Position numbers and translations under genes: made by a program
The notes under the pieces: generated by a model
Databases searched by the model: none
Told to the model about the DNA's origin: nothing
The model's input: the letters and a program-made list of their open reading frames with translations, nothing else
Source: Alphaproteobacteria bacterium
GTDB taxonomy: Bacteria; Pseudomonadota; Alphaproteobacteria; UBA6615
Assembly (NCBI GenBank): GCA_039980135.1
Contig: JBDXCV010000009.1
Span: 131,854 to 195,853 of the forward strand
Reading direction: 5' to 3'
DNA: 64,000 bases
Part shown: positions 1 through 64,000 of the stretch, piece by piece
How positions within the stretch are numbered: position 1 is the first letter of the stretch
Layout: each line of letters starts with the position of its first letter

Positions 1-88
1 TCCAGGCTGCGGATGCAGCTGCTTAGCTTGCAAGGACGCGCGCGCGAACCTATCTGCTGGGTAACCGAATAACTCGAGGAGACCCGAA

Positions 89-604
89 ATGACCGAAACC
101 GCATATCTCGCCGGCGGCTGCTTCTGGGGCATGCAGGATCTGATCCGGCGCCTGCCCGGCGTCGTCTCCACGCAGGTCGGCTACACCGGCGGTGAATTGC
201 CGAACGCGACCTATCAGCATGTGCGCACCGGCGCGACGGGACATACGGAGGCCATCGAGGTCGTGTTCGATCCCGACCAGGTCAGCTACCGGGACATCCT
301 CGAATTGTTCTTCCAGATCCACGACCCGACGACGCCCGACCGCCAGGGCAACGACCGGGGCACGCAATATCGCTCGGCGATCTTCTGGCGCGACGACGCG
401 CAGCGCGCGACCGCGGTCGATACCATCGCCGATGTCGAGGCGTCGGGGCTTTGGCCGGGCAAGGTTGTCACGCAAGTCACCCAGGCCAGAGATTTCTGGC
501 CGGCCGAGCCGGAGCATCAGGATTATCTGGAGCGCAACCCGGGCGGCTACACCTGCCATTTCGTGCGTCCCGACTGGAAGCTGCCCAAGCGCGACGCGGC
601 CTGA
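89..604 (+). CDS. msrA: peptide methionine sulfoxide reductase MsrA
   Basis: 171 aa. N-terminal GCFWG active-site motif (AGGCFWGMQ). ATG at 89 preceded by a GAGGA RBS. Confidence 0.9.
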
Positions 605-659
605 CAAAAAGTGCGAGACGCGGTGTGATGTCCGGGCCATACGCCCCGTTTTCATTCGC

Positions 660-1196
660 CTAATCGACGATCAAAAATGATCTGTACGCCGGTGACGGCG
701 CGTCACGGGAAATCTCGTTGCTTTCCTGTCCCGCACCGACCGTGAACGAGTATCGCGCCGAGGGGCCGTGGCAATACCCGGAATATGGAGCGGCCGGGCC
801 GGCCGCGGGGTTCGCTGGTATTTTCAAGACCATCATCACCGCATCCGCCTCGGAGAACACAATTCGTGCGAAGGATTCTTCGCCGGACCACGCCGCCTCA
901 TAGAAGGGGTGTTCCGCCGGGTTTGGGCCATCGGGCCTGAAATACGCATATGGCGGGTACATGCAGACCCGGTCCCACGTAAAGTTGGTCAAGTCGCGAA
1001 CCGCACCGGCGCGCGCCTCTCCTTCGTAGATGTCGAGCAGCCGCCGTGCGGTGAATTCGCTGTGTGCGTCCGACAAGCCCGGCGCGAGCCGTTCAATCAA
1101 CCGCGGCTTGCGATCGGGCTGCAGCATCAGCACGGCAACCAATACGATGAGGGCGGCGACCGCGAATATTTTGGGGCCCCTCGTCATACGCATCAA
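660..1196 (-). CDS. hypothetical membrane-anchored protein
   Basis: 178 aa with an N-terminal hydrophobic segment (IFAVAALIVLVAVLML). Its start overlaps the stop of the upstream SRAP gene by 4 nt, so the two are probably co-transcribed. Exact start is uncertain. Confidence 0.5.
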   Translation of the reverse strand: MMRMTRGPKIFAVAALIVLVAVLMLQPDRKPRLIERLAPGLSDAHSEFTARRLLDIYEGEARAGAVRDLTNFTWDRVCMYPPYAYFRPDGPNPAEHPFYEAAWSGEESFARIVFSEADAVMMVLKIPANPAAGPAAPYSGYCHGPSARYSFTVGAGQESNEISRDAPSPAYRSFLIVD

Positions 1197-1942
1197 AACA
1201 GCTCCCCCTGATCGGGCGGTTCGTCTGCCAGGACGTGGGGCGTCAGCAGCTCCGGGCCGTCGTTGCGGATGTCATTGACGGCGCGACCCACGGGCACGAC
1301 GCGGACGATGTCTTCCGGTGCCGGGTGCAGCAGAGCGCCCGCCGCCTCCCTGTCGAAACGGTCGTCCGTCCCGTTGCCCAGCCAGGTATCGAAGCTGTCG
1401 GGGTTGAGGATCACCGGCATGCGGTGATGGAACGGCCGCAGGGTCTCGTTGGCCTCGGTGGTAATAATCGTCGCGGTCTCGAGTTCCGACCCGTCCGGCC
1501 CGAGCCACGCGTCCCACAATCCCGCGAAGCTGATCAGCCCGCCGTCGGGCCGGGATATCCAGACCGGCTGCTTGGGGCCGGTGCCGGTGGATTGCCATTC
1601 GTAGAAGCCGCTCGCCGGGATGAGGCAGCGCCGCCGCCGGAACGGGGCCCGAAAGGAAGGTTTCTTCGCGATCGTCTCGGCCCGGGCGTTGATCATCCGT
1701 GCGCCCATCGCCGGGTCCTTCGCCCAGGACGGCACCAGCCCCCAGCCGAATAGCGCGGGGACGCGGGCAAGTTCATCGATATTGCCGCCCGCATCGTCCC
1801 GGCTGGCGGCGCGAATAATCGCGACGATCGCCTGGGACGGCGCGATGTTGTAGCGCGGCTGCAACTCGAAGGTCGCCGACACCAGCCCATAAGCCGCGTG
1901 GATCTCTTCCCAGGAATGCATGAGGCCGAATCGTCCGCACAT
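1193..1942 (-). CDS. SOS response-associated peptidase (SRAP/YedK, DUF159)
   Basis: 249 aa beginning MCGRF. The invariant N-terminal Cys2 followed by GRF is diagnostic of the SRAP/HMCES family. Confidence 0.85.
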   Translation of the reverse strand: MCGRFGLMHSWEEIHAAYGLVSATFELQPRYNIAPSQAIVAIIRAASRDDAGGNIDELARVPALFGWGLVPSWAKDPAMGARMINARAETIAKKPSFRAPFRRRRCLIPASGFYEWQSTGTGPKQPVWISRPDGGLISFAGLWDAWLGPDGSELETATIITTEANETLRPFHHRMPVILNPDSFDTWLGNGTDDRFDREAAGALLHPAPEDIVRVVPVGRAVNDIRNDGPELLTPHVLADEPPDQGELF

Positions 1943-2349
1943 TCCGCTATTTTACACCGTTCCAAACAGGGGGCAGACAGGGTTTTGGCCGCGTTTTGTC
2001 GGTGATCCCGTTTCGTTCGCCGCTAAATTCCCGAGTCGCTTTGGGGCCGACCACAAGATTTTGGGTTTCGGAGTACAAACCGGGCACAAAGGATTTGAGT
2101 CGATTGCGGCGGCAAGACGTAATGATTTGGCAAATATCGGGGTTTTCCGGGCGCCCATCCGGCTCTCACATTGACTCCCCCGCCACAAAGATTACAATGT
2201 TCCCGTCTTGTTCACGGTGACAGGTCGCCAACATTTAGTGTTTACTGAATGTTACGGCTCTAGATGTTGTGGGTTATGCAGGTTTTCCACTGAAAACTGC
2301 CCACAAGGTGTGGAGCGCCTGGATTATCGCGTGGAGGGGGCCTTTATAA

Positions 2350-4365
2350 ATGGACGGATCAACCGGGATTCCGACTGAAAACAGCGCTGTGGAAAAGGCG
2401 CTCAAAGTGGAAGAAAACAAGGAAATGGACCTGTTTGATTCGCTCGATTTGGAGCCGTCCGAGGCGGAGACCGAGGAACGGGCAGCCGAATCCGAAGCGC
2501 AACCGGATGTGGATAACGACCTCGTCGGCAAGGACGACGAGACCGCGAACGTCTACCAGACCGATCGCGTCCGTATCCTGATCGATCCGGCGCGTGACGC
2601 CAACCTGACGGCCTTCGGCAAGGAAACCCTGGAAGACCGCTACCTTCTGAACGACGAGAAGGGCTCGCCCCAGAAGCTGTTCGCCCGCGTCGCGTGTCAC
2701 TACGCCGACGATTCGGCTCATGCCCAGCGCATCTACGATTACATCTCGAACCTCTGGTTCATGCCGGCCACGCCTGTTCTTTCCAATGGCGGCACCCAGC
2801 GCGGCCTGCCGATCTCCTGCTTCCTCAACGAAGCCTCCGATTCGCTCGAGGGCATCGTCGATCTGTGGAACGAGAATGTCTGGCTCGCCGCGCGCGGCGG
2901 CGGCATCGGCAGCTACTGGGGCAACCTGCGCTCCATCGGCGAGCAGGTCGGTCACAACGGCAAGACTTCGGGCGTCGTCCCGTTCATCCGGGTGATGGAT
3001 TCGCTCACCCTGGCCATCAGCCAGGGCTCACTGCGGCGCGGCTCGGCGGCGGTCTATCTGCCGATCGACCATCCCGAGATCGAGGAGTTCATCGAGATCC
3101 GGCGCCCCACCGGCGGCGATCCGAACCGCAAGGCCCAGAACCTGCATCATGGTGTGCTGGTGTCGGACGCGTTCATGCGCGCCGTCGAGGCCGACGAGGA
3201 CTGGGCGCTGGTCAGCCCGAAGGACCGCGCGCCGATCGCCACGGTCAAGGCGCGCAGCCTGTGGATCCGCCTGCTGACGGCGCGGATCGAGACGGGCGAG
3301 CCCTACATCGTCTATTCCGACACCGTGAACAGCAATGTGCCCGAGCATCAGAAGCTCGCGGGCCTGACGGTCAAGACGTCGAACCTGTGCTCCGAGATCA
3401 CCCTGCCCACGGGCCTGGATCATCTCGGCAATGACCGCACCGCCGTGTGCTGCCTGTCGTCGCTGAATGTCGAGAACTTCATCGAATGGAAGGACCACCC
3501 GACCTTCATCGAGGATGTGATGCGCTTCCTCGACAATGTGTTGCAGGACTTCATCGACAACGCGCCCGACCATTTCACCAAGGCCAAGTATTCCGCCGCG
3601 CGCGAGCGCTCGGTCGGGCTCGGCATCATGGGCTTCCACTCGTTCCTGCAGGAACAGATGGTGCCGTTCGAATCCGCCGTCGCGAAGGCGTGGAACAAGA
3701 AGATGTTCAAGCATATTCGCGGCCAGGCTGACGAAGCCTCGAAGACGCTCGCGGCCGAACGCGGGGCCTGCCTCGACGCCGCCGATTACGGCATCGAGGA
3801 GCGCTTCTCCAACAAGATGGCGATCGCGCCGACCGCGTCGATCTCGATCATCTGCGGCGGCGCCTCGCCGGGCATCGAGCCGATCGCGGCCAACAGCTTC
3901 ACCCACAAGACCCTGTCGGGCTCGTTCAACGTGCGCTCCAAGGCGCTGCAGAGCCTGCTCGCCGAGAAGGGTCAGAACACGGACGAGACCTGGTCGTCGA
4001 TCACGGCCAATGAGGGCTCGGTCCAGCATCTGGATTTCCTGACCCAGGACGAGAAGGACGTGTTCAAGACGGCCTTCGAGATCGATCAGCGCTGGGTCAT
4101 CGACCTGGCCGCCGACCGCTCGCCGGAGATCTGCCAGTCCCAGTCGCTCAACGTCTTCCTGCCGGCGGACGTGCACAAGCGCGACCTGCACCAGATTCAT
4201 TTCCAGGCGTGGAAGAAGGGTGTGAAGAGCCTCTACTACTGCCGCTCGAAATCCCTGCAGCGCTCCGAGAGCGTGGCCGCACTGGTGCCGGTGACGGCGG
4301 ACGACGAGGCCGACCGCGCCGCGGCAAGCCGCAACGATTACGAAGAGTGTCTCGCCTGCCAGTAG
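2350..4365 (+). CDS. nrdA: ribonucleoside-diphosphate reductase class Ia alpha subunit
   Basis: 671 aa with conserved RNR motifs (LSNGGT, ISCFLNE, NLCSEI) and a C-terminal Cys pair (CLACQ). An nrdB gene follows directly. The true start may lie downstream of 2350. Confidence 0.9.
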   Translation: MDGSTGIPTENSAVEKALKVEENKEMDLFDSLDLEPSEAETEERAAESEAQPDVDNDLVGKDDETANVYQTDRVRILIDPARDANLTAFGKETLEDRYLLNDEKGSPQKLFARVACHYADDSAHAQRIYDYISNLWFMPATPVLSNGGTQRGLPISCFLNEASDSLEGIVDLWNENVWLAARGGGIGSYWGNLRSIGEQVGHNGKTSGVVPFIRVMDSLTLAISQGSLRRGSAAVYLPIDHPEIEEFIEIRRPTGGDPNRKAQNLHHGVLVSDAFMRAVEADEDWALVSPKDRAPIATVKARSLWIRLLTARIETGEPYIVYSDTVNSNVPEHQKLAGLTVKTSNLCSEITLPTGLDHLGNDRTAVCCLSSLNVENFIEWKDHPTFIEDVMRFLDNVLQDFIDNAPDHFTKAKYSAARERSVGLGIMGFHSFLQEQMVPFESAVAKAWNKKMFKHIRGQADEASKTLAAERGACLDAADYGIEERFSNKMAIAPTASISIICGGASPGIEPIAANSFTHKTLSGSFNVRSKALQSLLAEKGQNTDETWSSITANEGSVQHLDFLTQDEKDVFKTAFEIDQRWVIDLAADRSPEICQSQSLNVFLPADVHKRDLHQIHFQAWKKGVKSLYYCRSKSLQRSESVAALVPVTADDEADRAAASRNDYEECLACQ

Positions 4366-4458
4366 GCAAGTGACAAAATACCGATGCGTAACGCCCCGGG
4401 CCGCCCCTGAAAATTGGCTGCGCCGGGGCCTCGCATCCGAGGGAGAGGAAAGAGGATC

Positions 4459-5418
4459 ATGTCGCTTCTCGAAGAGCGCGTTCAGTACAAGCCGTTCAGC
4501 TATCCGTGGGCCTATGACGCCTGGCTGATGCAGCAGCGTGTCCACTGGTTGCCCGAAGAGGTGCCGCTGGCCGACGATGTGAAGGACTGGCACCGCACCC
4601 TGAACAATTCCGAGCGCAACCTGCTGACCCACATCTTCCGCTTCTTCACCCAGGCCGATGTGGAAGTGAACAACTGCTACATGAAGCACTACTCGCAGGT
4701 GTTCAAACCCACCGAGGTGCAGATGATGCTGGCGGCGTTCTCCAATATCGAGACCGTCCATATCTCCGCCTACTCCCATCTGCTCGACACGATCGGCATG
4801 CCCGAGACCGAGTATTCGGCGTTCCTGAAGTATCAGCAGATGAAGGACAAATACGACTACATGCAGGAGTTCGGCATCTCGACGAACCGGGACATCGCCA
4901 AGACGCTGGCGATGTTCGGCGCGTTCACCGAGGGCCTGCAGCTTTTCGCGTCCTTCGCGATCCTGATGAACTTCCCGCGCTTCAACAAGATGAAGGGCAT
5001 GGGCCAGATCGTCACCTGGTCGGTGCGCGACGAGAGCCTGCACACCGCCTCGATCATCAAGCTGTTCCGCACCTTCATCAACGAGAACCCGGAAATCTGG
5101 GACGAAGAGTTCCAGCGCGAGCTCTATGTGGCCTGCGAGACCGTCCTGAACCATGAGGACGCCTTCATCGACCTGGCGTTCGAGATGGGCGGCATCGAGG
5201 GGCTCGAGGGCCGCGAGGTGAAGCAGTATATCCGCTACATCGCCGACCGCCGCCTGTCCCAGCTGGGTCTGCAGCCGGTGTACCGGATCGAGAAGAACCC
5301 GCTGCCCTGGATGGAAGAGATGCTCAACGGCGTCGAGCATGCGAACTTCTTCGAGAACCGGGCGACGGAATATTCCAAGGCCGCCACCGAAGGCAGCTGG
5401 GAAGAGGCCTTCGAGTAG
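4459..5418 (+). CDS. nrdB: ribonucleoside-diphosphate reductase beta subunit
   Basis: Ferritin-like R2 sequence (MSLLEERVQYKPFSYPWAYD…). The start is placed at ATG 4459 behind a GGGAGAGGAAAGAGG RBS. The ORF-track start at 4414 is an upstream extension. Confidence 0.9.
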   Translation: MSLLEERVQYKPFSYPWAYDAWLMQQRVHWLPEEVPLADDVKDWHRTLNNSERNLLTHIFRFFTQADVEVNNCYMKHYSQVFKPTEVQMMLAAFSNIETVHISAYSHLLDTIGMPETEYSAFLKYQQMKDKYDYMQEFGISTNRDIAKTLAMFGAFTEGLQLFASFAILMNFPRFNKMKGMGQIVTWSVRDESLHTASIIKLFRTFINENPEIWDEEFQRELYVACETVLNHEDAFIDLAFEMGGIEGLEGREVKQYIRYIADRRLSQLGLQPVYRIEKNPLPWMEEMLNGVEHANFFENRATEYSKAATEGSWEEAFE

Positions 5419-5434
5419 GCTGAAGCCCCATCTT

Positions 5435-5525
5435 CGTCATGCCCGGACTTGATCCGGGCATCTCGCCTCACCGCATTGCCAATCGAATACCAACAGAGAT
5501 GCGCGGATCTAGTCCGCGCATGACG
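5435..5525. repeat. MITE/REP-like intergenic element (family A): two inverted hairpin units CGTCATGCCCGGACTTGATCCGGGCATCTC … GAGATGCGCGG…CCGCGCATGACG
   Basis: The arms are reverse complements of each other. Each arm is itself a hairpin (ATGCCCGG/CCGGGCAT). Lies between nrdB and the permease. Confidence 0.8.
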
Positions 5526-5563
5526 GCGTTTGTTCATGTTTCAAGCGTGGTAGAAATCATCCC

Positions 5564-7330
5564 ATGACCCCCGACCAGATCATCATCTTCGCCATCCTCG
5601 GCTTTTCCCTCGTGTTCTTCATGTGGGGCCGCTGGCGTTATGACATCGTGGCCTTCACCGCGCTGATCCTCGCCGTGATCGGTGGCGTGGTGCCGACCGA
5701 CCTGGCGTTCCGGGGCTTCGGCCACCCGGCGGTGATCACGGTCGCCGCGGTGCTGGTGATCAGCCGCACGCTGCAGGTCTCCGGCGTCATCGACCTGATC
5801 GCCGGCGCCGTCCTGCGGATGGCAAAGAGCCAGGGCAGTCAGATGACCGCCCTGTCGGGCATCGGTGCCGTGCTGTCGGCCTTCATGAACAATGTCGGTG
5901 CGCTGGCGCTGCTCATGCCGCTGGCGCTGCGCCTGTCCGAGCGCCCCTCGGCCGTGCTGATGCCGCTATCGTTTGCCACCATCCTCGGCGGCTTGGTCAC
6001 CCTGATCGGCACCCCACCGAATATTATCGTCGCGACCTTCCGCACGGATGTAACCGGCGAGCCGTTTGCGCTGTTTGATTTTGCCTTCGTCGGCCTGCCC
6101 ATCGCGCTGATCGGGCTGATCTTCGTCCTGGTGATCGGCTGGCGATTGCTCCCCTCGGACCGGACCGGGCGACGCTCGGCCGAGGAGATGTTCGATCTGG
6201 ATTCCTACGTGGTCGAGGTCAACGTCGATGCGGAATCCGAATTCATCGGCAAGACCGTGCGCGACCTCGAGGCGCTGGACGAGGACCGCTCCATCGTCGT
6301 CGGGCTGCTCCGGGAAGATTCACGACGCCTGACCTATATCCAGAATGAGCGGCTGCGTGCCGACGACACGCTGCTTCTGCGCGTGGACCCGGCGACCCTC
6401 GACGACCTGCTCAAGAAAGGCGGGCTGACGCTCACCGGCAGCGAGCATCTCGAAGAGCAAAACATCCGCTCCGACCAGGTCGGCACCGTCGAAGCGGTTG
6501 TCCAGCCCGGCTCCCGGATCGAGGGGCGCAGCCCGCAAACACTTGGCATGCGCCGGCGGTTCGGCGTCGCCCTCCTGGCTCTCGCCCGGGAAGGCCAGCC
6601 GGTCCGCGAACGCCTGGCACGCACCCAGTTTCGCGCCGGCGACGTACTGCTGCTCCAGGGCAATGAGGAGGAGCTCACCGACGCCGTCGCCGAAATGGGT
6701 TGCCTGCCGCTCGCCGAGCGGCGGCTGACGGTCGGCAAACCGCGCGCCGTGCTGATCCCCATCCTAATCTTCACGGCCTCCGTTCTGTCGACCGTGATGG
6801 GTTGGACGCCGGTCCATGTGTCATTCGCCGCCGCCGTGGTGGCGCTGATCCTGCTCAACCGGATCAGCGCCAACGAGGCCTACCAGACGATCGAATGGCC
6901 GGTCATCGTGCTGCTTGGGGCGATGATCCCACTGGGCAATGCGCTCCAGTTCACCGGCGGCACCCAGCTGATTGCCGAAAGCATCGTCGGCCTGTCCGGC
7001 AGCATCCCCATCTGGGCGGTGCTGACCATCGTGCTGGTCGTGACCATGACCCTGTCGGACCTGATGAACAACGCCGCCACGGCCATCGTCATGGCGCCGA
7101 TCTCGGTCGCGATCGCGAACCAGCTCGGGGTCAATGCCGACCCGTTCCTGATGGCGGTCGCCATCGGCGCTTCCTGCGCCTTCCTGACCCCGATCGGGCA
7201 TCAGAACAACGTGCTGGTGATGGGCCCGGGCGGCTACCGCTTCGGCGACTACTGGCGCATGGGCCTGCCGCTTGAGATCATCATCGTCGCCACGTCGGTA
7301 CCGCTGATCCTAATCTTCTGGCCGCTTTAG
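5564..7330 (+). CDS. DASS/SLC13-type anion permease with two central TrkA-C domains
   Basis: 588 aa. Hydrophobic N- and C-terminal halves flank two soluble TrkA_C-like repeats, resembling the YbiR/CitT-like ArsB/NhaD permease superfamily. Confidence 0.7.
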   Translation: MTPDQIIIFAILGFSLVFFMWGRWRYDIVAFTALILAVIGGVVPTDLAFRGFGHPAVITVAAVLVISRTLQVSGVIDLIAGAVLRMAKSQGSQMTALSGIGAVLSAFMNNVGALALLMPLALRLSERPSAVLMPLSFATILGGLVTLIGTPPNIIVATFRTDVTGEPFALFDFAFVGLPIALIGLIFVLVIGWRLLPSDRTGRRSAEEMFDLDSYVVEVNVDAESEFIGKTVRDLEALDEDRSIVVGLLREDSRRLTYIQNERLRADDTLLLRVDPATLDDLLKKGGLTLTGSEHLEEQNIRSDQVGTVEAVVQPGSRIEGRSPQTLGMRRRFGVALLALAREGQPVRERLARTQFRAGDVLLLQGNEEELTDAVAEMGCLPLAERRLTVGKPRAVLIPILIFTASVLSTVMGWTPVHVSFAAAVVALILLNRISANEAYQTIEWPVIVLLGAMIPLGNALQFTGGTQLIAESIVGLSGSIPIWAVLTIVLVVTMTLSDLMNNAATAIVMAPISVAIANQLGVNADPFLMAVAIGASCAFLTPIGHQNNVLVMGPGGYRFGDYWRMGLPLEIIIVATSVPLILIFWPL

Positions 7331-7341
7331 CTCTGTAAAAT

Positions 7342-7416
7342 CGTGATGCGCGGACTTGATCCGCGCATCTTGTCCCCGCCGAAGAAGAGATACCCGGGCC
7401 AAGCCCGGGTATGACG
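7342..7416. repeat. family A intergenic inverted-repeat element
   Basis: CGTGATGCGCGGACTTGATCCGCGCATC … GAGATACCCGGGCCAAGCCCGGGTATGACG. Confidence 0.8.
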
Positions 7417-7501
7417 TTTAAGATCTTGGCGTACGGTCGGCTCGCCGTGTTCGTGACAGGCCGTGACTATTCCCCCTAAACTCAACATCGGAGGGAACAG
7501 C

Positions 7502-8677
7502 ATGCAAACCATCGACATCAGCCCGGAAGAAATGGCGCCGCACATCGCACGCTTCAATGAACAGGAATCCCAGTCGGCGCATTATGCCGCGGACACCGGC
7601 ATCCCGCGCGAAGCCTATGAGATCATGGCGGCCGAAACGCTCTACCTGATGATGGCGCCCGAGAACCAGGGCGGGCCGATGGCCCAGAGGCCCGCCGTCA
7701 GCGGCGACAGCGGCACGAGCGTGATCATCGCGCGCTGCCCGCCGGGCGACAAACCCTTGCTGCACGCCCATCACTTCACCGTCGAGAGCTTCATGTGCCT
7801 GACCGGCAAGTTCCGAATCCGCTGGGGCAGCGCGGGCGAACAGGAGATCGACCTGGAGCCCCATGACATGATCGCCGTACCTCCGGGCGTGGACCGGCAG
7901 TTCGAGAACATCACCGACGAAGAGGCGCTGCTGCTGGTGATCATCAACGGCGAAGGCGATGAGGATTTCTCGGACATCTCGATGCCGCCGGGCGAGACAG
8001 ACTTCATGCGCGAAAAATTCGGTCAGGACGTCCTCGACGCCTACGCGAAGATCGGCACCGCCTGGCGCCACGCCGACGGCAGCATCAGCGGCCCGCAGGT
8101 GCCCGCCCCCATCGAGATTTCGGATGCACAGATGGCGACACGCATCGCGCGCATTGCGGACATGCAGCCGCTGTCGGCCACGTCGGGGGATTCCATCGGC
8201 GTGCCGCGTGAGGCGCGCGAGATGGTCGCGGCGAAGAACCTCTATCTGCTGATGGCGCCCGAGAATCAGGGCGGCCCCATGGCACATCACGCGGCGATCC
8301 AGGGTCCGGACAATATCAGTGTGCTGATCGCCGATTGCCCGCCGGGCGACCGCCCTCTGCTGCATGCCCATCACCACACGGTCGAGACCTTCATGTGCCT
8401 GACCGGTCGTTTTCGCATTCGCTGGGGCGAAGAGGGCCAGGACCATATCGACCTCGACCCCTACGACATGATCGCCGTGCCGCCCGGCGTCGATCGCCAG
8501 TTCGAGAATATCTCGGACGACGACGCGCGGCTGCTGGTGGTGATCACCGGCAGATCGCGCGAGGACTACAACGACATCTCGTTGCCACCACAATCGACGG
8601 CGATCATCCGCGAGCGCTTCGGTCAGGACGTCATCGACGCGTATGGCCAGAACGGGGTGACGGTCCGGGAGGGGTAG
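7502..8677 (+). CDS. bicupin protein (two tandem cupin domains)
   Basis: Two internal repeats of about 190 aa that are clearly homologous (PENQGGPMA…CPPGD+PLLHAHH+TVE+FMCLTG+FRIRWG…MIAVPPGVDRQFENI…FGQDV+DAY). Start placed at ATG 7502 behind GGAGGGA. The ORF track begins at GTG 7463. Confidence 0.7.
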   Translation: MQTIDISPEEMAPHIARFNEQESQSAHYAADTGIPREAYEIMAAETLYLMMAPENQGGPMAQRPAVSGDSGTSVIIARCPPGDKPLLHAHHFTVESFMCLTGKFRIRWGSAGEQEIDLEPHDMIAVPPGVDRQFENITDEEALLLVIINGEGDEDFSDISMPPGETDFMREKFGQDVLDAYAKIGTAWRHADGSISGPQVPAPIEISDAQMATRIARIADMQPLSATSGDSIGVPREAREMVAAKNLYLLMAPENQGGPMAHHAAIQGPDNISVLIADCPPGDRPLLHAHHHTVETFMCLTGRFRIRWGEEGQDHIDLDPYDMIAVPPGVDRQFENISDDDARLLVVITGRSREDYNDISLPPQSTAIIRERFGQDVIDAYGQNGVTVREG

Positions 8678-8682
8678 TATGA

Positions 8683-8758
8683 CGGTCATACGCGGACTTG
8701 ATCCGCGTATCTCGGCACCACCTGATGTGAGATGCCCGGATCAAGTCCGGACATGACG
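8683..8758. repeat. family A intergenic inverted-repeat element
   Basis: CGGTCATACGCGGACTTGATCCGCGTATCTC … GAGATGCCCGGATCAAGTCCGGACATGACG. Confidence 0.8.
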
Positions 8759-8770
8759 ATTTAAGGTGAA

Positions 8771-8793
8771 GGGGCGGGTTTGAATCCCGCCCG
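8771..8793. repeat. family B hairpin GGGGCGGGTTTGAATCCCGCCCG (terminator-like, between convergent genes)
   Basis: 7-bp GC stem GGGCGGG/CCCGCCC. The same motif recurs at 10791–10815, 46425–46494 and 53326–53348, always at gene 3' ends. Confidence 0.6.
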
Positions 8794-8804
8794 AAACCGA
8801 GTCT

Positions 8805-9155
8805 CTAAATCAAATCCTCGAGGGTGCGCTGCTGCTCGGGCTTCCAGCCGACCAGCACCCCCGCACCGGTCTCGATCACCGGGCGCTTGATCAGGGTCGG
8901 GTTCTCCGCCATCAGCTGCAGGCCGATATCCTCGGTGACGTTGTCGCGGATGACCTGATCGAGGTTCCGCCAGGTGGTGCTGCCGCGGTTGAGCAGGACT
9001 TCCCATCCCACTTCCATCGCCCATTCGGTGAGCTTGTCGCTGTCGACACCGTCGGCGCGGACGTCGAGGAAACGGTGTGGCGTCTCGCGACGCTCCAGCC
9101 ATTTCAATGCCTTCTTGGTCGTGTCGCAGCTCTTCAGGCCGTAGACCGTCAGCAT
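8805..9155 (-). CDS. ArsC/Spx/YffB-family thioredoxin-fold protein
   Basis: MLTVYGLKSCDT… carries the family's N-terminal CxxT/S motif. Start at ATG 9155 behind GAGAGGA. The ORF track extends further to 9284. Confidence 0.75.
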   Translation of the reverse strand: MLTVYGLKSCDTTKKALKWLERRETPHRFLDVRADGVDSDKLTEWAMEVGWEVLLNRGSTTWRNLDQVIRDNVTEDIGLQLMAENPTLIKRPVIETGAGVLVGWKPEQQRTLEDLI

Positions 9156-9270
9156 ATCGGCGTCCTCTCGTAAATACGGGTTTGGTGGTTTGGCGCGCTC
9201 GACGGGGCGCGCTAACCTGTCGTGTAACACGCGGATATAGGAATATCCGAGTCCCGGACAAGTCATCGAA

Positions 9271-10659
9271 ATGTCAGATAGCACTCAAACACATATCAGA
9301 CCCGCCGCAATCGCGGGGACGTTCTACCCCGCCGAGCCCGACGCGCTCACGCGCATGGTCGATGCCTGCATGGCCGGCGCACGGGACAACGGGCTGGCGC
9401 CCAAGGCGCTGATCGCGCCCCATGCGGGCTATATCTATTCCGGGCCCATCGCGGCCAGCGCCTACCAAACCGTCGCCGACCGGGCGGGCGAGATCAGCCG
9501 GGTCGTGCTGCTCGGCCCGCCCCACAAGGTGGCGGTGCGAAAATTCTGCGTGCCGTCCGCGCATGCATTCCGCACGCCGCTGGGAGATGTGCCCATCGAT
9601 TCGGCCGGCATCGCGACGGCCCTGACGGTGCCGGGTGTCGAGCAATCGGACATCCCCCATGCCGAGGAACACAGCCTGGAGATCCACCTGCCCTTCCTGC
9701 AGCGGGTGCTCGGGGATTTCACACTGGTCCCGGTGATCGTCGGCGGGCCATCACCCGACGAGACCGACGCGCTGCTCAAGGCGCTGTGGGGCGGCCCGGA
9801 GACCCTTGTGCTGATCAGCTCGGACCTCAGCCACTACCACGACTATGACGCGGCCAACCGGCTCGATCAGGGATTCCGGCGGTCCATCGAGACACTCAGC
9901 CCCGACAAGATCGAGGACGAACAGGCCTGCGGGCGGTTCCCGGTCAAGGGTCTGCTCGCGCGCGCCCACGCGCTCGACCTGCGGGTCACGACGCTGGACG
10001 TCCGCAATTCCGGCGACACCGGCGGGCGCGACCATCGCGACCGCGTGGTTGGGTATGGCGCCTGGGCGCTGGAATACGCGTCCACCGCCCGCCTGCCCGA
10101 CGACGACCGGGCCATGCTGATCGATGGCACGAAACGCTCCATCGCCAACGGGCTGCGCACCGGGCGCCCGGCCGAGGTGCAGCATGGCAGCTTTTCGCCG
10201 GCACTGGAGACCTACCGCGCCGCCTTCGTGACGCTGACGCTCAATGAAAGGTTGCGCGGCTGCGTCGGCAGCATCCTGCCGCACCGCTCGCTGATCGCCG
10301 ACGTGGCCGGGAACGGTTACAAGGCGGCCTTCGGCGACCCGCGATTTCCGAAGCTGACAGCCGAGGAAGCCGCGATGATGGATGTCTCGGTCTCGATCCT
10401 GTCCCACCCGCGACCGATCGCGTTTGCCTCCGAGGCCGAGGCGGTCGACGCGCTCCAGCCCGATGTCGACGGGGTGATCCTGCAGGCAACGGACGCGGAC
10501 GGGCACACGCGACGCGGCTTGTTCCTGCCCCAGGTCTGGGCGCAGGTGCCCGCGGCGGATCAGTTCCTGCGCCACCTGAAGGCCAAGGCAGGACTGCCGC
10601 AGGACCATTGGGACGATTCGATCCGCCTGTGGCGCTACACCACCGAGACGTTCCACTAG
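9271..10659 (+). CDS. fused AmmeMemoRadiSam system protein B (MEMO1-like) and protein A (AMMECR1 domain)
   Basis: The N-terminal ~270 aa match the MEMO1 family (AGTFYPAEP…APHAGYIYSG…HSLEIHLPFLQ). The C-terminal ~180 aa match AMMECR1 (RGCVGSILPHRSL…). The cognate radical SAM gene lies at 12302–13429 on the opposite strand. Confidence 0.8.
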   Translation: MSDSTQTHIRPAAIAGTFYPAEPDALTRMVDACMAGARDNGLAPKALIAPHAGYIYSGPIAASAYQTVADRAGEISRVVLLGPPHKVAVRKFCVPSAHAFRTPLGDVPIDSAGIATALTVPGVEQSDIPHAEEHSLEIHLPFLQRVLGDFTLVPVIVGGPSPDETDALLKALWGGPETLVLISSDLSHYHDYDAANRLDQGFRRSIETLSPDKIEDEQACGRFPVKGLLARAHALDLRVTTLDVRNSGDTGGRDHRDRVVGYGAWALEYASTARLPDDDRAMLIDGTKRSIANGLRTGRPAEVQHGSFSPALETYRAAFVTLTLNERLRGCVGSILPHRSLIADVAGNGYKAAFGDPRFPKLTAEEAAMMDVSVSILSHPRPIAFASEAEAVDALQPDVDGVILQATDADGHTRRGLFLPQVWAQVPAADQFLRHLKAKAGLPQDHWDDSIRLWRYTTETFH

Positions 10660-10673
10660 TATCCAAAAGAACA

Positions 10674-10841
10674 TGTCATGACCGGACTTGATCCGCGTAT
10701 CTCGAGACACCCTCATGGTTCGCTTGTCGTCGTATGGGGGTGAACGGACGGGTCGCAGACCCGCCCCTACATTGTGCTGCGGTGTTCCGTAGGAGCGGGT
10801 TTCAAACCCGCCCGTAAGCCACAGCACGTCCGGGCATGACG
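10674..10841. repeat. composite family A element carrying two internal family B (GGGCGGG-stem) hairpins
   Basis: Left unit TGTCATGACCGGACTTGATCCGCGTATCTC. Right terminal GTCCGGGCATGACG. Internal hairpins at 10745–10770 and 10791–10815. Confidence 0.7.
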
Positions 10842-10911
10842 CTATGATTGGTTGCCCGAACACGGATCACACCGCTAGGATTCCACCTCAATTCAGGCTG
10901 GGGGCCTTCAT

Positions 10912-12183
10912 ATGAGTGACGTGACGGAAGCACGCAACCGCCGCAAGGTGATCGCCGCCGGTATCACCGGCAATGTTCTGGAATGGTACGACTTTGCGGT
11001 TTACGGCTTCTACGCGCCGATCATCGGCCGGCTGTTCTTCCCCTCCGACGACCCGACCGTCTCGCTGATCGCCTCCTTCGGCGCGTTCGCCGCCGGGTTC
11101 ATGATGCGCCCGATCGGCGGTTTCGTGTTCGGCTATATCGGCGACAAGATCGGCCGCAAACGCGCGCTCGTGCTGTCCGTCATGCTGATGGCGATCCCCA
11201 CCGGCGTGATCGGCATCCTGCCCGACCACGCCACCATTGGTGTCGCCGCGGCCTTCCTCATGGTGGCGATGCGCATGCTCCAGGGCCTGTCGGTCGGCGG
11301 CGAATACACCGGCTCGATCGTCTATCTGGCCGAGCATTCCCCGACCCGTCGCCGCGGCTTCTTCACCAGCTGGACGCTATTCGGCGCGGTCGGCGGCATC
11401 CTGCTCGGCTCGGGCGTCAGCGCGCTGGTCAGCGAATTCATGTCGGCCGAAGACGTCTCGGCCTGGGGCTGGCGCCTGCCGTTTTTGGGCGGCATCCTGG
11501 TCGGCGTGGTCGGCCTGGTGATCCGCCGTCACCTGCCGGACATGCCCGAGGACGACGCGGCCGACAAACCGAAGAACCCGGTCATCGAGGCGCTGACAAC
11601 CCAGTGGCAGGCCATGCTCAAGGTCATCGGCTTCAACATCATCAACGCCGTCGGCTTCTACATGATGTTCGTCTATGTGGTGACCTGGCTGATCAAGCAG
11701 GTGAAGGAGCCGCGCTCCGACGCGCTCGACATCAACACCATCTCCATGGCTGTTCTGCTGGTGCTGATCCCGCTGTTCGGCGCCTTGTCCGACCGGATCG
11801 GCCGCAAGCCGCTGCTGATGTTCGGCGCGGGCGGTATCGCCCTTCTCGGCTACCCGCTGATCTGGCTGATGCACCATCCGGACTTCGAGATGATCCTCGC
11901 CGGACAACTCGGCTTCGCGGTGCTGATCGGCGCCTATTTCGGCGGCGCGCCGGCGGCCCTGACGGAGATGTTCCCGCGCCGGGTCCGGGTGAGCGCGCTG
12001 TCGGTCGGCTACAATGTGGGGCTTGCCATCTTCGGCGGCACGACGCCGCTGGTCGCGACCTGGCTCATCGCCCGGTCCCACAACGATCTATCGATCGCCT
12101 GGTACCTGATCGCCTGCGCGGTCGTGTCGTTCGCCGTGGTGCTGACCCTGAAGGAGACGGCGGGCAAACCGCTGCCGGATTAG
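10912..12183 (+). CDS. MFS transporter, metabolite:H+ symporter (MHS/ProP-KgtP-like) family
   Basis: 423 aa with about 12 TM segments. Carries an MHS signature region (WYDFAVYGFYA…GDKIGRKR). Confidence 0.8.
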   Translation: MSDVTEARNRRKVIAAGITGNVLEWYDFAVYGFYAPIIGRLFFPSDDPTVSLIASFGAFAAGFMMRPIGGFVFGYIGDKIGRKRALVLSVMLMAIPTGVIGILPDHATIGVAAAFLMVAMRMLQGLSVGGEYTGSIVYLAEHSPTRRRGFFTSWTLFGAVGGILLGSGVSALVSEFMSAEDVSAWGWRLPFLGGILVGVVGLVIRRHLPDMPEDDAADKPKNPVIEALTTQWQAMLKVIGFNIINAVGFYMMFVYVVTWLIKQVKEPRSDALDINTISMAVLLVLIPLFGALSDRIGRKPLLMFGAGGIALLGYPLIWLMHHPDFEMILAGQLGFAVLIGAYFGGAPAALTEMFPRRVRVSALSVGYNVGLAIFGGTTPLVATWLIARSHNDLSIAWYLIACAVVSFAVVLTLKETAGKPLPD

Positions 12184-12202
12184 AAGCCCACCCAATGATT
12201 AT

Positions 12203-12294
12203 CGTCATGCCCGCGCAGGCGGGCATCCATAAACGCCACAGCCAGCCGGGTGAACCGCCTGTGATTATGGGTCCCCGCCTTCGCGGGGACGACG
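12203..12294. repeat. divergent family A-like element
   Basis: CGTCATGCCCGCGCAGGCGGGCAT … GGTCCCCGCCTTCGCGGGGACGACG. Same CGTCATG/…GACG termini and the same hairpin-arm logic. Confidence 0.55.
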
Positions 12295-12301
12295 AGTTGG
12301 G

Positions 12302-13429
12302 CTAGCTCCGCAGCTCCACCGGCTTGCGCTTGCGGCCCCAGTTCCCTGGTGCGGCGTCGAACACGCCGGGGATACGCGTCCCGCAGTTCGCACACGCTCC
12401 GCCGGTGTTCCCCACCGGGGTGATGTTCCACTCGCTGAGTTCGTACCACTCGCGGCCGATCGTCCGCGCCGCGCAGTTCGGGCAGTAGCTGCTCTGCCGG
12501 CCCTTGTCGTGGACATTGCCGGTGTAGACATAGTTCACCCCGGCTTCGAGCGCGATCCGGCGCGCCCGGGCCAGCGTTTCGTGAGGCGTGGCCGGCGTGT
12601 CCATCATCTTCCAGTCGGGATGAAAGGCCGAGAAATGCACCGGCACATCGGGGCCGAGATTCTCGACGATCCAGGCGGACATCGCCGCCAGTTCCGCCGG
12701 GTCGTCATTCTGGCCGGGGATGATCAGGTTGGTGATCTCGAGCCAGCAATCGGTCTCGTGGCGGATATAGACCAGCGTGTCGAGCACATCGGCGAGCGAG
12801 GCAGTGCAGAGCTGCTGGTAGAAATCCTCGGTGAAACCCTTTAGGTCCACATTCGCCGCATCCATCTGGTGGAAAAACTCCGCTCGGGGTTCGGGCGTGA
12901 TGTAGCCCGCCGTCACCGCGACCGTGCGTACGCCGACCTCGCGGCAGGCCTGGGCCACGTCGACGGCGTATTCGAGGAAGATCACCGGGTCGTTGTAGGT
13001 AAACGCAACCGACCGGCAGCCATGCTCGGCCGCCGCTTTCGCAATCGCCGCGGGCATCGCCTGATCGGCCAGGGTATCGAATTCCCGGCTCTTGGAGATG
13101 TCCCAGTTCTGGCAGAATTTGCACGTCAGGTTGCAGCCTGCCGTGCCGAAGCTCAGGACCGGCGTGCCCGGCAGAAAATGGTTGAGCGGCTTCTTCTCGA
13201 TCGGATCGATGCAATAGCCCGAGGAGCGGCCATAGGTCGTGAGCACGATCTGATCGTCTTCGCGTGCGCGCACAAAACACAGCCCGCGCTGTCCGTCGTT
13301 CAGCTTGCAGAAACGCGGGCACAGATCGCACTGGATGCGTCCGTCGTCGAGCGGATGCCAGTAGCGCCCGGGGAAATCACCCGGGGCGTCCCCGGATTCT
13401 GGTGTTCTCTGTTCGCTTTCTGCGGCCAT
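12302..13429 (-). CDS. AmmeMemoRadiSam system radical SAM enzyme
   Basis: CxxxCxxC cluster (CDLCPRFC) followed by a radical SAM core and a glycine-rich motif (SFGTAGCNLTCKFCQN), typical of the PFL-activase-like family. The ORF track extends to 13492. The nearest ATG in frame is at 13429. Confidence 0.8.
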   Translation of the reverse strand: MAAESEQRTPESGDAPGDFPGRYWHPLDDGRIQCDLCPRFCKLNDGQRGLCFVRAREDDQIVLTTYGRSSGYCIDPIEKKPLNHFLPGTPVLSFGTAGCNLTCKFCQNWDISKSREFDTLADQAMPAAIAKAAAEHGCRSVAFTYNDPVIFLEYAVDVAQACREVGVRTVAVTAGYITPEPRAEFFHQMDAANVDLKGFTEDFYQQLCTASLADVLDTLVYIRHETDCWLEITNLIIPGQNDDPAELAAMSAWIVENLGPDVPVHFSAFHPDWKMMDTPATPHETLARARRIALEAGVNYVYTGNVHDKGRQSSYCPNCAARTIGREWYELSEWNITPVGNTGGACANCGTRIPGVFDAAPGNWGRKRKPVELRS

Positions 13430-13546
13430 CACGGGCAAAGAATAACAGAGTATTTGCGCCGGAGGGCTTGGTCTCGACGGATCAAGTCGCATATCATCCT
13501 CGCAACGTATTCATACATTCAGATCAAGCCTCCAAGAGGACCTCTC

Positions 13547-15883
13547 ATGGGCCAGTTCGGCATCGGTCAATCCGTCACGCGTATCGAAGACCTCCGGCTC
13601 CTGACCGGCGGCGGCACCTACGCGGATAATGTGCAGCTCGACAATGAGAGCCATGCCTTCGTGCTGCGCTCCCCCCACGCCCATGCCGAGCTCGGCGCGA
13701 TCGATACGGCCGCCGCAGAAACGGCACCCGGCGTGCTTCTGGTACTCACGGGCGCGGATCTGGCGGGCGACAACATCAGCCCCATGCCGTGCATGTTCCC
13801 GGTCACCAACCTTGATGAAACCGACAACGTGAAGCCCGAGCGGCCGCTTCTGGCCCAGGGCAAGGTCCGTCATGTCGGCCAGCCGGTGGCGCTCATCGTG
13901 GCAGAAACGCTCGATCAGGCGCGTGACGCCGCCGATCTGATCGAAGTCGACTACACCCCGCTCGCCGCTTCGACCGACACCTTCCGCACGACCCAGGACG
14001 GGGCGGCGCAAATTCACGACGACGCGCCGAACAACATCTGCTTCGACTGGGGCAAGGGCGATCAGGCGGCCACCGAGGCGGCGTTTGCCAAGGCCGCCCA
14101 TGTCACCACGCTGGAGCTGACGAACAACCGGATCATCGTCAATCCGATGGAGCCGCGCGCGGCCATCTGCGACTACGACACCGCGAGCGACCGGCTGACC
14201 CTCTACACCTCGTCGCAGGGTACCCATGTCATCCGCGACGCGCTGGCCGGCAGCATCCTCAACATCGACAAGGAACGGCTGCGGGTCGTCACCGGCGACG
14301 TCGGGGGCGGTTTCGGCATGAAGATTTTCCCCCATCCCGAGCAGCCGCTCGTGACCTGGGCCGCCATGAAACTTAAGCGTGCCGTGCGCTGGACGTCGGA
14401 ACGCAGCGAGGGCTTCCTGTCGGATATCCAGGGCCGCGACCATGTCACCAAGGCCGAGGTGGCCTGCGATGGCGACGGCAGGTTCCTCGGGCTGCGGGTC
14501 ACGACCTACGCCAATCTCGGGGCCTACCTGTCCCATTTCGGCACCTACATACCCACCGAGGCCGGCACGACGATGCTCAACGGCCTGTACGCCTTCCCGG
14601 CGGTCTGGGCCAACGTGAAGGGCGTGTTCTCCAACACCGTGCCGACAGACGCCTATCGGGGCGCCGGCCGTCCCGAGGCGATCTACTGCATCGAGCGCCT
14701 GGTAGACAAATGTGCGCGCGAGCTTGGCCTGTCGCCCGACGAAATCCGGCGGCGCAACTTCATCCGGCCCGACAAGCTTCCGTTCGAAACCGCCTTCGGT
14801 GAGATCTATGACAGCGGCAATTTCACCGCGATCATGGAAGAAGGCATGAAGCAGGCCGACTGGGCGGGTTTCCCGGCACGCAAGGCCGAGAGTGCCAGGC
14901 AGGGCAAGCTGCGCGGCATCGGCATGGCGACCTATGTGGAGAAATGCGGCGGCGGCAATGCCGAAGTTGCCGATGTGCGCATCGATTCCGACAACGAAAT
15001 CATCACCTTCTACATCGGCACCATGTCGAATGGGCAGGGCCACGACACATCCTACAAGCAGATCATGTCCGACCGGCTGGGCATCGACACCGACCAGATG
15101 GTCATGGTGCAGGGCGACAGCGATATCGTGCCGCCGGGCCTGACCGGCGGATCGCGTTCGGTCACGGTCGGCGGCGTCGCCGTCGCCAAGTCGTCGGAGG
15201 AAATCATCGAGAAGGGCCGCGCGGTCTCGGCGCACATGATGGAGGCCGCCGAGGCCGACATCGAATATGCCGCCGGCACCTTCCGCGTGGCCGGTACGGA
15301 CCGGACCATGTCCCTGTTCGAGGTCGCCAGGGCAGCAAACGACCCGGCGAACCTGCCGGACGACATGGAACCGGGGCTCGATACGTCCGTCTCCCACACG
15401 CCCGATGCGGCGACCTTCCCCAACGGCTGCCATATCTGCGAGATCGAGATCGATCCGGACACGGGCATCCCGGAAATCCAGCGCTACACCGTGGTCGATG
15501 ATTTCGGCGACACGATCAACCCATTGCTGATCGAGGGCCAGGTGCATGGCGGGGTCGTGCAGGGCGTCGGACAGGCGCTGCACGAGCACACGATCTATGA
15601 CGAAGAGTCGGGCCAGCTCGTCTCGGGCTCGTTCATGGATTACCGCATGCCGCGCGCCGATGACGTGCCCCGGTTCGCGTTTTCCATGCGTAACGAGAAG
15701 TGCACGACCAACCCGCTGGGCATCAAGGGCACCGGCGAGGCCGGCGCCATCGGCGCCCCGCCGGCCGCGATCAGCGCCATCGTCGATGCATTGTCGAGCG
15801 ATGGCGGGTTCCCCGATGTGGACATGCCGGCGACGCCGGACGTCATCTGGGCGCTTGCCAACCGACCGCTCGCGGCCGAGTAG
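13547..15883 (+). CDS. xanthine dehydrogenase-family molybdopterin-binding subunit (CoxL/aldehyde oxidase-like large subunit)
   Basis: MGQFGIGQSVTRIEDLRLLTG is the canonical N-terminus of Mo-hydroxylase large subunits. Start at ATG 13547 behind AAGAGGA. The ORF-track start at 12869 is an antisense read-through of the radical SAM gene. Confidence 0.85.
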   Translation: MGQFGIGQSVTRIEDLRLLTGGGTYADNVQLDNESHAFVLRSPHAHAELGAIDTAAAETAPGVLLVLTGADLAGDNISPMPCMFPVTNLDETDNVKPERPLLAQGKVRHVGQPVALIVAETLDQARDAADLIEVDYTPLAASTDTFRTTQDGAAQIHDDAPNNICFDWGKGDQAATEAAFAKAAHVTTLELTNNRIIVNPMEPRAAICDYDTASDRLTLYTSSQGTHVIRDALAGSILNIDKERLRVVTGDVGGGFGMKIFPHPEQPLVTWAAMKLKRAVRWTSERSEGFLSDIQGRDHVTKAEVACDGDGRFLGLRVTTYANLGAYLSHFGTYIPTEAGTTMLNGLYAFPAVWANVKGVFSNTVPTDAYRGAGRPEAIYCIERLVDKCARELGLSPDEIRRRNFIRPDKLPFETAFGEIYDSGNFTAIMEEGMKQADWAGFPARKAESARQGKLRGIGMATYVEKCGGGNAEVADVRIDSDNEIITFYIGTMSNGQGHDTSYKQIMSDRLGIDTDQMVMVQGDSDIVPPGLTGGSRSVTVGGVAVAKSSEEIIEKGRAVSAHMMEAAEADIEYAAGTFRVAGTDRTMSLFEVARAANDPANLPDDMEPGLDTSVSHTPDAATFPNGCHICEIEIDPDTGIPEIQRYTVVDDFGDTINPLLIEGQVHGGVVQGVGQALHEHTIYDEESGQLVSGSFMDYRMPRADDVPRFAFSMRNEKCTTNPLGIKGTGEAGAIGAPPAAISAIVDALSSDGGFPDVDMPATPDVIWALANRPLAAE

Positions 15884-15933
15884 CACCCACGCCGACGCCA
15901 ACCGCACAACACCGAACACCGGAAAGACAAATC

Positions 15934-16719
15934 ATGACTTCTGACCCGGCGCGCCTGATCCCCGCGGTTCGCGACCTCGCCTACGCGGCGGGAGACGCGA
16001 TCCTCGAAATATACGGCACCGATTTCGACAGCACCCGCAAGGATGACGGCTCCCCCCTGACCCTGGCCGACACGGCCTCCGAGTCCATCATCGTCCCCGG
16101 CCTGCGCGCACTCACACCCGAGATTCCTGTGATCTCCGAGGAAGAATTCGCCAACGGCGAGAGCCCGACGGATATCGGCGACCGGTTCTGGCTCGTGGAC
16201 CCCCTCGACGGCACCCGGGAGTTCCTCAAGCGTAACGACGAGTTCACGGTCAATATCGGTCTGGTCGATGGCGGCGTGCCCCGCGTGGGCATTCTCTACG
16301 CGCCCGCCCTCGACCTGATGTATGCCGGGGCCACCGGCGTAGGCGCGACCCTGATCGAAGGCCAAGACGGGGCGCGCGGCGAAGAACACGCCATCAGCTG
16401 TCGCGAAATTCCTGACGAAGGCATGGATGTGCTGGTCAGCCGCTCCCACGCGGTCAACGACAAGCTCGAGGCCTATCTGGCCGACATGAACGTCCGGAAC
16501 CGTGTCCCCCAGGGCAGCGCCCTGAAGTTCGGGCGTCTGGCCGCCGGCGAGGCGGATATCTACCCCCGCTTCGGCCCGACCTGTGAATGGGACACGGGCG
16601 CGGGACACGCGATCGTGCTCGCCGCCGGCGGATCGCTCGAGACATTCGACGGCACGCCGCTGCCCTACAGCAAGCCCAAATATCTCAACCCCGGCTTCGT
16701 CGCGTTCGGCCGCCGCTGA
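15934..16719 (+). CDS. cysQ: 3'(2'),5'-bisphosphate nucleotidase (inositol monophosphatase family)
   Basis: Metal-binding motifs of the IMPase/CysQ family (WLVDPLDGTREF, ISEEE). ATG at 15934. Confidence 0.85.
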   Translation: MTSDPARLIPAVRDLAYAAGDAILEIYGTDFDSTRKDDGSPLTLADTASESIIVPGLRALTPEIPVISEEEFANGESPTDIGDRFWLVDPLDGTREFLKRNDEFTVNIGLVDGGVPRVGILYAPALDLMYAGATGVGATLIEGQDGARGEEHAISCREIPDEGMDVLVSRSHAVNDKLEAYLADMNVRNRVPQGSALKFGRLAAGEADIYPRFGPTCEWDTGAGHAIVLAAGGSLETFDGTPLPYSKPKYLNPGFVAFGRR

Positions 16720-16731
16720 GACGCCCCGGCT

Positions 16732-17697
16732 GTGGATCGCATCGAACCGGCGAATGACGATACGCTCAAAAGCGCCGCGAACAGGCTGCGCGAAGGCGGT
16801 CTCGTCGCGTTCCCGACCGAGACGGTCTATGGGCTGGGCGCCGACGCGCGTAACGACGACGCCGTTGCGCGTATTTTTGCCGCGAAAGAACGGCCGAGCT
16901 TCAACCCGCTGATCGTGCATGTCGAGGGACTTGCCACCGCGCGCGCACTCGGCGAGATCAACGAACCCGCCGCCACCCTCGCCGCGCACTTCTGGCCGGG
17001 ACCCATCAGCTTCGTCGTCCCGCGGCTACCGGATTCCGGCCTGTCATTTCTGGTGAGCGCCGGCCTGGACACGGTCGCGCTGCGCGCGCCGGCCCATCCG
17101 CTTTCCCGCGATCTGCTCGCGCGTTTCGGTGGCCCCATTGCCGCCCCCAGCGCCAACCGCGCGGGCGAAGTCAGTCCGACATCGGCAGCTCATGTGGCGG
17201 ACTCCCTCGGCGACGCGCCGGATCTAATCATGGACGGCGGCCCCTGCATGGTCGGGCTCGAATCCACGGTGATCGACCTCTGCAACACACGTCCCGCGAT
17301 CCTGCGCCACGGGGCGGTGACCCGCGAACAGCTTGAAGAGATACTCGGGCCGATCGACGATGCGAGCGTGGCCGAACCCGGCACGGCGCCACGTTCGCCC
17401 GGTCAGATCGCCAAACACTACGCGCCGTCGATCCCCCTGCGGATCAACGCGACGGAAGTCAGGCCGGACGAGGCCTTCGTGTTCTTCGGTGACCCACTTG
17501 CGGGTAATGCGGCTGCCACCCGCAACCTCAGCCCGTCCGGCGACATAATCGAGGCCGCCGCCCGGCTGTTCGCGACATTGCGCGAACTCGATCGTCCGGA
17601 ATTCGCGGGAATCGCCGTGGCGCCGGTGCCTGAAACGGGTATCGGGCGGGCAATCAACGACCGCCTGCGCCGCGCCGCAACCGCGCACAAGGGTTGA
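16732..17697 (+). CDS. tsaC: L-threonylcarbamoyladenylate synthase (Sua5/YrdC family, long form)
   Basis: YrdC domain (AFPTETVYGLGADA…RPSFNPLIVHV) plus a Sua5-type C-terminal extension. GTG start. Confidence 0.85.
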   Translation: MDRIEPANDDTLKSAANRLREGGLVAFPTETVYGLGADARNDDAVARIFAAKERPSFNPLIVHVEGLATARALGEINEPAATLAAHFWPGPISFVVPRLPDSGLSFLVSAGLDTVALRAPAHPLSRDLLARFGGPIAAPSANRAGEVSPTSAAHVADSLGDAPDLIMDGGPCMVGLESTVIDLCNTRPAILRHGAVTREQLEEILGPIDDASVAEPGTAPRSPGQIAKHYAPSIPLRINATEVRPDEAFVFFGDPLAGNAAATRNLSPSGDIIEAAARLFATLRELDRPEFAGIAVAPVPETGIGRAINDRLRRAATAHKG

Positions 17698-17752
17698 GAC
17701 GAACACGACGCGCGTATTGCCCAGATCGTGCGAGAGGGCTACATCAGTCGCC

Positions 17753-19180
17753 ATGAACAAACTCGCGACAGCCCCCGGACTGCCAGACGGCCTGCTCGAC
17801 CGACTCGCCGAAATTGTCGGCGATGCCGGTATGGTCACCGACGTTTCGGACATGGAGCCCTATATCGCCGAACAGCGCGGCCTGTTTCGCGGCGAGACGC
17901 CTTGCGTGGTGCGCCCCGCCTCCACATCCGAGGTCTCGCAAGTTGTGGCGGCGTGTCACGACGCCAATGTCCCGATTGTTCCCCAGGGTGGCAACACCGG
18001 TCTTTGCGGCGGTGCCGTCGCCTCGGGCGAAGTCATCCTGAGCCTCGTCCGCATGAATAAAATCCGCGAGGTCGATCCGGTAAACTTCACCATGACCGTG
18101 GATGCGGGCTGCGTTCTGGCCAATTTGCAGGACGTTGCCGAGGAACATGACCGGTTCTTCCCGCTTAGTCTTGGTGCCGAGGGATCCTGTCAGATCGGCG
18201 GCAACCTCTCGACCAACGCCGGTGGCACGGCGGTGATCCGCTATGGCAACAGCCGCGAACTGGCGCTGGGCCTCGAAGTCGTCCTGCCCGACGGGCAGAT
18301 CTGGGACGGGCTGACCGGCCTGCGCAAGAACAACACCGGCTATGACCTGAAACATCTGTTCATCGGCGCCGAGGGCACGCTCGGGATCATCACCGGCGCG
18401 GTTCTCAAGCTGTTTCCCAAGCCACGCGTCCGCAACACGGCATTCATCGCGTTGCGCGACCTCGAAGACGTTCTCGAGGTGCTCGGCCGTGCGCGCAAGG
18501 CGAGCGGTGACGCGGTTTCGGGGTTCGAACTGATCCCCCGCCTCGCCATCGATATGTCAAAGCAACACATCGAGGGCATGTTCGAGTTCCTCGAAGGCCT
18601 CCATGAATGGTACGCGCTGATCGAGTTCGAGAGCAGCGACGAGAATTCGGATTTGGGCACGGCGATGGAGAGCCTCCTCGCCACCGCCTATGACGACGGG
18701 CTGGTCGTCGATGCCACGATCGCCCAGTCGGACGCGCAGCGCGAACAGATGTGGTTCCTGCGCGAGGCCATGGTCCTGGCCCAGAAGCCCGATGGCGCGA
18801 GCATCAAGAACGACGTGTCCGTGCCCATCTCGCGGGTCCCGCAATTCATTCGCGAGGCCAATGCCGCGACGACGGAACTCTGCCCCGGCATCCGGCATCT
18901 CGCGTTCGGCCATGTCGGCGACGGGAACGTCCATTACAATCTGGCCCAGCCGGTCGATGCCGACCCGCAGGCGTTCCTCGACCGCTGGGACGAGATCACC
19001 GGCCGGGTCATCGATATCGCGCTGTCGATGCGCGGCAGCTTTTCGGCCGAGCACGGCATCGGCAAGCTCAAGGTCCACGATCTGGCCGAGCGCAAGCCGG
19101 CCGTGGAACTGGACATGATGCGCATGATCAAGAATTCGCTCGACCCCAAGGGCCTGATGAACCCCGGCAAGGTCCTATAG
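17753..19180 (+). CDS. FAD-linked oxidase (GlcD/D-lactate/D-2-hydroxyacid dehydrogenase family)
   Basis: FAD-binding PCMH domain (PQGGNTGLCGGAV) and a C-terminal EHGIG motif. Start is either ATG 17753 or TTG 17717. Confidence 0.8.
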   Translation: MNKLATAPGLPDGLLDRLAEIVGDAGMVTDVSDMEPYIAEQRGLFRGETPCVVRPASTSEVSQVVAACHDANVPIVPQGGNTGLCGGAVASGEVILSLVRMNKIREVDPVNFTMTVDAGCVLANLQDVAEEHDRFFPLSLGAEGSCQIGGNLSTNAGGTAVIRYGNSRELALGLEVVLPDGQIWDGLTGLRKNNTGYDLKHLFIGAEGTLGIITGAVLKLFPKPRVRNTAFIALRDLEDVLEVLGRARKASGDAVSGFELIPRLAIDMSKQHIEGMFEFLEGLHEWYALIEFESSDENSDLGTAMESLLATAYDDGLVVDATIAQSDAQREQMWFLREAMVLAQKPDGASIKNDVSVPISRVPQFIREANAATTELCPGIRHLAFGHVGDGNVHYNLAQPVDADPQAFLDRWDEITGRVIDIALSMRGSFSAEHGIGKLKVHDLAERKPAVELDMMRMIKNSLDPKGLMNPGKVL

Positions 19181-19236
19181 GGCACACGCCGCGCTCTGGT
19201 TGGTCGTCGCCCCGTTCAACGCGTCTGAAGTTTACC

Positions 19237-20199
19237 CTACTCGGCTAGCTGAGTCTTCCAGGATGGCCGCTGCATGGCGAAATCTTCATAAGTGAATGGT
19301 CCGGCGACGACGGGTTCGAACTTGACCTTGTCGCCCGGCGCGGCGAAGTCAGCGGCATCGACCACCTGGTCGAAGCCAGGATGCACGAACAGGGGGATCG
19401 ACTGGCGGCTGGTGCCCGCACGGTTGACGACACGATGGATCGCCGACACATAGCGGTTGTTGGTCCAACGGCGAAGTAACCGGCCGACATTACATATTAT
19501 TGAAGCCTGATCGGGCTCGACGGCAATCCACTCACCGTCTGGCCCTTCCACATCAAGGCCGCCGTTCCCGTCCTGAATCAGCAGCGTGATCAAGCCGCGA
19601 TCCTCGTGCGGCCGCGAACCGAAATCGGTGACATCGACGATGTCGCCAGGCTCGGGGTAATGAATGATGCGCATGTTCGAATAACTGTTTTGCAGCGCGC
19701 TGACGAAGAAGTCGGGCTCGCGTCCCAGATGTAGCGCCATTGCCGAGAGTATCGTCTCTCCGACCGCAAACATTGCTTCATAGGTGTCGTGCATCGTCTC
19801 GTGAAAGCCGGGTAAATCCGGCCATGGCGTTGGCTTGTAGAAGGGCAGCTCGCCCAGCGCTTCGTCGGTCGGCGGCGTCGGGTGGCCCATACTGAAAGAT
19901 TCCTGACCGGCCGGCTTTTCACCCGGATAGACCTGATCGTACATCGGCACATAGCCCCGGTTGGCCGCCTGATCACGGATCGCAAGTTTCTCGGTTTCGG
20001 GATTGGCGAAAAACGTCGTGCCTTGCGAGAACATATCCGCGACCGTTTGAGCTGGCACGCCGTGACCTGTCAAACGCATGAAACCATACTGTTCTGACGC
20101 CGCGCCGACCGCAGCCGCGATAGCGTCGCGGGCCGCGGCATTACCGCTTTCAAAACCTGAAATGTCGATCAATGGAATCGTCAATTTGCCACGCGTCAT
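19237..20199 (-). CDS. 2OG-Fe(II) oxygenase (isopenicillin N synthase-like)
   Basis: N-terminal IPLIDIS…G motif. HxD…H iron triad present (HEDRGLITLL…IHRV). Confidence 0.75.
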   Translation of the reverse strand: MTRGKLTIPLIDISGFESGNAAARDAIAAAVGAASEQYGFMRLTGHGVPAQTVADMFSQGTTFFANPETEKLAIRDQAANRGYVPMYDQVYPGEKPAGQESFSMGHPTPPTDEALGELPFYKPTPWPDLPGFHETMHDTYEAMFAVGETILSAMALHLGREPDFFVSALQNSYSNMRIIHYPEPGDIVDVTDFGSRPHEDRGLITLLIQDGNGGLDVEGPDGEWIAVEPDQASIICNVGRLLRRWTNNRYVSAIHRVVNRAGTSRQSIPLFVHPGFDQVVDAADFAAPGDKVKFEPVVAGPFTYEDFAMQRPSWKTQLAE

Positions 20200-20399
20200 G
20201 TTTCCCCCTCCTGCATCTCTTTCATGCCCCCCCGGGCAATATTGACGCAACTTGCGTGCCACGGCGCCGAGTATGCGTTTATCGTTGAAAACCTCAGCAT
20301 CCGTTGCACCATGGTGGTTCCGTTACTCCAGTTTGCCCCGTATCATGTCAGCCGATGACCAGTTTGTGAGCAACGCTCGATTGCCGAGGAATACGTCTG

Positions 20400-22178
20400 A
20401 TGTCCGACTACAACGCACCCGTGCAGGACATGCAGTTCGTTCTCGAGAATCTCTGCGACATGGACGGCCTGCGCGCCCTCCCGGCATTCACGGAGACAAC
20501 CAGCGATCTGGTAGAGCAGATCCTCAATGAATCCGCGCGTTTCACGGGAGAGGTCGTTGCCCCGCTGAACCAAACAGGTGACCAGCAGACATCGACGCTG
20601 TCGGGCAGCGACGTCAAAACACCAGACGGCTTCAAGGAGGCCTATCAGGCGTTTGTCGAGGGCGGCTGGAACGGAACCCCGTTCGAGCCGGAGCATGGCG
20701 GCATGGGTCTGCCATGGACAATCACCACAGCGCTGCAGGAGATGTGGCAATCCTCGAACCTCGCCTGGTCCCTGTGCCCACTACTGACCATCGGCGCGAT
20801 CGAGTCCGTGATTGCGCATGGTTCAGACGACCTCAAGGCGACATTTCTTGAAAAACTGGTCTCTGGCGAGTGGACCGGCACCATGAACCTGACCGAGCCT
20901 CAGGCGGGTACCGATCTCGGCCTGCTCAAATCCCGCGCCGAGCGCGAGGGCGACCATTACCGGATCAAGGGCACGAAGATTTTCATCACCTATGGCGAGC
21001 AGGACTTCACCGACAACATCATCCATCTCGTGCTCGCCCGCCTGCCCGATGCGCCGCCGGGTGTGAAGGGCATCAGCCTCTTCCTTGTGCCGAAGTTCCT
21101 CGTCAACGACGACGGCTCGCTGGGCGAACGCAACGACGCCCACGCCATCAGTCTCGAGCACAAGCTGGGCATCCATGCGAGCCCGACCTGTGTCATGGCC
21201 TATGGCGAGAATAGCGACGGCGCCGTCGGGTATCTGATCGGCGAGGAGCATGACGGGCTGCGTTGCATGTTCACGATGATGAACAACGCGCGCCTCAATG
21301 TCGGCCTGCAGGGTGTCGCGGTCGCGGAGCGCGCCTACCAGCACGCCGTGGCCTATGCCCGCGAGCGGGTCCAGTCCGCGCCGGTCGCGAGCGGCGGAGA
21401 CTCCGTGACGATCATCCAGCACCCGGATGTGCGCCGCATGCTGATGTCCATGCGGGCCCAGACCGAGGCCATGCGGGCGCTGGCCTATTACACGAACTCC
21501 GCGCTGGACCGTTCACGCCATCACGGCGACGCCGAGACGCGCGGTTACAACCAGCGACGCACCGACCTCCTGACCCCCGTGGTCAAGGCCTGGTGCACCG
21601 ATCTGGGCGTCGACATCGCGTCGACCGGCGTACAGGTGCATGGCGGCATGGGCTTCATCGAGGAAACCGGTGCGGCGCAGTATTTTCGCGATTCGCGCAT
21701 CGCCCCGATTTATGAGGGCACCAACGGCATTCAGGCAATCGACCTGCTCGGCCGCAAACTCCTGCGTGACGGCGGGGCTGCAATGGAGGAACTGCTCGAC
21801 GAAATCGACGAGATACCCGATTCGGACGATCCGGAGATCGCGACCATCATTGCCGCGCAGAAGGATGCCAACCGGACCTTGCGTCATGCTTCGGAATGGA
21901 TGCTCGACCCCGCCAACAACGATGTGAACCGAAAATTCGCCGGCGCCCACGCCTTCCTGCATCTGGCCGGCACCGTCGTCGGCGGTTGGCTGATGACCCG
22001 TTCTGCACTCGCCGCGAAGAACGGTGCCGCGAGCGGTGAAAGCCCGGAATTCCTGGAGTCCAAGGGAATCACCGCGCGGTTCTATGCCGACCACATCCTG
22101 CCCCGTGCCACCATGCATCTGGAGACGATCACCCGGGGCGGCGATTCGGTTATGGCGCTGGCAGAAGATCGTTTCTAG
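20400..22178 (+). CDS. long-form acyl-CoA dehydrogenase (with C-terminal extension)
   Basis: 592 aa. ACAD N/M/C domains followed by an extra C-terminal domain. RBS GAGGA precedes ATG 20400. Confidence 0.8.
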   Translation: MSDYNAPVQDMQFVLENLCDMDGLRALPAFTETTSDLVEQILNESARFTGEVVAPLNQTGDQQTSTLSGSDVKTPDGFKEAYQAFVEGGWNGTPFEPEHGGMGLPWTITTALQEMWQSSNLAWSLCPLLTIGAIESVIAHGSDDLKATFLEKLVSGEWTGTMNLTEPQAGTDLGLLKSRAEREGDHYRIKGTKIFITYGEQDFTDNIIHLVLARLPDAPPGVKGISLFLVPKFLVNDDGSLGERNDAHAISLEHKLGIHASPTCVMAYGENSDGAVGYLIGEEHDGLRCMFTMMNNARLNVGLQGVAVAERAYQHAVAYARERVQSAPVASGGDSVTIIQHPDVRRMLMSMRAQTEAMRALAYYTNSALDRSRHHGDAETRGYNQRRTDLLTPVVKAWCTDLGVDIASTGVQVHGGMGFIEETGAAQYFRDSRIAPIYEGTNGIQAIDLLGRKLLRDGGAAMEELLDEIDEIPDSDDPEIATIIAAQKDANRTLRHASEWMLDPANNDVNRKFAGAHAFLHLAGTVVGGWLMTRSALAAKNGAASGESPEFLESKGITARFYADHILPRATMHLETITRGGDSVMALAEDRF

Positions 22179-22277
22179 AAATTTTTTCGCCCCTGTGACG
22201 GGCATCACATCGCGCCGTCCTGCTGTCGGATAGATTGACCTCATTGCTCCCTTACCCAGGAAGCAAGCTTCCCCTCC

Positions 22278-22312
22278 GGGGCGGTAGTCCGACAGTGTCG
22301 GACTACCGCCCC
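22278..22312. promoter_or_regulatory. long perfect hairpin (17-nt arms) in speH leader / ACAD 3' region
   Basis: GGGGCGGTAGTCCGACAGTGTCGGACTACCGCCCC. The arms are exact reverse complements. Confidence 0.5.
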
Positions 22313-22454
22313 ACCCCCAAATTCCCAAATCGATTTCCCGGCACCGATCCGACCGGACAGTCTGTCGGCCAAGCCGTGTATTTTGGTTGTTGCACGGCTC
22401 GAGAATTTCACTAAAAAGCACCGGCCCGACACACGCCTTCTGGAGCAACCGAGG

Positions 22455-22868
22455 ATGGCAATCAACGCGTCTGCGGCCGCAGAACCGGCCGAACTCACCG
22501 ACTACTTCATCCACGAGAACGGCGTCACATTCGCCGGGCGGCATCTGCTCGTCGATTTATGGGGTGCCGAGCATCTGACGGATATCGACTACATCGAACA
22601 CGCCCTGCGCAAGGCGGCCGACGCGGCAGCGGCGGCCGTACTGGACGTGCGACTTCATCAATTCTCCGACTCCGGCGGCGTGTCGGGTGTGGCAATTCTT
22701 GCCGAGAGCCATATTTCGATCCACACATGGCCGGAACGCGACTATGCGGCCATCGACGTATTCATGTGCGGTTCCTGCAACCCGCATAACTCCGTTCCGC
22801 TCCTGAAATCGGCCTTCAACGCGAAATCCGTCACAATGAACGAAACCCGCCGGGGCGTGGTGGCTTGA
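22455..22868 (+). CDS. speH: S-adenosylmethionine decarboxylase proenzyme (small SpeH/class 1b type)
   Basis: Self-processing site motif AESHISIHTWPE. Start is uncertain: ATG 22455, or an upstream TTG. Confidence 0.8.
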   Translation: MAINASAAAEPAELTDYFIHENGVTFAGRHLLVDLWGAEHLTDIDYIEHALRKAADAAAAAVLDVRLHQFSDSGGVSGVAILAESHISIHTWPERDYAAIDVFMCGSCNPHNSVPLLKSAFNAKSVTMNETRRGVVA

Positions 22869-23749
22869 GCGACGCGGATAACGGTTCCGAAATCGGCTGG
22901 GCATGGTTCGACGAGCCGCTCGGGGTCGGGCTACAGCTGGGTGTGGAAATCGAGTCTGTCGTCTTCCGCGAGAAAACCGCGCATCAGGACCTGGTGATAT
23001 ACGAGACAGCCCAATGGGGCCGCGTCATGGCGCTGGACGGGATCATGCAGGTCTGCGAGCGCGACGAATTCATCTATCACGAGATGCTGACCCACGTGCC
23101 GATTCTGGCCCATGGCAATGCACGGGAAATCTGCATCGTCGGCGGCGGCGACGGGGGTATCCTGCGCGAGGCACTGCGCCACCCGATCAACCGGGTCACG
23201 ATGGTCGAGATCGACGCTTCGGTCGTGGAACTTTGCACCACACACCTGCCCTCGATTTCAGACGGCGCGTTCAACGATCCGCGCGCCAATCTCGTGATCG
23301 CCGACGGCGCGCGCTTCATCGCCGAAACGGACCAGCGCTTCGATGTGATCATCGTCGACTCCACAGACCCGATCGGTCCCGGTGAGGTGTTGTTCACCAG
23401 CGAATTCTACGGCGGCTGCAAGGCGCGGCTGACGGAAGGGGGCGTCATCGTGACCCAAAGCGGCGTGGCGATGATCCAGGGGAGCGAGCTGACCACCACC
23501 GTGCGCCGCCTGGGCGAGCATTTTGCCGATTCCAGCGCGTATATCGCGCCGGTGCCGACCTATATCGGCGGTTTCATGGCATTTGGTTGGGGCTCGGACA
23601 ATTCAGGTTTGCGCAAATTCAGCGCCGGCGTGCTTGCCGCGCGCGCCGAACAGGCCGATATCAACACGCGTTACTACAATGCCGATCTTCATGTCGGCGC
23701 ATTCGCGCTGCCGACATACATCGCCGAATATGTGGAGGCCGCCCGATGA
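22865..23749 (+). CDS. speE: spermidine synthase
   Basis: GGGDGG SAM-binding motif and DSTDPIGP. Its start overlaps the speH stop codon. Confidence 0.9.
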   Translation: MSDADNGSEIGWAWFDEPLGVGLQLGVEIESVVFREKTAHQDLVIYETAQWGRVMALDGIMQVCERDEFIYHEMLTHVPILAHGNAREICIVGGGDGGILREALRHPINRVTMVEIDASVVELCTTHLPSISDGAFNDPRANLVIADGARFIAETDQRFDVIIVDSTDPIGPGEVLFTSEFYGGCKARLTEGGVIVTQSGVAMIQGSELTTTVRRLGEHFADSSAYIAPVPTYIGGFMAFGWGSDNSGLRKFSAGVLAARAEQADINTRYYNADLHVGAFALPTYIAEYVEAAR

Positions 23750-24345
23750 GTGATCCGATCAAGTTCTACTATGCCTGTATTTCGCCCTGGTCCTACATGG
23801 CCGTCGATGCGCTGAAGGCCCTGGCCGACAAGCATGGGCGCGAAATCGCCTACAAACCCACCCATGTGGGGCAGCAATGGGAGAAAACGAGCGCCGGTCG
23901 GCCGCTCGGCGACCGGCCCGAGGTGCTCCAGGCCTACCGGCTCATCGAACTGCCCCGCTGGGCCGAATGGCGCGGCGTCCCCATCAATTCCAAACCGAAG
24001 CATTTCCCCGCACCGTTCCTCCTGTCATCGGGCGTGATCATCGCCGCCGGGCAGGCCGGTGCGGACATGCACGACATCACGCGCGCGCTGGCACGCGGGT
24101 GCTGGGTTGATGAAAGGAATATCGGCGATCCCGACGAGGTCGCGGCCATCGCCGACGGTGTGGGTCTCGACGGCGCGGCCCTCGTCGCGGCGGCCGAATC
24201 AGATTCGGTCACGGCCGAACTACAGGCCAACACGGACGAATCGCTGGCCGACGGCGCCTGGAGTGTGCCGTCCTTCGTGGTCGATGGCGAACTGTTCTTC
24301 GGACAGGACAGAATCGAGATGATGGACTGGCGCCTGTCCGCGTAA
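23746..24345 (+). CDS. 2-hydroxychromene-2-carboxylate isomerase family (DsbA-like thioredoxin fold) protein
   Basis: FYYACISPWSY N-terminal motif of the HCCA isomerase/DsbA-like family. ATGA overlap with the speE stop. Confidence 0.7.
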   Translation: MSDPIKFYYACISPWSYMAVDALKALADKHGREIAYKPTHVGQQWEKTSAGRPLGDRPEVLQAYRLIELPRWAEWRGVPINSKPKHFPAPFLLSSGVIIAAGQAGADMHDITRALARGCWVDERNIGDPDEVAAIADGVGLDGAALVAAAESDSVTAELQANTDESLADGAWSVPSFVVDGELFFGQDRIEMMDWRLSA

Positions 24346-24381
24346 CGGCGACCCGACACCCCCCTTGCGCGAAAGGCCCGC

Positions 24382-25224
24382 GTGGGGATTTACTGTTGCA
24401 TGGACCTGTTTCTGGAACTGGCGCCGCTCGCCGGTGTCTTGATTGTCACCGGTTGCATCGCGGGCATCCTCGCGGGCCTGCTCGGTGTCGGCGGCGGTAT
24501 CATCGTCGTCCCGGTGCTGTTCACGATGCTTGGCCTCATCGAGATCGACGATTCGGTGCGCATGCATGTGGCCGTTGGTACGTCGCTGGCCAGCATCGTC
24601 ATCACATCCCTGATCTCGGCGCGGTCCCACCACCGGCGCGGTGCCGTCGATACCGATCTGCTCAAGAAATGGGGAGTCTGGATTCTGCTTGGCTCCGTCG
24701 CCGGCACACTGATTGCCGGCGCTGTCGACGGGCCGGTCCTCAGCATGGTGTTCGCCTTTGTCGCGCTCACCGTCGCCATCTACATGGCAACCACATCGGC
24801 GGATTTCCGCATTCGCGACTCCCTGCCAGCCGGGATGACCGGAAGTTCGTCCGGTTTTCTCATCGGCGGTCTGTCGGCGATGATGGGGATCGGCGGTGGC
24901 ACCCTGTGCGTGCCCTACTTCAATGCCTTCGGATTTCCCGTGCACCGCGCGGTCGGAACGGCGGCGGCAATCGGCCTGGTGATCGCGCTGCCGGCGACCA
25001 TCGGATTCGTGGCAACCGGCTGGGGCATCCCGGCTCTGCCCGAGGCCAGCGTCGGCCATGTGAACTTGCTGGGCCTGATCCTGATCGCACCCTTCACGTC
25101 GCTGACGGCACCCCTCGGGGTCAGGCTGGCGCATCGACTGAGTGCACGCGCCCTCAAGCTGTTGTTTGCCCTGTTTCTGTTTGCCACGTCGGCCCGGATG
25201 CTCGTGGCCCTGTTCCTGGCCTAG
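24382..25224 (+). CDS. sulfite exporter TauE/SafE family membrane protein
   Basis: Two-repeat polytopic membrane protein with glycine-rich GLLGVGGG / GIGGG motifs. Confidence 0.75.
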   Translation: MGIYCCMDLFLELAPLAGVLIVTGCIAGILAGLLGVGGGIIVVPVLFTMLGLIEIDDSVRMHVAVGTSLASIVITSLISARSHHRRGAVDTDLLKKWGVWILLGSVAGTLIAGAVDGPVLSMVFAFVALTVAIYMATTSADFRIRDSLPAGMTGSSSGFLIGGLSAMMGIGGGTLCVPYFNAFGFPVHRAVGTAAAIGLVIALPATIGFVATGWGIPALPEASVGHVNLLGLILIAPFTSLTAPLGVRLAHRLSARALKLLFALFLFATSARMLVALFLA

Positions 25225-25225
25225 A

Positions 25226-25786
25226 TCAGTCCGTTCGCTTGCCGAGCCAGGACACCGCATCGGCGAGCGAACCCACCACCGCGTCCGCGCGGGTGCCCGC
25301 GGTATCTTCGGTGCCCTCTATCAGCAGACGCACCCCGACACCCCCGTTGATACCCGCCTCTATATCGGTCTCGCGGTCACCGACGATGGCGGACGCGGCC
25401 ATGTCGATATCGAACGCGTCGCGCGCCTTGAACAGCATGCCGGGACCCGGCTTCCGGTCCGGCGATTCCCGCTTGTACACGCCGATCCCTTCCTCGGGGT
25501 GCGTGGGTGAAAAATAGGTGCGGGCAATCTCGATACCGCGCTCGCGGAATTGACCTTCCATCCACGCGGTCAACGCATGGAATTGTTGTTCGGTATAAAG
25601 CCCCCGGCCAATCCCGGCCTGGTTGGTCACCACAACCAGCAGATACCCCATATCCCGGGCTGCCTGGCATCCTTCGAAGACGCCCTCACGGAAGATGAAG
25701 TCCTCGATCCGCCAGATATAGCCGCTGTCGACGTTGATCACCCCGTCGCGGTCCAGAAAAAGAGCCTTCACCTGTTCCTGCGGCAT
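25226..25786 (-). CDS. gmhB: D,D-heptose 1,7-bisphosphate phosphatase / HAD-IIIA family hydrolase
   Basis: FLDRDGVIN HAD motif I, plus VVTNQ and GDRETD motifs. Confidence 0.8.
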   Translation of the reverse strand: MPQEQVKALFLDRDGVINVDSGYIWRIEDFIFREGVFEGCQAARDMGYLLVVVTNQAGIGRGLYTEQQFHALTAWMEGQFRERGIEIARTYFSPTHPEEGIGVYKRESPDRKPGPGMLFKARDAFDIDMAASAIVGDRETDIEAGINGGVGVRLLIEGTEDTAGTRADAVVGSLADAVSWLGKRTD

Positions 25787-25794
25787 GTATGGGA

Positions 25795-27477
25795 CTACTC
25801 GGCCGCTTTCTGCGCGCGCTCGCGCAGCTGCGTGAGCGTGAAGTTGCTCGCAATCAGCTCCTGATCGACGACCAGCTCGATCACCGCAGGCCGGCCCGCC
25901 GCGAGCGCCCGCTCCATCGCGGGGCCGAATTCCCCGGTCGCCTTCACCCGCTCGCCCTGTGCACCGAAGGCCTCGGCCCAGGCGACGAAATCGGGGTTGC
26001 GGAGATGGGTCGCGATTTCGCGGCCCGGGTATTCGCGCTCCTCATGCATCCGGATCGTGCCGTACATGCTGTTGTTGGCGATGATCAACACAATCGGCAG
26101 ATCATGCTGGACTGCCGTTGCAAGCTCATTGCCGGTCATCAGGATTCCGCCATCACCGGCGTAGCAAATCACCGGCACGTCCGGGCAGGCGGTCTTGGCC
26201 GCGATTGCCGCCGGCATGCCATAACCCATGGATCCGTTCGCCGGTCCCAGCTGGGTCCGGTATTTCCGAAACTTGAAGAAGCGGCTGGTCCAGCCGGCGA
26301 AGTTGCCGGCATCGGTGGTGATGATGGCGTCGTCGGGCAGAATATCCCGGAGCTGAACGAACAATTCCGCCAGGTTCAATGGCCCCGGCACGTCGGTCGG
26401 TACGGTCCAGGCGTCGAAGTCCTTGCGCCCGTCGCTGAGCCATCCGGCCCATCTGTCCGGGTCGAGATGAAGGTGCCGCCGCGCCTTCGACACGAATGCG
26501 CCCATCCCCGACGCGATTGGCAAATCGGCCTGAAACACCCGCCCGAGCTCGGTATGATCGGGGTAGACATGGATCAGGGTCTGGTCCGGTCGCGGGGCTT
26601 TCACGATGGTATAGGCTTGGGATGTCGTCTCGCCCAGCCGGGCGCCGATAACCAACAGGAGATCCGCATCGCGCACACGTTGGGTGAGCTTCGGATTGGT
26701 GTTGTAGCCGAGTTCACCGACGAAATTCGGATGGTCGTTGTTGAAGATATCCATGACCCGAAAAGAAGACACGGCCGGCAGGCCATTCGATTCGCAGAAC
26801 GCCTCCAACTCGGCGCATATCCCGGCCGACCAGCCGCCGCCGCCAAAGATCACCAGCGGGCGCTCGGCAGCGGACAGGAGATCGCGGACACGTGCGATAT
26901 CATCGTCGCTCGGCTCCGGTGACGCATGGGCCGAAACCCTCGCGTCGGGCACATCCACTTCGTCGGTCAGCATGTCTTCCGGCAGTGAGACCACCACCGG
27001 GCCTGGCCGCCCGCCCGCCGCGACGGCGATGGCCCGCGCCGTGATCTCGGGCATGCGCGCAGCGTCGTCCACCTCGACCGCCCATTTGGCGACAGGTGCG
27101 AACATCGCCTCGAAATCGATCTCCTGGAATGCCTCGCGGTGGCGAAACTCGCGCGGCACCTGCCCCACGAACAGAATCATCGGCGAGGAATCCTGCAACG
27201 CCGTGTGTACACCGATGCTGGCGTTGCACGCCCCGGGTCCGCGCGTGACAAAGGCGATGCCCGGCTTGCCGGTTAGCTTGCCATATGCCTCGGCGGCGTA
27301 TGCCGCGCCGTTCTCATGCCGGCAGGTGATAACACGAACCGAATCCCGAACGTCATACAATGCGTCCAGCGCGGCGAGATAACTCTCGCCGGGCACACAA
27401 AAAACCGTGTCGACCCCGTGCAGAACCAAGGTATCGACCAAAATCTGACCACCCGTGCGCAATTCGCCCTCTGCCAC
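25795..27477 (-). CDS. thiamine pyrophosphate-dependent enzyme (acetolactate synthase-like)
   Basis: 560 aa with TPP N-, central and C-terminal domains (GGGILMTGNELATA…). Confidence 0.8.
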   Translation of the reverse strand: MAEGELRTGGQILVDTLVLHGVDTVFCVPGESYLAALDALYDVRDSVRVITCRHENGAAYAAEAYGKLTGKPGIAFVTRGPGACNASIGVHTALQDSSPMILFVGQVPREFRHREAFQEIDFEAMFAPVAKWAVEVDDAARMPEITARAIAVAAGGRPGPVVVSLPEDMLTDEVDVPDARVSAHASPEPSDDDIARVRDLLSAAERPLVIFGGGGWSAGICAELEAFCESNGLPAVSSFRVMDIFNNDHPNFVGELGYNTNPKLTQRVRDADLLLVIGARLGETTSQAYTIVKAPRPDQTLIHVYPDHTELGRVFQADLPIASGMGAFVSKARRHLHLDPDRWAGWLSDGRKDFDAWTVPTDVPGPLNLAELFVQLRDILPDDAIITTDAGNFAGWTSRFFKFRKYRTQLGPANGSMGYGMPAAIAAKTACPDVPVICYAGDGGILMTGNELATAVQHDLPIVLIIANNSMYGTIRMHEEREYPGREIATHLRNPDFVAWAEAFGAQGERVKATGEFGPAMERALAAGRPAVIELVVDQELIASNFTLTQLRERAQKAAE

Positions 27478-27628
27478 AACTGTTTGATAATATTCGAATA
27501 TCTCAGGAGTTCACGATCCGGTTCTCCTTCCGTTGAGAATATCATCTTGCACCGCGCCGGAAAACCGGACGTGGTAGTATCATTGTAGGAGTGAGTTTGG
27601 TCTGCCGCCAGAAAGGCCGCGTATTTTC

Positions 27629-28558
27629 ATGGTAACGATTCCATCTTCGCCCAAGGGTCCCGCGGTCTATGTGGTGGGTGAAAGGCAGGTCGATGCGACC
27701 TTCCGCACGCTGATCGAATTGTGCCTGAAGACCCTGAAGAGCGGCCCCTGCGACGTTGAGGCTGTCGTGACCGCGGCCGATGTCAGCCCGGCAGATCGCA
27801 GCGCAATCCTCGAATTCCTGCAGGACGAATACAATGCGCGGGGCGCGTTCATCACCGGTCAGGAATCGCAATTTCTCGACGAATCCAGCGACGCCTACGA
27901 TGAGATCGACGACGCCAGCCTGCTTCTCGGCGAAGTCGGTGTGGTCGTGCGCCAACCGGGCCAGCTTCGCGCCGCCGCACCGCGCCTTGACGCTGCTGTC
28001 CGCGCGGCAAACCGAATCCTGCCGGGCGATACCCCGGAAATTCTGATCCTGGGCGCCGGTCCGGATGCGCGTGCCGTCGCGGCCGCCGTCGCGACAGGGG
28101 CCTGTGATGCCAAGCCGCAGAAAGTGACCATCGCCAGCACGGATTCAAAGGGCCTGGCGGACGTCCGCCAGCGCATCGAGAACCGCGTCAACCAGGGCGA
28201 ACTCGAAATTCGCCATGTGGAAAGCCCCACGGAACATGACCGGCTATTGGCGCTATTGCCGCCACGAAGCGCCGTCATCAACGCCAGCGAAGGCGAGTAT
28301 GGCACCAATGCCGCCGTCGGCAGCGCGGCGCTCTTTCCCGCGCAGAGCGTCGTCTGCGACCTGCTGGCCCCGGCGGGCAGGTCTCGGCTTCTCGCAGAGG
28401 CAGTCCAGCAGCGTAGCGCATCGGAGCTCAAGATCCATGACGGACGCATCTACGCCCTGGAGTGCCGGTTCGCGGTCCTGCAGGCCATGTTCGGCGCCGA
28501 AGCGAGCGACGCGCAGCTGGGCACACTGCGCAAAGGCATCGAGAAACTCGGAGCCTAG
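27629..28558 (+). CDS. hypothetical NAD(P)-binding protein (shikimate dehydrogenase-like Rossmann motif)
   Basis: ILILGAGPDARAVAAAVA resembles the AroE-family dinucleotide-binding motif. The N-terminal domain is not recognised. Confidence 0.3.
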   Translation: MVTIPSSPKGPAVYVVGERQVDATFRTLIELCLKTLKSGPCDVEAVVTAADVSPADRSAILEFLQDEYNARGAFITGQESQFLDESSDAYDEIDDASLLLGEVGVVVRQPGQLRAAAPRLDAAVRAANRILPGDTPEILILGAGPDARAVAAAVATGACDAKPQKVTIASTDSKGLADVRQRIENRVNQGELEIRHVESPTEHDRLLALLPPRSAVINASEGEYGTNAAVGSAALFPAQSVVCDLLAPAGRSRLLAEAVQQRSASELKIHDGRIYALECRFAVLQAMFGAEASDAQLGTLRKGIEKLGA

Positions 28559-28565
28559 AAAACGG

Positions 28566-30611
28566 TCATCTGAGGGCAGCCTCGATGTTCCCGCCGTCCA
28601 CCGTCAGCACGGCGGCTGTTGTCTTGTCCGCCAGCGCCAAGTCAACAAACGCCTGCGCGACATCCTCGGCCCGGACTTCACGGCCGAGCAGGTTCCCTGC
28701 CAGATACGCCTCTTCCGACAGCCCCCGCGCATTCGACCTGGCGCGCACCATCTTGTCCGTCAGGAGGCCGCTACGAATCCGGTCGGCATTCACGGCGTTG
28801 GACCGTATGCCGTCAGCGCCATGATCAAGCGCGTACTGGCGCGAGAGGAAGAGCGTGGCGGCCTTCGGCAAGCCATACGGACCGAAATCCCTGCCCGGAT
28901 TAACAGCCTGCTTCGACGTGTTGAACAGCAACACGCCACCCGTGCCCTGGGCGCGCATGACCGCGGTCGACGCCTGGGCAACCCGCTGATGGGCAAAGAA
29001 ATTCAGCTCGAAACTCTCACGCAGGGTCTTCTCGTCGACATCACCGATCCGTCCCTGCCACGCCGCCCCGGCATTCGACACCAGGATATCGACCCCGCCG
29101 AAGCGTTCGCATACTGCCGCGAAGGCGCGCTTCACATCCGCATCCCGCGTCACGTCACAGGCAACGGCCAGGCCGCGCAACTCGTCGGCAAGAGGCCCGG
29201 TCACGCGCCGGTCCAAATCGAGAAGCGCCACGTCGGCGCCGGCGGCGGCGAAGGCGCGCGCGGTGGCCTGGCCAATAGCGCCCCCCGCCCCGGTGATCAC
29301 GACGATCCGGCGGGCGAGCGGCTTTTCCTTCGCCGAACCGAGTTTGGCCTGCTCGAGCGACCAGTGTTCGATCGCGAATGTCTCGGCTTCCGAAATCGAC
29401 CGGAACCGTCCGATCGCCTCGGCGTCGGTAATGACCTCGATATTGTTCTCGTACACATCCGCGGCCACGTCCGCCGCCCCGGCGTTCACGCCGGCGGCGA
29501 AGAAACCCAGCCCCGGCGCCAGCAACACGCGCGGCGCCGGGTCGAGCGGCGTGCGCGGGTCGGCCGGATCGTTCCGGCGTTTGAAGTAGCCGTGATAGGC
29601 GGTCTCGTAGCGGGCGATGGCCCTCGCCGCGCCGTTGAAAAACCCGTCCAGGTCGTCACGCACCGGCAGCGGCAGAATGACCGGCTTCGGCTTGATCCGG
29701 ATCGCGTGATCGGGTGTCACCGTACCCTGCTGGCTGTAGCGCTTCACGGCCGGGTCGGAGACAAACCGCCGGATCGCGGGACTGGTGCGGAATGTCATGA
29801 CGAACCGCACCGGGTCTTCCCCGCGCGCTTGCGCCAGCATGCCGCGGAGACGCGGGGCGATATCGGCCGCCTTCGCCACGCGAGGCGCATGGCGCGGCGG
29901 CGTAAACACAGGATTGCGCCGCCCGGTCTTCAGACGACGCTCGGCGAGGCTGACGAGTTCGACCATACGCCCATAGGCTTCCTCGGCACTTTCGCCGAAG
30001 GTGAAGATGCCATGCTTGAGCAGGATCAGGCCTTCGACCCCCGCGTGCTTCGCCTGAACCCGCGCGCAAGCCTTGGCCAGCGCGAAACCCGGCATGATGT
30101 AGGGCACCAGCGCGGCGCGATCGCCAAACAGGTCACGGCATATTTTTGCGCCGTCCGGCTGATCGGTCAGGGCCAGCACCGCAGTCGAATGCGTGTGATC
30201 GACAAACTTGTGCGGCAGAAACGCATGGAGCAGCGTCTCCACCGATGGATTTGGCGCCTTTGAATCGAGCAGATTGTGCCTCTGGACGTTGACCATCTCT
30301 TCGTCGCCCAGATGGTCCAGCCCGCGCAACGCACGCAACGGGTCGAGGCGTACGGCGGGCAGCCCCGGCGGCTCGATATCGCCCATATCCCAGCCGCTGC
30401 CTTTGACGCACAGCACATCAAGCTGCTCTCCGGTGATATCCGCCGCGACCGTCTTGACCGACGTGTTGCCACCGCCGTGCAATACCAGGCGCGGATCACC
30501 CCCCAGCAGGCGTGTCGTATAGACCCGCCGGGCAATATCCGCGTTCACCCCCTGCGCGCCATAGCGGCGGACAAACGCCCGGGCGTCGCGGTCGGACCAG
30601 AGATTTTTCAT
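28566..30611 (-). CDS. bifunctional class II aldolase (rhamnulose-1-phosphate aldolase-like) / short-chain dehydrogenase
   Basis: 681 aa. N-terminal class II aldolase/adducin domain fused to a C-terminal SDR domain (TGAGGAIG…NAGAA). Confidence 0.85.
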   Translation of the reverse strand: MKNLWSDRDARAFVRRYGAQGVNADIARRVYTTRLLGGDPRLVLHGGGNTSVKTVAADITGEQLDVLCVKGSGWDMGDIEPPGLPAVRLDPLRALRGLDHLGDEEMVNVQRHNLLDSKAPNPSVETLLHAFLPHKFVDHTHSTAVLALTDQPDGAKICRDLFGDRAALVPYIMPGFALAKACARVQAKHAGVEGLILLKHGIFTFGESAEEAYGRMVELVSLAERRLKTGRRNPVFTPPRHAPRVAKAADIAPRLRGMLAQARGEDPVRFVMTFRTSPAIRRFVSDPAVKRYSQQGTVTPDHAIRIKPKPVILPLPVRDDLDGFFNGAARAIARYETAYHGYFKRRNDPADPRTPLDPAPRVLLAPGLGFFAAGVNAGAADVAADVYENNIEVITDAEAIGRFRSISEAETFAIEHWSLEQAKLGSAKEKPLARRIVVITGAGGAIGQATARAFAAAGADVALLDLDRRVTGPLADELRGLAVACDVTRDADVKRAFAAVCERFGGVDILVSNAGAAWQGRIGDVDEKTLRESFELNFFAHQRVAQASTAVMRAQGTGGVLLFNTSKQAVNPGRDFGPYGLPKAATLFLSRQYALDHGADGIRSNAVNADRIRSGLLTDKMVRARSNARGLSEEAYLAGNLLGREVRAEDVAQAFVDLALADKTTAAVLTVDGGNIEAALR

Positions 30612-30659
30612 AATGGCGTTGCCCTGAACAGGTTGACCGGATTCGACTGCAAAAACCGA

Positions 30660-31547
30660 TTATAGGGCGTCGTACCAGGCGGCAAGCGCCTTGCCGATTT
30701 CATGGGGCGAATCTTCCTGGGGATGATGTCGCCCGCGCACGACCACCTCTTCAAAGTTCGACCAGGAACGAAATACCTCGAGGTCACGCTCGAAAACGAT
30801 CTGTCCGGGATCGACATTGATGAACAGTTTCGGGAGGTTGTTGGTCTGCATCCACGCCGAGAGGGTTTCCATCAGCGCGGCGACGTCGGCAGGATCGCCC
30901 TCGATCGGGATCTGGCGCGGCCAGGTAAGCGTCGCACGACGGCTCTCGCCGGGCTCTTTATAGGGGCGCCGTATCTCGGCCATCGTTTCTTCGTCGACGT
31001 CCCGAATGACGCCGGCGGTGAAGACCTTTTCGACGAAGAAATTCTCCTCCAGCACCAGCCGCTCGCCCTCTGCCGTCCGCAACATCTTGAGCATATCTCC
31101 CACGGCGTTGGGATAGTCGTCGTAGCTCTCATGGTTGCAGGCCAGGACCTCGCTATAGGCAAGCGCCTTGATCCTGTCCGCATGGCGATGTGCCCAGCTC
31201 ATGCCGAGGGGCCCGCCCCAGTCATGCATGACGAAGGTCACATTGTCGGTGACGCCGAGCGCATCGAGCGCGCCGTCGATGTAGGTCTGGTGCTCGGCCA
31301 GCGTGTAGCTGCCGGGACCGGAATCTGGCAGCCGCGCGGAATCGCCCTGGCCGATATTGTCGATCGCGATCAGCCGGCCCCGGCCTTCCATGTGGGGCAT
31401 GATATTGCGCCACATATAGGACGAGGTGGCGTTGCCGTGGAGAAACACAATGGGATCCCCGGTTCCGTGCTCGGCGTAGGCCATTTTCTGGCCGTTCACC
31501 TCGACGAAGGCCTTCGCGTAGGGCATGCGCGGGCTGATTTCATTCAT
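30660..31547 (-). CDS. haloalkane dehalogenase (DhaA/LinB subfamily, alpha/beta hydrolase)
   Basis: HGNATSSYMWRNI subfamily-II motif. Nucleophile elbow VMHDWGG. 295 aa. Confidence 0.85.
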   Translation of the reverse strand: MNEISPRMPYAKAFVEVNGQKMAYAEHGTGDPIVFLHGNATSSYMWRNIMPHMEGRGRLIAIDNIGQGDSARLPDSGPGSYTLAEHQTYIDGALDALGVTDNVTFVMHDWGGPLGMSWAHRHADRIKALAYSEVLACNHESYDDYPNAVGDMLKMLRTAEGERLVLEENFFVEKVFTAGVIRDVDEETMAEIRRPYKEPGESRRATLTWPRQIPIEGDPADVAALMETLSAWMQTNNLPKLFINVDPGQIVFERDLEVFRSWSNFEEVVVRGRHHPQEDSPHEIGKALAAWYDAL

Positions 31548-31580
31548 ATTGATGTCCTTACCGGGTCCTTGCTGGCGCGT

Positions 31581-32468
31581 TCAGATTGCAGCGTACCATT
31601 TCGCGAGCCCCTGGCCGATCTCATCGGGTGAATCTTCCTGGGGATGATGCAGCCCCCGCACCTTGATTCGTGACTGGTTCGTCCAGCTGTTGATGATGTC
31701 GAGGTCACGATCGACGATGATCTGGCCGGGGTCCGCCTCGATGAAGAGCTTGGGGCAGTCGATCGTACCGACCCATGCCGACAGCCTTTCCGACAGCGCC
31801 GCGACGAATGCGGGTTTGCCGCCGATCGGAATCTGCCGCACCCATGACAGGGTCGGGCGGCGAGCCTCGCCGGGCGCTTCATACGGGCGACGGATTTCGG
31901 CCATCGTCGCGGCATCGACCTCGCGGATCACGCCGCCGGTAAAGACATTCTCGACAAAAAAATTGTCTTCGAGGACCAGCGCCTCCCCGTCCGGTCCCTG
32001 CGCACGCTTCACCCGTTCACCGTGCCCGTCGGTATAGGAATCGTAGCTCGCATGGTTGGCGACCACGATCTCGCAATGGGCCAGACCCTTGATCGCATCC
32101 GGGTGCCGTTCGGCCCAGGACAGGCCCAGCGTGCCGCCCCAGTCATGCATTACCAGGGTGACGTCTTTTTCGACACCGAGTGCGGCGAACGCCCCGTCGA
32201 TATAGATCTGGTGCTCCGGGATCATGTAGCTGTCCGGCCCACTGTCGGGCAACTTGTCGGAATCGCCCTGACCAATATTGTCGATTGCGATCAGGCGCCC
32301 CAACCCTTCGAGATGGGGCATGATGTTGCGCCACATGTAGGACGAGGTCGCGTTGCCATGCATGAAGACAATCGGGTCGCCAACCCCCTCATCCACATAG
32401 GCCATGCGGCGGCCATTCACTTCGATGAATTTCTTCGCGTACGGCATTCGCGCGCTGATATCGGTCAT
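31581..32468 (-). CDS. haloalkane dehalogenase, tandem paralog
   Basis: Collinear with, and close to, 30660–31547 (HGNATSSYMWRNIMPH, VMHDWGG). Start at ATG 32468 behind GAGGGGG. The ORF track extends to 32543. Confidence 0.85.
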   Translation of the reverse strand: MTDISARMPYAKKFIEVNGRRMAYVDEGVGDPIVFMHGNATSSYMWRNIMPHLEGLGRLIAIDNIGQGDSDKLPDSGPDSYMIPEHQIYIDGAFAALGVEKDVTLVMHDWGGTLGLSWAERHPDAIKGLAHCEIVVANHASYDSYTDGHGERVKRAQGPDGEALVLEDNFFVENVFTGGVIREVDAATMAEIRRPYEAPGEARRPTLSWVRQIPIGGKPAFVAALSERLSAWVGTIDCPKLFIEADPGQIIVDRDLDIINSWTNQSRIKVRGLHHPQEDSPDEIGQGLAKWYAAI

Positions 32469-32614
32469 GTTCCCCCTCGATCCGAGCACCGGTTTCCCGA
32501 CAATATGCGCGGATGGAGCGACGGGTCCAAGCGCAGCTGCCATGCATGTTATCGGACGCTCGCCGGCGTCGCTGTCGTGTTAACCTGAAGAACCTGCAGC
32601 CAAGCCGATTCTTC

Positions 32615-33028
32615 ATGACCGAACACCTCCACCACACGCATCTGTTCTGCTCGAACATCGACGAGACCATCGCCTGGTGGTGCGGGATGCTCGGTGCCGA
32701 GATCGCATTCGACGGTGATTTCGGCGGTGCGCGCAACGTGTTCATTCGGCTTGGGTCGGGCCGCCTTCACCTCTATGCGCAAGCACCGCGCGACGCCGGC
32801 AAGGGTGCTGTGCATCACATCGGTATTCGTACAGACAATCTAGAGGCGCTCGAAGCGCGGCTGCGTGCCAGCGGCATCGCGTTCCGCAGTGACATCCGCG
32901 ATTTCGGCGCCTGGAAATACATCATGTGCCCGGCCCCGGACGGCGTGCTGCTGGAGTTGTTCCAGGCCGACACCGAAAAGCTCGACGGCGACGCCGCCAG
33001 ATACTTCAGCGACTGGCTCGACGGCTGA
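32615..33028 (+). CDS. VOC family (glyoxalase/bleomycin-resistance/dioxygenase fold) protein
   Basis: About 137 aa. HTHLFCSNIDETIAWW… matches the VOC fold. Confidence 0.7.
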   Translation: MTEHLHHTHLFCSNIDETIAWWCGMLGAEIAFDGDFGGARNVFIRLGSGRLHLYAQAPRDAGKGAVHHIGIRTDNLEALEARLRASGIAFRSDIRDFGAWKYIMCPAPDGVLLELFQADTEKLDGDAARYFSDWLDG

Positions 33029-33036
33029 CCACGCGC

Positions 33037-34236
33037 ATGTCCAGCACATCATCCGACAACGTCATCCCGCCGATCTTCTTCCTCGGCTTTCTCGCCGCTA
33101 TAGGGCCGCTGGCCCTGAGCATCCACGTCCAGTCGATCCCGGCCATCTCGGCGGCGTTCGGCACGCCCTATGCCCAGGCTCAGCTGACCGTCTCGGCGTT
33201 CCTGATGAGCTTCGCCGCCGCGCAGCTGATCGTCGGGCCCCTGTCCGACCGTTTCGGCCGGAAGCCGGTCTTGTATGGCGGTTTGCTGCTGTTTGGCCTC
33301 GCGAGTGCCGGCGCGGCCATGGCCAACAGTATCGAGGTGCTCATCGTCGCGCGCATATTGCAGGGTGCGGGGGGCTGCGCCACCCTGGTCGTGCCGCGCG
33401 CGGTCGTTCAGGACACCCATCGCGGCGTCGATGCCGCGCGGGTCATGGCGTTTGTGGCCATGCTGCAATCCACCGCGCCATCGATCGCACCCGTGCTGGG
33501 CGGCGGGATCGATGCCCTGATCGACTGGCGATGGATCTTCTGGTTTTTGACCATATTGGCTGCGCTGGCGGCGCTCGGCGCGAGTTACTGGCTGCGTGAA
33601 ACCCGACCTCTCACGGGCGGCCAGCCCAATGGTTGGGGCACGATATTCCTGCGTTACGCACAGTTGTTTCGCTCGCGCCTTTATATCGGCTACACGATTG
33701 CCTTCACCTTTGGGACATCGGGATTTTTCGGTTTTCTCGCGGTGGGGCCGGCCCTGCTCATCGAAACGCGCGGGCTCGACCCGATCTGGTTCAGCGTCTG
33801 TCTGACGCTGGTTACGTCCCAGTTCGTACTCGGCAACTACACGGCCAGCCGCCTCGTGCGCCGGTTTGGCATCGACCGGGTGCTGGTCGCGGGCGTGATC
33901 GGTGAAATCGTCGCGGGCTTGATATTATTCGGACTGTCCGGTCAGGCGGCAATCGCAGCCGTCGTCGGGCCGGTGATGCTCTACTCCTATTTCAACGGCT
34001 ATATCTTCGCCAACGGGATTGCCGGCGGGACGGGCGTCGATCCGCGCGTCGCAGGCTCCGCCTCGTCGTTCCTGGGTTTCACCCAACTCGGAACAGGGGC
34101 CGCAATCGCCTTCGTCATGAGCCGTCTGCCGCTCGATACCATTCTGCCTTACGCGATTACCCTGATCATCGTCAGCGCCCTGGCCGGTGCGGGCATGATG
34201 CTGGTGCGCACGGCGCGGCAGCCGGCCTCGTCGTAA
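33037..34236 (+). CDS. MFS transporter, Bcr/CflA drug-resistance subfamily
   Basis: 12-TM MFS. Contains the GPLSDRFGRKPV MFS motif. ATG at 33037. The ORF track extends upstream. Confidence 0.8.
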   Translation: MSSTSSDNVIPPIFFLGFLAAIGPLALSIHVQSIPAISAAFGTPYAQAQLTVSAFLMSFAAAQLIVGPLSDRFGRKPVLYGGLLLFGLASAGAAMANSIEVLIVARILQGAGGCATLVVPRAVVQDTHRGVDAARVMAFVAMLQSTAPSIAPVLGGGIDALIDWRWIFWFLTILAALAALGASYWLRETRPLTGGQPNGWGTIFLRYAQLFRSRLYIGYTIAFTFGTSGFFGFLAVGPALLIETRGLDPIWFSVCLTLVTSQFVLGNYTASRLVRRFGIDRVLVAGVIGEIVAGLILFGLSGQAAIAAVVGPVMLYSYFNGYIFANGIAGGTGVDPRVAGSASSFLGFTQLGTGAAIAFVMSRLPLDTILPYAITLIIVSALAGAGMMLVRTARQPASS

Positions 34237-34309
34237 ACAAAAGGGCCCCATAGACGAAAAAGGCCCGCAGTGCGAACACCACGGGCCTCCTCTCCTCAAC
34301 CTGACCAGA

Positions 34310-35641
34310 TCAGAACTGTTCGGCCTCGGTTGAACCCGCCATGGCGGTTGTCGATGCCTGACCGGCCGAAATCGCCGTCGAGACCGCATCGAAGTAGGAG
34401 GTGCCGACCTCGCGCTGATGGCGCGTCGCCGAGTAGCCTTCCTCTTCCGCCGCGAACTCCTGCTCCTGCAGCCGGGAATAGGCGGCCATCCCCTCGTCGG
34501 CATAGGACCGGGCGAGGCGGAAAGTCGCGTAGTTCAGGCTGTGGAAGCCGGCGAGCGTCACGAACTGGAACTTGTAGCCCATCGCCGCGATCTCGCGCTG
34601 GAAGTGGCGCATATCGTCGGCATCGAGATGTTTCGCCCAGTTGAACGACGGTGAACAGTTGTAGGCCAGCATCTGATCGGGATACTCGGCCTTGATCGCT
34701 TCGGCATAGCGCCGCGCCTCATCCAGGTTCGGGGTCGCCGTCTCGCACCAGATGAGATCGGCATATGGCGCATAGGACAGGCCGCGCGCAATAGCGCAGT
34801 CAAGGCCGCCGGTGATCCGGTAAAATCCCTCCGACGTGCGTTCACCCGTCAGGAACGGGCGATCGCGTTCATCGATATCGCTTGTGATCAGCTGTGCCGC
34901 GTTGGCGTCCGTGCGCGCCATGATGATGGTCGGGACCCCCTGCACGTCTGCCGCCAGGCGGGCCGCATTGAGCGTGCGGATGAACGTGGCCGTCGGGACC
35001 AGGACCTTGCCGCCGAGATGGCCGCATTTCTTCTCCGATGCCAATTGGTCCTCGAAATGGACGCCGGCCGCACCCGCCTCGATCATCGCCTTCATCAGTT
35101 CGAAAGCATTCAGGGAACCGCCGAAGCCCGCTTCCGCGTCGGCGATGATCGGCGCGAAGAAATTGAGGTCGGTCGACGCTTCACCGTCGGCATGTTCCAT
35201 CTGCTGCACCTGATCGGCACGCTGGAACGCCTGGTTGATGCGCTTGACCACCGCGGGAACGCTGTCCACCGGATAGAGGCTCTGGTCGGGATACATCTGG
35301 CCGGACGAGTTGGCATCTGCAGCGACCTGCCAGCCGGACAGGTAGATGGCCTTGAGCCCGGCCCGAATGTGCTGGACCGCCTGATTGCCGGTATACGCGC
35401 CCAGGGTCGGGACGAACTCCTCTTCCGCGAGCAGCTTCCAAAGACGCGCCGCCCCCTGATCGGCCAGCGTGTGGGCGATGCGTACCGACCCGCTGAGCCG
35501 GGCGACATCGGCCTGTGTGTAATCGCGGCGAATGCCGTTCCAGCGGTCGGCCGCCCAGTCCGGGGCGGGCCAGGCCTCCGTCTCCGGGGACAGGCCTTCG
35601 GGTTGGTTGGGCATGAGGGTCAAATCGTCAGGCATCGTCAT
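34310..35641 (-). CDS. aceA: isocitrate lyase
   Basis: KKCGHLGGK active-site signature. Start placed at ATG 35641 (MTMPDDL) behind GGAG. The ORF track over-extends to 36553. Confidence 0.9.
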
Positions 35642-35806
35642 CTCCGTCTTTTCGCTTGGTGTGTACAATCTCGGTTTCGATTGATGTGAAGAATTGACAA
35701 TGCATGTGCGAAACGCAATAAATATATGAAATACAATGTGATAAGATGTAATTTTTTGTAAAGTTATTGCGCTGCAACTGAAAACAGAGTCAATCGCGAG
35801 CCTCAG

Positions 35807-37258
35807 ATGACAAGCCTCGAAACCGCACAATCCGACAAACCCCAGATGGGCGGACGCGTCCGTCGATTGCGCCGGCAGCAGGGCCTGAGCCAGGCCGCGT
35901 TGGCCACCGAACTGGGCATATCCGCGAGCTATCTGAACCTGATCGAACACAACCGGCGCAATGTGACCGTGCCGTTGCTGATCAAACTGGCGGAACGGTT
36001 CGAGCTCGAGTTGAGCGATATCGCTGACGGCGACGAGGGGCGGCTCAATGCCGACCTGATGGAGGCCTTCGGCGACGATCTGTTCGGGGATCTGGACCTC
36101 ACCAACGCCGACGTCCGTGACCTGGTCACGTCCAACGCAACCGTCGCACGGGCCATTCTGGCGCTCTATGACGGGTACCGGAACCTGCGCAACGATGCCG
36201 AGATCACGGTGCCCGGCGAAACCGGTCTCGACGCGCGGCCGAGCGACAGGCTGCCGAGCGAACAGGTGTCGGACTTTCTGCAGGCGCGCGCGAACTATTT
36301 CCCGGAGCTCGAAGAAGCCGCCAAACGGGTCAACGAGGACGCGTCCCTGTCCGGCGAAGACCCCCTGGTGGCCATGACCGCCTTCCTGTCCAACACCTTC
36401 GGTGTCCGGGTGTCCAATTCGACCGCGACACAGGCGCATCTGGTGCGCCGGTTCGACCCCGATAAACGCACCCTCGAATTGTCGAACATGCTGCGCGCCG
36501 ACAGCCGGAATTTTCAGGCGGCGCACCAGATCGGCCTGCTCGCCGCCGAACATGACCTGGACGCCCTGATCGACGAGGGGGATTTCACCGACGACGATGC
36601 CCGAACACTGGCCCGCATCGCGCTCGCCAATTATTTCGCCGGCGCCCTATTAATGCCCTACGGCCCCTTCCTCAAGGCGGCGAAGAACCTGCGCTACGAT
36701 GTGGAGCTCCTGCAGCATCAGTTCGGTGTCAGCTTCGAACAGGCCTGTCATCGCCTGACCAACCTGCAGCGGCCCGGCCATCGGGGAGTCCCATTGCATT
36801 TTCTGCGCGCCGACATCGCCGGCAACATCTCCAAGCGATTCTCGCTGTCGGGAATCCATATTCCCCGCCATGGCGGCGCCTGCCCGCGCTGGAACGTACA
36901 TGCGGCATTCCTCCAGCCCGGGACAATCAATGTCCAGATTTCCCAGATGCCCGACGGCGCGACCTTCTTCTGCATCGCCCGCACGGTGTTGAAGGCCACG
37001 GGCGGTTATGGCCAGCCGCGCAGTTACCAGGCCATCGGCATGGGCTGCGAGATCGATCATGCCTCGAACCTGGTCTACGCGGACGGGATCGACCTCGAGC
37101 GGCCCGAGCGGACGATCCCGATCGGCATCTCGTGCCGGATATGTCCGCGCATGGATTGCGCCCAGCGCGCGTTTCCGCCCGTCGCGCATGCACTCGCAAC
37201 CGACATCAACGCGCGCGGTGTATCGGCCTATGTCTCGGCGGCGGAAAACGACGCCTAG
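35807..37258 (+). CDS. XRE-family transcriptional regulator with ImmA/IrrE-like metallopeptidase domain (RamB/ScfR-like short-chain fatty acyl-CoA regulator)
   Basis: N-terminal HTH_XRE ([32 protein letters not shown]) plus a DUF955/DUF2083-like C-terminus. Located between aceA and glcB, as RamB-type regulators often are. Confidence 0.75.
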
Positions 37259-37266
37259 AACGCCCG

Positions 37267-39444
37267 CTAGCCGCCGAACTTGGCCTTCGCCTCGATACGC
37301 CGCGCGTGCAGGATAGGCTCGGTGTAGCCATTCGGCTGGGCCAGCCCCTTGAAGACCAGGTCGCAGGCTGCCTGGAAGGCGATCGATCCGTCGAAATCCG
37401 CCGCCATCGGGCGATAACGCGGGTCGCCTGCATTCTGTTCGTCGACCACGCCGGCCATCCGCTTCATGGTCTCGATGACCTGTTCTTCCGACGCGATGCC
37501 GTGATGCAGCCAGTTGGCGATGTGCTGCGATGAAATGCGCAAGGTAGCGCGATCTTCCATCAGCCCGACATCATTGATGTCCGGCACCGTGGAACAGCCA
37601 ACACCCTGATCAATCCAGCGGACCACATAGCCCAGAATACCCTGGGCATTGTTGTCGAGCTCGGCCTGGATATCGGATTCCGGCCAGTTCGGCCGGTCGG
37701 CGACAGGGATCGACAGGATATCGTCCAGGCTGGCCCGGCCGCGGGACTTTAGCTCCGCCTGGCGCGCGGCGACATCGACCTCATGGTAGTGCATCGCATG
37801 TAGCGTCGCCGCGGTCGGCGACGGCACCCAGGCGGTGTTCGCACCAGCCATCGGGTGGCCGATCTTCTGCTCCATCATGTCTGCCATGCGGTCCGGCATG
37901 GCCCACATGCCCTTGCCGATCTGGGCGTGGCCCGGCAGGCCGCATTCCAGCCCGATATCGACGTTCCAGTCCTCATAGGACTGGATCCACGGGGCGGCCT
38001 TCATGTCGCCCTTGCGGATCATGGCGCCGGCTTCCATCGAGGTGTGCATCTCGTCGCCGGTCCGGTCGAGGAAGCCCGTGTTGATGAAGAACACCCGGTT
38101 CTTGGTCGCCCGAATGCATTCCTTGAGGTTGACGGTGGTACGCCGCTCCTCGTCCATGATGCCGACCTTGAGGGTATAACGTTCGAGCCCGAGTTCATCC
38201 TCGATCCGGCCGAACAACTCATTGGTGAATGCCGCCTCTTCAGGGCCATGCATCTTGGGCTTCACGATGTAGATCGAACCGGTCCGGCTGTTGGCGTAAG
38301 AGCTGTTGCCCTTGATGTCATGCATCGCCATCAGCGCGGAGAAGATACCGTCGAGAATGCCTTCGAAGGCTTGATTGCCATCCTTGTCGAGAACCATGCC
38401 GTTGGTCGTCAGATGGCCGACATTGCGGACCAGCATCAGCGAACGACCATGGAGCGTCAGCGTACTGCCGTCGGGTTGTGTATAGACGCGGTCCTTTTCC
38501 ATCTTGCGCGAGGCCGGTAGGCCAGCCTTCTGAAACTTCGCAACCAGGTTGCCCTTGTTCAGCCCGAGCCAGTTCCGGTAGGCGAGCACCTTGTCCTGTG
38601 CGTCCACCGTCGAGACCGAATCTTCGAAGTCCATGATCGTCGTAATCGCGGATTCGAGCATCACACCCTCGATCCCGGCGGGATCGTGCCGGCCGATCAG
38701 GCTGCCAGCATCGATCATGATCTCCAGGTGAAGGTTGTTGTGAACCAGGAGGATGGCCGACGGCGCATCCGCATTCCCCCTGTAACCGGCAAATCCCTTG
38801 GGGTCCTTGAGGCCCGTGGTCGATCCATCGGCCAGGGTCACGGAAAGCGCACCATCGACAAGCGCATAGCCCATGGAATCCGCATGGGACCCAGCCTCCA
38901 GCGGCGCAGCTTCGTCGAGCAGCGCACGCGCCCGGGCGATGACCTTCGCACCACGGGTCGGGTTATAGAGCTTGCCCGGTTCCGCGCCGCCATCGTCGGA
39001 GACGACGTCGGTGCCATAGATTGCGTCATACAGTCTGCCCCAGCGGGCATTCACCGCGTTCAGCGCGTAGCGCGAGATGGTAATCGGAACCACCAGTTGC
39101 GGGCCGGCGATTGTCGAGATTTCCGTATCCACATTAGCGGTCTCGACGGTGAAGGCATCACCCTCGGGCACCAGATAGTCAATTTCTTCCAGGAACGCGC
39201 GATAGGCCGCCGGATCGAATTCCTTGTCGCGGTTCGCCTTGTGCCAGGCATCGATCTGACTCTGCAGTGCGTCGCGCTTTTCCAGTAGCTCGCGATTGCG
39301 CGGGCCCAAATCATTCACGATTTCATCGACAGAGGCCCAGAAGGCATCGGGCTCGATGCCGGTTCCCGGCACCGCCTCATCATTGATGAAGTTATAGAGT
39401 TCGCCGGCAACCTGGATATTGCCCACCTGGACCATTTCACTCAT
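37267..39444 (-). CDS. glcB: malate synthase G
   Basis: 725 aa. Collinear with malate synthase G ([21 protein letters not shown]…). Confidence 0.9.
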
Positions 39445-39631
39445 GACACTCGCCCCTATGACGTATCTGCTGTTGAATGTTCTGAATTTCCGCCCCGGTC
39501 GGGGCGATCAATGAATTCCGTCCCTGAATAGCACGAAACAGGGGTATGGATTCGAGTCCCGATCGTGTTCATTCGCTATATTCTCTTTCAAACAGTTTGC
39601 GAAAATTCGCCAGGCCACCAAGGGACCAACA

Positions 39632-40042
39632 ATGATTACCAAGGGCATCAAGGAACTCTGCGCCGAAGCCGAGCAGGAGATCGAGACCATGACCGTCGAG
39701 CAGGTCATGGCGGTACAGGACGACGAAGAAGTCGTACTGGTCGATATCCGCGACATTCGCGAGCTGTGGCGCGACGGCACGATCCCCGGCGCCCAGCATA
39801 TGCCCCGCGGCATGCTCGAATTCTGGGTCGACCCGGAAAGCCCCTACCACCGGGAACTCTTCACCTCCGGCAAGAAGTTCATCTTCTACTGCGCGGGCGG
39901 GCTGCGCTCGGCGCTGGCGGCGAAAGCTGTGCACGATATGGGCCTCGCCCCGGTGGCGCACATGCGCGGCGGCTACGGCGCCTGGGTCAAGGCCGAGGGC
40001 CCGACCGAGGAAAAAGACGTCAAGATTCCCGAGAAGAAATAG
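39632..40042 (+). CDS. rhodanese-like sulfurtransferase domain protein
   Basis: Active-site loop CAGGLRS. 136 aa. Confidence 0.8.
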   Translation: MITKGIKELCAEAEQEIETMTVEQVMAVQDDEEVVLVDIRDIRELWRDGTIPGAQHMPRGMLEFWVDPESPYHRELFTSGKKFIFYCAGGLRSALAAKAVHDMGLAPVAHMRGGYGAWVKAEGPTEEKDVKIPEKK

Positions 40043-40048
40043 ACGGCG

Positions 40049-40675
40049 TCACGCGTTCGGCTTTTTCGCAACGACGAACGTCGCCTTGCCCCTTCCGGGT
40101 TGCCATCGGTGATCGATCTCGAAGCCGGCTTCCATGAGGCCGGTTACGAGCTCCTGCGGTGCAAACACCCTGACAATCGGCAACAAGCCGATGAATTCCC
40201 CGATCGGGCCGATAAACTTGAACCACTTCATGGTCTCGCCAAGGCACACGGTGCTGCTCACAAACACGCCCCCCGGCCGGAGCGTCCGGAAAACCCGGCG
40301 GATGACGTCGTCCCTGTTGCGCACAAGATGAAGAATGCTGTGCCCCATGACGACATCGAAGCTCTCTTCCGGCATATCCAGCGTATCGATCGCCGCAACG
40401 GCGAAATCGACATTCGAAACTTCGGCGGCGTCCGCCTTGGCCCGGGCGATCTCGATCATCTTCGGTGAAATATCGGTCGCCCGAATATGCTTTACCAAGG
40501 TCGCATGCACGAGCGCGGTCGATCCCGTGCCACAGCCGAATTCCAACACCTCCAAATCGGGGCGAAGATACGCCCGCGTGATCTCTAATTTTTTCTGATA
40601 GGAGGCTTCGTCACTGACCGGGCTTTTCGCGTATCTCGCGGCGTGCCGGTCCCAGAAGCGGCTGTCGTTTTTCAT
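40049..40675 (-). CDS. class I SAM-dependent methyltransferase
   Basis: Motif I (LEFGCGTGS) and the post-I acidic residue. Confidence 0.8.
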   Translation of the reverse strand: MKNDSRFWDRHAARYAKSPVSDEASYQKKLEITRAYLRPDLEVLEFGCGTGSTALVHATLVKHIRATDISPKMIEIARAKADAAEVSNVDFAVAAIDTLDMPEESFDVVMGHSILHLVRNRDDVIRRVFRTLRPGGVFVSSTVCLGETMKWFKFIGPIGEFIGLLPIVRVFAPQELVTGLMEAGFEIDHRWQPGRGKATFVVAKKPNA

Positions 40676-40772
40676 CGTCTGACCTTAAGGCAAGTGTTCG
40701 AGACGGCGGATGTACCCATACTTTGATCGAATATAAATTGCCTAATTTCGTTCTTTATATATACATATATGC

Positions 40773-41696
40773 ATGAATTGGCAGGCCATTTCGTTCGACT
40801 GGAACCAGGCACGCGCATTTCTCGCGACGGCAGAGGAAGGATCGTTGTCTGCGGCCGCGCGGGCGCTCGGACAGACCCAGCCGACCCTCAGCCGGCAGGT
40901 TGCCGCGCTAGAGAGAAATCTCGGTGTGACTCTGTTCGAGCGGGTCGGGCGTTCGCTTACAGCGACCCAATCGGGGCTGGAGTTGCTCGACCATGTACGC
41001 GCGATGGGTGCGGCGGCCAGCGACGTCTCACTCGCGGCAACCGGCCAGTCTGAGGCGATCGAGGGCGAGGTTTGTATTTCGGCGACCGACGTCATGTCGG
41101 CCTATCTCCTGCCGCCACTGCTTGCTCCCCTGCGGGAAGACGCACCGGGTATCCGGATCGAAGTGGTCGCCTCCAATGTGGTCAGCGATCTGCACCGGCG
41201 CGAGGCCGATATCGCCATCCGGCATGTTCGACCCGACCAACCCGACCTGATCGCAAAGCTGATAGGAGAAACAACCGGCCACCTCTATGCGTCACGCAAC
41301 TATCTTGACCGAGCCGGGCGTCCAGGCTCTCCCGAAGACCTGACGGATGCGGCGTTTATCGGTGTCGGGTCCACAAATCAGCTCATCGCGATCCTGAACG
41401 GAAGCGGCCTGGAGCTGAGCGAAGCGAATTTCGGCGTTTTCACGAGTAGCGGCGTTGTCGCCTGGGAGCTGGCGAAACAGGGTCTTGGCATCTGCATGAT
41501 GGCAAAGGATGTGGCGGCGCTTACGCCCGAAATGGAATGCGTGCTGCCGGAGCTTGGCCCGTTCCAGTTCCCGATTTGGCTGGTGACCCATCGCGAGTTG
41601 CACACCAGCAGGCGCATCCGGCTCGTATTTGACTATCTGGCCGACGCCTTCTCCCGCAACTCAGGATACACCTCACCCAATCGGGATCCGGGGTAA
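40773..41696 (+). CDS. LysR-family transcriptional regulator
   Basis: N-terminal wHTH (ARAFLATAEEGSLSAAARALGQTQPTLSRQVAALE) plus a LysR substrate-binding domain. Confidence 0.85.
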   Translation: MNWQAISFDWNQARAFLATAEEGSLSAAARALGQTQPTLSRQVAALERNLGVTLFERVGRSLTATQSGLELLDHVRAMGAAASDVSLAATGQSEAIEGEVCISATDVMSAYLLPPLLAPLREDAPGIRIEVVASNVVSDLHRREADIAIRHVRPDQPDLIAKLIGETTGHLYASRNYLDRAGRPGSPEDLTDAAFIGVGSTNQLIAILNGSGLELSEANFGVFTSSGVVAWELAKQGLGICMMAKDVAALTPEMECVLPELGPFQFPIWLVTHRELHTSRRIRLVFDYLADAFSRNSGYTSPNRDPG

Positions 41697-42397
41697 AACG
41701 CTTCCTCGAAGGACGGGCGGCCCTTGATACGCGCGAACCAGTCGGTGACGGCGGGGGCGTCGTCCCACATATCCGACAGGCTCAGTTCCTCCATTCGCTC
41801 GAACAATGGCGCCAAGCAGATATCGGCGATGGTGAATTGCGCCCCGATCAGCCACGGGCCCTCCCGGGTCAGCGCCTCTTCCATGCGCTCGACGGTGGCG
41901 CGCAGCTGGAGCATGGAATTTTCATACTCGTCGTCATTGAAGCCGGTTTGGTTCATGCGCATGAAGAAATCGCGGCGCAACGTGTTTGAATCCCGAAACG
42001 CTGCATACTCTTCCTCGCTCATCTCCTTGAACCGGTCGAGGAACACGTTCTGGAAAGACGGGACGCGCACCGCCATCGACGGCACCTCGTCGATGAAACG
42101 CAGCCAGGCCCGCATCTCGGCACGTTTCTTGGGATCGTCGGGCGACAGCCTCGGCACATCGGGCCAGACCTCGTCCAGATACTCGCACATCACCGTCGAC
42201 TCGATGATCGGCGTGCCGTCATGAACGAAGGCGGGGACCACGCCGTTGGGATTGATGGCCATATATTCTGGTGCCAGGTTCCCGCGCGTCGAGAAATCAA
42301 CCGGGCGGCTGACCCACTCGATTCCCTTCTCGGCCAGGCAGATACGCACCTTCTGGCTGCAGGTCGAATGAGCCGCGTGATAGAGCTCGAGAGCCAT
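41633..42397 (-). CDS. glutathione S-transferase family protein
   Basis: Thioredoxin-like N-domain and GST C-domain. Paralog of 45604–46419. Confidence 0.8.
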   Translation of the reverse strand: MALELYHAAHSTCSQKVRICLAEKGIEWVSRPVDFSTRGNLAPEYMAINPNGVVPAFVHDGTPIIESTVMCEYLDEVWPDVPRLSPDDPKKRAEMRAWLRFIDEVPSMAVRVPSFQNVFLDRFKEMSEEEYAAFRDSNTLRRDFFMRMNQTGFNDDEYENSMLQLRATVERMEEALTREGPWLIGAQFTIADICLAPLFERMEELSLSDMWDDAPAVTDWFARIKGRPSFEEAFYPGSRLGEVYPELREKASAR

Positions 42398-42408
42398 AGT
42401 AACTGCCC

Positions 42409-43446
42409 CTATTCGGCGGCTTTGGCCGCCGCGTCATCGTCGCCGTCAGCAAAGGCCGGGATGATCTCCTTCGAAAAGGCCCGCAGCCCCTCGATGCCAG
42501 AGCCGCCATCGGAAAAGAGCATGTACTTCACGCCCGCCTGCCGGAAACGTTCGACCTTCTCCGCGATCTCGTCGATCGTGCCGAAAAATGCCGCCTCCGC
42601 CGTCGTCTGGACGCTGTCGTCATAGGACATGATCGACGCCTTGTTGCTGCCATCCGGTTTCTGGGCGAGATTGTCGACCCGGCGTCGGGCCGCAATACGC
42701 CGCTCGATTGCGGCATCGCGGTCCGCCGCGTCCTTGGCGACATAGAGCCCGCGCGCCACGCCGACATTGCTGGCATTGAAGGTGCCACCCCCGGCCTCGA
42801 TCGCCGTACGATAGGTCTCGACCCGCTCGATTGTCGCGTCGACCGAGGCAAACTGGTCGAGCAAGAGATTGTAACCGCGTTCCGCCACCTTCGTGATCGA
42901 CGCCGGGCTGCCCGCGCCCATCCAGAACGGCGGGTGGGGCTGCTGCGCCGTCGGCGGCTCGACAATGACATCCTCGAACGACCAGAAATCACCTTCATAG
43001 GTCCAGGGATCATCCTCGGTGAAGGACCTGGTCAGAATCTTGAGAGATTCCTCGAACCGGCCCTCGGCATCCTCCATCGGAATCCGGAAACCCTTGAACT
43101 CGTTGAAGCGGTAGCCCTTGCCGACGCCGAAGTCGAAACGCCCGCCGGACAGGAGGTCCAGGGTCGCGACCTGTTCCGCCAGAAGCACCGGGTTATGCCA
43201 GGGCAGCACCAATACAGCGGTCCCGAGGCGGATCGTCGACGTGCGCGCCGCCAAATAGGTCAGCAGGTTGACCGTTGCCGACACCTGACCGAAGCCCGTG
43301 AAATGGTGCTCCACGGCAAAGGTGCTGTGGAAGCCGAGTTGTTCGGCCTCGACATTGAAATCGAGCCAGTCGTTATAGCCCTTGGCACTGTCGACGTCAG
43401 GCCCGCCGCGTTTTGCCTGGGCGCTTCCGAAAAGGCCGAACTTCAT
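42409..43446 (-). CDS. LLM-class (luciferase-like) flavin-dependent oxidoreductase
   Basis: MKFGLF… TIM-barrel LLM N-terminus. 345 aa. Confidence 0.8.
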   Translation of the reverse strand: MKFGLFGSAQAKRGGPDVDSAKGYNDWLDFNVEAEQLGFHSTFAVEHHFTGFGQVSATVNLLTYLAARTSTIRLGTAVLVLPWHNPVLLAEQVATLDLLSGGRFDFGVGKGYRFNEFKGFRIPMEDAEGRFEESLKILTRSFTEDDPWTYEGDFWSFEDVIVEPPTAQQPHPPFWMGAGSPASITKVAERGYNLLLDQFASVDATIERVETYRTAIEAGGGTFNASNVGVARGLYVAKDAADRDAAIERRIAARRRVDNLAQKPDGSNKASIMSYDDSVQTTAEAAFFGTIDEIAEKVERFRQAGVKYMLFSDGGSGIEGLRAFSKEIIPAFADGDDDAAAKAAE

Positions 43447-43602
43447 GCGATTTCTCCATTAAACCAGATGCAAAATATCATGCCCGAACGCATACTGGAC
43501 TGGCGACAGACAATCGTCTCGACATGTGAGAAGGATGAAATGTCGCCGGCCAATTCATCCGCATTCACGCGATGATAAATAAACTCTCGGGGGAAAAGCA
43601 GA

Positions 43603-44559
43603 ATGTTGAATGTTGCATTGATCGGGCTTGGCTGGTGGGGACAGAACCACATCCGAGCACATGAGAATAGCGAGAAGATTCGTATCGATACGGTCGTGGA
43701 CCTGGACCCGGATCTCTCAAAGAAAACCGCCGATACGATCGGCGCGCGAACCGCACCGAGCTACGAAGCCGTTCTGGCCGACGACGCGATCGACGCGGTG
43801 ATTTTGGTTACGCCGCACTCCCTGCACACCGACCAGATTGTCGCCGGCGCCGCCGCAGGCAAGCACATCTTTACAGAAAAGCCTTTCGCCCTGTCGAAGT
43901 CCGAAGCCGAGCGCGCCGTCGCGGCCGCGGAGGCTGCCGGCATCATGCTCGGGCTTGGCCACAATCAGCGCTACGGCGGCCCGCAGACCGTGATCAAGGA
44001 CATGATCGACGCCGGCGAGCTGGGCGAGATCATGCACATGGAGGGGAACACGTCCCACGACAGCCTCTCCGGTGCGCACGCATGGCGCCACAATGTCGAC
44101 GAAGCTCCCGGCGGCGGCCTCTGGCACATGGGCAGCCATTTTCTCGACCTGTTCCAGCACTATGTCGGCCCGATCGAGGGGGTCTATGCCCAGGCTCTGG
44201 ACGTGGTCATTCCCCGGGACACGGCATCGGCGCTGCTGACCTTCGAATGCGGCGCATCCGCCTATATCGGCAATGTCATGGTCACCAGCGACAATCGCAT
44301 GGGCAATGTCTTCGGCACCAAGGGTTGGGCGAAAGTCGCCAGCCCGGCGAGCCTGCTGGTCTCCATGCGCGGGGAAGAGCCCAAAACCATCGAACTGGAT
44401 CCCGTCAATCCGGTCCGCGCCAACATGGAAGGGTTCGCCGACGCCATCGCCGGCATCGCCCCATACCGGTTCACGAACGATCAGATGATCCACGATGTCG
44501 CCACGCTCGACGCGATGGCGCTGTCGATCAAATCCGGAAAGCGTGAACCGGTCGCCTGA
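43603..44559 (+). CDS. Gfo/Idh/MocA-family oxidoreductase
   Basis: N-terminal Rossmann motif (ALIGLGWWGQNH) and an EKP motif. Confidence 0.8.
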   Translation: MLNVALIGLGWWGQNHIRAHENSEKIRIDTVVDLDPDLSKKTADTIGARTAPSYEAVLADDAIDAVILVTPHSLHTDQIVAGAAAGKHIFTEKPFALSKSEAERAVAAAEAAGIMLGLGHNQRYGGPQTVIKDMIDAGELGEIMHMEGNTSHDSLSGAHAWRHNVDEAPGGGLWHMGSHFLDLFQHYVGPIEGVYAQALDVVIPRDTASALLTFECGASAYIGNVMVTSDNRMGNVFGTKGWAKVASPASLLVSMRGEEPKTIELDPVNPVRANMEGFADAIAGIAPYRFTNDQMIHDVATLDAMALSIKSGKREPVA

Positions 44560-44599
44560 GGGTAGTACGGTTCAAGGCGATAAACGCGGGGAAGAAAGC

Positions 44600-45592
44600 A
44601 TGATCAATGCAGCAATCGTGGGGCTCGGCTGGTGGGGCCAGAACCATGTCACGGCCACGAAGGGTTCGGACAAGATCCGGTTCACCCGCGCGGTCGATCT
44701 GGCGCCGGAAAACGTCCAGGGCTTCTGCGACGAGCATGAACTGACCCTGACGGCCGACTATGCGGATGCGCTGAACGACCGCGACATCGACGCCGTTGTG
44801 CTGGTCACGCCCCACAGCCAGCATACCGACCAGATTGTCGCCGGGGCCGCAGCCGGCAAGCATGTGCTGACCGAAAAGCCGTTTGCGCTCGAGAAGGCCG
44901 AAGGTCTGCGCGCCGCAAACGCCATGAAGGATGCCGGCCTGACCCTGGGGATCGGCCACAATTACCGCTACGGCCCCGCCGTGCAGGAAATCAAGCGGAT
45001 CATCGAGTCCGGTGATCTGGGCGACATCCACCATATCGAGGCCAATCTCAGCCATCAGGGCCAGATCGGCATCGAAGGCTGGCGGCGCGCGAACAAGGAG
45101 GCACCGACGGGCGGCATCGTGCATTTCGGCGCGCATATGATCGATATCATGTGCTGGTATGGCGGCCCGATGCGCGAGGTCTATGGCCAGCTCGCGACCC
45201 ACATCCTCGACAACGATGTGGGCTCCGTTCTGGTGAAGTTCGAATCCGGCATCACCGGTTATCTGGCCAACCTGATGACGACGCCCGCCACCATGCATCT
45301 CCATGTGATGGGATCAAAGGGCTGGGCCCGGGCCAACGGCTGGATGGACACGACGAAAGTCACGACATGCTTCGGCGCCGGCACGCCGGAGGAATCAGGC
45401 GGCTTCGCGAACGAGATCGAGTTACCCGAGCGCAGCATCTACACCCAGATCAGGCTCAACGACGAAAACTTCGCCGCCGCGTGCGTGGGCGAAGAAACCT
45501 ATCTGTTCACGCCCGACGAGATGGCCCACACCGCCGCGATCCACGAGGCGATCGCCAAGTCGGCCGCCAGCGGGCAGCCAACCCAGGTCTGA
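44600..45592 (+). CDS. Gfo/Idh/MocA-family oxidoreductase, tandem paralog
   Basis: AIVGLGWWGQNH. Collinear with 43603–44559. ATG at 44600. The ORF track extends upstream to 44495. Confidence 0.8.
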   Translation: MINAAIVGLGWWGQNHVTATKGSDKIRFTRAVDLAPENVQGFCDEHELTLTADYADALNDRDIDAVVLVTPHSQHTDQIVAGAAAGKHVLTEKPFALEKAEGLRAANAMKDAGLTLGIGHNYRYGPAVQEIKRIIESGDLGDIHHIEANLSHQGQIGIEGWRRANKEAPTGGIVHFGAHMIDIMCWYGGPMREVYGQLATHILDNDVGSVLVKFESGITGYLANLMTTPATMHLHVMGSKGWARANGWMDTTKVTTCFGAGTPEESGGFANEIELPERSIYTQIRLNDENFAAACVGEETYLFTPDEMAHTAAIHEAIAKSAASGQPTQV

Positions 45593-45603
45593 GAGTAGAC
45601 ACC

Positions 45604-46419
45604 ATGATCACGCTCTATCAGTTCGGCAACTCGGTCTGCGCCCAGAAGGTACGGATCACCCTTTTCGAGAAAGGCCTCGAATGGGAGCCGCGGGAGGTCA
45701 ATCTGTTCAAGAGCGAGCAGTATTCGCCGGCGTATCTGAAGCTGAACCCGAAGGGCGTCGTGCCGACCCTGATCCATGAGAGCCGCCCGATCTGCGAATC
45801 CACCCTGATCTGTGAATATCTCGACGAGGTCTACCCGGACCCCAAGCTCACGCCCGACGACCCCTATGATCGCAGCCAGATGCGCATCTGGAGCAAGATG
45901 GTCGATGAGGGCCTGCACGAAGGCACGACCGAGATCAGCTTCTCCGCCATGTTCCGCGAGAAAATGAAATCCCTTTCGCCCGAAGAACGCGAAAAGCGAC
46001 TGCACAATATCGGCGATCCCCGGCGGCGCATGCGTTTTACATCGACCTACGAGGACGGGGTGGAATCCCCGTTCGTCCTGCATGCCATCGCGGCCTACGA
46101 GAAGATGTTCAAGACCCTGGATGAAACGCTCGGCGACGGCCGCGACTGGATCTTCGGCGATCGCTACACCCTGGCCGATATCAACATCATGCCCTACGCC
46201 GCGCGGATGGTTTACCTCGGCCTGTTCGACGTCTGGAACGATGACCGGCCGCGGGTCCAGGCCTGGTGGGAGCGCGCCAGCGCGCTGCCGAGTTTCAGGG
46301 ACGGGATACGCGACCGGCTTACGGCCCAGGAACTCTCCGACATGGAGACCTACGGGCCGACCATCCGGGATCGCCTGCGCGAACTTCGTGCCGAGCATGT
46401 CGCGCAGCTGCTGCACTGA
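45604..46419 (+). CDS. glutathione S-transferase family protein, paralog
   Basis: MITLYQFGNSVCAQKVRITLFEKGLEW is clearly homologous to the N-terminus of the 41633–42397 protein. ATG at 45604. Confidence 0.8.
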   Translation: MITLYQFGNSVCAQKVRITLFEKGLEWEPREVNLFKSEQYSPAYLKLNPKGVVPTLIHESRPICESTLICEYLDEVYPDPKLTPDDPYDRSQMRIWSKMVDEGLHEGTTEISFSAMFREKMKSLSPEEREKRLHNIGDPRRRMRFTSTYEDGVESPFVLHAIAAYEKMFKTLDETLGDGRDWIFGDRYTLADINIMPYAARMVYLGLFDVWNDDRPRVQAWWERASALPSFRDGIRDRLTAQELSDMETYGPTIRDRLRELRAEHVAQLLH

Positions 46420-46424
46420 CCGCT

Positions 46425-46494
46425 TCGGGGGGTTTGAATCCCGCCCCTGCATTCCTGGTTAAATGCCGGTAGGGGCGGGTCTTTGACCCGCCCG
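46425..46494. terminator. pair of family B GC-rich hairpins downstream of GST gene
   Basis: CGGGGGGTTTGAATCCCGCCCC and GGGGCGGGTCTTTGACCCGCCCG. No U-tract, so a role as a rho-independent terminator is tentative. Confidence 0.45.
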
Positions 46495-46555
46495 TGGATC
46501 CGGACAACCAACGAACGTTCTCCGAAAACCTTGCCGGTTTTGCATTTTCTTATTT

Positions 46556-46569
46556 GTAGCTATAGCTAC
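46556..46569. promoter_or_regulatory. perfect 14-bp palindrome GTAGCTATAGCTAC upstream of MCO–ZIP–mntR operon; candidate DtxR/MntR-type operator
   Basis: Exact palindrome. Half-sites resemble the TAGC-containing DtxR/IdeR-type boxes. Lies about 25 bp upstream of a putative -35 TTGACC (46593–46598) and -10 TTAACT (46616–46621). Confidence 0.45.
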
Positions 46570-46667
46570 ATTTTGTTGTGTGTCTTGAATAGTTGACCAC
46601 AGGCATATAACGCGCTTAACTCCGCCGCACACGCCGGAAGCTGGCACCCTGGTCAGGTTGGACGACA

Positions 46668-47750
46668 ATGATTTCGCGTATTTTGCAATCGGTGACGAAC
46701 CGGCGCGCCTTTCTGGGCGCAAGTGCCGCGTTGCCCCTGGCGCCGATCCTGGCAGGGTCCGGAATCGACACCGCGCAGGCCCAGTCACCGGGCTCTGTCC
46801 ATGCCGGCAGCCATCTGGACGGCATGACGACCGTCGGCAATGTCGATCACGTGCGCAATGGGTTCGACCCCCACGAGATTCTGAACGACTGGGATTTGGG
46901 CACGGTGACGACCGATGCCAACGGGCGGCGTGTGCGCGAATACGAGATCACCGCGGTCGATATCGAGATCGAGATCGCGCCCGGCATCTTCTTTCCCGCC
47001 TGGGCCTATAATGGCCGGGTGCCCGGCCCGACCATCCGCGCGGTCGAAGGCGAGTGGCTGCGGATCCACTTCACGAACGCGGGCAGTCACACCCATTCGA
47101 TCCATTTCCACGGCATCCACGCCGCCAGCATGGACGGGATCGCGGGCGCAGGCCTCGTGGGACCGGGCGAAAGCTTCACCTACGAGATGCCCGCCGAGCC
47201 CTTCGGCTGCCACCTGTATCACTGCCACGCGACGCCGTTGAAACGGCATGTCCACAAGGGCCTGTACGGCGCCTTCATCGTCGATCCCGATCCGGCGCGG
47301 CACCCGGAACATACCGATGTGGCGCGCGCGCGCCTGCTCGGGACGCCCGAGAACGACACCTGGCAGGAATTCGTCATGGTGATGAACGGTTTCGACACGA
47401 ATTTCGACGACGAGAACGAGATCTACGCGGCCAACACGGTCGCCCATGAGTATATGAAACGCCCGATCCAGGTGGACCGGGACCGCCCGATCCGGATTTA
47501 TCTGGTGAACATCACCGAGTTCGACCCCATCAACTCGTTCCATCTGCACGGAAATTTCTTCGACTATTACGACCATGGCACGACGCTGACGCCGACCCTC
47601 AGAACGGTTGATACGATCATGCAGTGCCAGGCCCAGCGCGGGATTCTCGAGATGTCCTTCGCGAACCACGAACCCGGCCGCTACATGTTCCACGCCCATC
47701 AGAGCGAGTTCGCCGAACTCGGCTGGATGAGTGTGTTCGAGGTGACGTGA
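46668..47750 (+). CDS. Tat-exported two-domain multicopper oxidase
   Basis: Twin-arginine signal (RRAFLGASAA). Cupredoxin HxH motifs (HTHSIHFHG, HCH, HLHG). About 360 aa. Confidence 0.75.
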   Translation: MISRILQSVTNRRAFLGASAALPLAPILAGSGIDTAQAQSPGSVHAGSHLDGMTTVGNVDHVRNGFDPHEILNDWDLGTVTTDANGRRVREYEITAVDIEIEIAPGIFFPAWAYNGRVPGPTIRAVEGEWLRIHFTNAGSHTHSIHFHGIHAASMDGIAGAGLVGPGESFTYEMPAEPFGCHLYHCHATPLKRHVHKGLYGAFIVDPDPARHPEHTDVARARLLGTPENDTWQEFVMVMNGFDTNFDDENEIYAANTVAHEYMKRPIQVDRDRPIRIYLVNITEFDPINSFHLHGNFFDYYDHGTTLTPTLRTVDTIMQCQAQRGILEMSFANHEPGRYMFHAHQSEFAELGWMSVFEVT

Positions 47751-48940
47751 TGATCCCCGCCTCCGCAGACCATAGCGTTGCAACGAAACGCGGCCTGGCC
47801 ATCGGCTTCCCGCTGTTTCTGCTGGCGCTGGTCGCGCTGGCCGTGACCCTGTTCGACCCGCTGGCGCGGTTTGGCACCGGCCTGCCGCCCGATGAAGGCC
47901 TCGCCATCGAGCGCGGCACGACCGAACCGAACGGGATCGAAGTCTGGGTCCGGGGCGACGGTCGCGACGATGTTTCCATCGCCCAGGTACAGGTCGACGG
48001 GGCCTACTGGAACTTCAAGCAGACCCCCGATGGCCCGCTCGGCCGGTTCGAGGGCGCGCTGATCGAAATTCCCTACCCCTGGGTCGCGGGCGACGCCCAT
48101 CACCTGACCTTCGTGACCAGCACCGGCACCACCTTCGGCTACTCGATCGACGTGGCACGCGACACGACGCCGTTCAGTCTCGGCGCGTTGTTCGACCTGG
48201 CGCTGCTCGGCCTGTTTGTCGGGGTCGTTCCCATCGCACTCGGGCTGGCCACGATCCCGATTCTGCGCCGCATGGGGACCGAAGGCATGGTCTTCGCCAT
48301 GGCGCTGACTGTCGGGCTTCTCGCCTTCCTGCTTGTGGACACGCTGGCCGAAGGGCTCGAACTCGCCGCGGAGGCGGCCGGCGCCTACCAGACCGACGTG
48401 ATCGTCTGGGTCGTCGCTGCCCTCACATTCGCGGCGCTGATGGCGCTCAGCCGGATCGGCGGACGCAAAGGCGGCACGGGCGGCATTGCACTGGCGACCT
48501 GGATGGCGCTCGGCATCGGGCTACATAATTTCGGCGAGGGCCTGTCGATCGGCACCGCGCTCATCCTGGGCAACGCGGCGCTGGGTAGTCTGTTGATCGT
48601 CGGGTTTACCGTCCACAACCTGACCGAGGGCATCGCCATCGCTGCGCCGGTCACCCGCAAGACACCCGGGCTCTGGATGTTCGTCGGCTGGACCGCGCTG
48701 GCCGGCCTTCCTGCCGTTGCCGGCGCGTGGATCGGTGCCTTCGCCTTCCTGCCCCACTGGGGTGCGATCTTCTTTGGAATCGCCGCGGGTGCCATTCTGC
48801 AGGTCATGGTCGAGGTCATCCGCTTCATCCTCGCGCTCGGGCGCGAGAGTACCGACAGCCTGTCCGGCGGGACCGCGTTTGCCGGTTTCGGCACAGGCGT
48901 GCTCGCCATGTACGCCACCGCCTTCCTCGTGCAGGTCTAG
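47750..48940 (+). CDS. ZIP-family divalent metal transporter with N-terminal extra-membrane domain
   Basis: C-terminal ZIP core (LHNFGEGLSIG…HNLTEGIAIA). N-terminal TM anchor plus a soluble domain of roughly 170 aa. ATGA overlap with the stop of the MCO gene. Confidence 0.7.
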   Translation: MIPASADHSVATKRGLAIGFPLFLLALVALAVTLFDPLARFGTGLPPDEGLAIERGTTEPNGIEVWVRGDGRDDVSIAQVQVDGAYWNFKQTPDGPLGRFEGALIEIPYPWVAGDAHHLTFVTSTGTTFGYSIDVARDTTPFSLGALFDLALLGLFVGVVPIALGLATIPILRRMGTEGMVFAMALTVGLLAFLLVDTLAEGLELAAEAAGAYQTDVIVWVVAALTFAALMALSRIGGRKGGTGGIALATWMALGIGLHNFGEGLSIGTALILGNAALGSLLIVGFTVHNLTEGIAIAAPVTRKTPGLWMFVGWTALAGLPAVAGAWIGAFAFLPHWGAIFFGIAAGAILQVMVEVIRFILALGRESTDSLSGGTAFAGFGTGVLAMYATAFLVQV

Positions 48941-48952
48941 AGGGCCGATCCG

Positions 48953-49432
48953 ATGGCCGAGCGCGGCAAGACCCTGACCACGGACGACGCGGCATCGGAC
49001 AGCGCCGACGAACTGATGGATGCGGACCGCCAGGCCGCCCAGTTCGAGCGGGTCCGCAACGCCCAGCAGACCGAGAAGGCCGAAGACTATGTCGAGATGA
49101 TCGACGATCTGATCAACGCCTATGGCGAGGCGCGGGTCACCGATCTGGCGCAGCGGTTCGGTGTGTCCCATGCCACGGTCAACAAGATCGTCAAGCGGCT
49201 CCAGCGCGACGGGCTGGTCACGTCACGCCCGTACCGGTCCATCTTCCTGACCGAGCAAGGCTCAGCGCTCGCCGACGCCTCGCGCAAACGCCACCAGATC
49301 GTGTTGAATTTCCTGCGCGCGATCGGGGTCAGCGCGCGCAACGCGGAGCTCGACGCCGAGGGCATCGAGCATTATGTCAGCGCCGAGACCCTGGCCGCCT
49401 TCGCGAAGATCACGTCCGACAGGGACGGGTGA
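48953..49432 (+). CDS. mntR: DtxR/MntR-family metal-dependent transcriptional repressor
   Basis: HTH (RVTDLAQRFGVSHATVNKIVKRLQRDGLV) plus the dimerisation/metal-binding region of DtxR-type repressors. Confidence 0.8.
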   Translation: MAERGKTLTTDDAASDSADELMDADRQAAQFERVRNAQQTEKAEDYVEMIDDLINAYGEARVTDLAQRFGVSHATVNKIVKRLQRDGLVTSRPYRSIFLTEQGSALADASRKRHQIVLNFLRAIGVSARNAELDAEGIEHYVSAETLAAFAKITSDRDG

Positions 49433-49444
49433 ACTCTCTCTAGT

Positions 49445-49530
49445 CGTCATGCCCGGACTTGATCCGGGCATCTCAGCTCGATTTCAGCCGCGGGGCGCAC
49501 GAGATACGCGGGTCAAGCCCGCGTATGACG
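49445..49530. repeat. family A element
   Basis: CGTCATGCCCGGACTTGATCCGGGCATCTCAG … CGAGATACGCGGGTCAAGCCCGCGTATGACG. Confidence 0.85.
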
Positions 49531-49550
49531 AACCGGGATAGACCGCCCGT

Positions 49551-50537
49551 CTAGTCCCCCAACAAGAACGGCAGCGCCTTCGCCAGCGTATCCGCCGGGT
49601 TTTCCTCGACATAGAAATGCCCGCCATCGACCAGCGCGACTTTGGCGTCGGGCAGGTATTCCTCCAGCCCCTCGTAGTTTTCGACCGGCATCGGCGGCTC
49701 GTCGGAGCCCTGCAGGATCAGCATCGGTGCGGTCCAGGCCGGGATCAATCGGGTCAGCCGGTCGATCCAGTCCTTGCGGAAGGTCGAGGACTGAAAATAC
49801 CGCTCCACCGCGACGCCGGTACCCGGGCGCGAGAATTCCTGCATGGCGCGGATCACGTCCGGCTTGGGGATCGGGTGCTTGCACAAACGGCCGAAGCCCC
49901 ATTCGAAGACCTTGACCGGGTCCTGGAGAATGCCGCGGGTCTCGAGGTTCGTAAACATCAACTCCTGGGGTGCAAGGTCCGGGTGGAAATGAATCAGATG
50001 CTGGGATCCGCGCACCCAGCGAAGGACCCGGTCGGCATGTTTGGCGGCGATGAAATCCGCCTGAACGGTGCCCCGGTCGTGACTGAACAGGTGAAACTTC
50101 TCCACCCCGATCGTGTCGAGCAGGGAGACCACCTGTTCCGCGACACCCTCATGGCGGTAGTCGCCGCGGCGATTGTCGGACTGGCCGTAGCCCTTGAGAT
50201 CGATGGCGATGCAGCGGAAATGCTTCGCCAGTTCCGGCAGGATCGGCCGCCACATGCACCAGGATTGCGGAATACCGTGCATCAGCAACAGCACCGGGCC
50301 TTTACCCGCCTCGACGAAATGCCAGCGGATGGTCTCGCTCTCGCCCGGGGCCTCCACAAACCTATGCTTGACGTCCAGCCCGCCGATATCCTCGGTCTCG
50401 CCGTCCGTATTCTCGGGCGCAGGCGGCAGGCCTTCGGCCGCGATCTCCTTCAGGGTCGCGACCATCTCCGGGTGGTTATGCCCGGTGCGCATCAGTTCGA
50501 GCGCCGCTTCACTCACCGGTCGGTATTCGAGGTCCAT
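49551..50537 (-). CDS. alpha/beta hydrolase (epoxide hydrolase-like)
   Basis: HGIPQSW and the nucleophile elbow FSHDRG. Start at ATG 50537 (MDLEYRP). The ORF track's N-terminal MPGSSPGMT… is a translation of the flanking repeat element. Confidence 0.75.
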   Translation of the reverse strand: MDLEYRPVSEAALELMRTGHNHPEMVATLKEIAAEGLPPAPENTDGETEDIGGLDVKHRFVEAPGESETIRWHFVEAGKGPVLLLMHGIPQSWCMWRPILPELAKHFRCIAIDLKGYGQSDNRRGDYRHEGVAEQVVSLLDTIGVEKFHLFSHDRGTVQADFIAAKHADRVLRWVRGSQHLIHFHPDLAPQELMFTNLETRGILQDPVKVFEWGFGRLCKHPIPKPDVIRAMQEFSRPGTGVAVERYFQSSTFRKDWIDRLTRLIPAWTAPMLILQGSDEPPMPVENYEGLEEYLPDAKVALVDGGHFYVEENPADTLAKALPFLLGD

Positions 50538-50576
50538 GATGTCCTTCTCCCCTATTCTGCAACCACTAAAACCAAT

Positions 50577-50662
50577 CGTCATGCCCGGACTTGATCCGGG
50601 CATCTCAGTTCAATTCCAGCCTCATGGCGCACGAGATACGCGGGTCAAGCCCGCGTATGACG
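50577..50662. repeat. family A element, near-identical direct copy of 49445–49530
   Basis: Same orientation and about 90% identity to the 49445 copy. Together the two copies flank the alpha/beta hydrolase gene. Confidence 0.85.
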
Positions 50663-50674
50663 GCTTGTTCTGGG

Positions 50675-51658
50675 TCAAACCGTCAGCAACGTCGAACCCG
50701 TCGTCTTGCCGTCCCACACGTCGGTCTGCGCCTGGGCGGCGTCTTGGAGCGCGTAGGTCTGGCCAATCACGGGCTTGATGTCGCCCGCCGCGATGGCCGC
50801 AAACAGGGTCGCGGCGCTGTCGTCGAGTTCCTGACGGTTCAGCTGATAGAAGCGCATCGACGCCTTGGTGAAGAACAGCGAGCCCTTCACGTTGAGCTCC
50901 ACCGCATCGATCGGCGGCACGGGGCCCGACGCGTTGCCGAAATTGACCATGTAACCCCGCGGCCGCAGCGCATCGATCGAGCCCTGATAGTGATCCTTGC
51001 CGACGGAATCATAGACCACGTGGACCCCTTCACCGCCGGTGACCTCGCGGGCGACCTCGGTGAAGTTCTCGGTCTTGTAGTTCACCGCATGCTTGGCGCC
51101 GTTCTCCAGGATCGTCTCCTTCTTGGCATCGGAGCCCACGGTGCCGATCACGGTCACGCCTTTCGAGGCCAGCCACTGGCACAGGAACAGGCCCACGCCG
51201 CCCGCCGCCGCATGCACCAGCGCGGTCTCACCCGCTTGTGCAGGATAGGTCCGGTGAATCAGATACTCCGCCGTCATGCCTTTCAAAAGGCTCGCGGCGG
51301 CATCTTCGTCGGACACGTTATCCGGCAGGGCGACGACCTGCGCCGCATCGATCAGCCGGGCCTCGGCGTAGGAACCAGGGTAGGTCGAGGCATAGACCAC
51401 CCGCTGGCCGACCGAGAAATCATCGACCCCCGCGCCGACCGCCTCGATGACGGCGGCGGCCTCCGTCCCCAGCACCGAGGGAAGTTCCGGCAGCACCGGG
51501 TAGAGGCCCTTGCGGACCATGATGTCGAGAAAGTTGAAGCCGATCACCGTGTGGCGCAGGCGCAGCTGGCCCGGGCCGGGATCGCCCACCTCGATGTCCT
51601 CCCATTTCAGGACATCGGCCTCGCCGAACTCATGAATTCGAATTGCTTTCACCATCAC
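50675..51658 (-). CDS. qor: NADPH:quinone oxidoreductase (zinc-type ADH superfamily)
   Basis: MDR fold with AAAGGVG NADPH motif. 327 aa. Confidence 0.85.
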   Translation of the reverse strand: MMVKAIRIHEFGEADVLKWEDIEVGDPGPGQLRLRHTVIGFNFLDIMVRKGLYPVLPELPSVLGTEAAAVIEAVGAGVDDFSVGQRVVYASTYPGSYAEARLIDAAQVVALPDNVSDEDAAASLLKGMTAEYLIHRTYPAQAGETALVHAAAGGVGLFLCQWLASKGVTVIGTVGSDAKKETILENGAKHAVNYKTENFTEVAREVTGGEGVHVVYDSVGKDHYQGSIDALRPRGYMVNFGNASGPVPPIDAVELNVKGSLFFTKASMRFYQLNRQELDDSAATLFAAIAAGDIKPVIGQTYALQDAAQAQTDVWDGKTTGSTLLTV

Positions 51659-51752
51659 GGGGTTTCCTCAAACAAATTGACGTCGGTTGATTATGTGCTG
51701 TTCGCCGATACGGCGGCGCAGAGTTATCTAGTCCTTCACGCCCGGAAGGACA

Positions 51753-52340
51753 TTAGCCGGTTTCGATTTCTTCCATGCCCTCGGGCATCTCGAAATTTTC
51801 GAGCCGGACCAGCTTGCCGTCCTCCACGCCGAGACCGGTATGCTTGGCGCGCGCGAGCACTTCGGGATGCCAGGTGACAGGCCCGCCGCCATCCTGCTGG
51901 CCGACCATGGCGAGGATCACGACCTCTTCGTCGTTCGGGTTGCGGAAGCCCCGCATCACACCCTCCGGGACCGATATCGTGTCCCAGGGTTCCAGGGTCA
52001 GCTCTTCCTCGCCGTCATCGCCCCAATAGACGATCAGGCTGCCGTTGAGCGGCATGAACACTTCGGCCGTCTCGTGGCTGTGGAGCGCGGCCCCGGTGTC
52101 GGGATCGCAGGTGATGAAGGCGACCGTGAAGCCGTGGTCCTCGGCGATCGGCGGGCTCATGCGCGGATCCTCGACCACGCCGCGGCCGATCACCTTGAGG
52201 TTCTTCTTGCGATGTTCGGGCAGCAGGGAATCGACGAACGCGACGTTGAACTTCTTGAGGTCCTTGAAACGCGCCACGCGGGTCGCTTCCATCTCCTCAG
52301 CTGAAACCTTGGGCGATACATGTTCGGCGGCATTGCGCAT
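51753..52340 (-). CDS. cupin-domain protein
   Basis: Single cupin barrel with His-containing motifs (ALHSHETAEVF…). Confidence 0.6.
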   Translation of the reverse strand: MRNAAEHVSPKVSAEEMEATRVARFKDLKKFNVAFVDSLLPEHRKKNLKVIGRGVVEDPRMSPPIAEDHGFTVAFITCDPDTGAALHSHETAEVFMPLNGSLIVYWGDDGEEELTLEPWDTISVPEGVMRGFRNPNDEEVVILAMVGQQDGGGPVTWHPEVLARAKHTGLGVEDGKLVRLENFEMPEGMEEIETG

Positions 52341-52438
52341 CTTGTGTGTCCCTCCTCTTGTTTGCGGCCATCCGGCTGGCTAGGCTTTGATCCAATGTGC
52401 CAAACAAGGCACGCGGACACCAAGGGGGAAGTTCCATC

Positions 52439-53314
52439 ATGTCTCGACCCGTGATCATCAGCTGTGCCGTCACCGGTGCGGCCGACTCGAAGGGCGCCAA
52501 TCCGGCCGTCCCCGTCACACCCGAAGAAATCGCCAACGAGGCCATCGCCGCCAACAAGGCCGGTGCGGCCATCGCGCATATTCACGTCCGCAACGTGGAG
52601 ACCGGCAAGGCGAGCATGGACACCAAGCTCTACAAGGAGGTGGTGGACCGCATCCGGGATTCGGGCTCGCCGGTGATCATCAACCTGACGACGGGCCCGG
52701 GTGGCCGCTTCATGCCCGAACGCGATGACCCGATGAAGGCGGCCCCCGGCTCGGTGATGAAGACCGCAGTCGAGCGCGTCGCCCATGTGGTCGAGAACAA
52801 GCCCGACATCTGCTCGCTGGACATCGCGACGATGAACTTCGGCGAACGACCCATGGTCAACACGCCGGAGATGCTCAACGAGATGGCGGTGCTGATCCAG
52901 GAAGCCGGCGTGAAGCCGGAACTCGAAGTCTTCGATACCGGCCATGTGCGCCTCGCCAACCACATGCTGGAGACCGGCGCGATCAAGGACGACAAGCCGC
53001 TCTATCAGCTTTGCCTGGGCATCCCCTGGGGAGCACCGGCCAACGCCGAGACGATGATGCTGATGCGCGACATGCTGCCGGCGGGCGCCAACTGGGCCTC
53101 GTTCGGAATCTCGCGCTTCGAGTTTCCGATGGTGGCCTCGGCCGTCCTGCTCGGCGGCCATGCCCGCGTGGGGCTGGAGGATAATCTCTACATCGCGCGC
53201 GGCGAGCTCGCCTCGGGCAACGCCCAGCTGGTCGAACGCGCGGTGCAGATCGTCGAGAGCACCGGCGACACCGCCGCCACCCCGGCCGAAGCGCGGGAGA
53301 TACTGGGGCTTTAG
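52439..53314 (+). CDS. 3-keto-5-aminohexanoate cleavage enzyme family (BKACE/DUF849)
   Basis: PVIISCAVTGA…HIHVR N-terminal signature of the BKACE TIM-barrel family. Confidence 0.8.
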   Translation: MSRPVIISCAVTGAADSKGANPAVPVTPEEIANEAIAANKAGAAIAHIHVRNVETGKASMDTKLYKEVVDRIRDSGSPVIINLTTGPGGRFMPERDDPMKAAPGSVMKTAVERVAHVVENKPDICSLDIATMNFGERPMVNTPEMLNEMAVLIQEAGVKPELEVFDTGHVRLANHMLETGAIKDDKPLYQLCLGIPWGAPANAETMMLMRDMLPAGANWASFGISRFEFPMVASAVLLGGHARVGLEDNLYIARGELASGNAQLVERAVQIVESTGDTAATPAEAREILGL

Positions 53315-53325
53315 GGCTGGAATAC

Positions 53326-53348
53326 GGGCGGGTTTCAAACCCGCCCGC
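53326..53348. terminator. family B hairpin downstream of BKACE gene
   Basis: CGGGCGGGTTTCAAACCCGCCCG, a near-perfect palindrome. Confidence 0.45.
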
Positions 53349-53360
53349 CATTCCCTTCAT

Positions 53361-53435
53361 CGTCATGCGCGGGCTTGACCCGCGTATCTCGTCTCAGAAC
53401 CACATGAGATGCCCGGATCAAGTCCGGGCATGACG
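53361..53435. repeat. family A element (opposite orientation)
   Basis: CGTCATGCGCGGGCTTGACCCGCGTATCTCG … GAGATGCCCGGATCAAGTCCGGGCATGACG. Confidence 0.85.
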
Positions 53436-53446
53436 TGGTGGTAGAC

Positions 53447-54901
53447 CTAAGCAATCCCGCCCAGGCAGAGATATTTGATCTCCACATAGTCGTCGATGCC
53501 GTAGTGGGAGCCCTCGCGGCCCACGCCGCTCTCCTTGACCCCGCCGAAGGGCGCGACCTCGGTCGAGATCAGGCCGGTGTTCACCCCGATGATGCCGGAC
53601 TCGAGTCCCTCCGAGACCTTCCAGACGCGTTTGAGATCGGACGCATAGAAATACGCCGCCAGGCCGAACTCCGTGTCGTTGGCCATGGCGATGCCCTCTT
53701 CGTCCGAACCGAAGCGGTACAAAGGCGCCAGCGGCCCGAACGTCTCTTCCCGGCTGACGTCCATGGTCGGCGTGACGTCCACCAGCAGTGTCGGCTGAAA
53801 GAACGTGCCGCCGAGATCGTGGCGCGCGCCGCCGACGGCGATTTTCGCGCCCTTGGCGACGGCGTCGGCGATATGCTGTTCCACCTTCTCGACCGCCGCC
53901 ATGTCGATCAGCGGGCCCTGCTGCACGTCTTCGGACAGGCCATTGCCGACGTTGAGTTCGCGCACGGCTTCGGAAAGTTTCTCGGTGAAGGCCTCATAGA
54001 CCCCGTCCTGTACGAGAATCCGGTTGGCACACACGCATGTCTGGCCAGTGTTGCGGTACTTCGACGCCATGGCGCCAACCACGGCGGCATCCAGATCGGC
54101 GTCATCGAACACGAGGAACGGCGCATTGCCGCCCAGTTCCATCGACACCTTCTTGATCGTCTGGGCCGACTGGGCCATCAGCACCTTGCCCACCTCGGTC
54201 GAGCCGGTGAAGGTCAGCTTGCGCACGATGGGGTTCGACGTGATCTCCTCGCCGATCTCCTTCGACGAACCCGTGACGACCGACAAAACCCCCGCCGGCA
54301 CCCCGGCGCGTTCGGCCAGTTCGACCATCGCGAGCGCCGAATAGGGCGTCGAGGTGGCGGGCTTCACCACCATCGAGCAGCCCGCGGCCAGGGCCGGGCC
54401 CGCCTTGCGGGTGATCATCGCGGCGGGGAAGTTCCACGGCGTGATCGCCGCCGTAACACCGATGGGTTCCTTCAACACAACGATCCGCGTGTCGCGGGTA
54501 TGGCCGGGGATGGTGTCGCCGTAGATGCGCTTGCCCTCCTCCGCGAACCACTCGATGAAGGCGGCCGCATAGGCGATCTCGCCCCGGCTCTCGGCGATCG
54601 GCTTGCCCTGTTCGGTGGTCATCAGGATCGCCAGATCTTCCTGGTTCGCCATCATCAGATCGTGCCACTTGCGCAGGATGGCGGCGCGCTCCTTGCCGGT
54701 GCGCGTTTTCCATTCCTTCTGGGCTTCCTCGGCCGCCTCGATCGCGCGGCGGGTTTCGGCCGTGCCCATCTTCGGGATGGTGCCGATGACCGCGCCGTCG
54801 GCCGGGTTGGTCACTTCGATGGTCTCGCCCGAATCCGCGTCGGCCCATTCGCCGTTCACGTAGCATTGCTGGCGGAAAAGCGTGCTGTCTGAGAGTTTCA
54901 T
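53447..54901 (-). CDS. gabD: NAD(P)-dependent succinate-semialdehyde dehydrogenase
   Basis: ALDH catalytic motifs (ELGGNAP, catalytic Cys in GQTCVCANR). Start placed at ATG 54901. The ORF track extends to 55039. Confidence 0.85.
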   Translation of the reverse strand: MKLSDSTLFRQQCYVNGEWADADSGETIEVTNPADGAVIGTIPKMGTAETRRAIEAAEEAQKEWKTRTGKERAAILRKWHDLMMANQEDLAILMTTEQGKPIAESRGEIAYAAAFIEWFAEEGKRIYGDTIPGHTRDTRIVVLKEPIGVTAAITPWNFPAAMITRKAGPALAAGCSMVVKPATSTPYSALAMVELAERAGVPAGVLSVVTGSSKEIGEEITSNPIVRKLTFTGSTEVGKVLMAQSAQTIKKVSMELGGNAPFLVFDDADLDAAVVGAMASKYRNTGQTCVCANRILVQDGVYEAFTEKLSEAVRELNVGNGLSEDVQQGPLIDMAAVEKVEQHIADAVAKGAKIAVGGARHDLGGTFFQPTLLVDVTPTMDVSREETFGPLAPLYRFGSDEEGIAMANDTEFGLAAYFYASDLKRVWKVSEGLESGIIGVNTGLISTEVAPFGGVKESGVGREGSHYGIDDYVEIKYLCLGGIA

Positions 54902-55063
54902 GGCCCCGTCCCCTGAATTGCCTTTTCCAAAGCATAGGCCCGTGGAGACAGGACGGACAACCGACCAACCATTCATTGTCATTCCGGCTGCAGGCGCGTC
55001 AGCGCCGGAAGGCCGGAATCCATAGACGCCGGCGTTCAACCGGGCAGACGCTTGTGTTTATGG

Positions 55064-55197
55064 ATGCCCGCCTACGCGGGCATGACGCGGCGTTGTGGCC
55101 ATGGCATGACGCCACCCAAAGCCGTCATACGCGGGCTTGACCCGCGTATCTCGTCTCGGCGCGTGATGAGATGCCCGGATCAAGTCCGGGCATGACG
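55064..55197. repeat. family A element (55123–55197) preceded by a solo hairpin unit (55064–55087)
   Basis: ATGCCCGCCTACGCGGGCATGACG solo unit. Then CGTCATACGCGGGCTTGACCCGCGTATCTCG … GAGATGCCCGGATCAAGTCCGGGCATGACG. Confidence 0.8.
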
Positions 55198-55199
55198 AA

Positions 55200-56567
55200 C
55201 TATGCGGGAAAGAACCTGCTTGCCGGCCGGTCCAGACCGAGATTCTCGCGCAGTGTCGTACCTTCATATTCCGTGCGGAACAGGCCGCGCTTCTGGAGCA
55301 GCGGCACCACCTCGTCCATGAACGGGTTCATCAGTGCGGGGATCACCGGCGGCATGTAGTTGAAGCCGTCGGCTGCGGGGCCGCCCCCATCACTTCCTGC
55401 GCTGTCCGGGTCGCACCAGTCCTGGATGAGGTCGGCGATCTGCTCGGGCGTGCCCGCCGTCGTGTAATGGCCGCGCCCGCCCGCGAACCGCGCCAGCAGC
55501 TCGCGCAGGGTCAGGCCTTCCTTCTCGACGATCCGCACGATCAGCGCCGCGCGGCTCTTCATGGTCTCGAGACCCTCGGGCTCGGGGAAGTCCGACGCCT
55601 TGAGCGGCTGGTCGAGATCGATATGGGAGAAATCATGCCCCGCGAACCGCTGGGAGAGTGTGCGGCGGCCGACCTCCGGGTCCATCCGGGCGTTCAGTTC
55701 CATCAGATTCTCTTTCGCCTCGGCCTCGGTGCCGCCGATCACGGGGTTGAGCCCCGGCAGGATCACCACCTGGTCGGCGTTGCGGCCGAAATTGGCGGCG
55801 CGTTTCTTGATGTCCCTATAGAATTCCTGGGCGGTTTCCTTCTCCAGATGGGCCGTAAAAATCGCCTCGGCGTGGAGCGCGGCGAAATCCCGCCCGCGAT
55901 CCGACGCGCCGGCCTGCACCAGCACGGGCCGGCCTTGCGGGCTGCGCGGCACGTTCAGCGGCCCCTTGACCTGGTAATACTCGCCCTTGAAATCGATCGG
56001 CGTGATCCGCGAAAGATCGCCGCACACGCCGCCGGCCTGTTTGTCAGGGGTGCGGTCATCCACCAGCGCGTCGTCGGCCCAGCTGTCCCACAGGTCCTTC
56101 ACCGCGGCGACGAACTCCTCGCCCTTCTCGTAGCGGTCGCCATGGGCGGTGTGCTCGCGCCCGTAATTGGCCGCAACCGCCTCGACCCAGGTGGTGACGA
56201 TGTTCCACGCCGCCCGGCCGCCGGAGATGTGGTCGATGGAGGCGAACTGGCGCGCCAGGTTGTAAGGCTCGGAATAGGTGCACGAGCCCGTGGCGATCAG
56301 CCCGACCCGTTCGGTCTGCATGGCGATCGCGGCGAGCATGATCACCGGGTCGGGCCAGAAGCGGCCGGATTCCATGGCGTCGTTGGTCATCATCAGCACG
56401 TCGGCGAAGAAGATGGAATCGAGCTTCGCCGCCTCGGCCTGTTTGGCCAGGTCCACATAGTAGGAGATGTCCATCAGCGAGCGCGGATCGGCACCGGGAT
56501 GATCCCACGCCGTCTCATGATGACCTCGCGACTGGATGAAGAGATTGATGTGGATGGGTTTGGGCAT
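55200..56567 (-). CDS. LLM-class flavin-dependent monooxygenase (NtaA/SnaA/DszA family)
   Basis: MPKPIHINLFIQSRGHHETAW… N-terminus and the ~455 aa length are characteristic of this family. The ORF-track extension to 56660 is a translation of repeat DNA. Confidence 0.8.
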   Translation of the reverse strand: MPKPIHINLFIQSRGHHETAWDHPGADPRSLMDISYYVDLAKQAEAAKLDSIFFADVLMMTNDAMESGRFWPDPVIMLAAIAMQTERVGLIATGSCTYSEPYNLARQFASIDHISGGRAAWNIVTTWVEAVAANYGREHTAHGDRYEKGEEFVAAVKDLWDSWADDALVDDRTPDKQAGGVCGDLSRITPIDFKGEYYQVKGPLNVPRSPQGRPVLVQAGASDRGRDFAALHAEAIFTAHLEKETAQEFYRDIKKRAANFGRNADQVVILPGLNPVIGGTEAEAKENLMELNARMDPEVGRRTLSQRFAGHDFSHIDLDQPLKASDFPEPEGLETMKSRAALIVRIVEKEGLTLRELLARFAGGRGHYTTAGTPEQIADLIQDWCDPDSAGSDGGGPAADGFNYMPPVIPALMNPFMDEVVPLLQKRGLFRTEYEGTTLRENLGLDRPASRFFPA

Positions 56568-56664
56568 GGTGGGACCGGCAAGTTGTGACGCTGAAATGTC
56601 AGAGCCGGAGTTTGCCTTGTGGAGGGTCAAATTGGGAGTCTGTGTGACAACCCAACACACATAC

Positions 56665-56694
56665 CGTCATACACGGGCTTGATCCGGGTATCTC
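56665..56694. repeat. truncated (single-arm) family A element at left junction of low-GC island
   Basis: CGTCATACACGGGCTTGATCCGGGTATCTC is present with no partner arm. The vsr stop codon follows immediately. Confidence 0.65.
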
Positions 56695-57178
56695 ATGCTT
56701 CCTTCATCCTGCGCTTCACCGGCGGCATGCGGGGGATTGTAACAATCTGCCCATCATTACCCCGGATCCAATTCTCGAGCCTGTCCATCGATTTCCCAAG
56801 AAGATCGTTCCGATCAACCAGCCCGCACTCCCAAACCACTGCCACACGCCAGCCCTCTTTCAGGAGATGCCGAACGTTACGTCCGTCCCTCTCAACATTC
56901 CCCTGAATCTTCTCGACCCACCACTTCGTATTCGTACTCGGCGTAGTCGCTTTGGCGCAGTTCTTGTGGTGGTGCCAGTAACAACCATGCACAAAGACTA
57001 CCGTCCGAAATTTCGGCAACTTGATATCCGGAGCACCTGGAAGTGTTCGATCATGAAGCGTAAACCTGAAACCTCTGGAGTGGAGGCCTCTTCTCACAAG
57101 CAGTTCCGGCTTGGTGTTCTTGCCACGAATGCCGGACATCATTCTGGAGCGTGTCTTGCGATCAACGATGTCAGCCAT
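56693..57178 (-). CDS. vsr: very short patch repair endonuclease
   Basis: MADIVDRKTRSRMMSGIRGKNTKPE… parallels the E. coli Vsr N-terminus. VVFVHGCYWHHH motif present. Lies in low-GC DNA. Confidence 0.9.
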   Translation of the reverse strand: MADIVDRKTRSRMMSGIRGKNTKPELLVRRGLHSRGFRFTLHDRTLPGAPDIKLPKFRTVVFVHGCYWHHHKNCAKATTPSTNTKWWVEKIQGNVERDGRNVRHLLKEGWRVAVVWECGLVDRNDLLGKSMDRLENWIRGNDGQIVTIPRMPPVKRRMKEA

Positions 57179-57261
57179 GACCTGCACGCCGCCCTGGTTT
57201 GGTTTTACGGTTCCAATATACTTCACAACGCCCCGGTCAACGCAGAAAGCAAGTACGAGAG

Positions 57262-58893
57262 ATGAAATCGCCTATCAAGGTAGTTGACGTATTTGCTGGT
57301 CCTGGCGGGCTTGGAGAAGGCTTCTCTGCGCTCACACACGGCTCGGGTGAAGATTGTTGGCGCCCGTTCAAGATCACCATCTCCGCCGAGATGGATCCGG
57401 TCGCACGGGAAACTCTTCGTTTGCGTGCGTTTTACCGCCAGTTCCCGGACGCGGCGCATGTTCCAGACGAGTACTTCGATTACCTCGCGAACCCGACCAC
57501 AGAAGCATTCGAAATACTATCGGAGCGCTTTTCCGAAGAGTGGGCGGAGGCCAACGGTGAAGCACTTCAGCTAGAACTTGGGAACGAAGACGACGACGCA
57601 AAGCTTTACAGGTTGCTCGACGCACGAGTTGAAGAAAACAGCGACTGGATATTGGTGGGAGGCCCCCCGTGTCAGGCCTACTCACTGGTGGGTCGAGCCA
57701 GGAATCAGGGTAAAGATGACTATGTCCCTGAGGAGGATCACCGCCACCTGCTCTACCGAGAATACCTGAAGATAATTCAGAAGAAGCGCCCTGCTGTCTT
57801 CGTCATGGAGAACGTCAAGGGACTTCTCTCTTCCACGCTCGATGGGGCACCGATCTTTGATCGTATCCTGGAGGACCTCAGCGATCCGGACCTGGCGCTG
57901 GAGCACAGTCCAAGCGCCGAGGGACAAGGGTATCGACTGTATTCGATGCTGACCGGTGAGTGTTATTCGCGCGACAAAACACTCGCTCGCATTGACCCCC
58001 GCAGTTTCATACTGCGTGCAGAGGAGTACGGAGTTCCTCAGCGTCGGCACCGAATTTTCATTCTTGGGGTACGAGAGGACATCGAGCCGGACTTTGACCT
58101 TATCCTGCCCAAATCTGAGATGCCGGCGCCGAGCTTGCGCGCCGTAATTGGGGATCTGCCGCCACTACGGAGCGGTTTGTCCCGACGTGGCCGAACGTCG
58201 CCAGATACGTATGAACTCTGGTCCAGGGAAGTCATTAACCAGGCTGAGCTAGTAGCCACGGCTCTTCATGAGACCGGCTCGGATACTCTGTTCGAAGCAA
58301 ATTTCGATGAGATCCGCGAAGTGTTGAACGAGGCGGCCAACAGTCTTCGAACACGCAATGAACCGCTCGAACGTCGACACCAATCCGAAAGAACGCTTCA
58401 TCCGGAAATGGACCCGGATGTGACGCGCACGCTCGTTGAATGGCTTACCAATGACCGCCTACGTTCGGTTGCCAATCATGAAACCCGCGCGCACATAGCA
58501 AAAGATTTCGGGCGCTATCTTTTTTGCGCCGCCTGGGCCTCGGTGGAGAAGTACTCGCCCAAATCCGACGAGTTTCCATTAGGACTGGCACCAGCTCACA
58601 AAAACTGGTCGACAGGCAAATTCGCTGATCGATTCCGGGTTCAGGTCGCGGAAGACACGGCCACCACGATCACCAGCCATATCTCAAAAGATGGACACTA
58701 CTTCATCCACTACGATCCTGCACAATGCCGAAGCCTCACCGTAAGGGAAGCGGCGCGGCTACAGACTTTTCCTGATGACTATTTCTTCATGGGACCCAGA
58801 ACCCAGCAATACCATCAGGTTGGAAATGCCGTTCCCCCCTTCTTGGCCAAGCAAATTGCTGGGCTCGTGCTTCAGATAGTCTCGAAAAGCTAA
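57262..58893 (+). CDS. dcm: DNA (cytosine-5)-methyltransferase
   Basis: Motif I FAGPGG, motif IV PPCQAYS, motif VI ENV, motif X QVGNAVPP. 543 aa. Divergent from vsr. Confidence 0.9.
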   Translation: MKSPIKVVDVFAGPGGLGEGFSALTHGSGEDCWRPFKITISAEMDPVARETLRLRAFYRQFPDAAHVPDEYFDYLANPTTEAFEILSERFSEEWAEANGEALQLELGNEDDDAKLYRLLDARVEENSDWILVGGPPCQAYSLVGRARNQGKDDYVPEEDHRHLLYREYLKIIQKKRPAVFVMENVKGLLSSTLDGAPIFDRILEDLSDPDLALEHSPSAEGQGYRLYSMLTGECYSRDKTLARIDPRSFILRAEEYGVPQRRHRIFILGVREDIEPDFDLILPKSEMPAPSLRAVIGDLPPLRSGLSRRGRTSPDTYELWSREVINQAELVATALHETGSDTLFEANFDEIREVLNEAANSLRTRNEPLERRHQSERTLHPEMDPDVTRTLVEWLTNDRLRSVANHETRAHIAKDFGRYLFCAAWASVEKYSPKSDEFPLGLAPAHKNWSTGKFADRFRVQVAEDTATTITSHISKDGHYFIHYDPAQCRSLTVREAARLQTFPDDYFFMGPRTQQYHQVGNAVPPFLAKQIAGLVLQIVSKS

Positions 58894-58926
58894 CGTGTTT
58901 GAGACCTCATGCCACCTTCGCTCGGC

Positions 58927-59760
58927 CTAGGCTGCCTGCCGGGTTGCCTTAACCCGACGGAGCGCTTCATCGCGGCAATTCAGAAGTATCTTGTCAGTCT
59001 CCTGATCCGACAGCGACTCGAAAAGCACACCGCTTCCCCGAAGGTTCAGGGCCTTCATGAATTCGCGAAAAGTGGCTTCAGTCCCGTAAACATCCGGCTG
59101 GCTTCGCATCGTCCGAATAATTCCGCGCAACAGGCTCGCCCGGTTACTGAGTATCGGACGTTCGACAAGGTTCGAACGGATGTCCGCACTTCTCAGCAAC
59201 TCTGCCAGCATCGTCACCTGATCCTCAGGGTCTACGCGCCACGCAATGTACGCGTTCCACCAGAGACGGGATATGGCGTTGTCGTCACGGTAACCTGTTC
59301 GTCCGCGTGCAAAGTAATGATTTTCAACTTGGCTGATATTGTCGTGCAGAATCCTCATTCGCTGTTCTGCGACCTTTTCATTCGATCCCACAAGGTTGCT
59401 CAGCAGATTGTTCGGTTCCTTCGGTTCATCCTTCAGTGGCCAACGTTTCCGGACGTAACCAAGGCATTCGAAATGTGTCAGGCGGCTCCAGATACGCTCT
59501 TCGGTCGCGAGCGCCGGGGTCATCCCTTCGAAAGCGTTGAAAACAATCATGGAGTTGCTGACTTCAGCGGCACTTCCACCGGCCGGGTCGAGCTTGCCGA
59601 GTTTCTCCGGATCGACCTCAACAGAAGATAATTCCATCGCCCAACCATTCAGATCAGCGCAGTCGTCAAAGCCTGAACTGCGATAACGCTCAAGGTTCGA
59701 AGGGACGTTGGCTTTCAGGTCCGCGAGGATACTTTCCGCTACGTACTTTAGTTTAGGCAT
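58927..59760 (-). CDS. hypothetical protein, distal gene of GHKL-ATPase operon
   Basis: 277 aa. No recognisable motifs beyond a possible Rx4H (RMRILH). Overlaps the upstream gene by 8 nt. Confidence 0.5.
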   Translation of the reverse strand: MPKLKYVAESILADLKANVPSNLERYRSSGFDDCADLNGWAMELSSVEVDPEKLGKLDPAGGSAAEVSNSMIVFNAFEGMTPALATEERIWSRLTHFECLGYVRKRWPLKDEPKEPNNLLSNLVGSNEKVAEQRMRILHDNISQVENHYFARGRTGYRDDNAISRLWWNAYIAWRVDPEDQVTMLAELLRSADIRSNLVERPILSNRASLLRGIIRTMRSQPDVYGTEATFREFMKALNLRGSGVLFESLSDQETDKILLNCRDEALRRVKATRQAA

Positions 59761-60598
59761 TGTCCGTCAGCTCCATGAATGCTCCACCAAGCTTCTCGAC
59801 CGGGGAGCCGAGAAGCCTTTGTGCACTTTCCAGCAGGGGCGCCTGTTCAATATCAATCCCGAGGTGTTCGCACTTCGCTGAAAAAACCCGGTACCAGGGC
59901 CGGTCCTCGAACCCGGAATCTCCCTGTCCGCGGATGCTTTCCAGAACTTCCATCACGACCGGCATGTAGACTGCACTCAACAATACAGGCTTGCCTCCTC
60001 TGGTTCCGCGCATCTGTTCGATCGACTTGAACAGATCGAGCGGTGCAAGAATGCGGATTGCATCTGCCAACAGGTCCAGCTTCAGCCTGCCTTTGGGAAT
60101 ATCGTCGGAAGGAACAAGCTCAAAAATGCTCTCAAATTTCCGGAGCTTGTCCTGCCCGATGTGGAAGACGGTGTCGTTGGCGAGGCCAATGATTTCGGAC
60201 CCGCGGATCGAAACGGCGCCACCAAATTCTGGGTTTAGGTTCTCCGCTTGCCAGTCCTTCAGTGGCCTGGCGAGCCAGATCGCCGGCTTTGCCTCGACAC
60301 GTCCATAGAGGGATCCACGATCAAAACGCCAGGTTCCTGTCGTCTCGTCTATGGCCCGAAGTTCCGAATAGAAGGTGTCCTGACACCGAATAAAAGCGCC
60401 CACGCGCGCGGTACCGTCATCTACCAGAGCCTGCACGTCGGATGACGCGAGCGACACAGCGAAATCAACCTCCACATTACCGTCGGTAGACTCACGAACT
60501 TCAGCGATCTGAAGATCAAAGCTACCGCTGAGAAAATCATCATTACCATCACTCAGAACCGGATGCGGGAAATGGCTGTTCAGATCGATTTTCATCAA
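59753..60598 (-). CDS. hypothetical protein, middle gene of GHKL-ATPase operon
   Basis: 281 aa. Overlaps the upstream ATPase gene by 4 nt. No recognisable family from sequence alone. Confidence 0.5.
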   Translation of the reverse strand: MMKIDLNSHFPHPVLSDGNDDFLSGSFDLQIAEVRESTDGNVEVDFAVSLASSDVQALVDDGTARVGAFIRCQDTFYSELRAIDETTGTWRFDRGSLYGRVEAKPAIWLARPLKDWQAENLNPEFGGAVSIRGSEIIGLANDTVFHIGQDKLRKFESIFELVPSDDIPKGRLKLDLLADAIRILAPLDLFKSIEQMRGTRGGKPVLLSAVYMPVVMEVLESIRGQGDSGFEDRPWYRVFSAKCEHLGIDIEQAPLLESAQRLLGSPVEKLGGAFMELTDNA

Positions 60599-62499
60599 CT
60601 CGCCCTCCGCACAGCATAAACCTCAACCGGGCCGGTATAGTCGTCATCGAAAGTTACTTCGATCTCGACGCGCGCGCCCTGGTCAACGTTTAGTTCGACG
60701 CGTCCGTGTTTCGCCGCACATTTCTTCGCTCCGGAGGCGGTTTCCACTCTGAGTTCGGTCTCGTAGAAGACGCCTGTTGCAAGAAATGTAAGCTCTATGT
60801 CGCCAGCTTCATCAGGAGTGAAAAAGACTTTCCTGACCTTCGCACTCTTCTCAACATTTCGTACTGTCGTAAGGCGCACGTCTGGTTTTTGCCCCCAGGT
60901 GCCATCGCCACCTTCTCCGGAACCTGAACCATCGCCTTGTCCGTCTGTGCCAGCACCGCCACCTCCATCGTCGTGGCCTGCGCCGCCTTCATCACCTTCA
61001 CCATGTGGAGCCACGGGCTTGATAGGTTTTGGCCTGACGCGTTTCGTCGGTTTAAAGCTGATCGTTTCAGGATCGTCTTCAGCTGAGGGAATTTTGGCCT
61101 CTTCGCTTCCTGCGTCAGCAAAGAACTCGCCGAGCTCATCGAGTTTGGTCGCATCCCCTCCAGTGATTTCCGCGTTTTCCTGGATCATGGTGCGGATCTC
61201 ACGGATCAGCCGCTTCATTGCCCGGGTGACATTTTTTTGTTTTTTGGGATTATCAAGGCGTCCTGGTGAAAAGGCGTTGTGCTGCGGGTTCTCCAGAGAC
61301 TTCAAAACCTTGCTGGCCTCATCATCAGCCGGCTCGACCAGCATGATAAAATCCCGTGCACCCGGGAATCTTGCGAATTTATCTCCGAAGTGTTCGAGTG
61401 ATTGGGCGATCAGCATACCGTTGCGAACGATTGCGACACGCTTGGGCATGCCCTCTTTAACGAGGATCTTTGCCTTGAACTCACCGAGATCGTCGACTTG
61501 AAACCTCTTTGTAACAGCCTCGTCTGATTTGCGGCAGCGATAGATCTGCCCGGCAAGGCGAAAATCATCACCATGTGAGGCCTCTTCGGCCACTTTTTCA
61601 ATGGCTGCGTCATCGAGCAGTGATGCGAGATTCTCACCGTTGACGATGCGCGCACCATCTCCAACTTCGAATTCGATATCGCCGTCGTCGACTGCCACAA
61701 AAAAATTTGACAGAAGCGGGACCGTCATGCGGTCGACCCAGTCTTCGCGCCCTCGGAAACCGACAGAAAAGACGGAGGTGCCCTTGCTGTCGCGCTTGAG
61801 CCATTCAGGAACCAGGTCCGGCTCCTCAACCGCCGCGAAGTGACCCGGGTGGCCCCAGTAGCCCTTCGCGGTTCGCTCTACACCGGCGGCATCCCGATGT
61901 GAAACGAGTTGCACCTTACCCTGAAGTGCGAACTTAAGATCGTTCGCGGGTCCATAGAGTGTGGAATAGAAAACAGTTCGAAGGTCGGAAACTGCAAAGG
62001 TTGCGTTCTTCCCAATTCCGAACGAACCACCCGACGTGTCCGTAGGCTTGTCGCTCTTGCCGGAGCTTTTCACGAGTGCGTGAAAATTTGATTCGGCGCT
62101 GTTTGGAGGGCCCTCCAACCCTGTCGTGTTGAAATCGGCGATTTCTAGGACCGGAATGACGTCGCTCGAGACAACATCATATGCATTCTCGAAATAGTCC
62201 CGGTCTTTCTCGCTTCCTGTCGCACGGGCAGCTTCCAGGCATGACGAAATGGTCTCCCTCAGTTTGTCGATGCCGGGAATTTCGTCCGCAGGCACTTTGT
62301 GCTCTCGAAGCACCATCCGGACAGGCCGACTGTCTGCGGCATCTAGCGTGTTCTGGCCCGCTTCGCGGCTACAGCTAACGAAAGGTGTGTCGCGAAATGT
62401 CTCGATGCCGGCATGCCCAAGCCCCTCGACCTCGCCCGCCTGATTTTCAAGAAACTCCAGCCGTACGTCCGTCATTTCAACCAGTCCCCGTTTCATCAA
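60595..62499 (-). CDS. MutL/MORC-type GHKL (Bergerat-fold) ATPase with Gly/Asp-rich linker and C-terminal domain
   Basis: GHKL motif I ExxxNxxDA (REAGQNTLDA). Motif II D-x-N-x-x-G-L (DFNTTGL). Motif III GGSFGIGKNATFAVS. Motif IV GTSV. Low-complexity HGEGDEGGAGHDDGGGGAGTDGQGDGSGSGEGGDG linker, then a ~90 aa C-terminal domain. Confidence 0.7.
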   Translation of the reverse strand: MMKRGLVEMTDVRLEFLENQAGEVEGLGHAGIETFRDTPFVSCSREAGQNTLDAADSRPVRMVLREHKVPADEIPGIDKLRETISSCLEAARATGSEKDRDYFENAYDVVSSDVIPVLEIADFNTTGLEGPPNSAESNFHALVKSSGKSDKPTDTSGGSFGIGKNATFAVSDLRTVFYSTLYGPANDLKFALQGKVQLVSHRDAAGVERTAKGYWGHPGHFAAVEEPDLVPEWLKRDSKGTSVFSVGFRGREDWVDRMTVPLLSNFFVAVDDGDIEFEVGDGARIVNGENLASLLDDAAIEKVAEEASHGDDFRLAGQIYRCRKSDEAVTKRFQVDDLGEFKAKILVKEGMPKRVAIVRNGMLIAQSLEHFGDKFARFPGARDFIMLVEPADDEASKVLKSLENPQHNAFSPGRLDNPKKQKNVTRAMKRLIREIRTMIQENAEITGGDATKLDELGEFFADAGSEEAKIPSAEDDPETISFKPTKRVRPKPIKPVAPHGEGDEGGAGHDDGGGGAGTDGQGDGSGSGEGGDGTWGQKPDVRLTTVRNVEKSAKVRKVFFTPDEAGDIELTFLATGVFYETELRVETASGAKKCAAKHGRVELNVDQGARVEIEVTFDDDYTGPVEVYAVRRAS

Positions 62500-62723
62500 A
62501 TCCGAAAGGAATCATCGTCAGCTTTCTCGCCACGAGAAAATCGACCTTTTGCAATTTCGAGTTCTTTTTGTAACGCGCGGAACATTTTTCGGATGTCCTC
62601 TTCGGTGAACTCGTATGCGGAGCGGTTCGAAAGATTACCGATTAGTTTGAGGTCCTTGATTGCCCGGTTGACCCTGTTCTCCGCGAGTTCGATGAACTTC
62701 GCCCTCTTGTCTCGTTCCGGCAT
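62496..62723 (-). CDS. small hypothetical protein, first gene of island operon
   Basis: 75 aa, predicted helical and charged. Overlaps the ATPase start by 4 nt. Sits immediately downstream of an AT-rich promoter region. Confidence 0.4.
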   Translation of the reverse strand: MPERDKRAKFIELAENRVNRAIKDLKLIGNLSNRSAYEFTEEDIRKMFRALQKELEIAKGRFSRGEKADDDSFRI

Positions 62724-62880
62724 GTAAATATCAGTCCCATTTTTCTAATATGACGATATTATAATATTCATTTGTCATATTTCAAGCAATATATTCTATA
62801 TATTTCACATAATATAGATACATCATTCTTCTTATATGACATAAAAATCATATATCATTTATTTTGTAGTATTCTGCGCT
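62724..62880. promoter_or_regulatory. AT-rich promoter region of island operon with inverted repeat AATATGAC-N18-GTCATATT and additional TATGACA copies
   Basis: A very AT-rich stretch in an otherwise GC-rich window. Inverted repeat at 62748–62755 / 62774–62781. TATGACA recurs at 62834–62840. Confidence 0.4.
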
Positions 62881-63260
62881 CCTTGTGCGACGCACTGGAG
62901 GTTGCATACGGCGCCAGACGCTGCACCAGTACTTTGGGGCACCAGAGGGGGTGTGGCGGGGTCAGCGGGTACAAAGCCCCAATCGATGCCGCTTGCTAAC
63001 CGGATTTGGCGAAGGCGGCAGGATTTCAAGTGAAATTCAAACTCCGAACGGTTTGACCCGCACGCAATTCCATCCCTGTCTCCATCCTGACGATGAGGGA
63101 CTCCCGGCCCTATCCGTTCGATACAGCCCTGCGTTTAACGCCGCGTATTGAAAACTCTTCAGTTCCGACTAGGCAATCGAGCCCCGACAGTGACAACGAC
63201 CAATTGTCGACGAGCAACTACGATGTTCAACATTCGGGGAAATTACCTCATAGGTTAGCC

Positions 63261-64000
63261 CTACCCCACAATCACCCCAGGGTTCAGCACCCCCTTCGGG
63301 TCCAGCCGCTTTTTCGCATCCGCCACCACATCGCCGAACAGCGCCGGGCGCTGCTGCTCGTACCATTTCTGGTGGTCGCGCCCCACGGCGTGATGGTGGG
63401 TGATGGTGCCGCCATTGGCGATCAGCGCGTCCGAGCAACGCGTCTTGATCTCCTGCCACTGGGCCAGCATCGCTTTGCCGTCCGGATCGCCCGGCGCGTG
63501 GAACGCGAAATAGGGCGCCGGGCCGTCCGGGTAGGCGTGGCTGAAGCGGCATGACACCGCCCCGTCATGGCCGGTCACGTCGCGGATGGCCGCCTGGGTC
63601 GCAGCCTTGATGGCGTTGTAGAATTCCTCGAACCGGTCCCAGGTGATCGCGGTCTCGAAGGTGTCGGAGATGATGCCCCGCGGGGTCAGCTGCTCGCGGT
63701 TATAGGGCATGCGGATGAAGGCCGTGCGCCACGCGCCGACCGCGCCCTGCAGATGGGCCTCCGGGTTATCGCGCCATTCCACGTCCACCACGGCGCCGTG
63801 ATCGAGGCAGCATTGCTCGGCGCGTTCCATCCACGCGTCCACCGGGTGATCCGCGCTCTCGAACGAGACGACCATCAACGTGAAACTGCCGTCGCCCGCG
63901 CCGTTCACCTTGAGTTCCGTGCCGTCGACGATGCGGACGTTGGCCGGGAACAGCCCGGCATGGGAGACGGCGCGCACGGCCCGCGCGGCGTCGAAGAAGT
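63261..64000 (-). CDS. FAD-linked oxidase, C-terminal part (alkyl-DHAP synthase/GlcD-like); 5' end beyond window
   Basis: C-terminal GGTITHHHAVGRDH motif of FAD-linked oxidases. High GC. The ORF runs to the window edge. Confidence 0.65.
   Translation of the reverse strand, partial: FFDAARAVRAVSHAGLFPANVRIVDGTELKVNGAGDGSFTLMVVSFESADHPVDAWMERAEQCCLDHGAVVDVEWRDNPEAHLQGAVGAWRTAFIRMPYNREQLTPRGIISDTFETAITWDRFEEFYNAIKAATQAAIRDVTGHDGAVSCRFSHAYPDGPAPYFAFHAPGDPDGKAMLAQWQEIKTRCSDALIANGGTITHHHAVGRDHQKWYEQQRPALFGDVVADAKKRLDPKGVLNPGVIVG

Follow-up and report, generated by a model that had tools for sequence, protein, structure and literature searches.

The window, the whole 64-kb stretch of DNA that was analysed, carries short CGTC-tagged palindromic repeats in the spacers between genes, among them those encoding an RNR small subunit, a transporter, a cupin protein and an aldehyde dehydrogenase. 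The motif proposed in the initial annotation yielded 16 matches in the window, compared with 0.02 expected by chance, and a profile search returned the identical 16 full units of 30 nt plus one truncated arm, with no further matches. These units make up seven intact doublets, one interrupted doublet and one singlet. CGTC is the most frequent 4-mer preceding perfect palindromes of at least 8 bp, and a CGTC-tagged palindrome was present at all ten positions originally listed. A second, related subfamily (CGTC-1-like) is also found in the window, as a doublet at 12203 and a singlet at 55064–55087. The copies are as follows (strand is given for singlets):

5435–5525: CGTC-3 head-to-head heterodimer, tags outward; arms ATGCCCGGA and ATGCGCGGA, spacer 31 nt; co-directional intergenic spacer, 16 nt past the RNR small-subunit stop codon
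7342–7416: CGTC-3 head-to-head heterodimer; left tag degenerate (CGTG), spacer 15 nt, right arm with a 10-bp stem and 3-nt loop; 11 nt past the stop of the transporter gene
8684–8758: CGTC-3 head-to-head heterodimer; left tag GGTC, spacer 15 nt; convergent intergenic spacer, 6 nt past the cupin gene stop, then a family-B hairpin at 8772–8792
10674–10841: interrupted CGTC-3 head-to-head doublet; left unit 10674–10703 with a TGTC tag and chimeric stem; family-B hairpins at 10746–10766 and 10793–10813; right arm truncated (10828–10841), ending ...GTCCGGGCATGACG
12203–12294: CGTC-1-like head-to-head doublet; CGTC, 8-bp stem, 4-nt loop and CCA tail; convergent intergenic spacer between an MFS gene (stop 12183) and a radical-SAM gene (stop 12302)
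49445–49530: CGTC-3 head-to-head heterodimer; arms ATGCCCGGA and ATACGCGGG, spacer 26 nt; convergent intergenic spacer, the two stop codons at 12 nt and 20 nt
50577–50662: CGTC-3 head-to-head heterodimer; arms as in the 49445 copy, spacer related; 12 nt past the stop of an ADH gene (minus strand), 40 nt upstream of a hydrolase start at 50537
53361–53435: CGTC-3 head-to-head heterodimer; spacer 15 nt; convergent intergenic spacer, 11 nt past the aldehyde dehydrogenase stop, with a family-B hairpin (53326–53346) in front
55064–55087, minus strand: CGTC-1-like singlet; CGTC ATGCCCGC GTAG GCGGGCAT CCA; same intergenic spacer as the 55123 doublet
55123–55197: CGTC-3 head-to-head heterodimer; spacer 15 nt; 2 nt past the stop of a luciferase-like monooxygenase gene (minus strand)
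56665–56694, plus strand: CGTC-3 singlet with two stem mismatches; 2-nt overlap with the vsr stop codon, at the left edge of a low-GC island

The ten original copies had been treated as one family, which holds for the CGTC-3 copies but not for 12203, whose shorter stem and loop and CCA tail place it in the CGTC-1-like subfamily. The 56665 copy, described as a 75–95-bp element, is really one 30-nt unit, the start given as 8683 is corrected to 8684, and the singlet at 55064–55087 had been overlooked. The composite copy with inserted family-B hairpins was correctly recognized: its left unit is followed by two such hairpins and the truncated right arm. CGTC-3, CGTC-1-like and family-B hairpins occupy common spacers in the window. 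A public draft contig breaks off within the 49445 element.

The CGTC-3 unit consists of an unpaired CGTC tag, a 9-bp stem, a CTTGA loop and a 3-nt tail, which reads CTC in the window and close relatives (CTC in 22/249 units, consensus CCA in 196/249). Each arm does fold on its own, as had been proposed, although the stem is one pair longer than described, with 9 bp and a 5-nt loop (ATGCCCGGA-CTTGA-TCCGGGCAT). The unit hairpin covaries strongly. Paired cells reached 87.2% against 70.0% in shuffles and double-sided changes 83 against 27.9, with none of 500 shuffles as high in either case, and the covariation score was 0.45, compared with 0.05–0.11 for slid registers. At stem position 3, unselected 3′ arms were paired in 91 of 107 units (39.5 expected). 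Folded as RNA, the elements had energies between −37 and −52 kcal/mol and z-scores between −4 and −8. The possibility that the repeats are conserved structures derived from tRNA or rRNA, raised in the initial annotation, is almost certainly wrong: ARAGORN detected no tRNA or tmRNA and Rfam no family overlapping the repeats, and the fold amounts to a simple 9-bp hairpin. Nothing in the CGTC units speaks for such an origin, the loop of the family-B hairpin (GGGTTTGAATCCC) alone resembling a tRNA T-arm, and the reading was rejected on the two negative searches.

Among doublets compared from many sources, 86 were arranged head-to-head (tags outward) and 4 TT. All 87 doublets scored for arm type (70 sources) are heterodimers, whereas 9.7 homodimers would be expected. 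The base-pair flip separating the two arm types lies at stem position 5 in the window, whereas 75 of the 87 doublets from elsewhere have it at position 4. Homology among copies begins and ends precisely at the tags, and the spacers of the 49445 and 50577 copies are homologous, which indicates copying. The elements are BIME/REPIN-like doublets built from two unit types facing each other. Their overall shape, an inverted repeat of 75–92 bp with a short interior, would also suit the MITE label applied originally, which implies deletion derivatives of an insertion sequence (IS) moved by a DDE transposase via terminal inverted repeats, and MITEs would likewise show the presence/absence polymorphism among relatives described below. 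However, no target-site duplications above control were found in 86 doublets (the longest direct repeat at both tags was 0–3 nt, with similar values for offset controls), and no parent IS with matching ends was present in the window or the loci. Each end consists of a hairpin with a 4-nt tag, unlike IS-derived terminal inverted repeats. Moreover, the 30-nt unit is also found singly and is conserved in several orders, unlike short-lived MITEs, and each arm is a covarying hairpin, a hallmark of REPs. We consider a MITE origin highly unlikely and do not retain the label.

Filled and empty sites were compared among lineages about 10–20% diverged (L122–L124 and L206–L211). The 5435 spacer holds an orthologous doublet in L122 and different elements in L123 and L124; the element at the orthologous site in L124 (positions 911–1002) is 86% identical to the 12203 doublet. 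In L122 and L123, repeats of other families take up the spacer orthologous to 7342; that of 8684 is essentially empty in L122. Empty sites were likewise observed for 49445 (6 nt in L206), 50577 (9 nt in L209 and L211) and 53361 (15 nt in L207, 31 nt in L209 and L210), and the 55123 site contains a decayed doublet in L209–L211. Unit density in the same genes of relatives ranges from 0 to 3.7 per 10 kb. The insertion-polymorphism comparison suggested in the initial annotation found spacers that had an element, a decayed copy, repeats of another family or nothing. Since orthologous spacers are empty (6–31 nt), decayed or hold unrelated repeats, the elements appear to have been gained and lost between related lineages, although gain by recombination or gene conversion could in principle also be envisaged. 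The suggestion that they are non-autonomous mobile DNA is plausible, though not in the form of a MITE-type transposable element.

No copy in the window is more than 20 nt from a stop codon, and the description of the family as strictly intergenic, between co-directional or convergent genes, is true of all copies. The apparent overlap of 50577 with an open reading frame is not truly genic, because the repeat supplies the ATG codons concerned; the plausible start, at 50537, has a Shine-Dalgarno sequence. Across 122 elements, 67 spacers are co-directional, 51 convergent and only 4 divergent, against a background of 21% divergent. A density peak beside the horizontally acquired island was not borne out: the cluster at 5.4–12.3 kb, 45 kb away, is as dense as that at 49.4–56.7 kb. 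A meaningful connection with this low-GC island is likewise unsupported, as the L207 contig, which does not extend as far as the island, has elements in two corresponding spacers.

This position invites an explanation at the level of RNA. Locally evolved, immobile terminators or attenuators, similar to one another through convergent selection or gene conversion, would account for the location directly downstream of stop codons and for very stable hairpins, and T-runs follow this unit in Neisseria dentiae, as in intrinsic terminators. However, no T-tract follows any element in the window, and the terminator scan called one arm only, on the wrong strand. The elements are not canonical terminators, since they lack a T-tract; of the RNA roles proposed earlier, that of a structure at the mRNA 3′ end is plausible. 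Convergence cannot explain why unrelated loci and distant genera share nearly identical 30-nt sequences, the shared spacer homology of two copies is a sign of copying, and Rfam yields no match; we regard local origin as unlikely.

A role as DNA sites has somewhat more to commend it. G·T and A·C mismatches number 25 and 18, and relative to transcription singlets and arms split 12 versus 13 and 16 versus 12 by orientation, giving no polarity of strand or transcription, so a DNA-level role fits equally well. Tag, loop and stem positions 1, 2 and 6–8 do not vary across orders, suggesting a conserved sequence-specific protein partner. The repeats could be sites kept by a conserved host protein irrespective of transcription, like E. 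coli BIMEs binding gyrase, IHF or Pol I, or could have an anti-recombination or domain-organising function; doublets of two unit types, resembling Y/Z REPs, are in keeping with this. Such a role leaves unexplained that orthologous sites can freely lack an element or hold unrelated repeats and that density varies so widely in the same genes of relatives, while the bias to 2–20 nt past stops and against divergent spacers points to selection on transcript ends or expression. We therefore view it as unlikely.

The reading we favour, with a probability of roughly 0.65, is that the repeats are CGTC-tagged REPs of family CGTC-3, with a few CGTC-1-like units, forming non-autonomous head-to-head doublets at the 3′ ends of genes. 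The tag-to-tag doublet would be the element that is copied, without target duplication, by an enzyme acting in trans that reads tag and hairpin, possibly a HUH nuclease of the RAYT type or a functional equivalent. Searches of the window, about 1.9 Mb of loci and all alphaproteobacterial replicons in the plasmid collection, including Skermanella replicons with several doublets, detected no RayT homologue; the literature reports no mobilising enzyme for CGTC repeats. That copies persist solely in 3′ spacers may reflect harm done by insertions elsewhere. Doublets are probably tolerated at 3′ gene ends, where they would act as mRNA 3′ hairpins; transcribed with the upstream gene, these would most likely, like the REPs of E. 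coli, hold up 3′-to-5′ exonucleases and serve as attenuators.

Among known systems, RIME1 and RIME2 (Osteras et al. 1995) are reportedly Rhizobium-specific intergenic mosaic elements of about 100 bp with palindromic modules. The window elements, likened to them by description alone, are similarly alphaproteobacterial, intergenic, palindromic and mosaic, though whole doublets matched Rhizobium plasmids at only about 74–75%. E. coli REP/BIME elements are likewise intergenic mosaics of palindromic units, with two unit types in alternating orientation, in 3′ untranslated regions and often within ~15 nt of the stop. Their hairpins are documented exonuclease barriers and attenuators (PMC12306157). 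They differ in their unrelated sequence, GTAG-superfamily tag and cognate RayT. REPIN-RAYT systems (Bertels & Rainey; PMC3116915, bioRxiv 10.1101/2021.07.10.451892) also comprise two inverted REPs and a short spacer, foldable as one long hairpin, and share the doublet as copied unit, remnant-like singles and long-term persistence. The Neisseria REPIN master sequence ATTCCCGCGCAGGCGGGAATC is identical at 19/21 positions to the window CGTC-1-like unit ATGCCCGCGCAGGCGGGCATC. REPIN-RAYT elements carry a GTAG tag rather than CGTC, and the DNA searched here yielded no RAYT. The link of the N. gonorrhoeae RAYT to CGTC-1 is ambiguous, since GTAG-tagged palindromes directly bracket the gene while the CGTC-1 doublet lies ~130 nt off.

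The closest counterpart is the CGTC-3 family of Di Nocera, De Gregorio & Rocco 2013 (BMC Genomics 14:522; PMC3733652), defined by a 9-bp stem opening A-T/T-A and a 5-nt loop, and laid out as head-to-head dimers, predominantly heterodimers, in co-directional or convergent spacers no more than 20 nt from a stop. Window units agree in tag, stem, loop and 3-nt unpaired tail, and their outward-tag heterodimers in spacer type, stop proximity, alphaproteobacterial host and lack of an adjacent transposase. The unit encoding the R. palustris CGTC-3 peptides VIAGLDPAIH and DARVKPAHD has the same architecture, as back-translation of VIAGLDPAIH showed. The differences are the CTC tail in place of the consensus CCA, the arm-distinguishing flip at position 5 instead of mostly position 4, and the host, here an undescribed marine Rhodospirillales-like lineage. 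As anticipated, the family is widespread: among the matches listed in a genome-collection scan, the unit occurs in Rhodopseudomonas, Bradyrhizobium and many other genera, compared with none in 796 kb of unrelated contigs. The initial view of a REP-like, intergenic, mosaic-forming palindromic family typical of alphaproteobacteria is borne out by this match; the repeat class has already been described (PMC3733652), and the window is an ordinary example of it.

The repeat motif on which the initial annotation rested is real: shuffles predict 0.02 matches, and the window has 16. A profile search of the window recovered these 16 full units of the main family, CGTC-3, together with one truncated arm and nothing else; 12.3-49.4 kb yielded zero units. 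The CGTC-3 unit at the window sites spans 30 nt and reads CGTC-ATGCCCGGA-CTTGA-TCCGGGCAT-CTC, with variants: the 4-nt tag is unpaired, the stem has 9 bp, the loop 5 nt and the tail 3 nt. A sequence-agnostic scan of the window for any tetranucleotide ahead of a perfect palindrome ranked CGTC as the top 4-mer, with 13 perfect CGTC-tagged palindromes; three units carry the degenerate tags CGTG, GGTC and TGTC. The same scan brought out a second, CGTC-1-like subfamily, represented by 3 units in all, in which an 8-bp stem encloses a 4-nt loop and the tail is CCA.

CGTC repeat elements of the window (doublet, two facing units; singlet, a lone unit)
5435-5525, intact CGTC-3 doublet
7342-7416, intact CGTC-3 doublet
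8684-8758, intact CGTC-3 doublet
10674-10841, interrupted CGTC-3 doublet
12203-12294, CGTC-1-like doublet
49445-49530, intact CGTC-3 doublet
50577-50662, intact CGTC-3 doublet
53361-53435, intact CGTC-3 doublet
55064-55087, CGTC-1-like singlet
55123-55197, intact CGTC-3 doublet
56665-56694, CGTC-3 singlet

The copy list of the initial annotation contained the CGTC-3 sites, but wrongly lumped with them the element at 12203, a member of the other subfamily, and overlooked the singlet at 55064-55087. Its description of copy 10674 as composite was accurate: an intact left unit is followed by two hairpins of another family and then by the last 14 nt of the right arm. Derivation from tRNA or rRNA, the alternative it had raised, can be discarded, as ARAGORN found no tRNA genes and Rfam gave no matches.

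These features correspond to a known class. CGTC-tagged REPs were defined by Di Nocera et al. as having an unpaired CGTC tag (CGTC, TGTC and CCTC all being accepted in the superfamily), a stem of 8 bp in families 1 and 2 or 9 bp in families 3 and 4 that opens A-T, T-A, a loop of 4 or 5 nt and a 3-nt tail, 'most' fitting CCA; head-to-head (HH) dimers, with tags outside, predominate, as do heterodimers in family 3, and the repeats lie between co-directional or convergent ORFs, <20 bp from a stop codon, as families of tens to thousands of units per genome, in mainly alphaproteobacterial hosts (PMC3733652). The main window family shares with CGTC-3 the tag, the 9-bp stem with its A-T/T-A opening, the 5-nt loop, the HH arrangement, the predominance of heterodimers and the co-directional or convergent placement near a stop codon; its 3-nt tail reads CTC, where CCA is usual. 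Among the matches listed, the tail of the collected units is CCA in 196/249 and CTC in 22/249, the stem opens AT in 233/249 and the loop is CTTGA in 204/249. The supplementary list of the survey also gives the R. palustris CGTC-3-encoded peptides VIAGLDPAIH / DARVKPAHD (PMC3733652), which back-translate to the unit seen here; the first yields CGTC-ATCGCCGGG-CTTGA-CCCGGCGAT-CCA, a sequence found among the collected units. The feature match and the back-translated peptides, through which the equivalence runs, place the main family of the window in CGTC-3, as a variant whose tail is CTC; its minor family is CGTC-1-like. The class is already described, and the window adds a member of it from a lineage of marine Alphaproteobacteria that is itself new and uncultured. 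The original interpretation of the repeats as REP-like, mosaic and possibly mobile or mRNA-acting holds in spirit, whereas the label of MITE and the link to the nearby island do not.

Tags point outward in every window doublet, among them 7/7 intact CGTC-3 doublets and the interrupted one. When the seven doublets were aligned with their flanks, conservation began at (T)CGTC and ended at GACG; the spacers vary (15, 26 or 31 nt), with clear spacer homology between copies 49445 and 50577. These boundaries and the shared spacer argue that the unit of copying is the tag-to-tag doublet.

For the assessment of stem pairing, only the loop, the tag and the two opening stem bases served as anchors, so as to avoid circularity. 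Of the 107 units that lay outside the scan-pattern selection, 91 show pairing of the unselected 3' arm at stem position 3, compared with 39.5 expected when the four Watson-Crick pair types are counted. For 60 distinct units, 87.2% of cells were paired (shuffles 70.0%) and 83 double-sided changes were observed (shuffles 27.9), values reached by 0/500 shuffles in either case, while the covariation score was 0.45 against 0.05-0.11 in slid registers. Stem covariation is therefore confirmed. Variation is minimal in the tag, in the loop and at stem positions 1, 2 and 6-8.

The two arms of a doublet are consistently of different type. Across sources, 86 HH arrangements were found among the matches listed against 4 of the opposite (TT) kind, and homodimers made up 0/87 HH doublets from 70 sources (again among the matches listed), where pooled random pairing predicts ~9.7. 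Within those 87 listed doublets, 75 combine C-G at stem position 4 of one arm with G-C at that position of the partner arm, and at least one transversion separates the arms in 84; in the window doublets, the arm-distinguishing pair flip falls at position 5. This two-arm rule fits inheritance of the heterodimer state, since the doublet is what gets copied, and it also fits selection against perfect long palindromes.

The initial annotation had proposed comparing insertion polymorphism among related strains. In relatives ~80-92% identical to the window, obtained via the transporter gene and the aldehyde dehydrogenase gene, the elements of orthologous spacers are variously present, absent or decayed.

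Occupancy of orthologous 3' spacers in the window and in loci of relatives (L122-L124, L206-L211)
RNR to transporter: window, CGTC-3 doublet; L122, CGTC-3 doublet; L123, unrelated ~95-nt inverted-repeat element; L124, CGTC-1-like doublet, 86% identical to window 12203-12294
Cupin / ArsC (convergent): window, filled; L122, essentially empty
ADH to hydrolase: window, CGTC-3 doublet; L209 and L211, 9 nt; L206, third-family element; L207, two CGTC-3 units
Hydrolase / repressor (convergent): window, filled; L206, 6 nt; elsewhere, filled three different ways
Luciferase to aldDH: window, CGTC-3 doublet and CGTC-1 singlet; L209-L211, visibly decayed doublet
aldDH to next gene: window, CGTC-3 doublet and family-B hairpin; L206, doublet whose spacer holds a nested foreign palindromic element

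The nested arrangement in L206 mirrors the composite copy of the window. Given this differing occupancy, the orthologous 3' spacers are hot spots that have been filled independently by several repeat families. Two further observations concern the window. The block 9347-13176 (Memo/AMMECR1, MFS transporter, radical-SAM protein) is absent from L122 and L123, where an aldehyde-oxidase-type gene directly follows ArsC, and still bears two REP elements, 10674 and 12203. The cupin gene contains an internal duplication (7594-8043 versus 8194-8643, ~72% nucleotide identity, two cupin domains) that gives off-diagonal BLAST matches in the window and all relatives.

Two other repeat families share these spacers. 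Family B, a separate set of hairpins, also occurs in 3' spacers, often beside or within CGTC doublets, and is found in L123, L207 and L209-L211 too. GTAG stands ahead of two of its copies (at 10789 and 46469), so family B may be GTAG-tagged REPs, the superfamily with RAYTs; its loop, GGGTTTGAATCCC, resembles the tRNA T-arm. Although the 37 kb between the CGTC clusters (12295-49444) include many 3' spacers, no CGTC unit lies there, and one such spacer, at 46.4 kb, holds family-B hairpins instead. The third family, ~95 nt long, has the form GCTTCGAGACGCC...CCTCAGCATGAGG...GGCGTCTCGAAGGATG and is present in the relatives' orthologous 3' spacers and absent from the window.

Positions of the other repeat families
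8772-8792, 10746-10766, 10793-10813, 46426-46446, 46473-46493 and 53326-53346 of the window: family-B hairpin GGGCGGGTTTCAAACCCGCCC
L122:2625-2740; L123:1040-1150 and 4290-4400; L206:9745-9850 and 14790-14890; L209:9900-10000: third family

Mobility of the MITE type, as the initial label implied, would make the elements derivatives of a DDE transposon. Target-site duplications were sought around 86 doublets among the matches listed, and none were found, with no excess over offset controls: 67 doublets had no abutting direct repeat (0 nt), and in the others it was 1 nt (13 doublets), 2 nt (5) or 3 nt (1) long. Doublet ends show a modest preference for T immediately before CGTC and A immediately after GACG. 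Nor was an IS ending in these arms seen in the window or the collected loci. The MITE reading is therefore very unlikely.

The CGTC-3 singlet at 56665-56694 abuts the left edge of a low-GC island (56693-63260), in which GC is 0.42-0.58 compared with ~0.64-0.69 in adjacent genes.

Genes of the low-GC island
56693-57226, minus strand, Vsr
57199-58893, plus strand, C5 cytosine methylase
58927-59760, minus strand, DUF6339
59753-60598, minus strand, ORF without Pfam match
60595-62499, minus strand, ORF without Pfam match

The island is missing at this position in all relatives, where the FAD-oxidase directly precedes a luciferase-like or small lipocalin gene, which marks the island as a lineage-specific insertion of restriction-modification or defence type. 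Insertion of the island into a doublet was considered and set aside as unproven, as its right edge has no partner REP arm and the corresponding spacer of the relatives has no REP. The peak in repeat density had been tied to the island; that connection finds no support, the 5.4-12.3 kb cluster being equally dense.

Gene context was taken from a GC3-based gene map, Pfam matches and public gene calls. Every window element lies <=20 nt from the stop codon of the gene reading into it, and all window copies are strictly intergenic, between co-directional or convergent genes, as first described. The only apparent ORF overlap, at 50577, is an artefact in which the repeat itself provides the ATG codons: two in-frame repeat ATGs give the hydrolase a spurious 22-residue extension, MPGSSPGMT... 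(50537-50603), whereas the ATG at 50537, with GGAGAAGG ahead of it, is its plausible start. Crude GC3-based ORF calls place 54/194 collected elements 'inside' ORFs; the window's single case is the one that proved spurious. Among the matches listed, spacers across sources were co-directional in 67 cases, convergent in 51 and divergent in 4, the last amounting to 4/122 classifiable elements versus 21% of background spacers in these sources. CGTC repeats mark the 3' ends of genes, yield spurious start codons and ORFs that are a likely cause of mis-annotated starts in REP-rich genomes, and can break short-read assemblies.

Folded as RNA, the window doublets reach -37 to -52 kcal/mol (z = -4 to -8), with nearly equal energies for a fold of two local hairpins and one of a single long imperfect hairpin. 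Such hairpins could act as intrinsic (Rho-independent) terminators, a role put forward earlier. However, terminator scans of 4.0-13.5 kb and 48.5-57.5 kb called no doublet on the relevant strand, the sole call being one arm (7412-7390, minus strand) between plus-strand genes, and the flanks of the window doublets after GACG are not T-rich and contain no T-tracts. The missing T-tracts and the scans together speak against this role. In E. coli, REP hairpins stabilize upstream mRNA, attenuate transcription and stall ribosomes if near stop codons (PMC12306157). By analogy, the position and stability of the window elements would fit this precedent for a role at the mRNA level. Comparing G.T with A.C stem mismatches as a test of RNA against DNA was neutral (25 versus 18), and orientation relative to transcription showed no polarity (singlets 12 versus 13; proximal arm type 16 versus 12).

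CGTC-3-like singlets were also seen in a betaproteobacterium, Neisseria dentiae (L085), with plus-strand starts at 2676 and 7316 and, on the minus strand, two more starts at reverse-complement positions 596 and 5247. A T-rich run, e.g. ATCTTTGATTTTTT, comes after every one of these units, so they resemble intrinsic terminators; the window copies have no such run.

A degenerate-unit scan of one genome per species returned at least 120 stretches. Hosts among the matches listed were Bradyrhizobium (many genomes), Rhodopseudomonas (four genomes), Dongia, Telmatospirillum, Ferrovibrio, Chelatococcus, Bosea, Ancylobacter, Azorhizobium, Methyloligella and others, along with one Neisseria; whole doublets also occur on secondary replicons of Skermanella and Rhizobium. 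Zero units were found in 796 kb of unrelated marine contigs (378 kb above 58% GC). Draft contig JBDWYK010000033.1 (GCA_039982435.1, same organism) ends inside the 49445 doublet, at window 49463, as expected of assembly breaks at multicopy repeats; the ends of another draft contig, identical to window 2747-15662, lie within genes, which points to further causes of fragmentation in this assembly. The contig end in the 49445 doublet and the large number of stretches in the scan give indirect evidence that the units of these 64 kb may belong to a family spread around the genome.

CGTC repeats form a large REP superfamily without a known copying enzyme: the 2013 survey found no associated transposase and left the question open (PMC3733652), and our literature search turned up no enzyme assigned to them. 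With E. coli RayT as query, tblastn gave no credible match in the window or ~1.9 Mb of loci, and no alphaproteobacterial RAYT in a plasmid/chromid collection. Weak matches in two REP-bearing loci (L045 and L108) proved to be an unrelated NMO-like oxidoreductase and a malonyl-CoA-decarboxylase-like protein.

Neisseria might seem to supply the missing RAYT. Later work connected a Group 2 RAYT with a Neisseria REPIN whose master sequence, ATTCCCGCGCAGGCGGGAATC, is identical to the window's CGTC-1-like unit at 19/21 positions. In N. gonorrhoeae NZ_CP119142.1 (2.17 Mb, though filed as a plasmid), the region L205:1260-2030 holds a frameshifted Group-2 RAYT with GTAG-tagged palindromes on both sides, GTAGGTCGGATTC..GAATCCGAC, and a CGTC-1 (dRS3-type) HH doublet lies ~130 nt upstream. 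As proof of a RAYT for CGTC repeats this case is ambiguous: with GTAG palindromes bracketing the RAYT and the CGTC-1 doublet ~130 nt away, the CGTC-1-RAYT link is suggestive only, and proximity may be what underlies the REPIN-RAYT association published for that CGTC-1 sequence.

A tentative proposal, to which we give about one chance in four, is that CGTC-3 doublets are spread by a non-RAYT enzyme conserved across Alphaproteobacteria, which would read the invariant parts of the unit (CGTC tag, CTTGA loop, stem positions 1, 2 and 6-8) and would need two arm types. Several handles on such an enzyme are at hand: 0/87 homodimers among the matches listed, no target-site duplications, palindromic elements nested in spacers, empty and filled orthologous sites, and no RayT homologue in the sampled DNA. 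With clean occupied, empty and decayed sites, a strict two-arm rule and evidence against a duplication-making transposase, the locus and its relatives could help in finding the copying enzyme or testing host function.

Compared with REPIN-RAYT systems, in which the cognate RAYT is a single-copy HUH/Y1 transposase gene with the same REPs on its flanks, the window doublets have the same build, two inverted REPs with a short spacer (15-31 nt) copied as one unit, but carry a CGTC tag in place of the GTAG-type tag of RAYT systems. Their two arm types parallel the Y and Z units of E. coli BIMEs.

Follow-up and report, generated by a model that had tools for sequence, protein, structure and literature searches.

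A conserved tandem pair of HLD-II-type haloalkane dehalogenase paralogs in marine Alphaproteobacteria

Haloalkane dehalogenases (HLDs) are mainstays of biocatalysis and bioremediation and are used for protein tagging (HaloTag), yet to our knowledge little has been established about the compounds they act on in nature or about their physiological roles. Two genes whose products are already named haloalkane dehalogenase at NCBI lie side by side in the alphaproteobacterial DNA analyzed here, a stretch of 64,000 nucleotides that we call the window. Are both copies working dehalogenases, and why are two of them kept?

The gene pair and its neighborhood

HLD1 and HLD2 are arranged head-to-tail, with 33 bp between them. 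A first-pass annotation made from the sequence had described two adjacent same-strand genes at 30660–32468, and this interval proved to span exactly both coding sequences; the strand, which that annotation had not seen, is minus. The features discussed below are as follows.

28566..30611, minus strand: bifunctional class II aldolase/short-chain dehydrogenase, 681 aa (NF006192), starting 48 bp downstream of HLD1
30660..31547, minus strand: HLD1, downstream copy, HLD-II-type haloalkane dehalogenase paralog, 295 aa
31548..31580, minus strand: spacer between HLD2 and HLD1, 33 bp
31581..32468, minus strand: HLD2, upstream copy, HLD-II-type haloalkane dehalogenase paralog, 295 aa
32469..32614, no strand assigned: divergent intergenic region between HLD2 and the VOC gene, 146 bp, holding the GAGGGGGA ribosome-binding site of HLD2
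32615..33028, plus strand: VOC (glyoxalase/bleomycin-resistance/dioxygenase superfamily) protein, 137 aa, divergent from the HLD pair
33037..34236, plus strand: Bcr/CflA-family MFS efflux transporter, 399 aa, downstream of the VOC gene and a conserved neighbor

The list of open reading frames gives HLD2 a longer form that extends to 32543 (320 aa). We rejected this start: there is no homology upstream of the Met at 32468, the exact 320-aa sequence is absent from the protein collection and the NCBI deposit is the ATG-32468 form, and a strong GAGGGGGA Shine-Dalgarno sequence precedes the ATG at 32468. Read from that ATG, HLD2 matches HLD1 residue for residue in a gap-free alignment, with 196 of 295 residues identical (66%; BLASTP E = 1e-152), far above chance. 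The strings that the first-pass annotation had singled out were recovered as described, with HGNATSSYMWRNIMPH and VMHDWGG present in both copies, and with ACNHESYDDYPNAVGDMLKM in the cap region of HLD1 and VANHASYDSYTDGHGERVKRA in that of HLD2.

Ribosome-binding sites accompany the genes that follow the 33-bp and 48-bp spacers; the site for HLD1 (AAGGA) lies ~8 nt upstream of its ATG, inside the 33-bp spacer. A scan of the intergenic spacers found no terminator-like site (hits were otherwise at chance level), and from its absence in the 33-bp spacer we infer that HLD2 and HLD1 are co-transcribed. The aldolase/dehydrogenase gene is probably in the same transcript as HLD1. Promoters presumably lie in the 146-bp divergent region upstream of HLD2, and no match to the sigma-70 promoter consensus was found, in this region included. 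Scans of the window for tRNA genes and Rfam families returned no matches.

The VOC and MFS genes adjoin the HLD gene or genes even at loci where the MFS proteins are down to ~53% identity, and the VOC gene is also kept as a neighbor in four relatives that have a single HLD copy (L012, L017, L025, and L026). Such synteny could partly reflect common ancestry of the related metagenome-assembled genomes (MAGs). For the VOC protein itself, neither the PDB, where only methylmalonyl-CoA epimerase was matched (E = 0.005), nor NCBIfam yielded an informative relative. In most relatives, a gene for a 301-aa alpha/beta-hydrolase sits between HLD1 and the aldolase/dehydrogenase gene; it is absent from the window.

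Family, catalytic pentad, and pocket

Both proteins score well above the cutoff (241 bits) of NF002938, the NCBIfam equivalog model for haloalkane dehalogenase (HLD1, 347.5 bits; HLD2, 327.2 bits), and far under the cutoffs of the HLD-I-type (NF002873) and HLD-III-type (NF002043) models. The best PDB matches of both copies are all HLD-II enzymes, namely HanR (4brz/4c6h), AncLinB-DmbA (7pw1), LinB, and DmbA. Because the NF002938 scores exceed the cutoff and the best solved relatives are HLD-II, the "DhaA/LinB-type" label of the first-pass annotation is correct. Pfam Abhydrolase_1 and Abhydrolase_6 match HLD1 and HLD2, and the AF2 models of the two proteins (pLDDT 91.5 and 92.6, respectively) have an eight-strand core with cap helices at approximately residues 146–211. 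A Foldseek search with the HLD1 model gave TM scores of 0.92–0.96 and an rmsd of ~1.4 Å to 7pw1, HanR, and LinB, and the nearest solved structures in this search were true dehalogenases at 47–54% identity. As judged by Pfam and AF2 and, for HLD1, by Foldseek, both copies thus consist of an alpha/beta-hydrolase core into which a helical cap is inserted.

The pentad definition and LinB numbering were taken from PMC10619424 and PMC8584953, according to which the position of the catalytic acid, a Glu after β6 (LinB E132) rather than an Asp after β7, sets HLD-II apart from HLD-I and HLD-III. The LinB sequence that served as our ruler agreed with 1cv2 at 296/296 positions. Both copies contain the complete HLD-II pentad, Asn39, Asp109, Trp110, Glu133, and His274 (equivalent to LinB N38/D108/W109/E132/H272), so the loss of pentad residues from one or both copies, which the first-pass annotation had named as refuting its reading, has not occurred. 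In each protein, the nucleophile Asp109 is located in VMHDWGG, at the elbow after strand β5. All five residues are conserved without exception across the clade (39/39 sequences), and the same holds for 44 aligned metagenomic relatives. Their codons in the window are as follows.

HLD1, minus strand: N39 31431–31433, D109 31221–31223, W110 31218–31220, E133 31149–31151, H274 30726–30728
HLD2, minus strand: N39 32352–32354, D109 32142–32144, W110 32139–32141, E133 32070–32072, H274 31647–31649

By precedent in the family, Asp109 would attack the halogen-bearing sp3 carbon by SN2, with Asn39 and Trp110 holding the leaving halide; the resulting alkyl-enzyme ester would then be hydrolyzed by a water molecule activated by His274 with assistance from Glu133, giving an alcohol, a halide ion, and a proton. 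The pentad is necessary and not sufficient for this chemistry, as Renilla luciferase is an HLD-II protein that keeps the pentad and yet is an oxygenase; the Renilla-luciferase-type representatives in our comparison carry N, D, W, E, and H at the pentad positions.

Around the pentad, the clade departs from HLD-II usage. Throughout the clade, HGNP is replaced by HGNA, DLIGMG by DNIGQG, and HF(I/L)QED by HHPQED, and His139 and Gln249 are present. Neither the two copies nor their clade have the canonical motif set (HGNP, PDLIGMG, HDWGS/A, and H-F/Y-[ILV]-QED), which is typical of these enzymes and not defining; HGNA, IDNIGQG, HDWGG, and HHPQED stand in its place, and the shared motif HGNATSSYMWRNIMPH itself departs from canonical HGNPTSSYLWRN. 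The invariant replacements, in LinB numbering, are A39, N63, Q66, H138, Y143, G177, Q247, D253, H273, and P274, and five of the changes (P39A, L63N, M66Q, F273H, and I274P) affect nearly universal HLD-II residues. Among 127 diverse HLD-domain representatives, for example, 97 have P39, 107 have L63, 99 have M66, and 89 have F or Y at position 273. The combination found in the clade occurs in none of the 127, and an Ala following the halide-binding Asn is, within this set, mainly a feature of Renilla-luciferase-type sequences. As judged from residue identities, the clade pocket appears unusually polar for HLD-II (His139, Tyr142, Tyr145, Gln249, Asp255, and His275), which points to functionalized rather than plain alkyl halides as probable substrates.

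The same replacements, which are invariant and lie in canonical motifs and at pocket and tunnel hot-spots, might instead mean that the clade has left dehalogenase chemistry, keeping scaffold and pentad while using a polar pocket for ester or lactone hydrolysis or for cofactor-independent oxygenation like that of Renilla luciferase, with the copies handling two related non-halogenated substrates. The rarity of the residue combination and the luciferase-like Ala fit this idea, as does a gene for a lactonase-like alpha/beta-hydrolase that follows the HLD gene or genes in 21 related loci. We nevertheless regard such a change of chemistry as unlikely. First, the genes are under strong purifying selection, and neither the halide-binding Asn and Trp nor the Asp-His-Glu triad varies. 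Second, both proteins pass the cutoff of an equivalog model, and their nearest structures are the true dehalogenases cited above as opposed to luciferase-type proteins, which reach 39–41% identity. Third, position 138 is already variable and is polar (Arg) in active HanR and DmmarA. Finally, the proteins do not group with the luciferase type by closest similarity, the sole hallmark in common being the Ala at LinB position 39.

An old duplication and divergence at the tunnel entrance

In neighbor-joining (NJ) trees, with bootstrap support obtained by direct split counting, HLD1-type sequences form one clade (94%), HLD2-type sequences another (80%), and the two together a third (100%). The order HLD2-then-HLD1 recurs in ~17 species-level loci from MAGs of marine Alphaproteobacteria, namely the loci closest to the window pair, as far as L022. 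Each copy therefore belongs to its own clade of orthologs, and the tandem duplication is old and conserved. At the DNA level, HLD1 and HLD2 are 70% identical overall and 53% identical at third codon positions, with a longest identical run of 20 nt, and they are therefore old paralogs without recent gene conversion. No gene-conversion tract between them was found in the DNA comparison. With dS between the paralogs at about 1 (dN, 0.25–0.29) and identical runs this short, we rejected a recent duplication or recent conversion. Across orthologs, the median dN/dS is 0.098 for HLD1 and 0.077 for HLD2 (range, about 0.05–0.10), and strong purifying selection acts on both copies.

What, then, distinguishes two copies that are both maintained? 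Nine sites strictly discriminate HLD1-type from HLD2-type orthologs. Four of these (LinB 134, 146, 147, and 176) fall within 21 literature-defined first-shell or tunnel positions, carried over from LinB by alignment (Fisher p = 0.002), and six are in the cap domain (p = 0.019); codons 141–156 have the lowest DNA identity between the copies. HLD1 has L135, A148, V149, M152, and A178 where HLD2 has V135, G148, H149 (32022–32024), R152 (32013–32015), and G178, and D147 and L177 are named in the literature as specificity determinants of LinB. Mapped in this way, the consistent differences between the copies appear to lie in the main access tunnel, at its mouth and bottleneck, and in one first-shell residue, with an entrance predicted to be hydrophobic in HLD1 and polar and cationic in HLD2. 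The enrichment of divergent sites in the LinB tunnel and pocket supports different substrate ranges, and entrance differences of this kind would lead one to expect that the copies act on different substrates or on intermediates formed one after the other from a single substrate.

We think it fairly probable that the window encodes two functional, co-transcribed HLD-II dehalogenases that descend from an old tandem duplication in marine Alphaproteobacteria and have been kept for different jobs; on this proposal, both copies would have been retained since the duplication because their jobs differ. The conserved divergent VOC protein and Bcr/CflA pump suggest a role in detoxification or scavenging. 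A much more specific version, which we offer as speculation with rather low odds of being right, places the pair in a polar-pocket, ocean-wide HLD-II sub-lineage (His139, Gln249, Asp255, and His275, with Asn64/Gln67 behind the halide-binding Asn) and has it divide labor on a natural functionalized polyhalogenated compound. HLD1, with its hydrophobic entrance, would take the first halogen and HLD2, with His149/Arg152, the more polar halo-alcohol or halo-acid product, with the VOC protein, the lactonase-like hydrolase (lost here), and the Bcr/CflA pump as the remaining parts of a module dedicated to detoxification or catabolism. Such a module, if it exists, would offer rare access to natural HLD substrates; the literature searched yielded nothing specific on those of marine HLDs.

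An obligate HLD1–HLD2 heterodimer acting as one functional unit would account for the adjacency and co-transcription of the copies, and the strict gene order and tight spacer in ~17 genomes would fit it, as would the finding that many members of HLD-I and HLD-II dimerize in solution, through several different interfaces (PMC10619424). We give this idea little credence, as lineages with one copy of either type (L012 and L017, HLD1-type; L025, L026, and L027, HLD2-type) occur in the same gene context, and therefore each copy can stand alone; moreover, the discriminating sites cluster at the tunnel and pocket, with no obvious concentration at the interfaces known so far (C-terminal helix plus β8, or the L5 loop). 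Broken HLD1 ortholog frames in three relatives (L009, L016, and L019) and the loss of one copy in several lineages mean that neither copy is indispensable, but simple redundancy, with the pair serving gene dosage only or one copy decaying, is very improbable given that those frames come from MAG assemblies and may reflect sequencing errors, that dN/dS is low in both copies at a paralog dS of about 1, that the two ortholog clades are separately monophyletic with fixed differences at functional positions, that the gene conversion which dosage selection would favor is missing, and that neither copy in the window has a broken frame or an incomplete pentad.

The pair has stayed together across many marine species, and its conserved neighborhood and the concentration of copy differences at the access tunnel make the locus a natural experiment in specificity divergence. 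As sequence templates, the two proteins offer a pocket makeup (His, Gln, Asp, and Tyr) that characterized enzymes do not sample. The practical value is modest, as the genes are already annotated and the textbook mechanism is uncontradicted; the pair is real but fairly ordinary, and of modest interest.

Comparison with known dehalogenases

The first-pass annotation had called tandem HLDs uncommon. Outside the clade, no second HLD was present in any of 39 related loci (L028–L066, mostly HLD-II-like; flanks of up to 6 kb on each side), which is in partial agreement; inside the clade, the pair is the rule. Fused double-HLD proteins occur elsewhere, also outside this clade, and the literature searched contained no described pair of tandem or duplicated HLD genes. 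Neither that literature nor the solved structures matched in the PDB included a member of the clade.

We know of no report that HanR, the closest characterized enzyme, is part of a tandem pair. It is 51–53% identical to the window proteins (TM, 0.92–0.93 to the HLD1 model), is their best or near-best sequence match (E = 1e-100 for HLD1 and 4e-93 for HLD2), shares the HLD-II fold, the pentad, and a marine alphaproteobacterial origin, and has a polar Arg136 at the cavity position that holds His139 in the clade. Unlike the window proteins, which have HGNATSSYMWRN, IDNIGQGDS, HDWGG, and HHPQEDSP, HanR has HGNPMSSYLWRN, PDLIGMGDS, HDWGS, and HFIQEDSP, and the NJ tree joins it to the clade at only 36%, which is not robust. 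PMC10619424 assigns 4BRZ/4C6H to HanR of the marine Rhodobacteraceae bacterium UDC319 (Novak et al., 2014) and 5mxp to DmxA.

LinB of Sphingobium japonicum UT26 (1CV2) and its reconstructed ancestor AncLinB-DmbA (7PW1) share subfamily, length, and domain layout with the window proteins; LinB is 48–49% identical to them, and LinB and 7PW1 superimpose on the HLD1 model with TM scores of 0.94–0.96. The LinB first-shell residues F169, V173, W207, and I211 are identical, and P208 is kept in HLD1 and replaced by V in most HLD2 sequences. By contrast, other first-shell positions differ: both copies carry F143Y and L248I, and I134 and F151 are each replaced by L or V. Tunnel determinants differ as well: D147 is V in HLD1 and H in HLD2, L177 is G, A247 is Q, M253 is D, and F273 is H. 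LinB, moreover, comes from a single gene, which belongs to the lin pathway for hexachlorocyclohexane.

Renilla luciferase, a coelenterazine monooxygenase derived from HLD-II (2PSD; AncHLD-RLuc, 6G75), likewise has the HLD-II fold, the pentad, and HGNA. It is eukaryotic, however, is only ~39–41% identical with TM scores of 0.88–0.90 (rank 28 onward in the Foldseek search with the HLD1 model), and lacks the clade hallmarks N63, Q66, H138, H273, and P274. Finally, Alcanivorax dieselolei B-5 offers another case of more than one HLD in a single marine bacterium, with two putative HLD genes, DadA and DadB. The abstract of PMC3938430 does not state how these genes are arranged; the two genes in the window lie next to each other in the same orientation, and the pair is conserved across species as a unit.

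The HLD gene pair and its family

Two adjacent genes on the minus strand, separated by a spacer of 33 bp, encode haloalkane dehalogenase (HLD) paralogs, the downstream copy being HLD1 and the upstream copy HLD2.

30660..31547, minus strand, HLD1, ORF of 295 codons
31581..32468, minus strand, HLD2, ORF of 295 codons

These coordinates are exactly those of the same-strand pair proposed at 30660-32468 in the first-pass annotation, the sequence strings quoted there are all present in the two proteins, and the paralogy it claimed was borne out by a gapless, full-length pairwise alignment of 295 residues with 66% identity (E = 1e-152). An alternative HLD2 start at 32543, which appears in the ORF listing and gives a 320-aa form, was rejected; the ATG at 32468 is preferred because GAGGGGGA precedes it, because the resulting protein aligns with HLD1 residue by residue, and because public collections contain the 295-aa form and not the 320-aa form. 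Both proteins were already deposited as 'haloalkane dehalogenase' (MEP4379565 and MEP4379566; Alphaproteobacteria bacterium MAG GCA_039982435.1), and automatic annotation had named them correctly.

The two proteins scored 347 and 327 bits against the NCBIfam haloalkane dehalogenase equivalog NF002938, above the curated cutoff of 241, and far under the cutoffs of NCBIfam models for other HLD types. Their best solved relatives were enzymes of subfamily HLD-II, namely HanR from marine Rhodobacteraceae (4brz/4c6h; PMC10619424), the reconstructed AncLinB-DmbA (7pw1; PMC8584953), LinB, and DmbA/Rv2579. AlphaFold2 models built from 44-sequence alignments were confident (pLDDT 91.5 and 92.6 for the two proteins), and the HLD1 model matched the HanR, 7pw1, and LinB structures with TM 0.92-0.96 and rmsd ~1.4 Å.

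The HLD-II catalytic pentad consists of Asp-His-Glu plus Asn-Trp (PMC10619424, PMC8584953). With LinB as the numbering ruler (the sequence used was 296/296 identical to 1cv2), the pentad maps to Asn39, Asp109, Trp110, Glu133, and His274 in HLD1 and HLD2 alike, and these residues were invariant in 39 of 39 sequences of the clade formed by HLD1-type, HLD2-type, and a third group of proteins, as well as in 44 aligned metagenomic relatives. Pentad loss in either copy, named beforehand as the finding that would count against a pair of dehalogenases, was looked for, and the pentad was complete in both. In HLD-II homologues from three Ktedonobacterales MAGs (L030 517-1392, L031 6001-6876, L033 1519-2394), the catalytic His is replaced by Arg (SRWPQEDCP or FRWPQEDCP); the standard dehalogenase mechanism is presumably not available to these proteins.

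Pocket and tunnel residues

The motif common to both copies is itself unusual, as canonical HLD-II residues are replaced clade-wide (39/39 sequences).

Motif replacements in the clade
Canonical HLD-II HGNPTSSYLWRN; clade HGNATSSYMWRN
Canonical HLD-II PDLIGMGDS; clade IDNIGQGDS
Canonical HLD-II HDWGS; clade HDWGG
Canonical HLD-II H-F/Y-[ILV]-QED; clade HHPQED

Of the 134 closest metagenomic relatives, 130-133 had each clade motif and none had the canonical forms, and the combination of motifs occurred in 0 of 127 HLD-domain representatives from a library of 50%-identity clusters. Other clade-wide changes (LinB numbering) were I138H, W140Y, F143Y, L177G, A247Q, L248I, and M253D. Position 138 is a cavity site where HanR and DmmarA have an unusual Arg (PMC10619424), and LinB positions 177, 247, 248, and 273 correspond in the present alignment to C176, V245, L246, and Y273 of DhaA31, which are tunnel-engineering sites (PMC6331733). 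From these motif and pocket replacements, the clade pocket is predicted to be markedly more polar than in characterised enzymes. Elsewhere among the 127 representatives, Ala at position 39 was found mainly in Renilla-luciferase-type sequences. Renilla luciferase is an HLD-II protein that keeps the pentad but is an oxygenase, and presence of the pentad is therefore necessary, not sufficient. We regard a switch of HLD1 and HLD2 to other chemistry on the same HLD scaffold as unlikely, and think it probable that the two proteins catalyse dehalogenation and have diverged in specificity.

Strict separation of 17 HLD1-type from 18 HLD2-type sequences yielded only nine discriminating positions (LinB numbering 70, 134, 146, 147, 150, 176, 203, 242, and 243). 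As a reference we used 21 first-shell and tunnel positions that were taken from the literature and are independent of the present data, comprising the LinB first shell (N38, D108, W109, E132, I134, F143, F151, F169, V173, W207, P208, I211, L248, and H272; PMC13637021) and the bottleneck residues of LinB tunnels p1 and p2 (PMC8584953). Four discriminating sites (134, 146, 147, and 176) fell within this set (Fisher p = 0.002), and the cap domain contained six of the nine (p = 0.019). D147 and L177 have been named specificity determinants of LinB (PMC8584953).

Residues of HLD1 and HLD2 at discriminating positions
LinB 134: HLD1 Leu135; HLD2 Val135
LinB 146: HLD1 Ala148; HLD2 Gly148
LinB 147: HLD1 Val149; HLD2 His149
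LinB 150: HLD1 Met152; HLD2 Arg152
LinB 176: HLD1 Ala178; HLD2 Gly178

With the third clade group and canonical HLDs as outgroups, the derived residues were G148, H149, and R152 in HLD2, and L135 and A178 in HLD1. DNA sequence identity of the two genes falls to a minimum at codons 141-156. The location of discriminating sites in the pocket and tunnel, together with this minimum, supports the earlier suggestion that differing cap domains may give the paralogs different substrate ranges, and would narrow the difference to the main-tunnel entrance. Each enzyme would be expected to follow the cycle of LinB or DhaA (HLD cycle summarised in PMC6331733), in which Asp109 would make an SN2 attack at the halogen-bearing carbon, Asn39 and Trp110 would hold the halide, and water activated by His274 and Glu133 would hydrolyse the ester intermediate. 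The two enzymes would be distinguished by the molecules they admit, the predicted entrance being hydrophobic in HLD1 and lined by His/Arg in HLD2.

Retention and gene neighbourhood

Scanning one genome per species gave 65 related loci, ~17 of which have the identical two-gene order, all from marine Alphaproteobacteria or 'Rhodospirillaceae' MAGs. In paired loci, the upstream gene was always nearest HLD2 (~70-93% identity; one of these genes is cut short by a contig end) and the downstream gene nearest HLD1 (72-89% identity). The neighbour-joining tree (300 bootstrap replicates) supported the whole clade at 100%, the HLD1-type clade at 94%, and the HLD2-type clade at 80%. Several lineages have one type only in an unchanged gene context (HLD1-type in L012, L015, and L017; HLD2-type in L025, L026, and L027), and losses thus came after duplication. 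Retention of either copy alone also weakens the idea that HLD1 and HLD2 form an obligate heterodimer, which we consider very unlikely.

Median dN/dS among orthologues was 0.098 for HLD1 and 0.077 for HLD2, paralogue comparison gave dN of 0.25-0.29 and dS of ~1, and no gene-conversion tract was found between the copies, whose longest identical run is 20 nt. Low dN/dS, lack of gene conversion, and separate clades indicate that both copies are kept as distinct genes by purifying selection; simple redundancy of the copies, contradicted by these selection and phylogeny data, is highly improbable. In three loci the HLD1 orthologue is broken, by one stop in L009 (5450-6322) and by frameshifts in L016 (6001-6884) and L019 (6911-7749), and the adjoining HLD2 orthologue is intact; these frames may mark the onset of HLD1 loss or MAG assembly or sequencing error.

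Starting 48 bp after HLD1 (spacer 30612-30659), minus strand, bifunctional class II aldolase/short-chain dehydrogenase (aldolase/SDR; NF006192)
Upstream of HLD2, divergent, VOC-superfamily protein of 137 aa
Upstream side of HLD2 beside the VOC gene, divergent, Bcr/CflA-family MFS efflux pump

Spacers among the HLD2, HLD1, and aldolase/SDR genes contain no terminator-like site, and the three genes are likely co-transcribed. The VOC-MFS/HLD layout persists in single-copy relatives, with MFS identity down to ~53%. In 21 related loci, single-copy ones included, the HLD gene or genes are followed by a gene for a 301-aa alpha/beta-hydrolase (e.g., L003 6937-7842) with Pfam matches to Peptidase_S15, Hydrolase_4, and DLH; its best NCBIfam match, a UilS-type lactonase model, scored 145 bits, far short of the cutoff of 400. 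This gene occurs neither anywhere in the window nor in locus L004. The grouping of dehalogenases with another hydrolase, a VOC-superfamily protein, and an efflux transporter hints that a functionalised organohalogen may be detoxified or scavenged.

An ORF of 309 aa (27629-28558, plus strand) that converges on the aldolase/SDR gene matched no Pfam or NCBIfam model; at least 14 related loci have a counterpart in the equivalent place (35-77% identity). Past the MFS gene, at 34310-35614 (minus strand) and beyond, are genes for isocitrate lyase, an XRE/peptidase-M78 regulator, and malate synthase G (see L001), with isocitrate lyase at this position in nine related loci; isocitrate lyase and malate synthase G constitute the glyoxylate shunt. 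A separate segment, 57199-62499, has a GC content of 0.55 (0.62-0.65 elsewhere in the window) and probably represents a defence island gained by horizontal transfer.

57199..58893, plus strand, C5 cytosine DNA methyltransferase
58927..59760, minus strand, PDC-M33 C (DUF6339), PADLOC candidate defence system
59753..60598, minus strand, PDC-M33 B, PADLOC candidate defence system
60595..62499, minus strand, PDC-M33 A, PADLOC candidate defence system, 348 bits

Comparison with known dehalogenases

The first-pass statement that tandem HLDs are uncommon held outside the clade, where no second HLD lay within flanks of up to 6 kb on each side of any of 39 related loci (L028-L066, mostly HLD-II-like), and no tandem pair was described in the literature searched; it did not hold within the clade, where the pair is the norm, and fused double HLDs exist elsewhere. 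The arrangement is thus uncommon but not unique. Two HLD genes in one genome have been reported before, for instance in Alcanivorax dieselolei (PMC3938430). In one locus of the clade, L018, a divergent second HLD is encoded on the opposite strand, ~4 kb away. Three metagenomic proteins, P0135 (612 aa), P0143, and P0156, are natural fusions of two full HLD domains, and tandem duplication of the domain therefore also occurs as gene fusion outside the clade; the first domain of P0135 has HDAGN for HDWG, and so no halide-binding Trp, and its N-terminus resembles a lipoprotein signal.

Comparative sequence evidence supports a tandem pair that is conserved and probably subfunctionalised and that belongs to an uncharacterised HLD-II branch with divergent motifs. 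Its main value would lie in providing two natural enzymes whose pocket is predicted to be unusually polar, and it might also help to identify natural HLD substrates. HanR is the nearest characterised enzyme, yet it is just 51-53% identical to the window proteins.

Follow-up and report, generated by a model that had tools for sequence, protein, structure and literature searches.

What does a secreted multicopper oxidase (MCO) do beside a ZIP-fold metal transporter in an operon that ends with the gene for a manganese sensor, and is the palindrome ahead of that operon the operator of this sensor? We addressed these questions for a locus within a 64,000-nucleotide stretch of an alphaproteobacterial contig (the window, in whose numbering all positions are given) together with related loci from other genomes. 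The reading that we prefer, at a probability of roughly 0.65, is that the palindrome is the operator of the operon's own MntR, and that MCO, ZIP and mntR constitute a manganese-controlled, autoregulated module for manganese acquisition.

Three genes and their boundaries

The genes lie on the forward strand, with the following elements in and around the unit:

46440..46479, + strand: hairpin followed by UCUUUG (fold energy -26.5 kcal/mol, z = -2.9)
46553..46572, no strand assigned: predicted MntR operator, a 20-bp site (TTTGTAGCTATAGCTACATT) with core TAGC-N4-GCTA and a perfect palindrome at 46555-46570
46593..46621, + strand: candidate promoter, TTGACC (46593-46598), 17 nt and TTAACT (46616-46621), conserved in related loci L001 and L002
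46668..47750, + strand: Tat-exported two-domain MCO, 360 aa (Pfam Cu-oxidase_3 and Cu-oxidase_2)
47750..48940, + strand: ZIP-fold metal transporter, 396 aa (AlphaFold model with pLDDT 88.4, Foldseek, alignments)
48953..49432, + strand: mntR, DtxR-family manganese sensor, 159 aa (NCBIfam MntR equivalog NF008273, 205 bits against a cut-off of 153)
49444..49530, + strand: REP-like repeat of 87 nt with two hairpins, directly 3' of mntR (-46.5 kcal/mol, z = -4.5)

The upstream glutathione S-transferase (GST) gene ends at 46419, and the hairpin at 46440..46479 is its probable terminator, hence the upstream boundary of the unit. The REP-like repeat, of which a second copy lies at 50576-50662 and whose first hairpin occurs in nine copies in the window, is probably both the transcription stop and the downstream boundary. 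Within the unit, the start of the ZIP gene overlaps the stop of the MCO gene by 1 nt (TGATG). The first-pass annotation had described a single autoregulated operon for a secreted two-domain MCO, an N-terminally extended ZIP transporter and, as last gene, a DtxR/MntR-family regulator, and the analysis supports this description on each count. A riboswitch or leader RNA, also considered for the window, was rejected: Rfam searches at E <= 1 returned no RNA family between 40000 and 52000, and the fold of the leader (46573-46672) is not significant (z = 0.2).

The oxidase carries the Tat motif NRRAFLG, a signal peptide of approximately residues 1-38 and four invariant HxH motifs for the trinuclear cluster (H146/H148, H185/H187, H292/H294 and H342/H344), with the type-1 Cu site (HCH 185-187, H141 and H194) situated in domain 1. 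Judged by these residues it has the layout of the two-domain type C MCOs (class definition in PMC13151041), with two cupredoxin domains and the type-1 Cu HCH in the N-terminal one. Residues 36-359 match PDB entry 7RAB at 568 bits (E 6.6e-170), implying a homotrimer with trinuclear clusters at the subunit interfaces; 3GDC is matched as well. The database protein nearest to 7RAB is a 98% identical metagenome sequence, and our literature search found no published function for either 7RAB or 3GDC. At the predicted axial T1 position most homologues have leucine, a residue that tends to raise the T1 potential. Some homologues are called 'manganese oxidase' by JGI pipelines, a label assigned automatically.

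The transporter, an inner-membrane permease, has about 140 extra N-terminal residues, modelled as an additional TM helix (residues 9-35) and a periplasmic beta-sandwich (residues 51-133; nt 47900-48148) ahead of eight TM helices. HNxxEG motifs lie at H259 and H289 in TM4 and TM5, and the metal-site residues H259, N260, E263, H289, N290 and E293 are invariant in the alignments. The best Foldseek matches of the model in the PDB are all BbZIP (5TSA, E 7.5e-6, target-normalised TM-score 0.67). The protein stays below the cut-offs of Pfam Zip PF02535 (18.2 bits against 35.1) and NCBIfam ZupT (40.6 against 252), while some homologues carry precomputed PF02535 hits, and by these scores it appears to be a divergent subfamily member rather than the ZupT equivalog. 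A published ZIP-family protein, TmpA of S. sanguinis, imports manganese (PMC8844249). The beta-sandwich, of some 85 residues with an invariant H117 and an H118 at least 90% conserved, is confined to the ZIP family of the MCO-ZIP pairing; when searched alone against Pfam it returned only DUF6802 (E 0.11).

The regulator matches both PF01325 and PF02742, lacks the SH3-like domain and aligns to E. coli MntR (2H09) at E 3.4e-36, with GVSHATVNKIVKRL as its recognition helix. Alignment to 1ON1 shows all six ligand positions kept, as D45, E48, H114, E136, E139 and H140; the corresponding binuclear manganese ligands of B. subtilis MntR are D8, E11, H77, E99, E102 and H103.

The palindrome as a predicted operator

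The sequence GTAGCTATAGCTAC at 46556-46569 is, as had been noted, an exact 14-bp palindrome. The symmetry grows to 16 bp (TGTAGCTATAGCTACA, 46555-46570) and encloses an exact TAGC-N4-GCTA core at 46557-46568. Palindromes of this length are no more frequent in the window than chance provides, with 10 perfect 14-bp instances against 8.4 +/- 3.1 expected and 4 perfect 16-bp instances against 2.2 (Markov-1 simulations), and evidence for an operator comes from elsewhere. With up to 3 mismatches allowed, the 14-mer itself occurs once (0.32 expected). The repeat search requires arms of at least 12 nt, so the palindrome, whose arms are shorter, goes unreported there.

Such evidence is found in motif identity, conservation and protein-DNA covariation. 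The window site agrees with the published MntR box consensus AACATAGCnnnnGCTATGTT (PMC1698941) at 10 of 16 specified positions, and the flank in which it differs covaries with the MntR helix. Exact cores number 48 in 38.5 kb of DNA upstream of orthologous MCO genes and 2 in the remaining 580 kb of the same loci, an enrichment of about 360-fold. Each of the 31 related loci in which mntR is adjacent carries one or more boxes that keep 7 or 8 of the 8 core bases. Across related loci a change in the recognition helix goes with a change in the base next to the core: GVSHATV accompanies TGTAGC (the window, L001, L002, L004, L012 and L037), GVAQPTVAKML, which is the E. coli MntR helix except for A in place of S, accompanies ATAGC, and GVTAPTVAKTL accompanies TTAGC. 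These loci provide a clean natural series on how changes in the recognition helix of MntR retune operator specificity.

The chance rate leaves room for the palindrome being a fortuitous feature, or else a hairpin that serves the GST gene as a weak intrinsic terminator, with no regulatory role; a terminator scan does list TGTAGCTATAGCTACA followed by TTTTGTTGTG. The hairpin that it could form reaches only -6.8 kcal/mol, however, and the GST gene already has one of -26.5 kcal/mol. Moreover, the box is kept ahead of orthologous operons although their upstream genes are unrelated, and it varies in step with the MntR helix, all of which makes this account highly improbable. The palindrome is very probably where the manganese sensor MntR binds, as the first-pass annotation had predicted.

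That annotation also placed the palindrome just upstream of -35 and -10 elements, a claim that holds in part: the two closest relatives conserve TTGACC-N17-TTAACT, whereas a sigma-70 consensus scan of the window did not call the promoter, which is proposed from three-way conservation between the window, L001 and L002 alone. This candidate puts the centre of the box at about -66, and about 20 bp separate the box from the conserved -35 downstream of it.

Distribution and genomic settings of the oxidase-transporter pair

An MCO gene stands immediately upstream of the ZIP gene in 79 of 80 related loci; in the remaining one the pairing is uncheckable, since its contig stops 192 bases short of the ZIP match. 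The pairing, initially supposed to be unusual, is the rule for this MCO and ZIP family, and the pair is spread across many phyla. The module occurs in at least 590 species genomes, from Alpha- and Gammaproteobacteria, Deinococcota, Cyanobacteria, Chloroflexota, Gemmatimonadota, Bacteroidetes-type bacteria, Firmicutes and Actinomycetota to haloarchaea, and the transporter family is present on 152 plasmid records, 74 of them conjugative. MCO and ZIP form a conserved module whose two genes move together. Literature searches on MCOs with ZIP and MntR, on two-domain MCOs with manganese, on 7RAB/7RAC and on MCOs at manganese limitation yielded no description of it.

In other loci the pair has genes for Nramp, MntABC-type systems and MntP as neighbours, and its boxes are those of MntR, of DtxR-type regulators or probably of Mur. 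One context has a DtxR-Nramp operon divergent to MCO-ZIP and one locus a DtxR-MCO-ZIP-ZnuA/ABC-3 operon, while in Halomonas an mntP gene with a manganese riboswitch adjoins the pair. Fur-type TGCAAAT-N-ATTTGCA boxes, which are probably Mur boxes, are found at 11 loci without an adjacent mntR. Because its neighbours are manganese transport genes and its boxes are of MntR, DtxR or probably Mur type, the pair belongs to manganese regulons, and as a mobile module it occurs in those of three unrelated regulator types. Manganese-regulator motifs were not seen in about a dozen loci, including those of cyanobacteria and Halomonas.

On plasmids the module is part of resistance islands for copper and heavy metals, together with P-type ATPases, PCu(A)C, SCO, ArsR and MerR, a setting that fits resistance at least as well as uptake. 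The pair could serve primarily in copper handling or resistance, much as CopA does together with CopC-CopD. In that case the MCO would act as a cuprous oxidase, copper transport would fall to the ZIP and its CopC-like beta-sandwich, and MntR control would reflect cross-talk of copper stress with manganese demand. Neighbours that include copper P-type ATPases, PCu(A)C, SCO, DUF411, CopZ, MerR and CopD speak for this, as do the frequency of the transporter family on plasmids, nearly half of them conjugative, and weak Foldseek matches of the beta-sandwich to CopC (6TPB and 6NFR, probability 0.94-0.97). For SCO, PCu(A)C, DUF411, MerR and DsbA-like proteins, the neighbour ORFs come from greedy clustering, which is noisy in GC-rich DNA and serves as a pointer only. 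The CopC matches, on the other hand, are generic Ig-like ones, exceeded by those to FlaF, FlaG and DsbD-N; copper chaperones nearby could simply metallate the MCO; and the regulators and motifs that recur are of manganese type (MntR, DtxR and the Mur-like box), whereas copper sensors do not recur. We judge a primary copper role to be quite unlikely, and favour manganese acquisition.

Proposed function and relation to known systems

A manganese-repressed uptake module is, in our assessment, the most likely function of the pair. Mn(II)-loaded MntR dimers would bind TGTAGC-N4-GCTACA and render transcription of MCO, ZIP and mntR manganese-responsive and autoregulated, with the module off when manganese is sufficient and on when it is scarce. 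Mn(II) would enter through the ZIP core. The oxidase would probably dock on the beta-sandwich and act there on the metals at the mouth of the transporter, most likely oxidising competing Fe(II) or Cu(I) and so keeping them from being imported too. Against this uptake reading count the lack of an obvious chemical role for an oxidase in Mn(II) uptake, the fact that the ion specificity of a ZIP is not readable from sequence, and the activator-like position of the box (about -66) in the window and its two closest relatives. This position upstream of the -35, which the first-pass annotation had not recognised as a feature of the window's clade, means that the sequence there does not reveal the sign of regulation.

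MntR might instead activate the operon, binding at about -66 at high manganese in positive autoregulation, and the module would then detoxify or oxidise manganese rather than take it up, with the oxidase turning periplasmic Mn(II) into insoluble Mn(III/IV) and manganese flowing through the ZIP down its gradient. The box does stand upstream of the conserved promoter in the window, L001 and L002, and B. subtilis MntR activates efflux genes according to Huang 2017, as cited in PMC9240420. The predominance of leucine at the predicted T1 axial position, the 'manganese oxidase' labels and the metal-resistance settings on plasmids point the same way. The labels are automatic, however. Repressor geometry, with the box lying across the spacer, -10 or +1 of a TTGACx promoter, is seen in at least five other lineages (Rhodobacterales, Caulobacteraceae with Erythrobacter, Gemmatimonadota, a Deinococcus plasmid and L088). 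The module is, furthermore, co-located and probably co-regulated with the manganese importers Nramp and MntABC-type, and we know of no ZIP that exports. Activation at high manganese therefore seems unlikely to us beside manganese-repressed uptake.

More tentatively, and with more doubt than conviction, we suggest that the MCO and the beta-sandwich ZIP could form a physical oxidase-permease complex, a widespread prokaryotic counterpart of Fet3p-Ftr1p on a ZIP scaffold dedicated to manganese acquisition. Oxidase chemistry at the mouth of the transporter would then either control which metals pass, by clearing away Fe(II) and Cu(I), or be tied mechanistically to manganese transport. Were manganese-repressed uptake correct, the known bacterial routes of manganese import (Nramp, ABC and plain ZIP) would be joined by a further, redox-equipped system, and a structurally solved MCO family (7RAB, 3GDC) would gain a physiological role. 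The module might also explain orphan mntR genes, for instance one termed 'enigmatic' by Rodionov et al.

Among known systems, the enterobacterial and alphaproteobacterial MntR regulators with boxes at mntH or sitABCD (PMC1698941) share with the window operon the SH3-less sensor, the TAGC-N4-GCTA core and a regulator gene adjoining its target. The target here is an MCO-ZIP pair instead of an Nramp or ABC importer, the flank reads TGTAGC and not CATAGC, the helix has SHATVNK in place of SQPTVAK, and in the window's clade the box stands upstream of the -35. The transporter has the 8-TM ZIP fold and TM4/TM5 metal-site motifs common to GufA/ZupT-type ZIPs (BbZIP, E. coli ZupT, TmpA), to which it adds a TM helix and a beta-sandwich without a Pfam family while scoring below the Pfam Zip and ZupT cut-offs.

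The closest oxidases, 7RAB/7RAC and the Arthrobacter-type 3GDC, are likewise type C, with four HxH motifs and the HCH in the N-terminal cupredoxin domain; the depositor names of 7RAB and 3GDC say nothing of a ZIP partner or manganese regulation. The MCO-type Mn(II) oxidases MnxG, MofA, MoxA and McoA have larger architectures of three or more domains, whereas the window MCO has two, and we take the known alphaproteobacterial manganese-oxidising MCOs such as MoxA to be a different, larger class, so that the analogy to them, drawn in the first-pass annotation alongside a possible oxidation of Mn(II) or Fe(II) coupled to uptake, may serve as a lead but not as evidence. CopA/PcoA with CopC-CopD combine a Tat-exported MCO with an inner-membrane importer and a periplasmic Ig-like metal-binding domain. 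The module resembles them in its Tat-exported MCO, its membrane protein with an Ig-like domain and its plasmid-borne occurrence in metal islands, and departs from them in the membrane protein family, in an MCO without a Met-rich region and in its manganese-sensing regulators.

Oxidase-permease pairs for iron uptake are known from yeast (Fet3p-Ftr1p) and bacteria (EfeUOB, FtrABCD), and in pairs of the Fet3p-Ftr1p type a secreted copper oxidase is obligatorily paired with a permease and switched on at metal limitation. The likeness to the module consists in a secreted copper oxidase paired with a membrane permease and, as proposed here, in the metal-limitation switch. In contrast to these pairs, the module joins a permease of ZIP fold, unlike Ftr1/EfeU, to a two-domain MCO of the trimeric type, its regulators are manganese sensors, and the coupling between oxidase and permease is hypothetical.

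A three-gene operon and its products

Gene calls in the window agree with the first-pass annotation of one cluster holding genes for a multicopper oxidase (MCO) and a ZIP-like transporter and ending in mntR:

46668–47750, MCO gene; 360 aa, twin-arginine motif NRRAFLG, Pfam Cu-oxidase_3 and Cu-oxidase_2
47750–48940, transporter gene; 396-aa membrane protein, its ATG sharing one base with the preceding TGA
48953–49432, mntR; 159 aa, starting twelve bases after the transporter gene, NCBIfam MntR equivalog (205 bits against a cut-off of 153)
49444–49530, two-hairpin repeat of 87 nt directly 3′ of mntR; −46.5 kcal/mol

Given the one-nucleotide overlap, the twelve-base gap and the repeat after mntR, we read the three genes as a single operon. 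An identical copy of the transporter protein is recorded from an alphaproteobacterial MAG, and the nearest genome locus to the window belongs to a Rhodospirillaceae MAG (L001). The 87-nt REP-like unit, made of two strong hairpins, occurs at 49444–49530 and 50576–50662, either side of an alpha/beta-hydrolase gene (49551–50603, minus strand) whose longest ORF starts within the repeat, so that its real start is probably further in. The unit's first hairpin, GTCATGCCCGGACTTGATCCGGGCATC, is present nine times in the window against zero expected, the copies outside these two units lying at 5436, 5498, 7343, 8731, 10675, 53408 and 55170.

The oxidase is, as first described, a two-domain MCO with a Tat motif. 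It matches PDB 7RAB/7RAC (‘multicopper oxidase’) over residues 36–359 (568 bits, E = 6.6e-170) and is also clearly related to 3GDC. Family members across phyla show 65–76% identity to the window protein; invariant residues include the HxH pairs 146/148, 185/187, 292/294 and 342/344 together with C186, H141 and H194, and at position 199, the predicted axial one, most members have Leu and a single one has Met. Type C two-domain MCOs are defined by HCH in the N-terminal domain (PMC13151041), where it sits in the window MCO, which we therefore assign to this type. A literature search found no paper on 7RAB, whose closest database relative (98% identity, metagenomic) is encoded in L088, a locus carrying the same gene pair.

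An AlphaFold model of the transporter (pLDDT 88.4) supports the proposed N-terminal extension, placing a transmembrane helix (9–35) and a beta-sandwich (51–133) ahead of eight transmembrane helices. Its top PDB structural matches are all BbZIP (E = 7.5e-6) and its HNxxEG motifs (259–264 and 289–294) are invariant in alignments; it scores under the cut-offs of both Pfam Zip and NCBIfam ZupT and thus represents a divergent ZIP subfamily. The beta-sandwich matched no family in a Pfam search, has only generic Ig-like folds as structural neighbours (FlaF, FlaG, DsbD-N, CopC) and carries conserved polar residues including H117 (invariant) and H118 (at least 90%). Among 1.84 billion representative proteins, 475 clusters carry this domain; for the 150 clusters listed, its position is with few exceptions close to the N-terminus and the proteins reach no more than about 490 residues, many being shorter metagenome fragments.

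The pairing of oxidase and transporter, previously considered unusual, is in fact the rule: among 80 genome loci encoding relatives of the window transporter, an MCO homologue (44–90% identity) lies immediately upstream in 79, and the one remaining locus is uninformative, its contig stopping 192 bases ahead of the transporter match. In the reverse direction, both of two look-ups from MCO homologues showed the transporter gene as a direct neighbour. Among the hosts are Alpha- and Gammaproteobacteria, Deinococcota, Cyanobacteria, Chloroflexota, Gemmatimonadota, Bacteroidetes-type and Balneolota-type lineages, Paenibacillus, Cytobacillus, Rhodococcus, Arthrobacter and haloarchaea, and 152 records of a plasmid collection encode a transporter relative, 74 of them conjugative.

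The palindrome as a predicted MntR operator

The exact 14-bp palindrome reported upstream of the operon, GTAGCTATAGCTAC at 46556–46569, is present and forms the centre of a perfect 16-mer, TGTAGCTATAGCTACA (46555–46570). The sequence around it, AT-rich with 38% G+C over 46530–46620 against 62% for the whole window, is bounded by the first cluster gene and a strong hairpin (46440–46479, −26.5 kcal/mol), probably the terminator of an upstream glutathione S-transferase gene. Further upstream are two neighbouring oxidoreductase-like paralogues whose N-termini resemble each other (IGLGWWGQNH; 43603–44559 and about 44600–45592), the first also present in L001 and L002, the loci closest to the window. 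As a terminator hairpin the palindrome itself is a weak candidate, with a fold energy of just −6.8 kcal/mol. Palindromy by itself carries no weight, since the window holds ten perfect 14-bp palindromes (8.4 expected) and four of 16 bp (2.2 expected).

The enterobacterial MntR box of Rodionov et al. is AACATAGCnnnnGCTATGTT, and in alphaproteobacteria they describe a similar 20-bp palindrome ahead of mntH (PMC1698941). In the window site, TTTGTAGCTATAGCTACATT, the core TAGC-N4-GCTA is complete and identically spaced. Across the 73 loci usable for this count, 38.5 kb of MCO-upstream DNA contains 48 exact cores, spread over 33 loci, and the remaining 580 kb contains two, a density about 360-fold lower; all 31 loci with an adjacent mntR have at least one box retaining at least seven of eight core bases, and two boxes are often present where mntR is divergent. 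The base preceding TAGC covaries with the first residues of the MntR recognition helix:

GVSHATV, half-site TGTAGC: window, L001, L002, Erythrobacter, Caulobacteraceae
GVAQPTVAKML, half-site ATAGC: Rhizobiales
GVTAPTVAKTL, half-site TTAGC: Rhodobacterales

The E. coli helix (GVSQPTVAKML) differs from that of Rhizobiales solely by S for A. Short of experiment, this covariation is the strongest evidence that each MntR would read its neighbouring box. The window MntR also conserves all six positions aligning to what we take to be the Mn ligands of B. subtilis MntR. From these sequence comparisons we predict that the palindrome is an MntR operator, with a probability of roughly 85%.

Upstream of the MCO gene in seven loci there is a second, weaker box at a centre-to-centre distance of 19–20 bp (L046, L057, L066, L067, L026, L037, L056), with a third 38 bp further on in L049, L051 and L052, which suggests that MntR may bind cooperatively in tandem. 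The mntR of Mesorhizobium sp. BNC1, with a single predicted site upstream of mntR itself, was ‘enigmatic’ to its authors (PMC1698941); a divergent MCO–ZIP operon, if present, would account for it.

Predicted promoter geometry and gene context

In several lineages the box falls on the spacer, −10 or +1, downstream of a TTGACx −35 element. Box-over-promoter arrangements are found in Rhodobacterales, unclassified alphaproteobacteria (L026, L032), L042, Gemmatimonadota, Erythrobacter and Caulobacteraceae (TTGCTx-N17-TACATC), a Deinococcus plasmid (TTGACT-N17-TAATAT) and L088 (TTGACA-N17-TAATAT, overlapped by a TTAG-N6-CTAA box); in these predicted promoters such placement is repressor geometry. 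In Rhizobiales the conserved −35, TTGCTA, is the right half of the box itself. In the window, L001 and L002, the sole conserved block besides the box is TTGACC-N17-TTAACT/TTTAAT downstream of it, which puts the box centre near −66. This block partly bears out the first-pass placement of the palindrome upstream of −35/−10 elements; a consensus scan of the window called no promoter. Because of this position, the uncalled promoter and an operon leader with no significant fold or Rfam match, we infer repression in this clade from orthology only, as it is not readable from sequence.

Several neighbourhoods connect the module to manganese. A Deinococcus plasmid carries, divergent from the pair, genes for Nramp and for a regulator of the DtxR family; L088 (4327–9859) encodes a single operon, DtxR(FeoA)-MCO-ZIP-ZnuA-ABC-ABC-3, the last three genes being an MntABC-type importer; Haloferax pHME322 has the order MCO-ZIP-plastocyanin-DtxR; and in Halomonas sp. 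KAO (L079, 5599–6328) the gene convergent to the pair is MntP-like and is preceded by a yybP-ykoY Mn riboswitch (46.7 bits, gathering score 45). TTAG-N6-CTAA boxes occur in Deinococcota, Chloroflexota and Gemmatimonadota loci. In 11 alphaproteobacterial loci without adjacent mntR (L015, L016, L024, L031, L034, L035, L050, L064, L069, L074, L076), the MntR box gives way to a Fur-type 7-1-7 palindrome, TGCAAAT-N-ATTTGCA (11 copies upstream of the MCO gene, one elsewhere). By the consensus that we assume for it, this is probably the rhizobial Mur box, and would mark a regulator switch on one and the same module. The published account describes the Mur box simply as a 19-bp Fur-like palindrome.

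Two observations point away from manganese: plasmid copies of the module are surrounded by genes for copper and heavy metals (P-type ATPases, PCu(A)C, SCO, DsbA/E, L,D-transpeptidases, ArsR, MerR, CopD), and about a dozen loci lack all of the regulator motifs. We place the module in Mn regulons mainly because three kinds of Mn-responsive control converge on it. The gene after the transporter differs by lineage (L084, 6053–6472; L087, 6084–6509; L083, 7170–7490; L086, 6075–6251), Rhodococcus and Gloeocapsa having a gene for a small Rieske 2Fe-2S protein there, Haloferax one for a plastocyanin/azurin-like protein and Cytobacillus one for TatA; the Rieske and cupredoxin neighbours hint at a possible protein redox partner of the oxidase.

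A model for manganese uptake

In our manganese model, Mn-loaded MntR would occupy the palindrome, which would make the operon Mn-responsive and autoregulated, as initially suggested. Under Mn scarcity the ZIP core would import Mn(II), while the oxidase, held at the transporter through the family-specific beta-sandwich, may oxidise competing Fe(II) or Cu(I) or act on the transported metal itself. We moderately favour repression and an uptake role and have low confidence in the exact oxidase substrate. Database records annotate the module genes only generically, and a literature search found no description of an MCO–ZIP–MntR system. The predicted operator would add a member to a kind already known, and the module would be a novel form of oxidase-plus-permease metal uptake.
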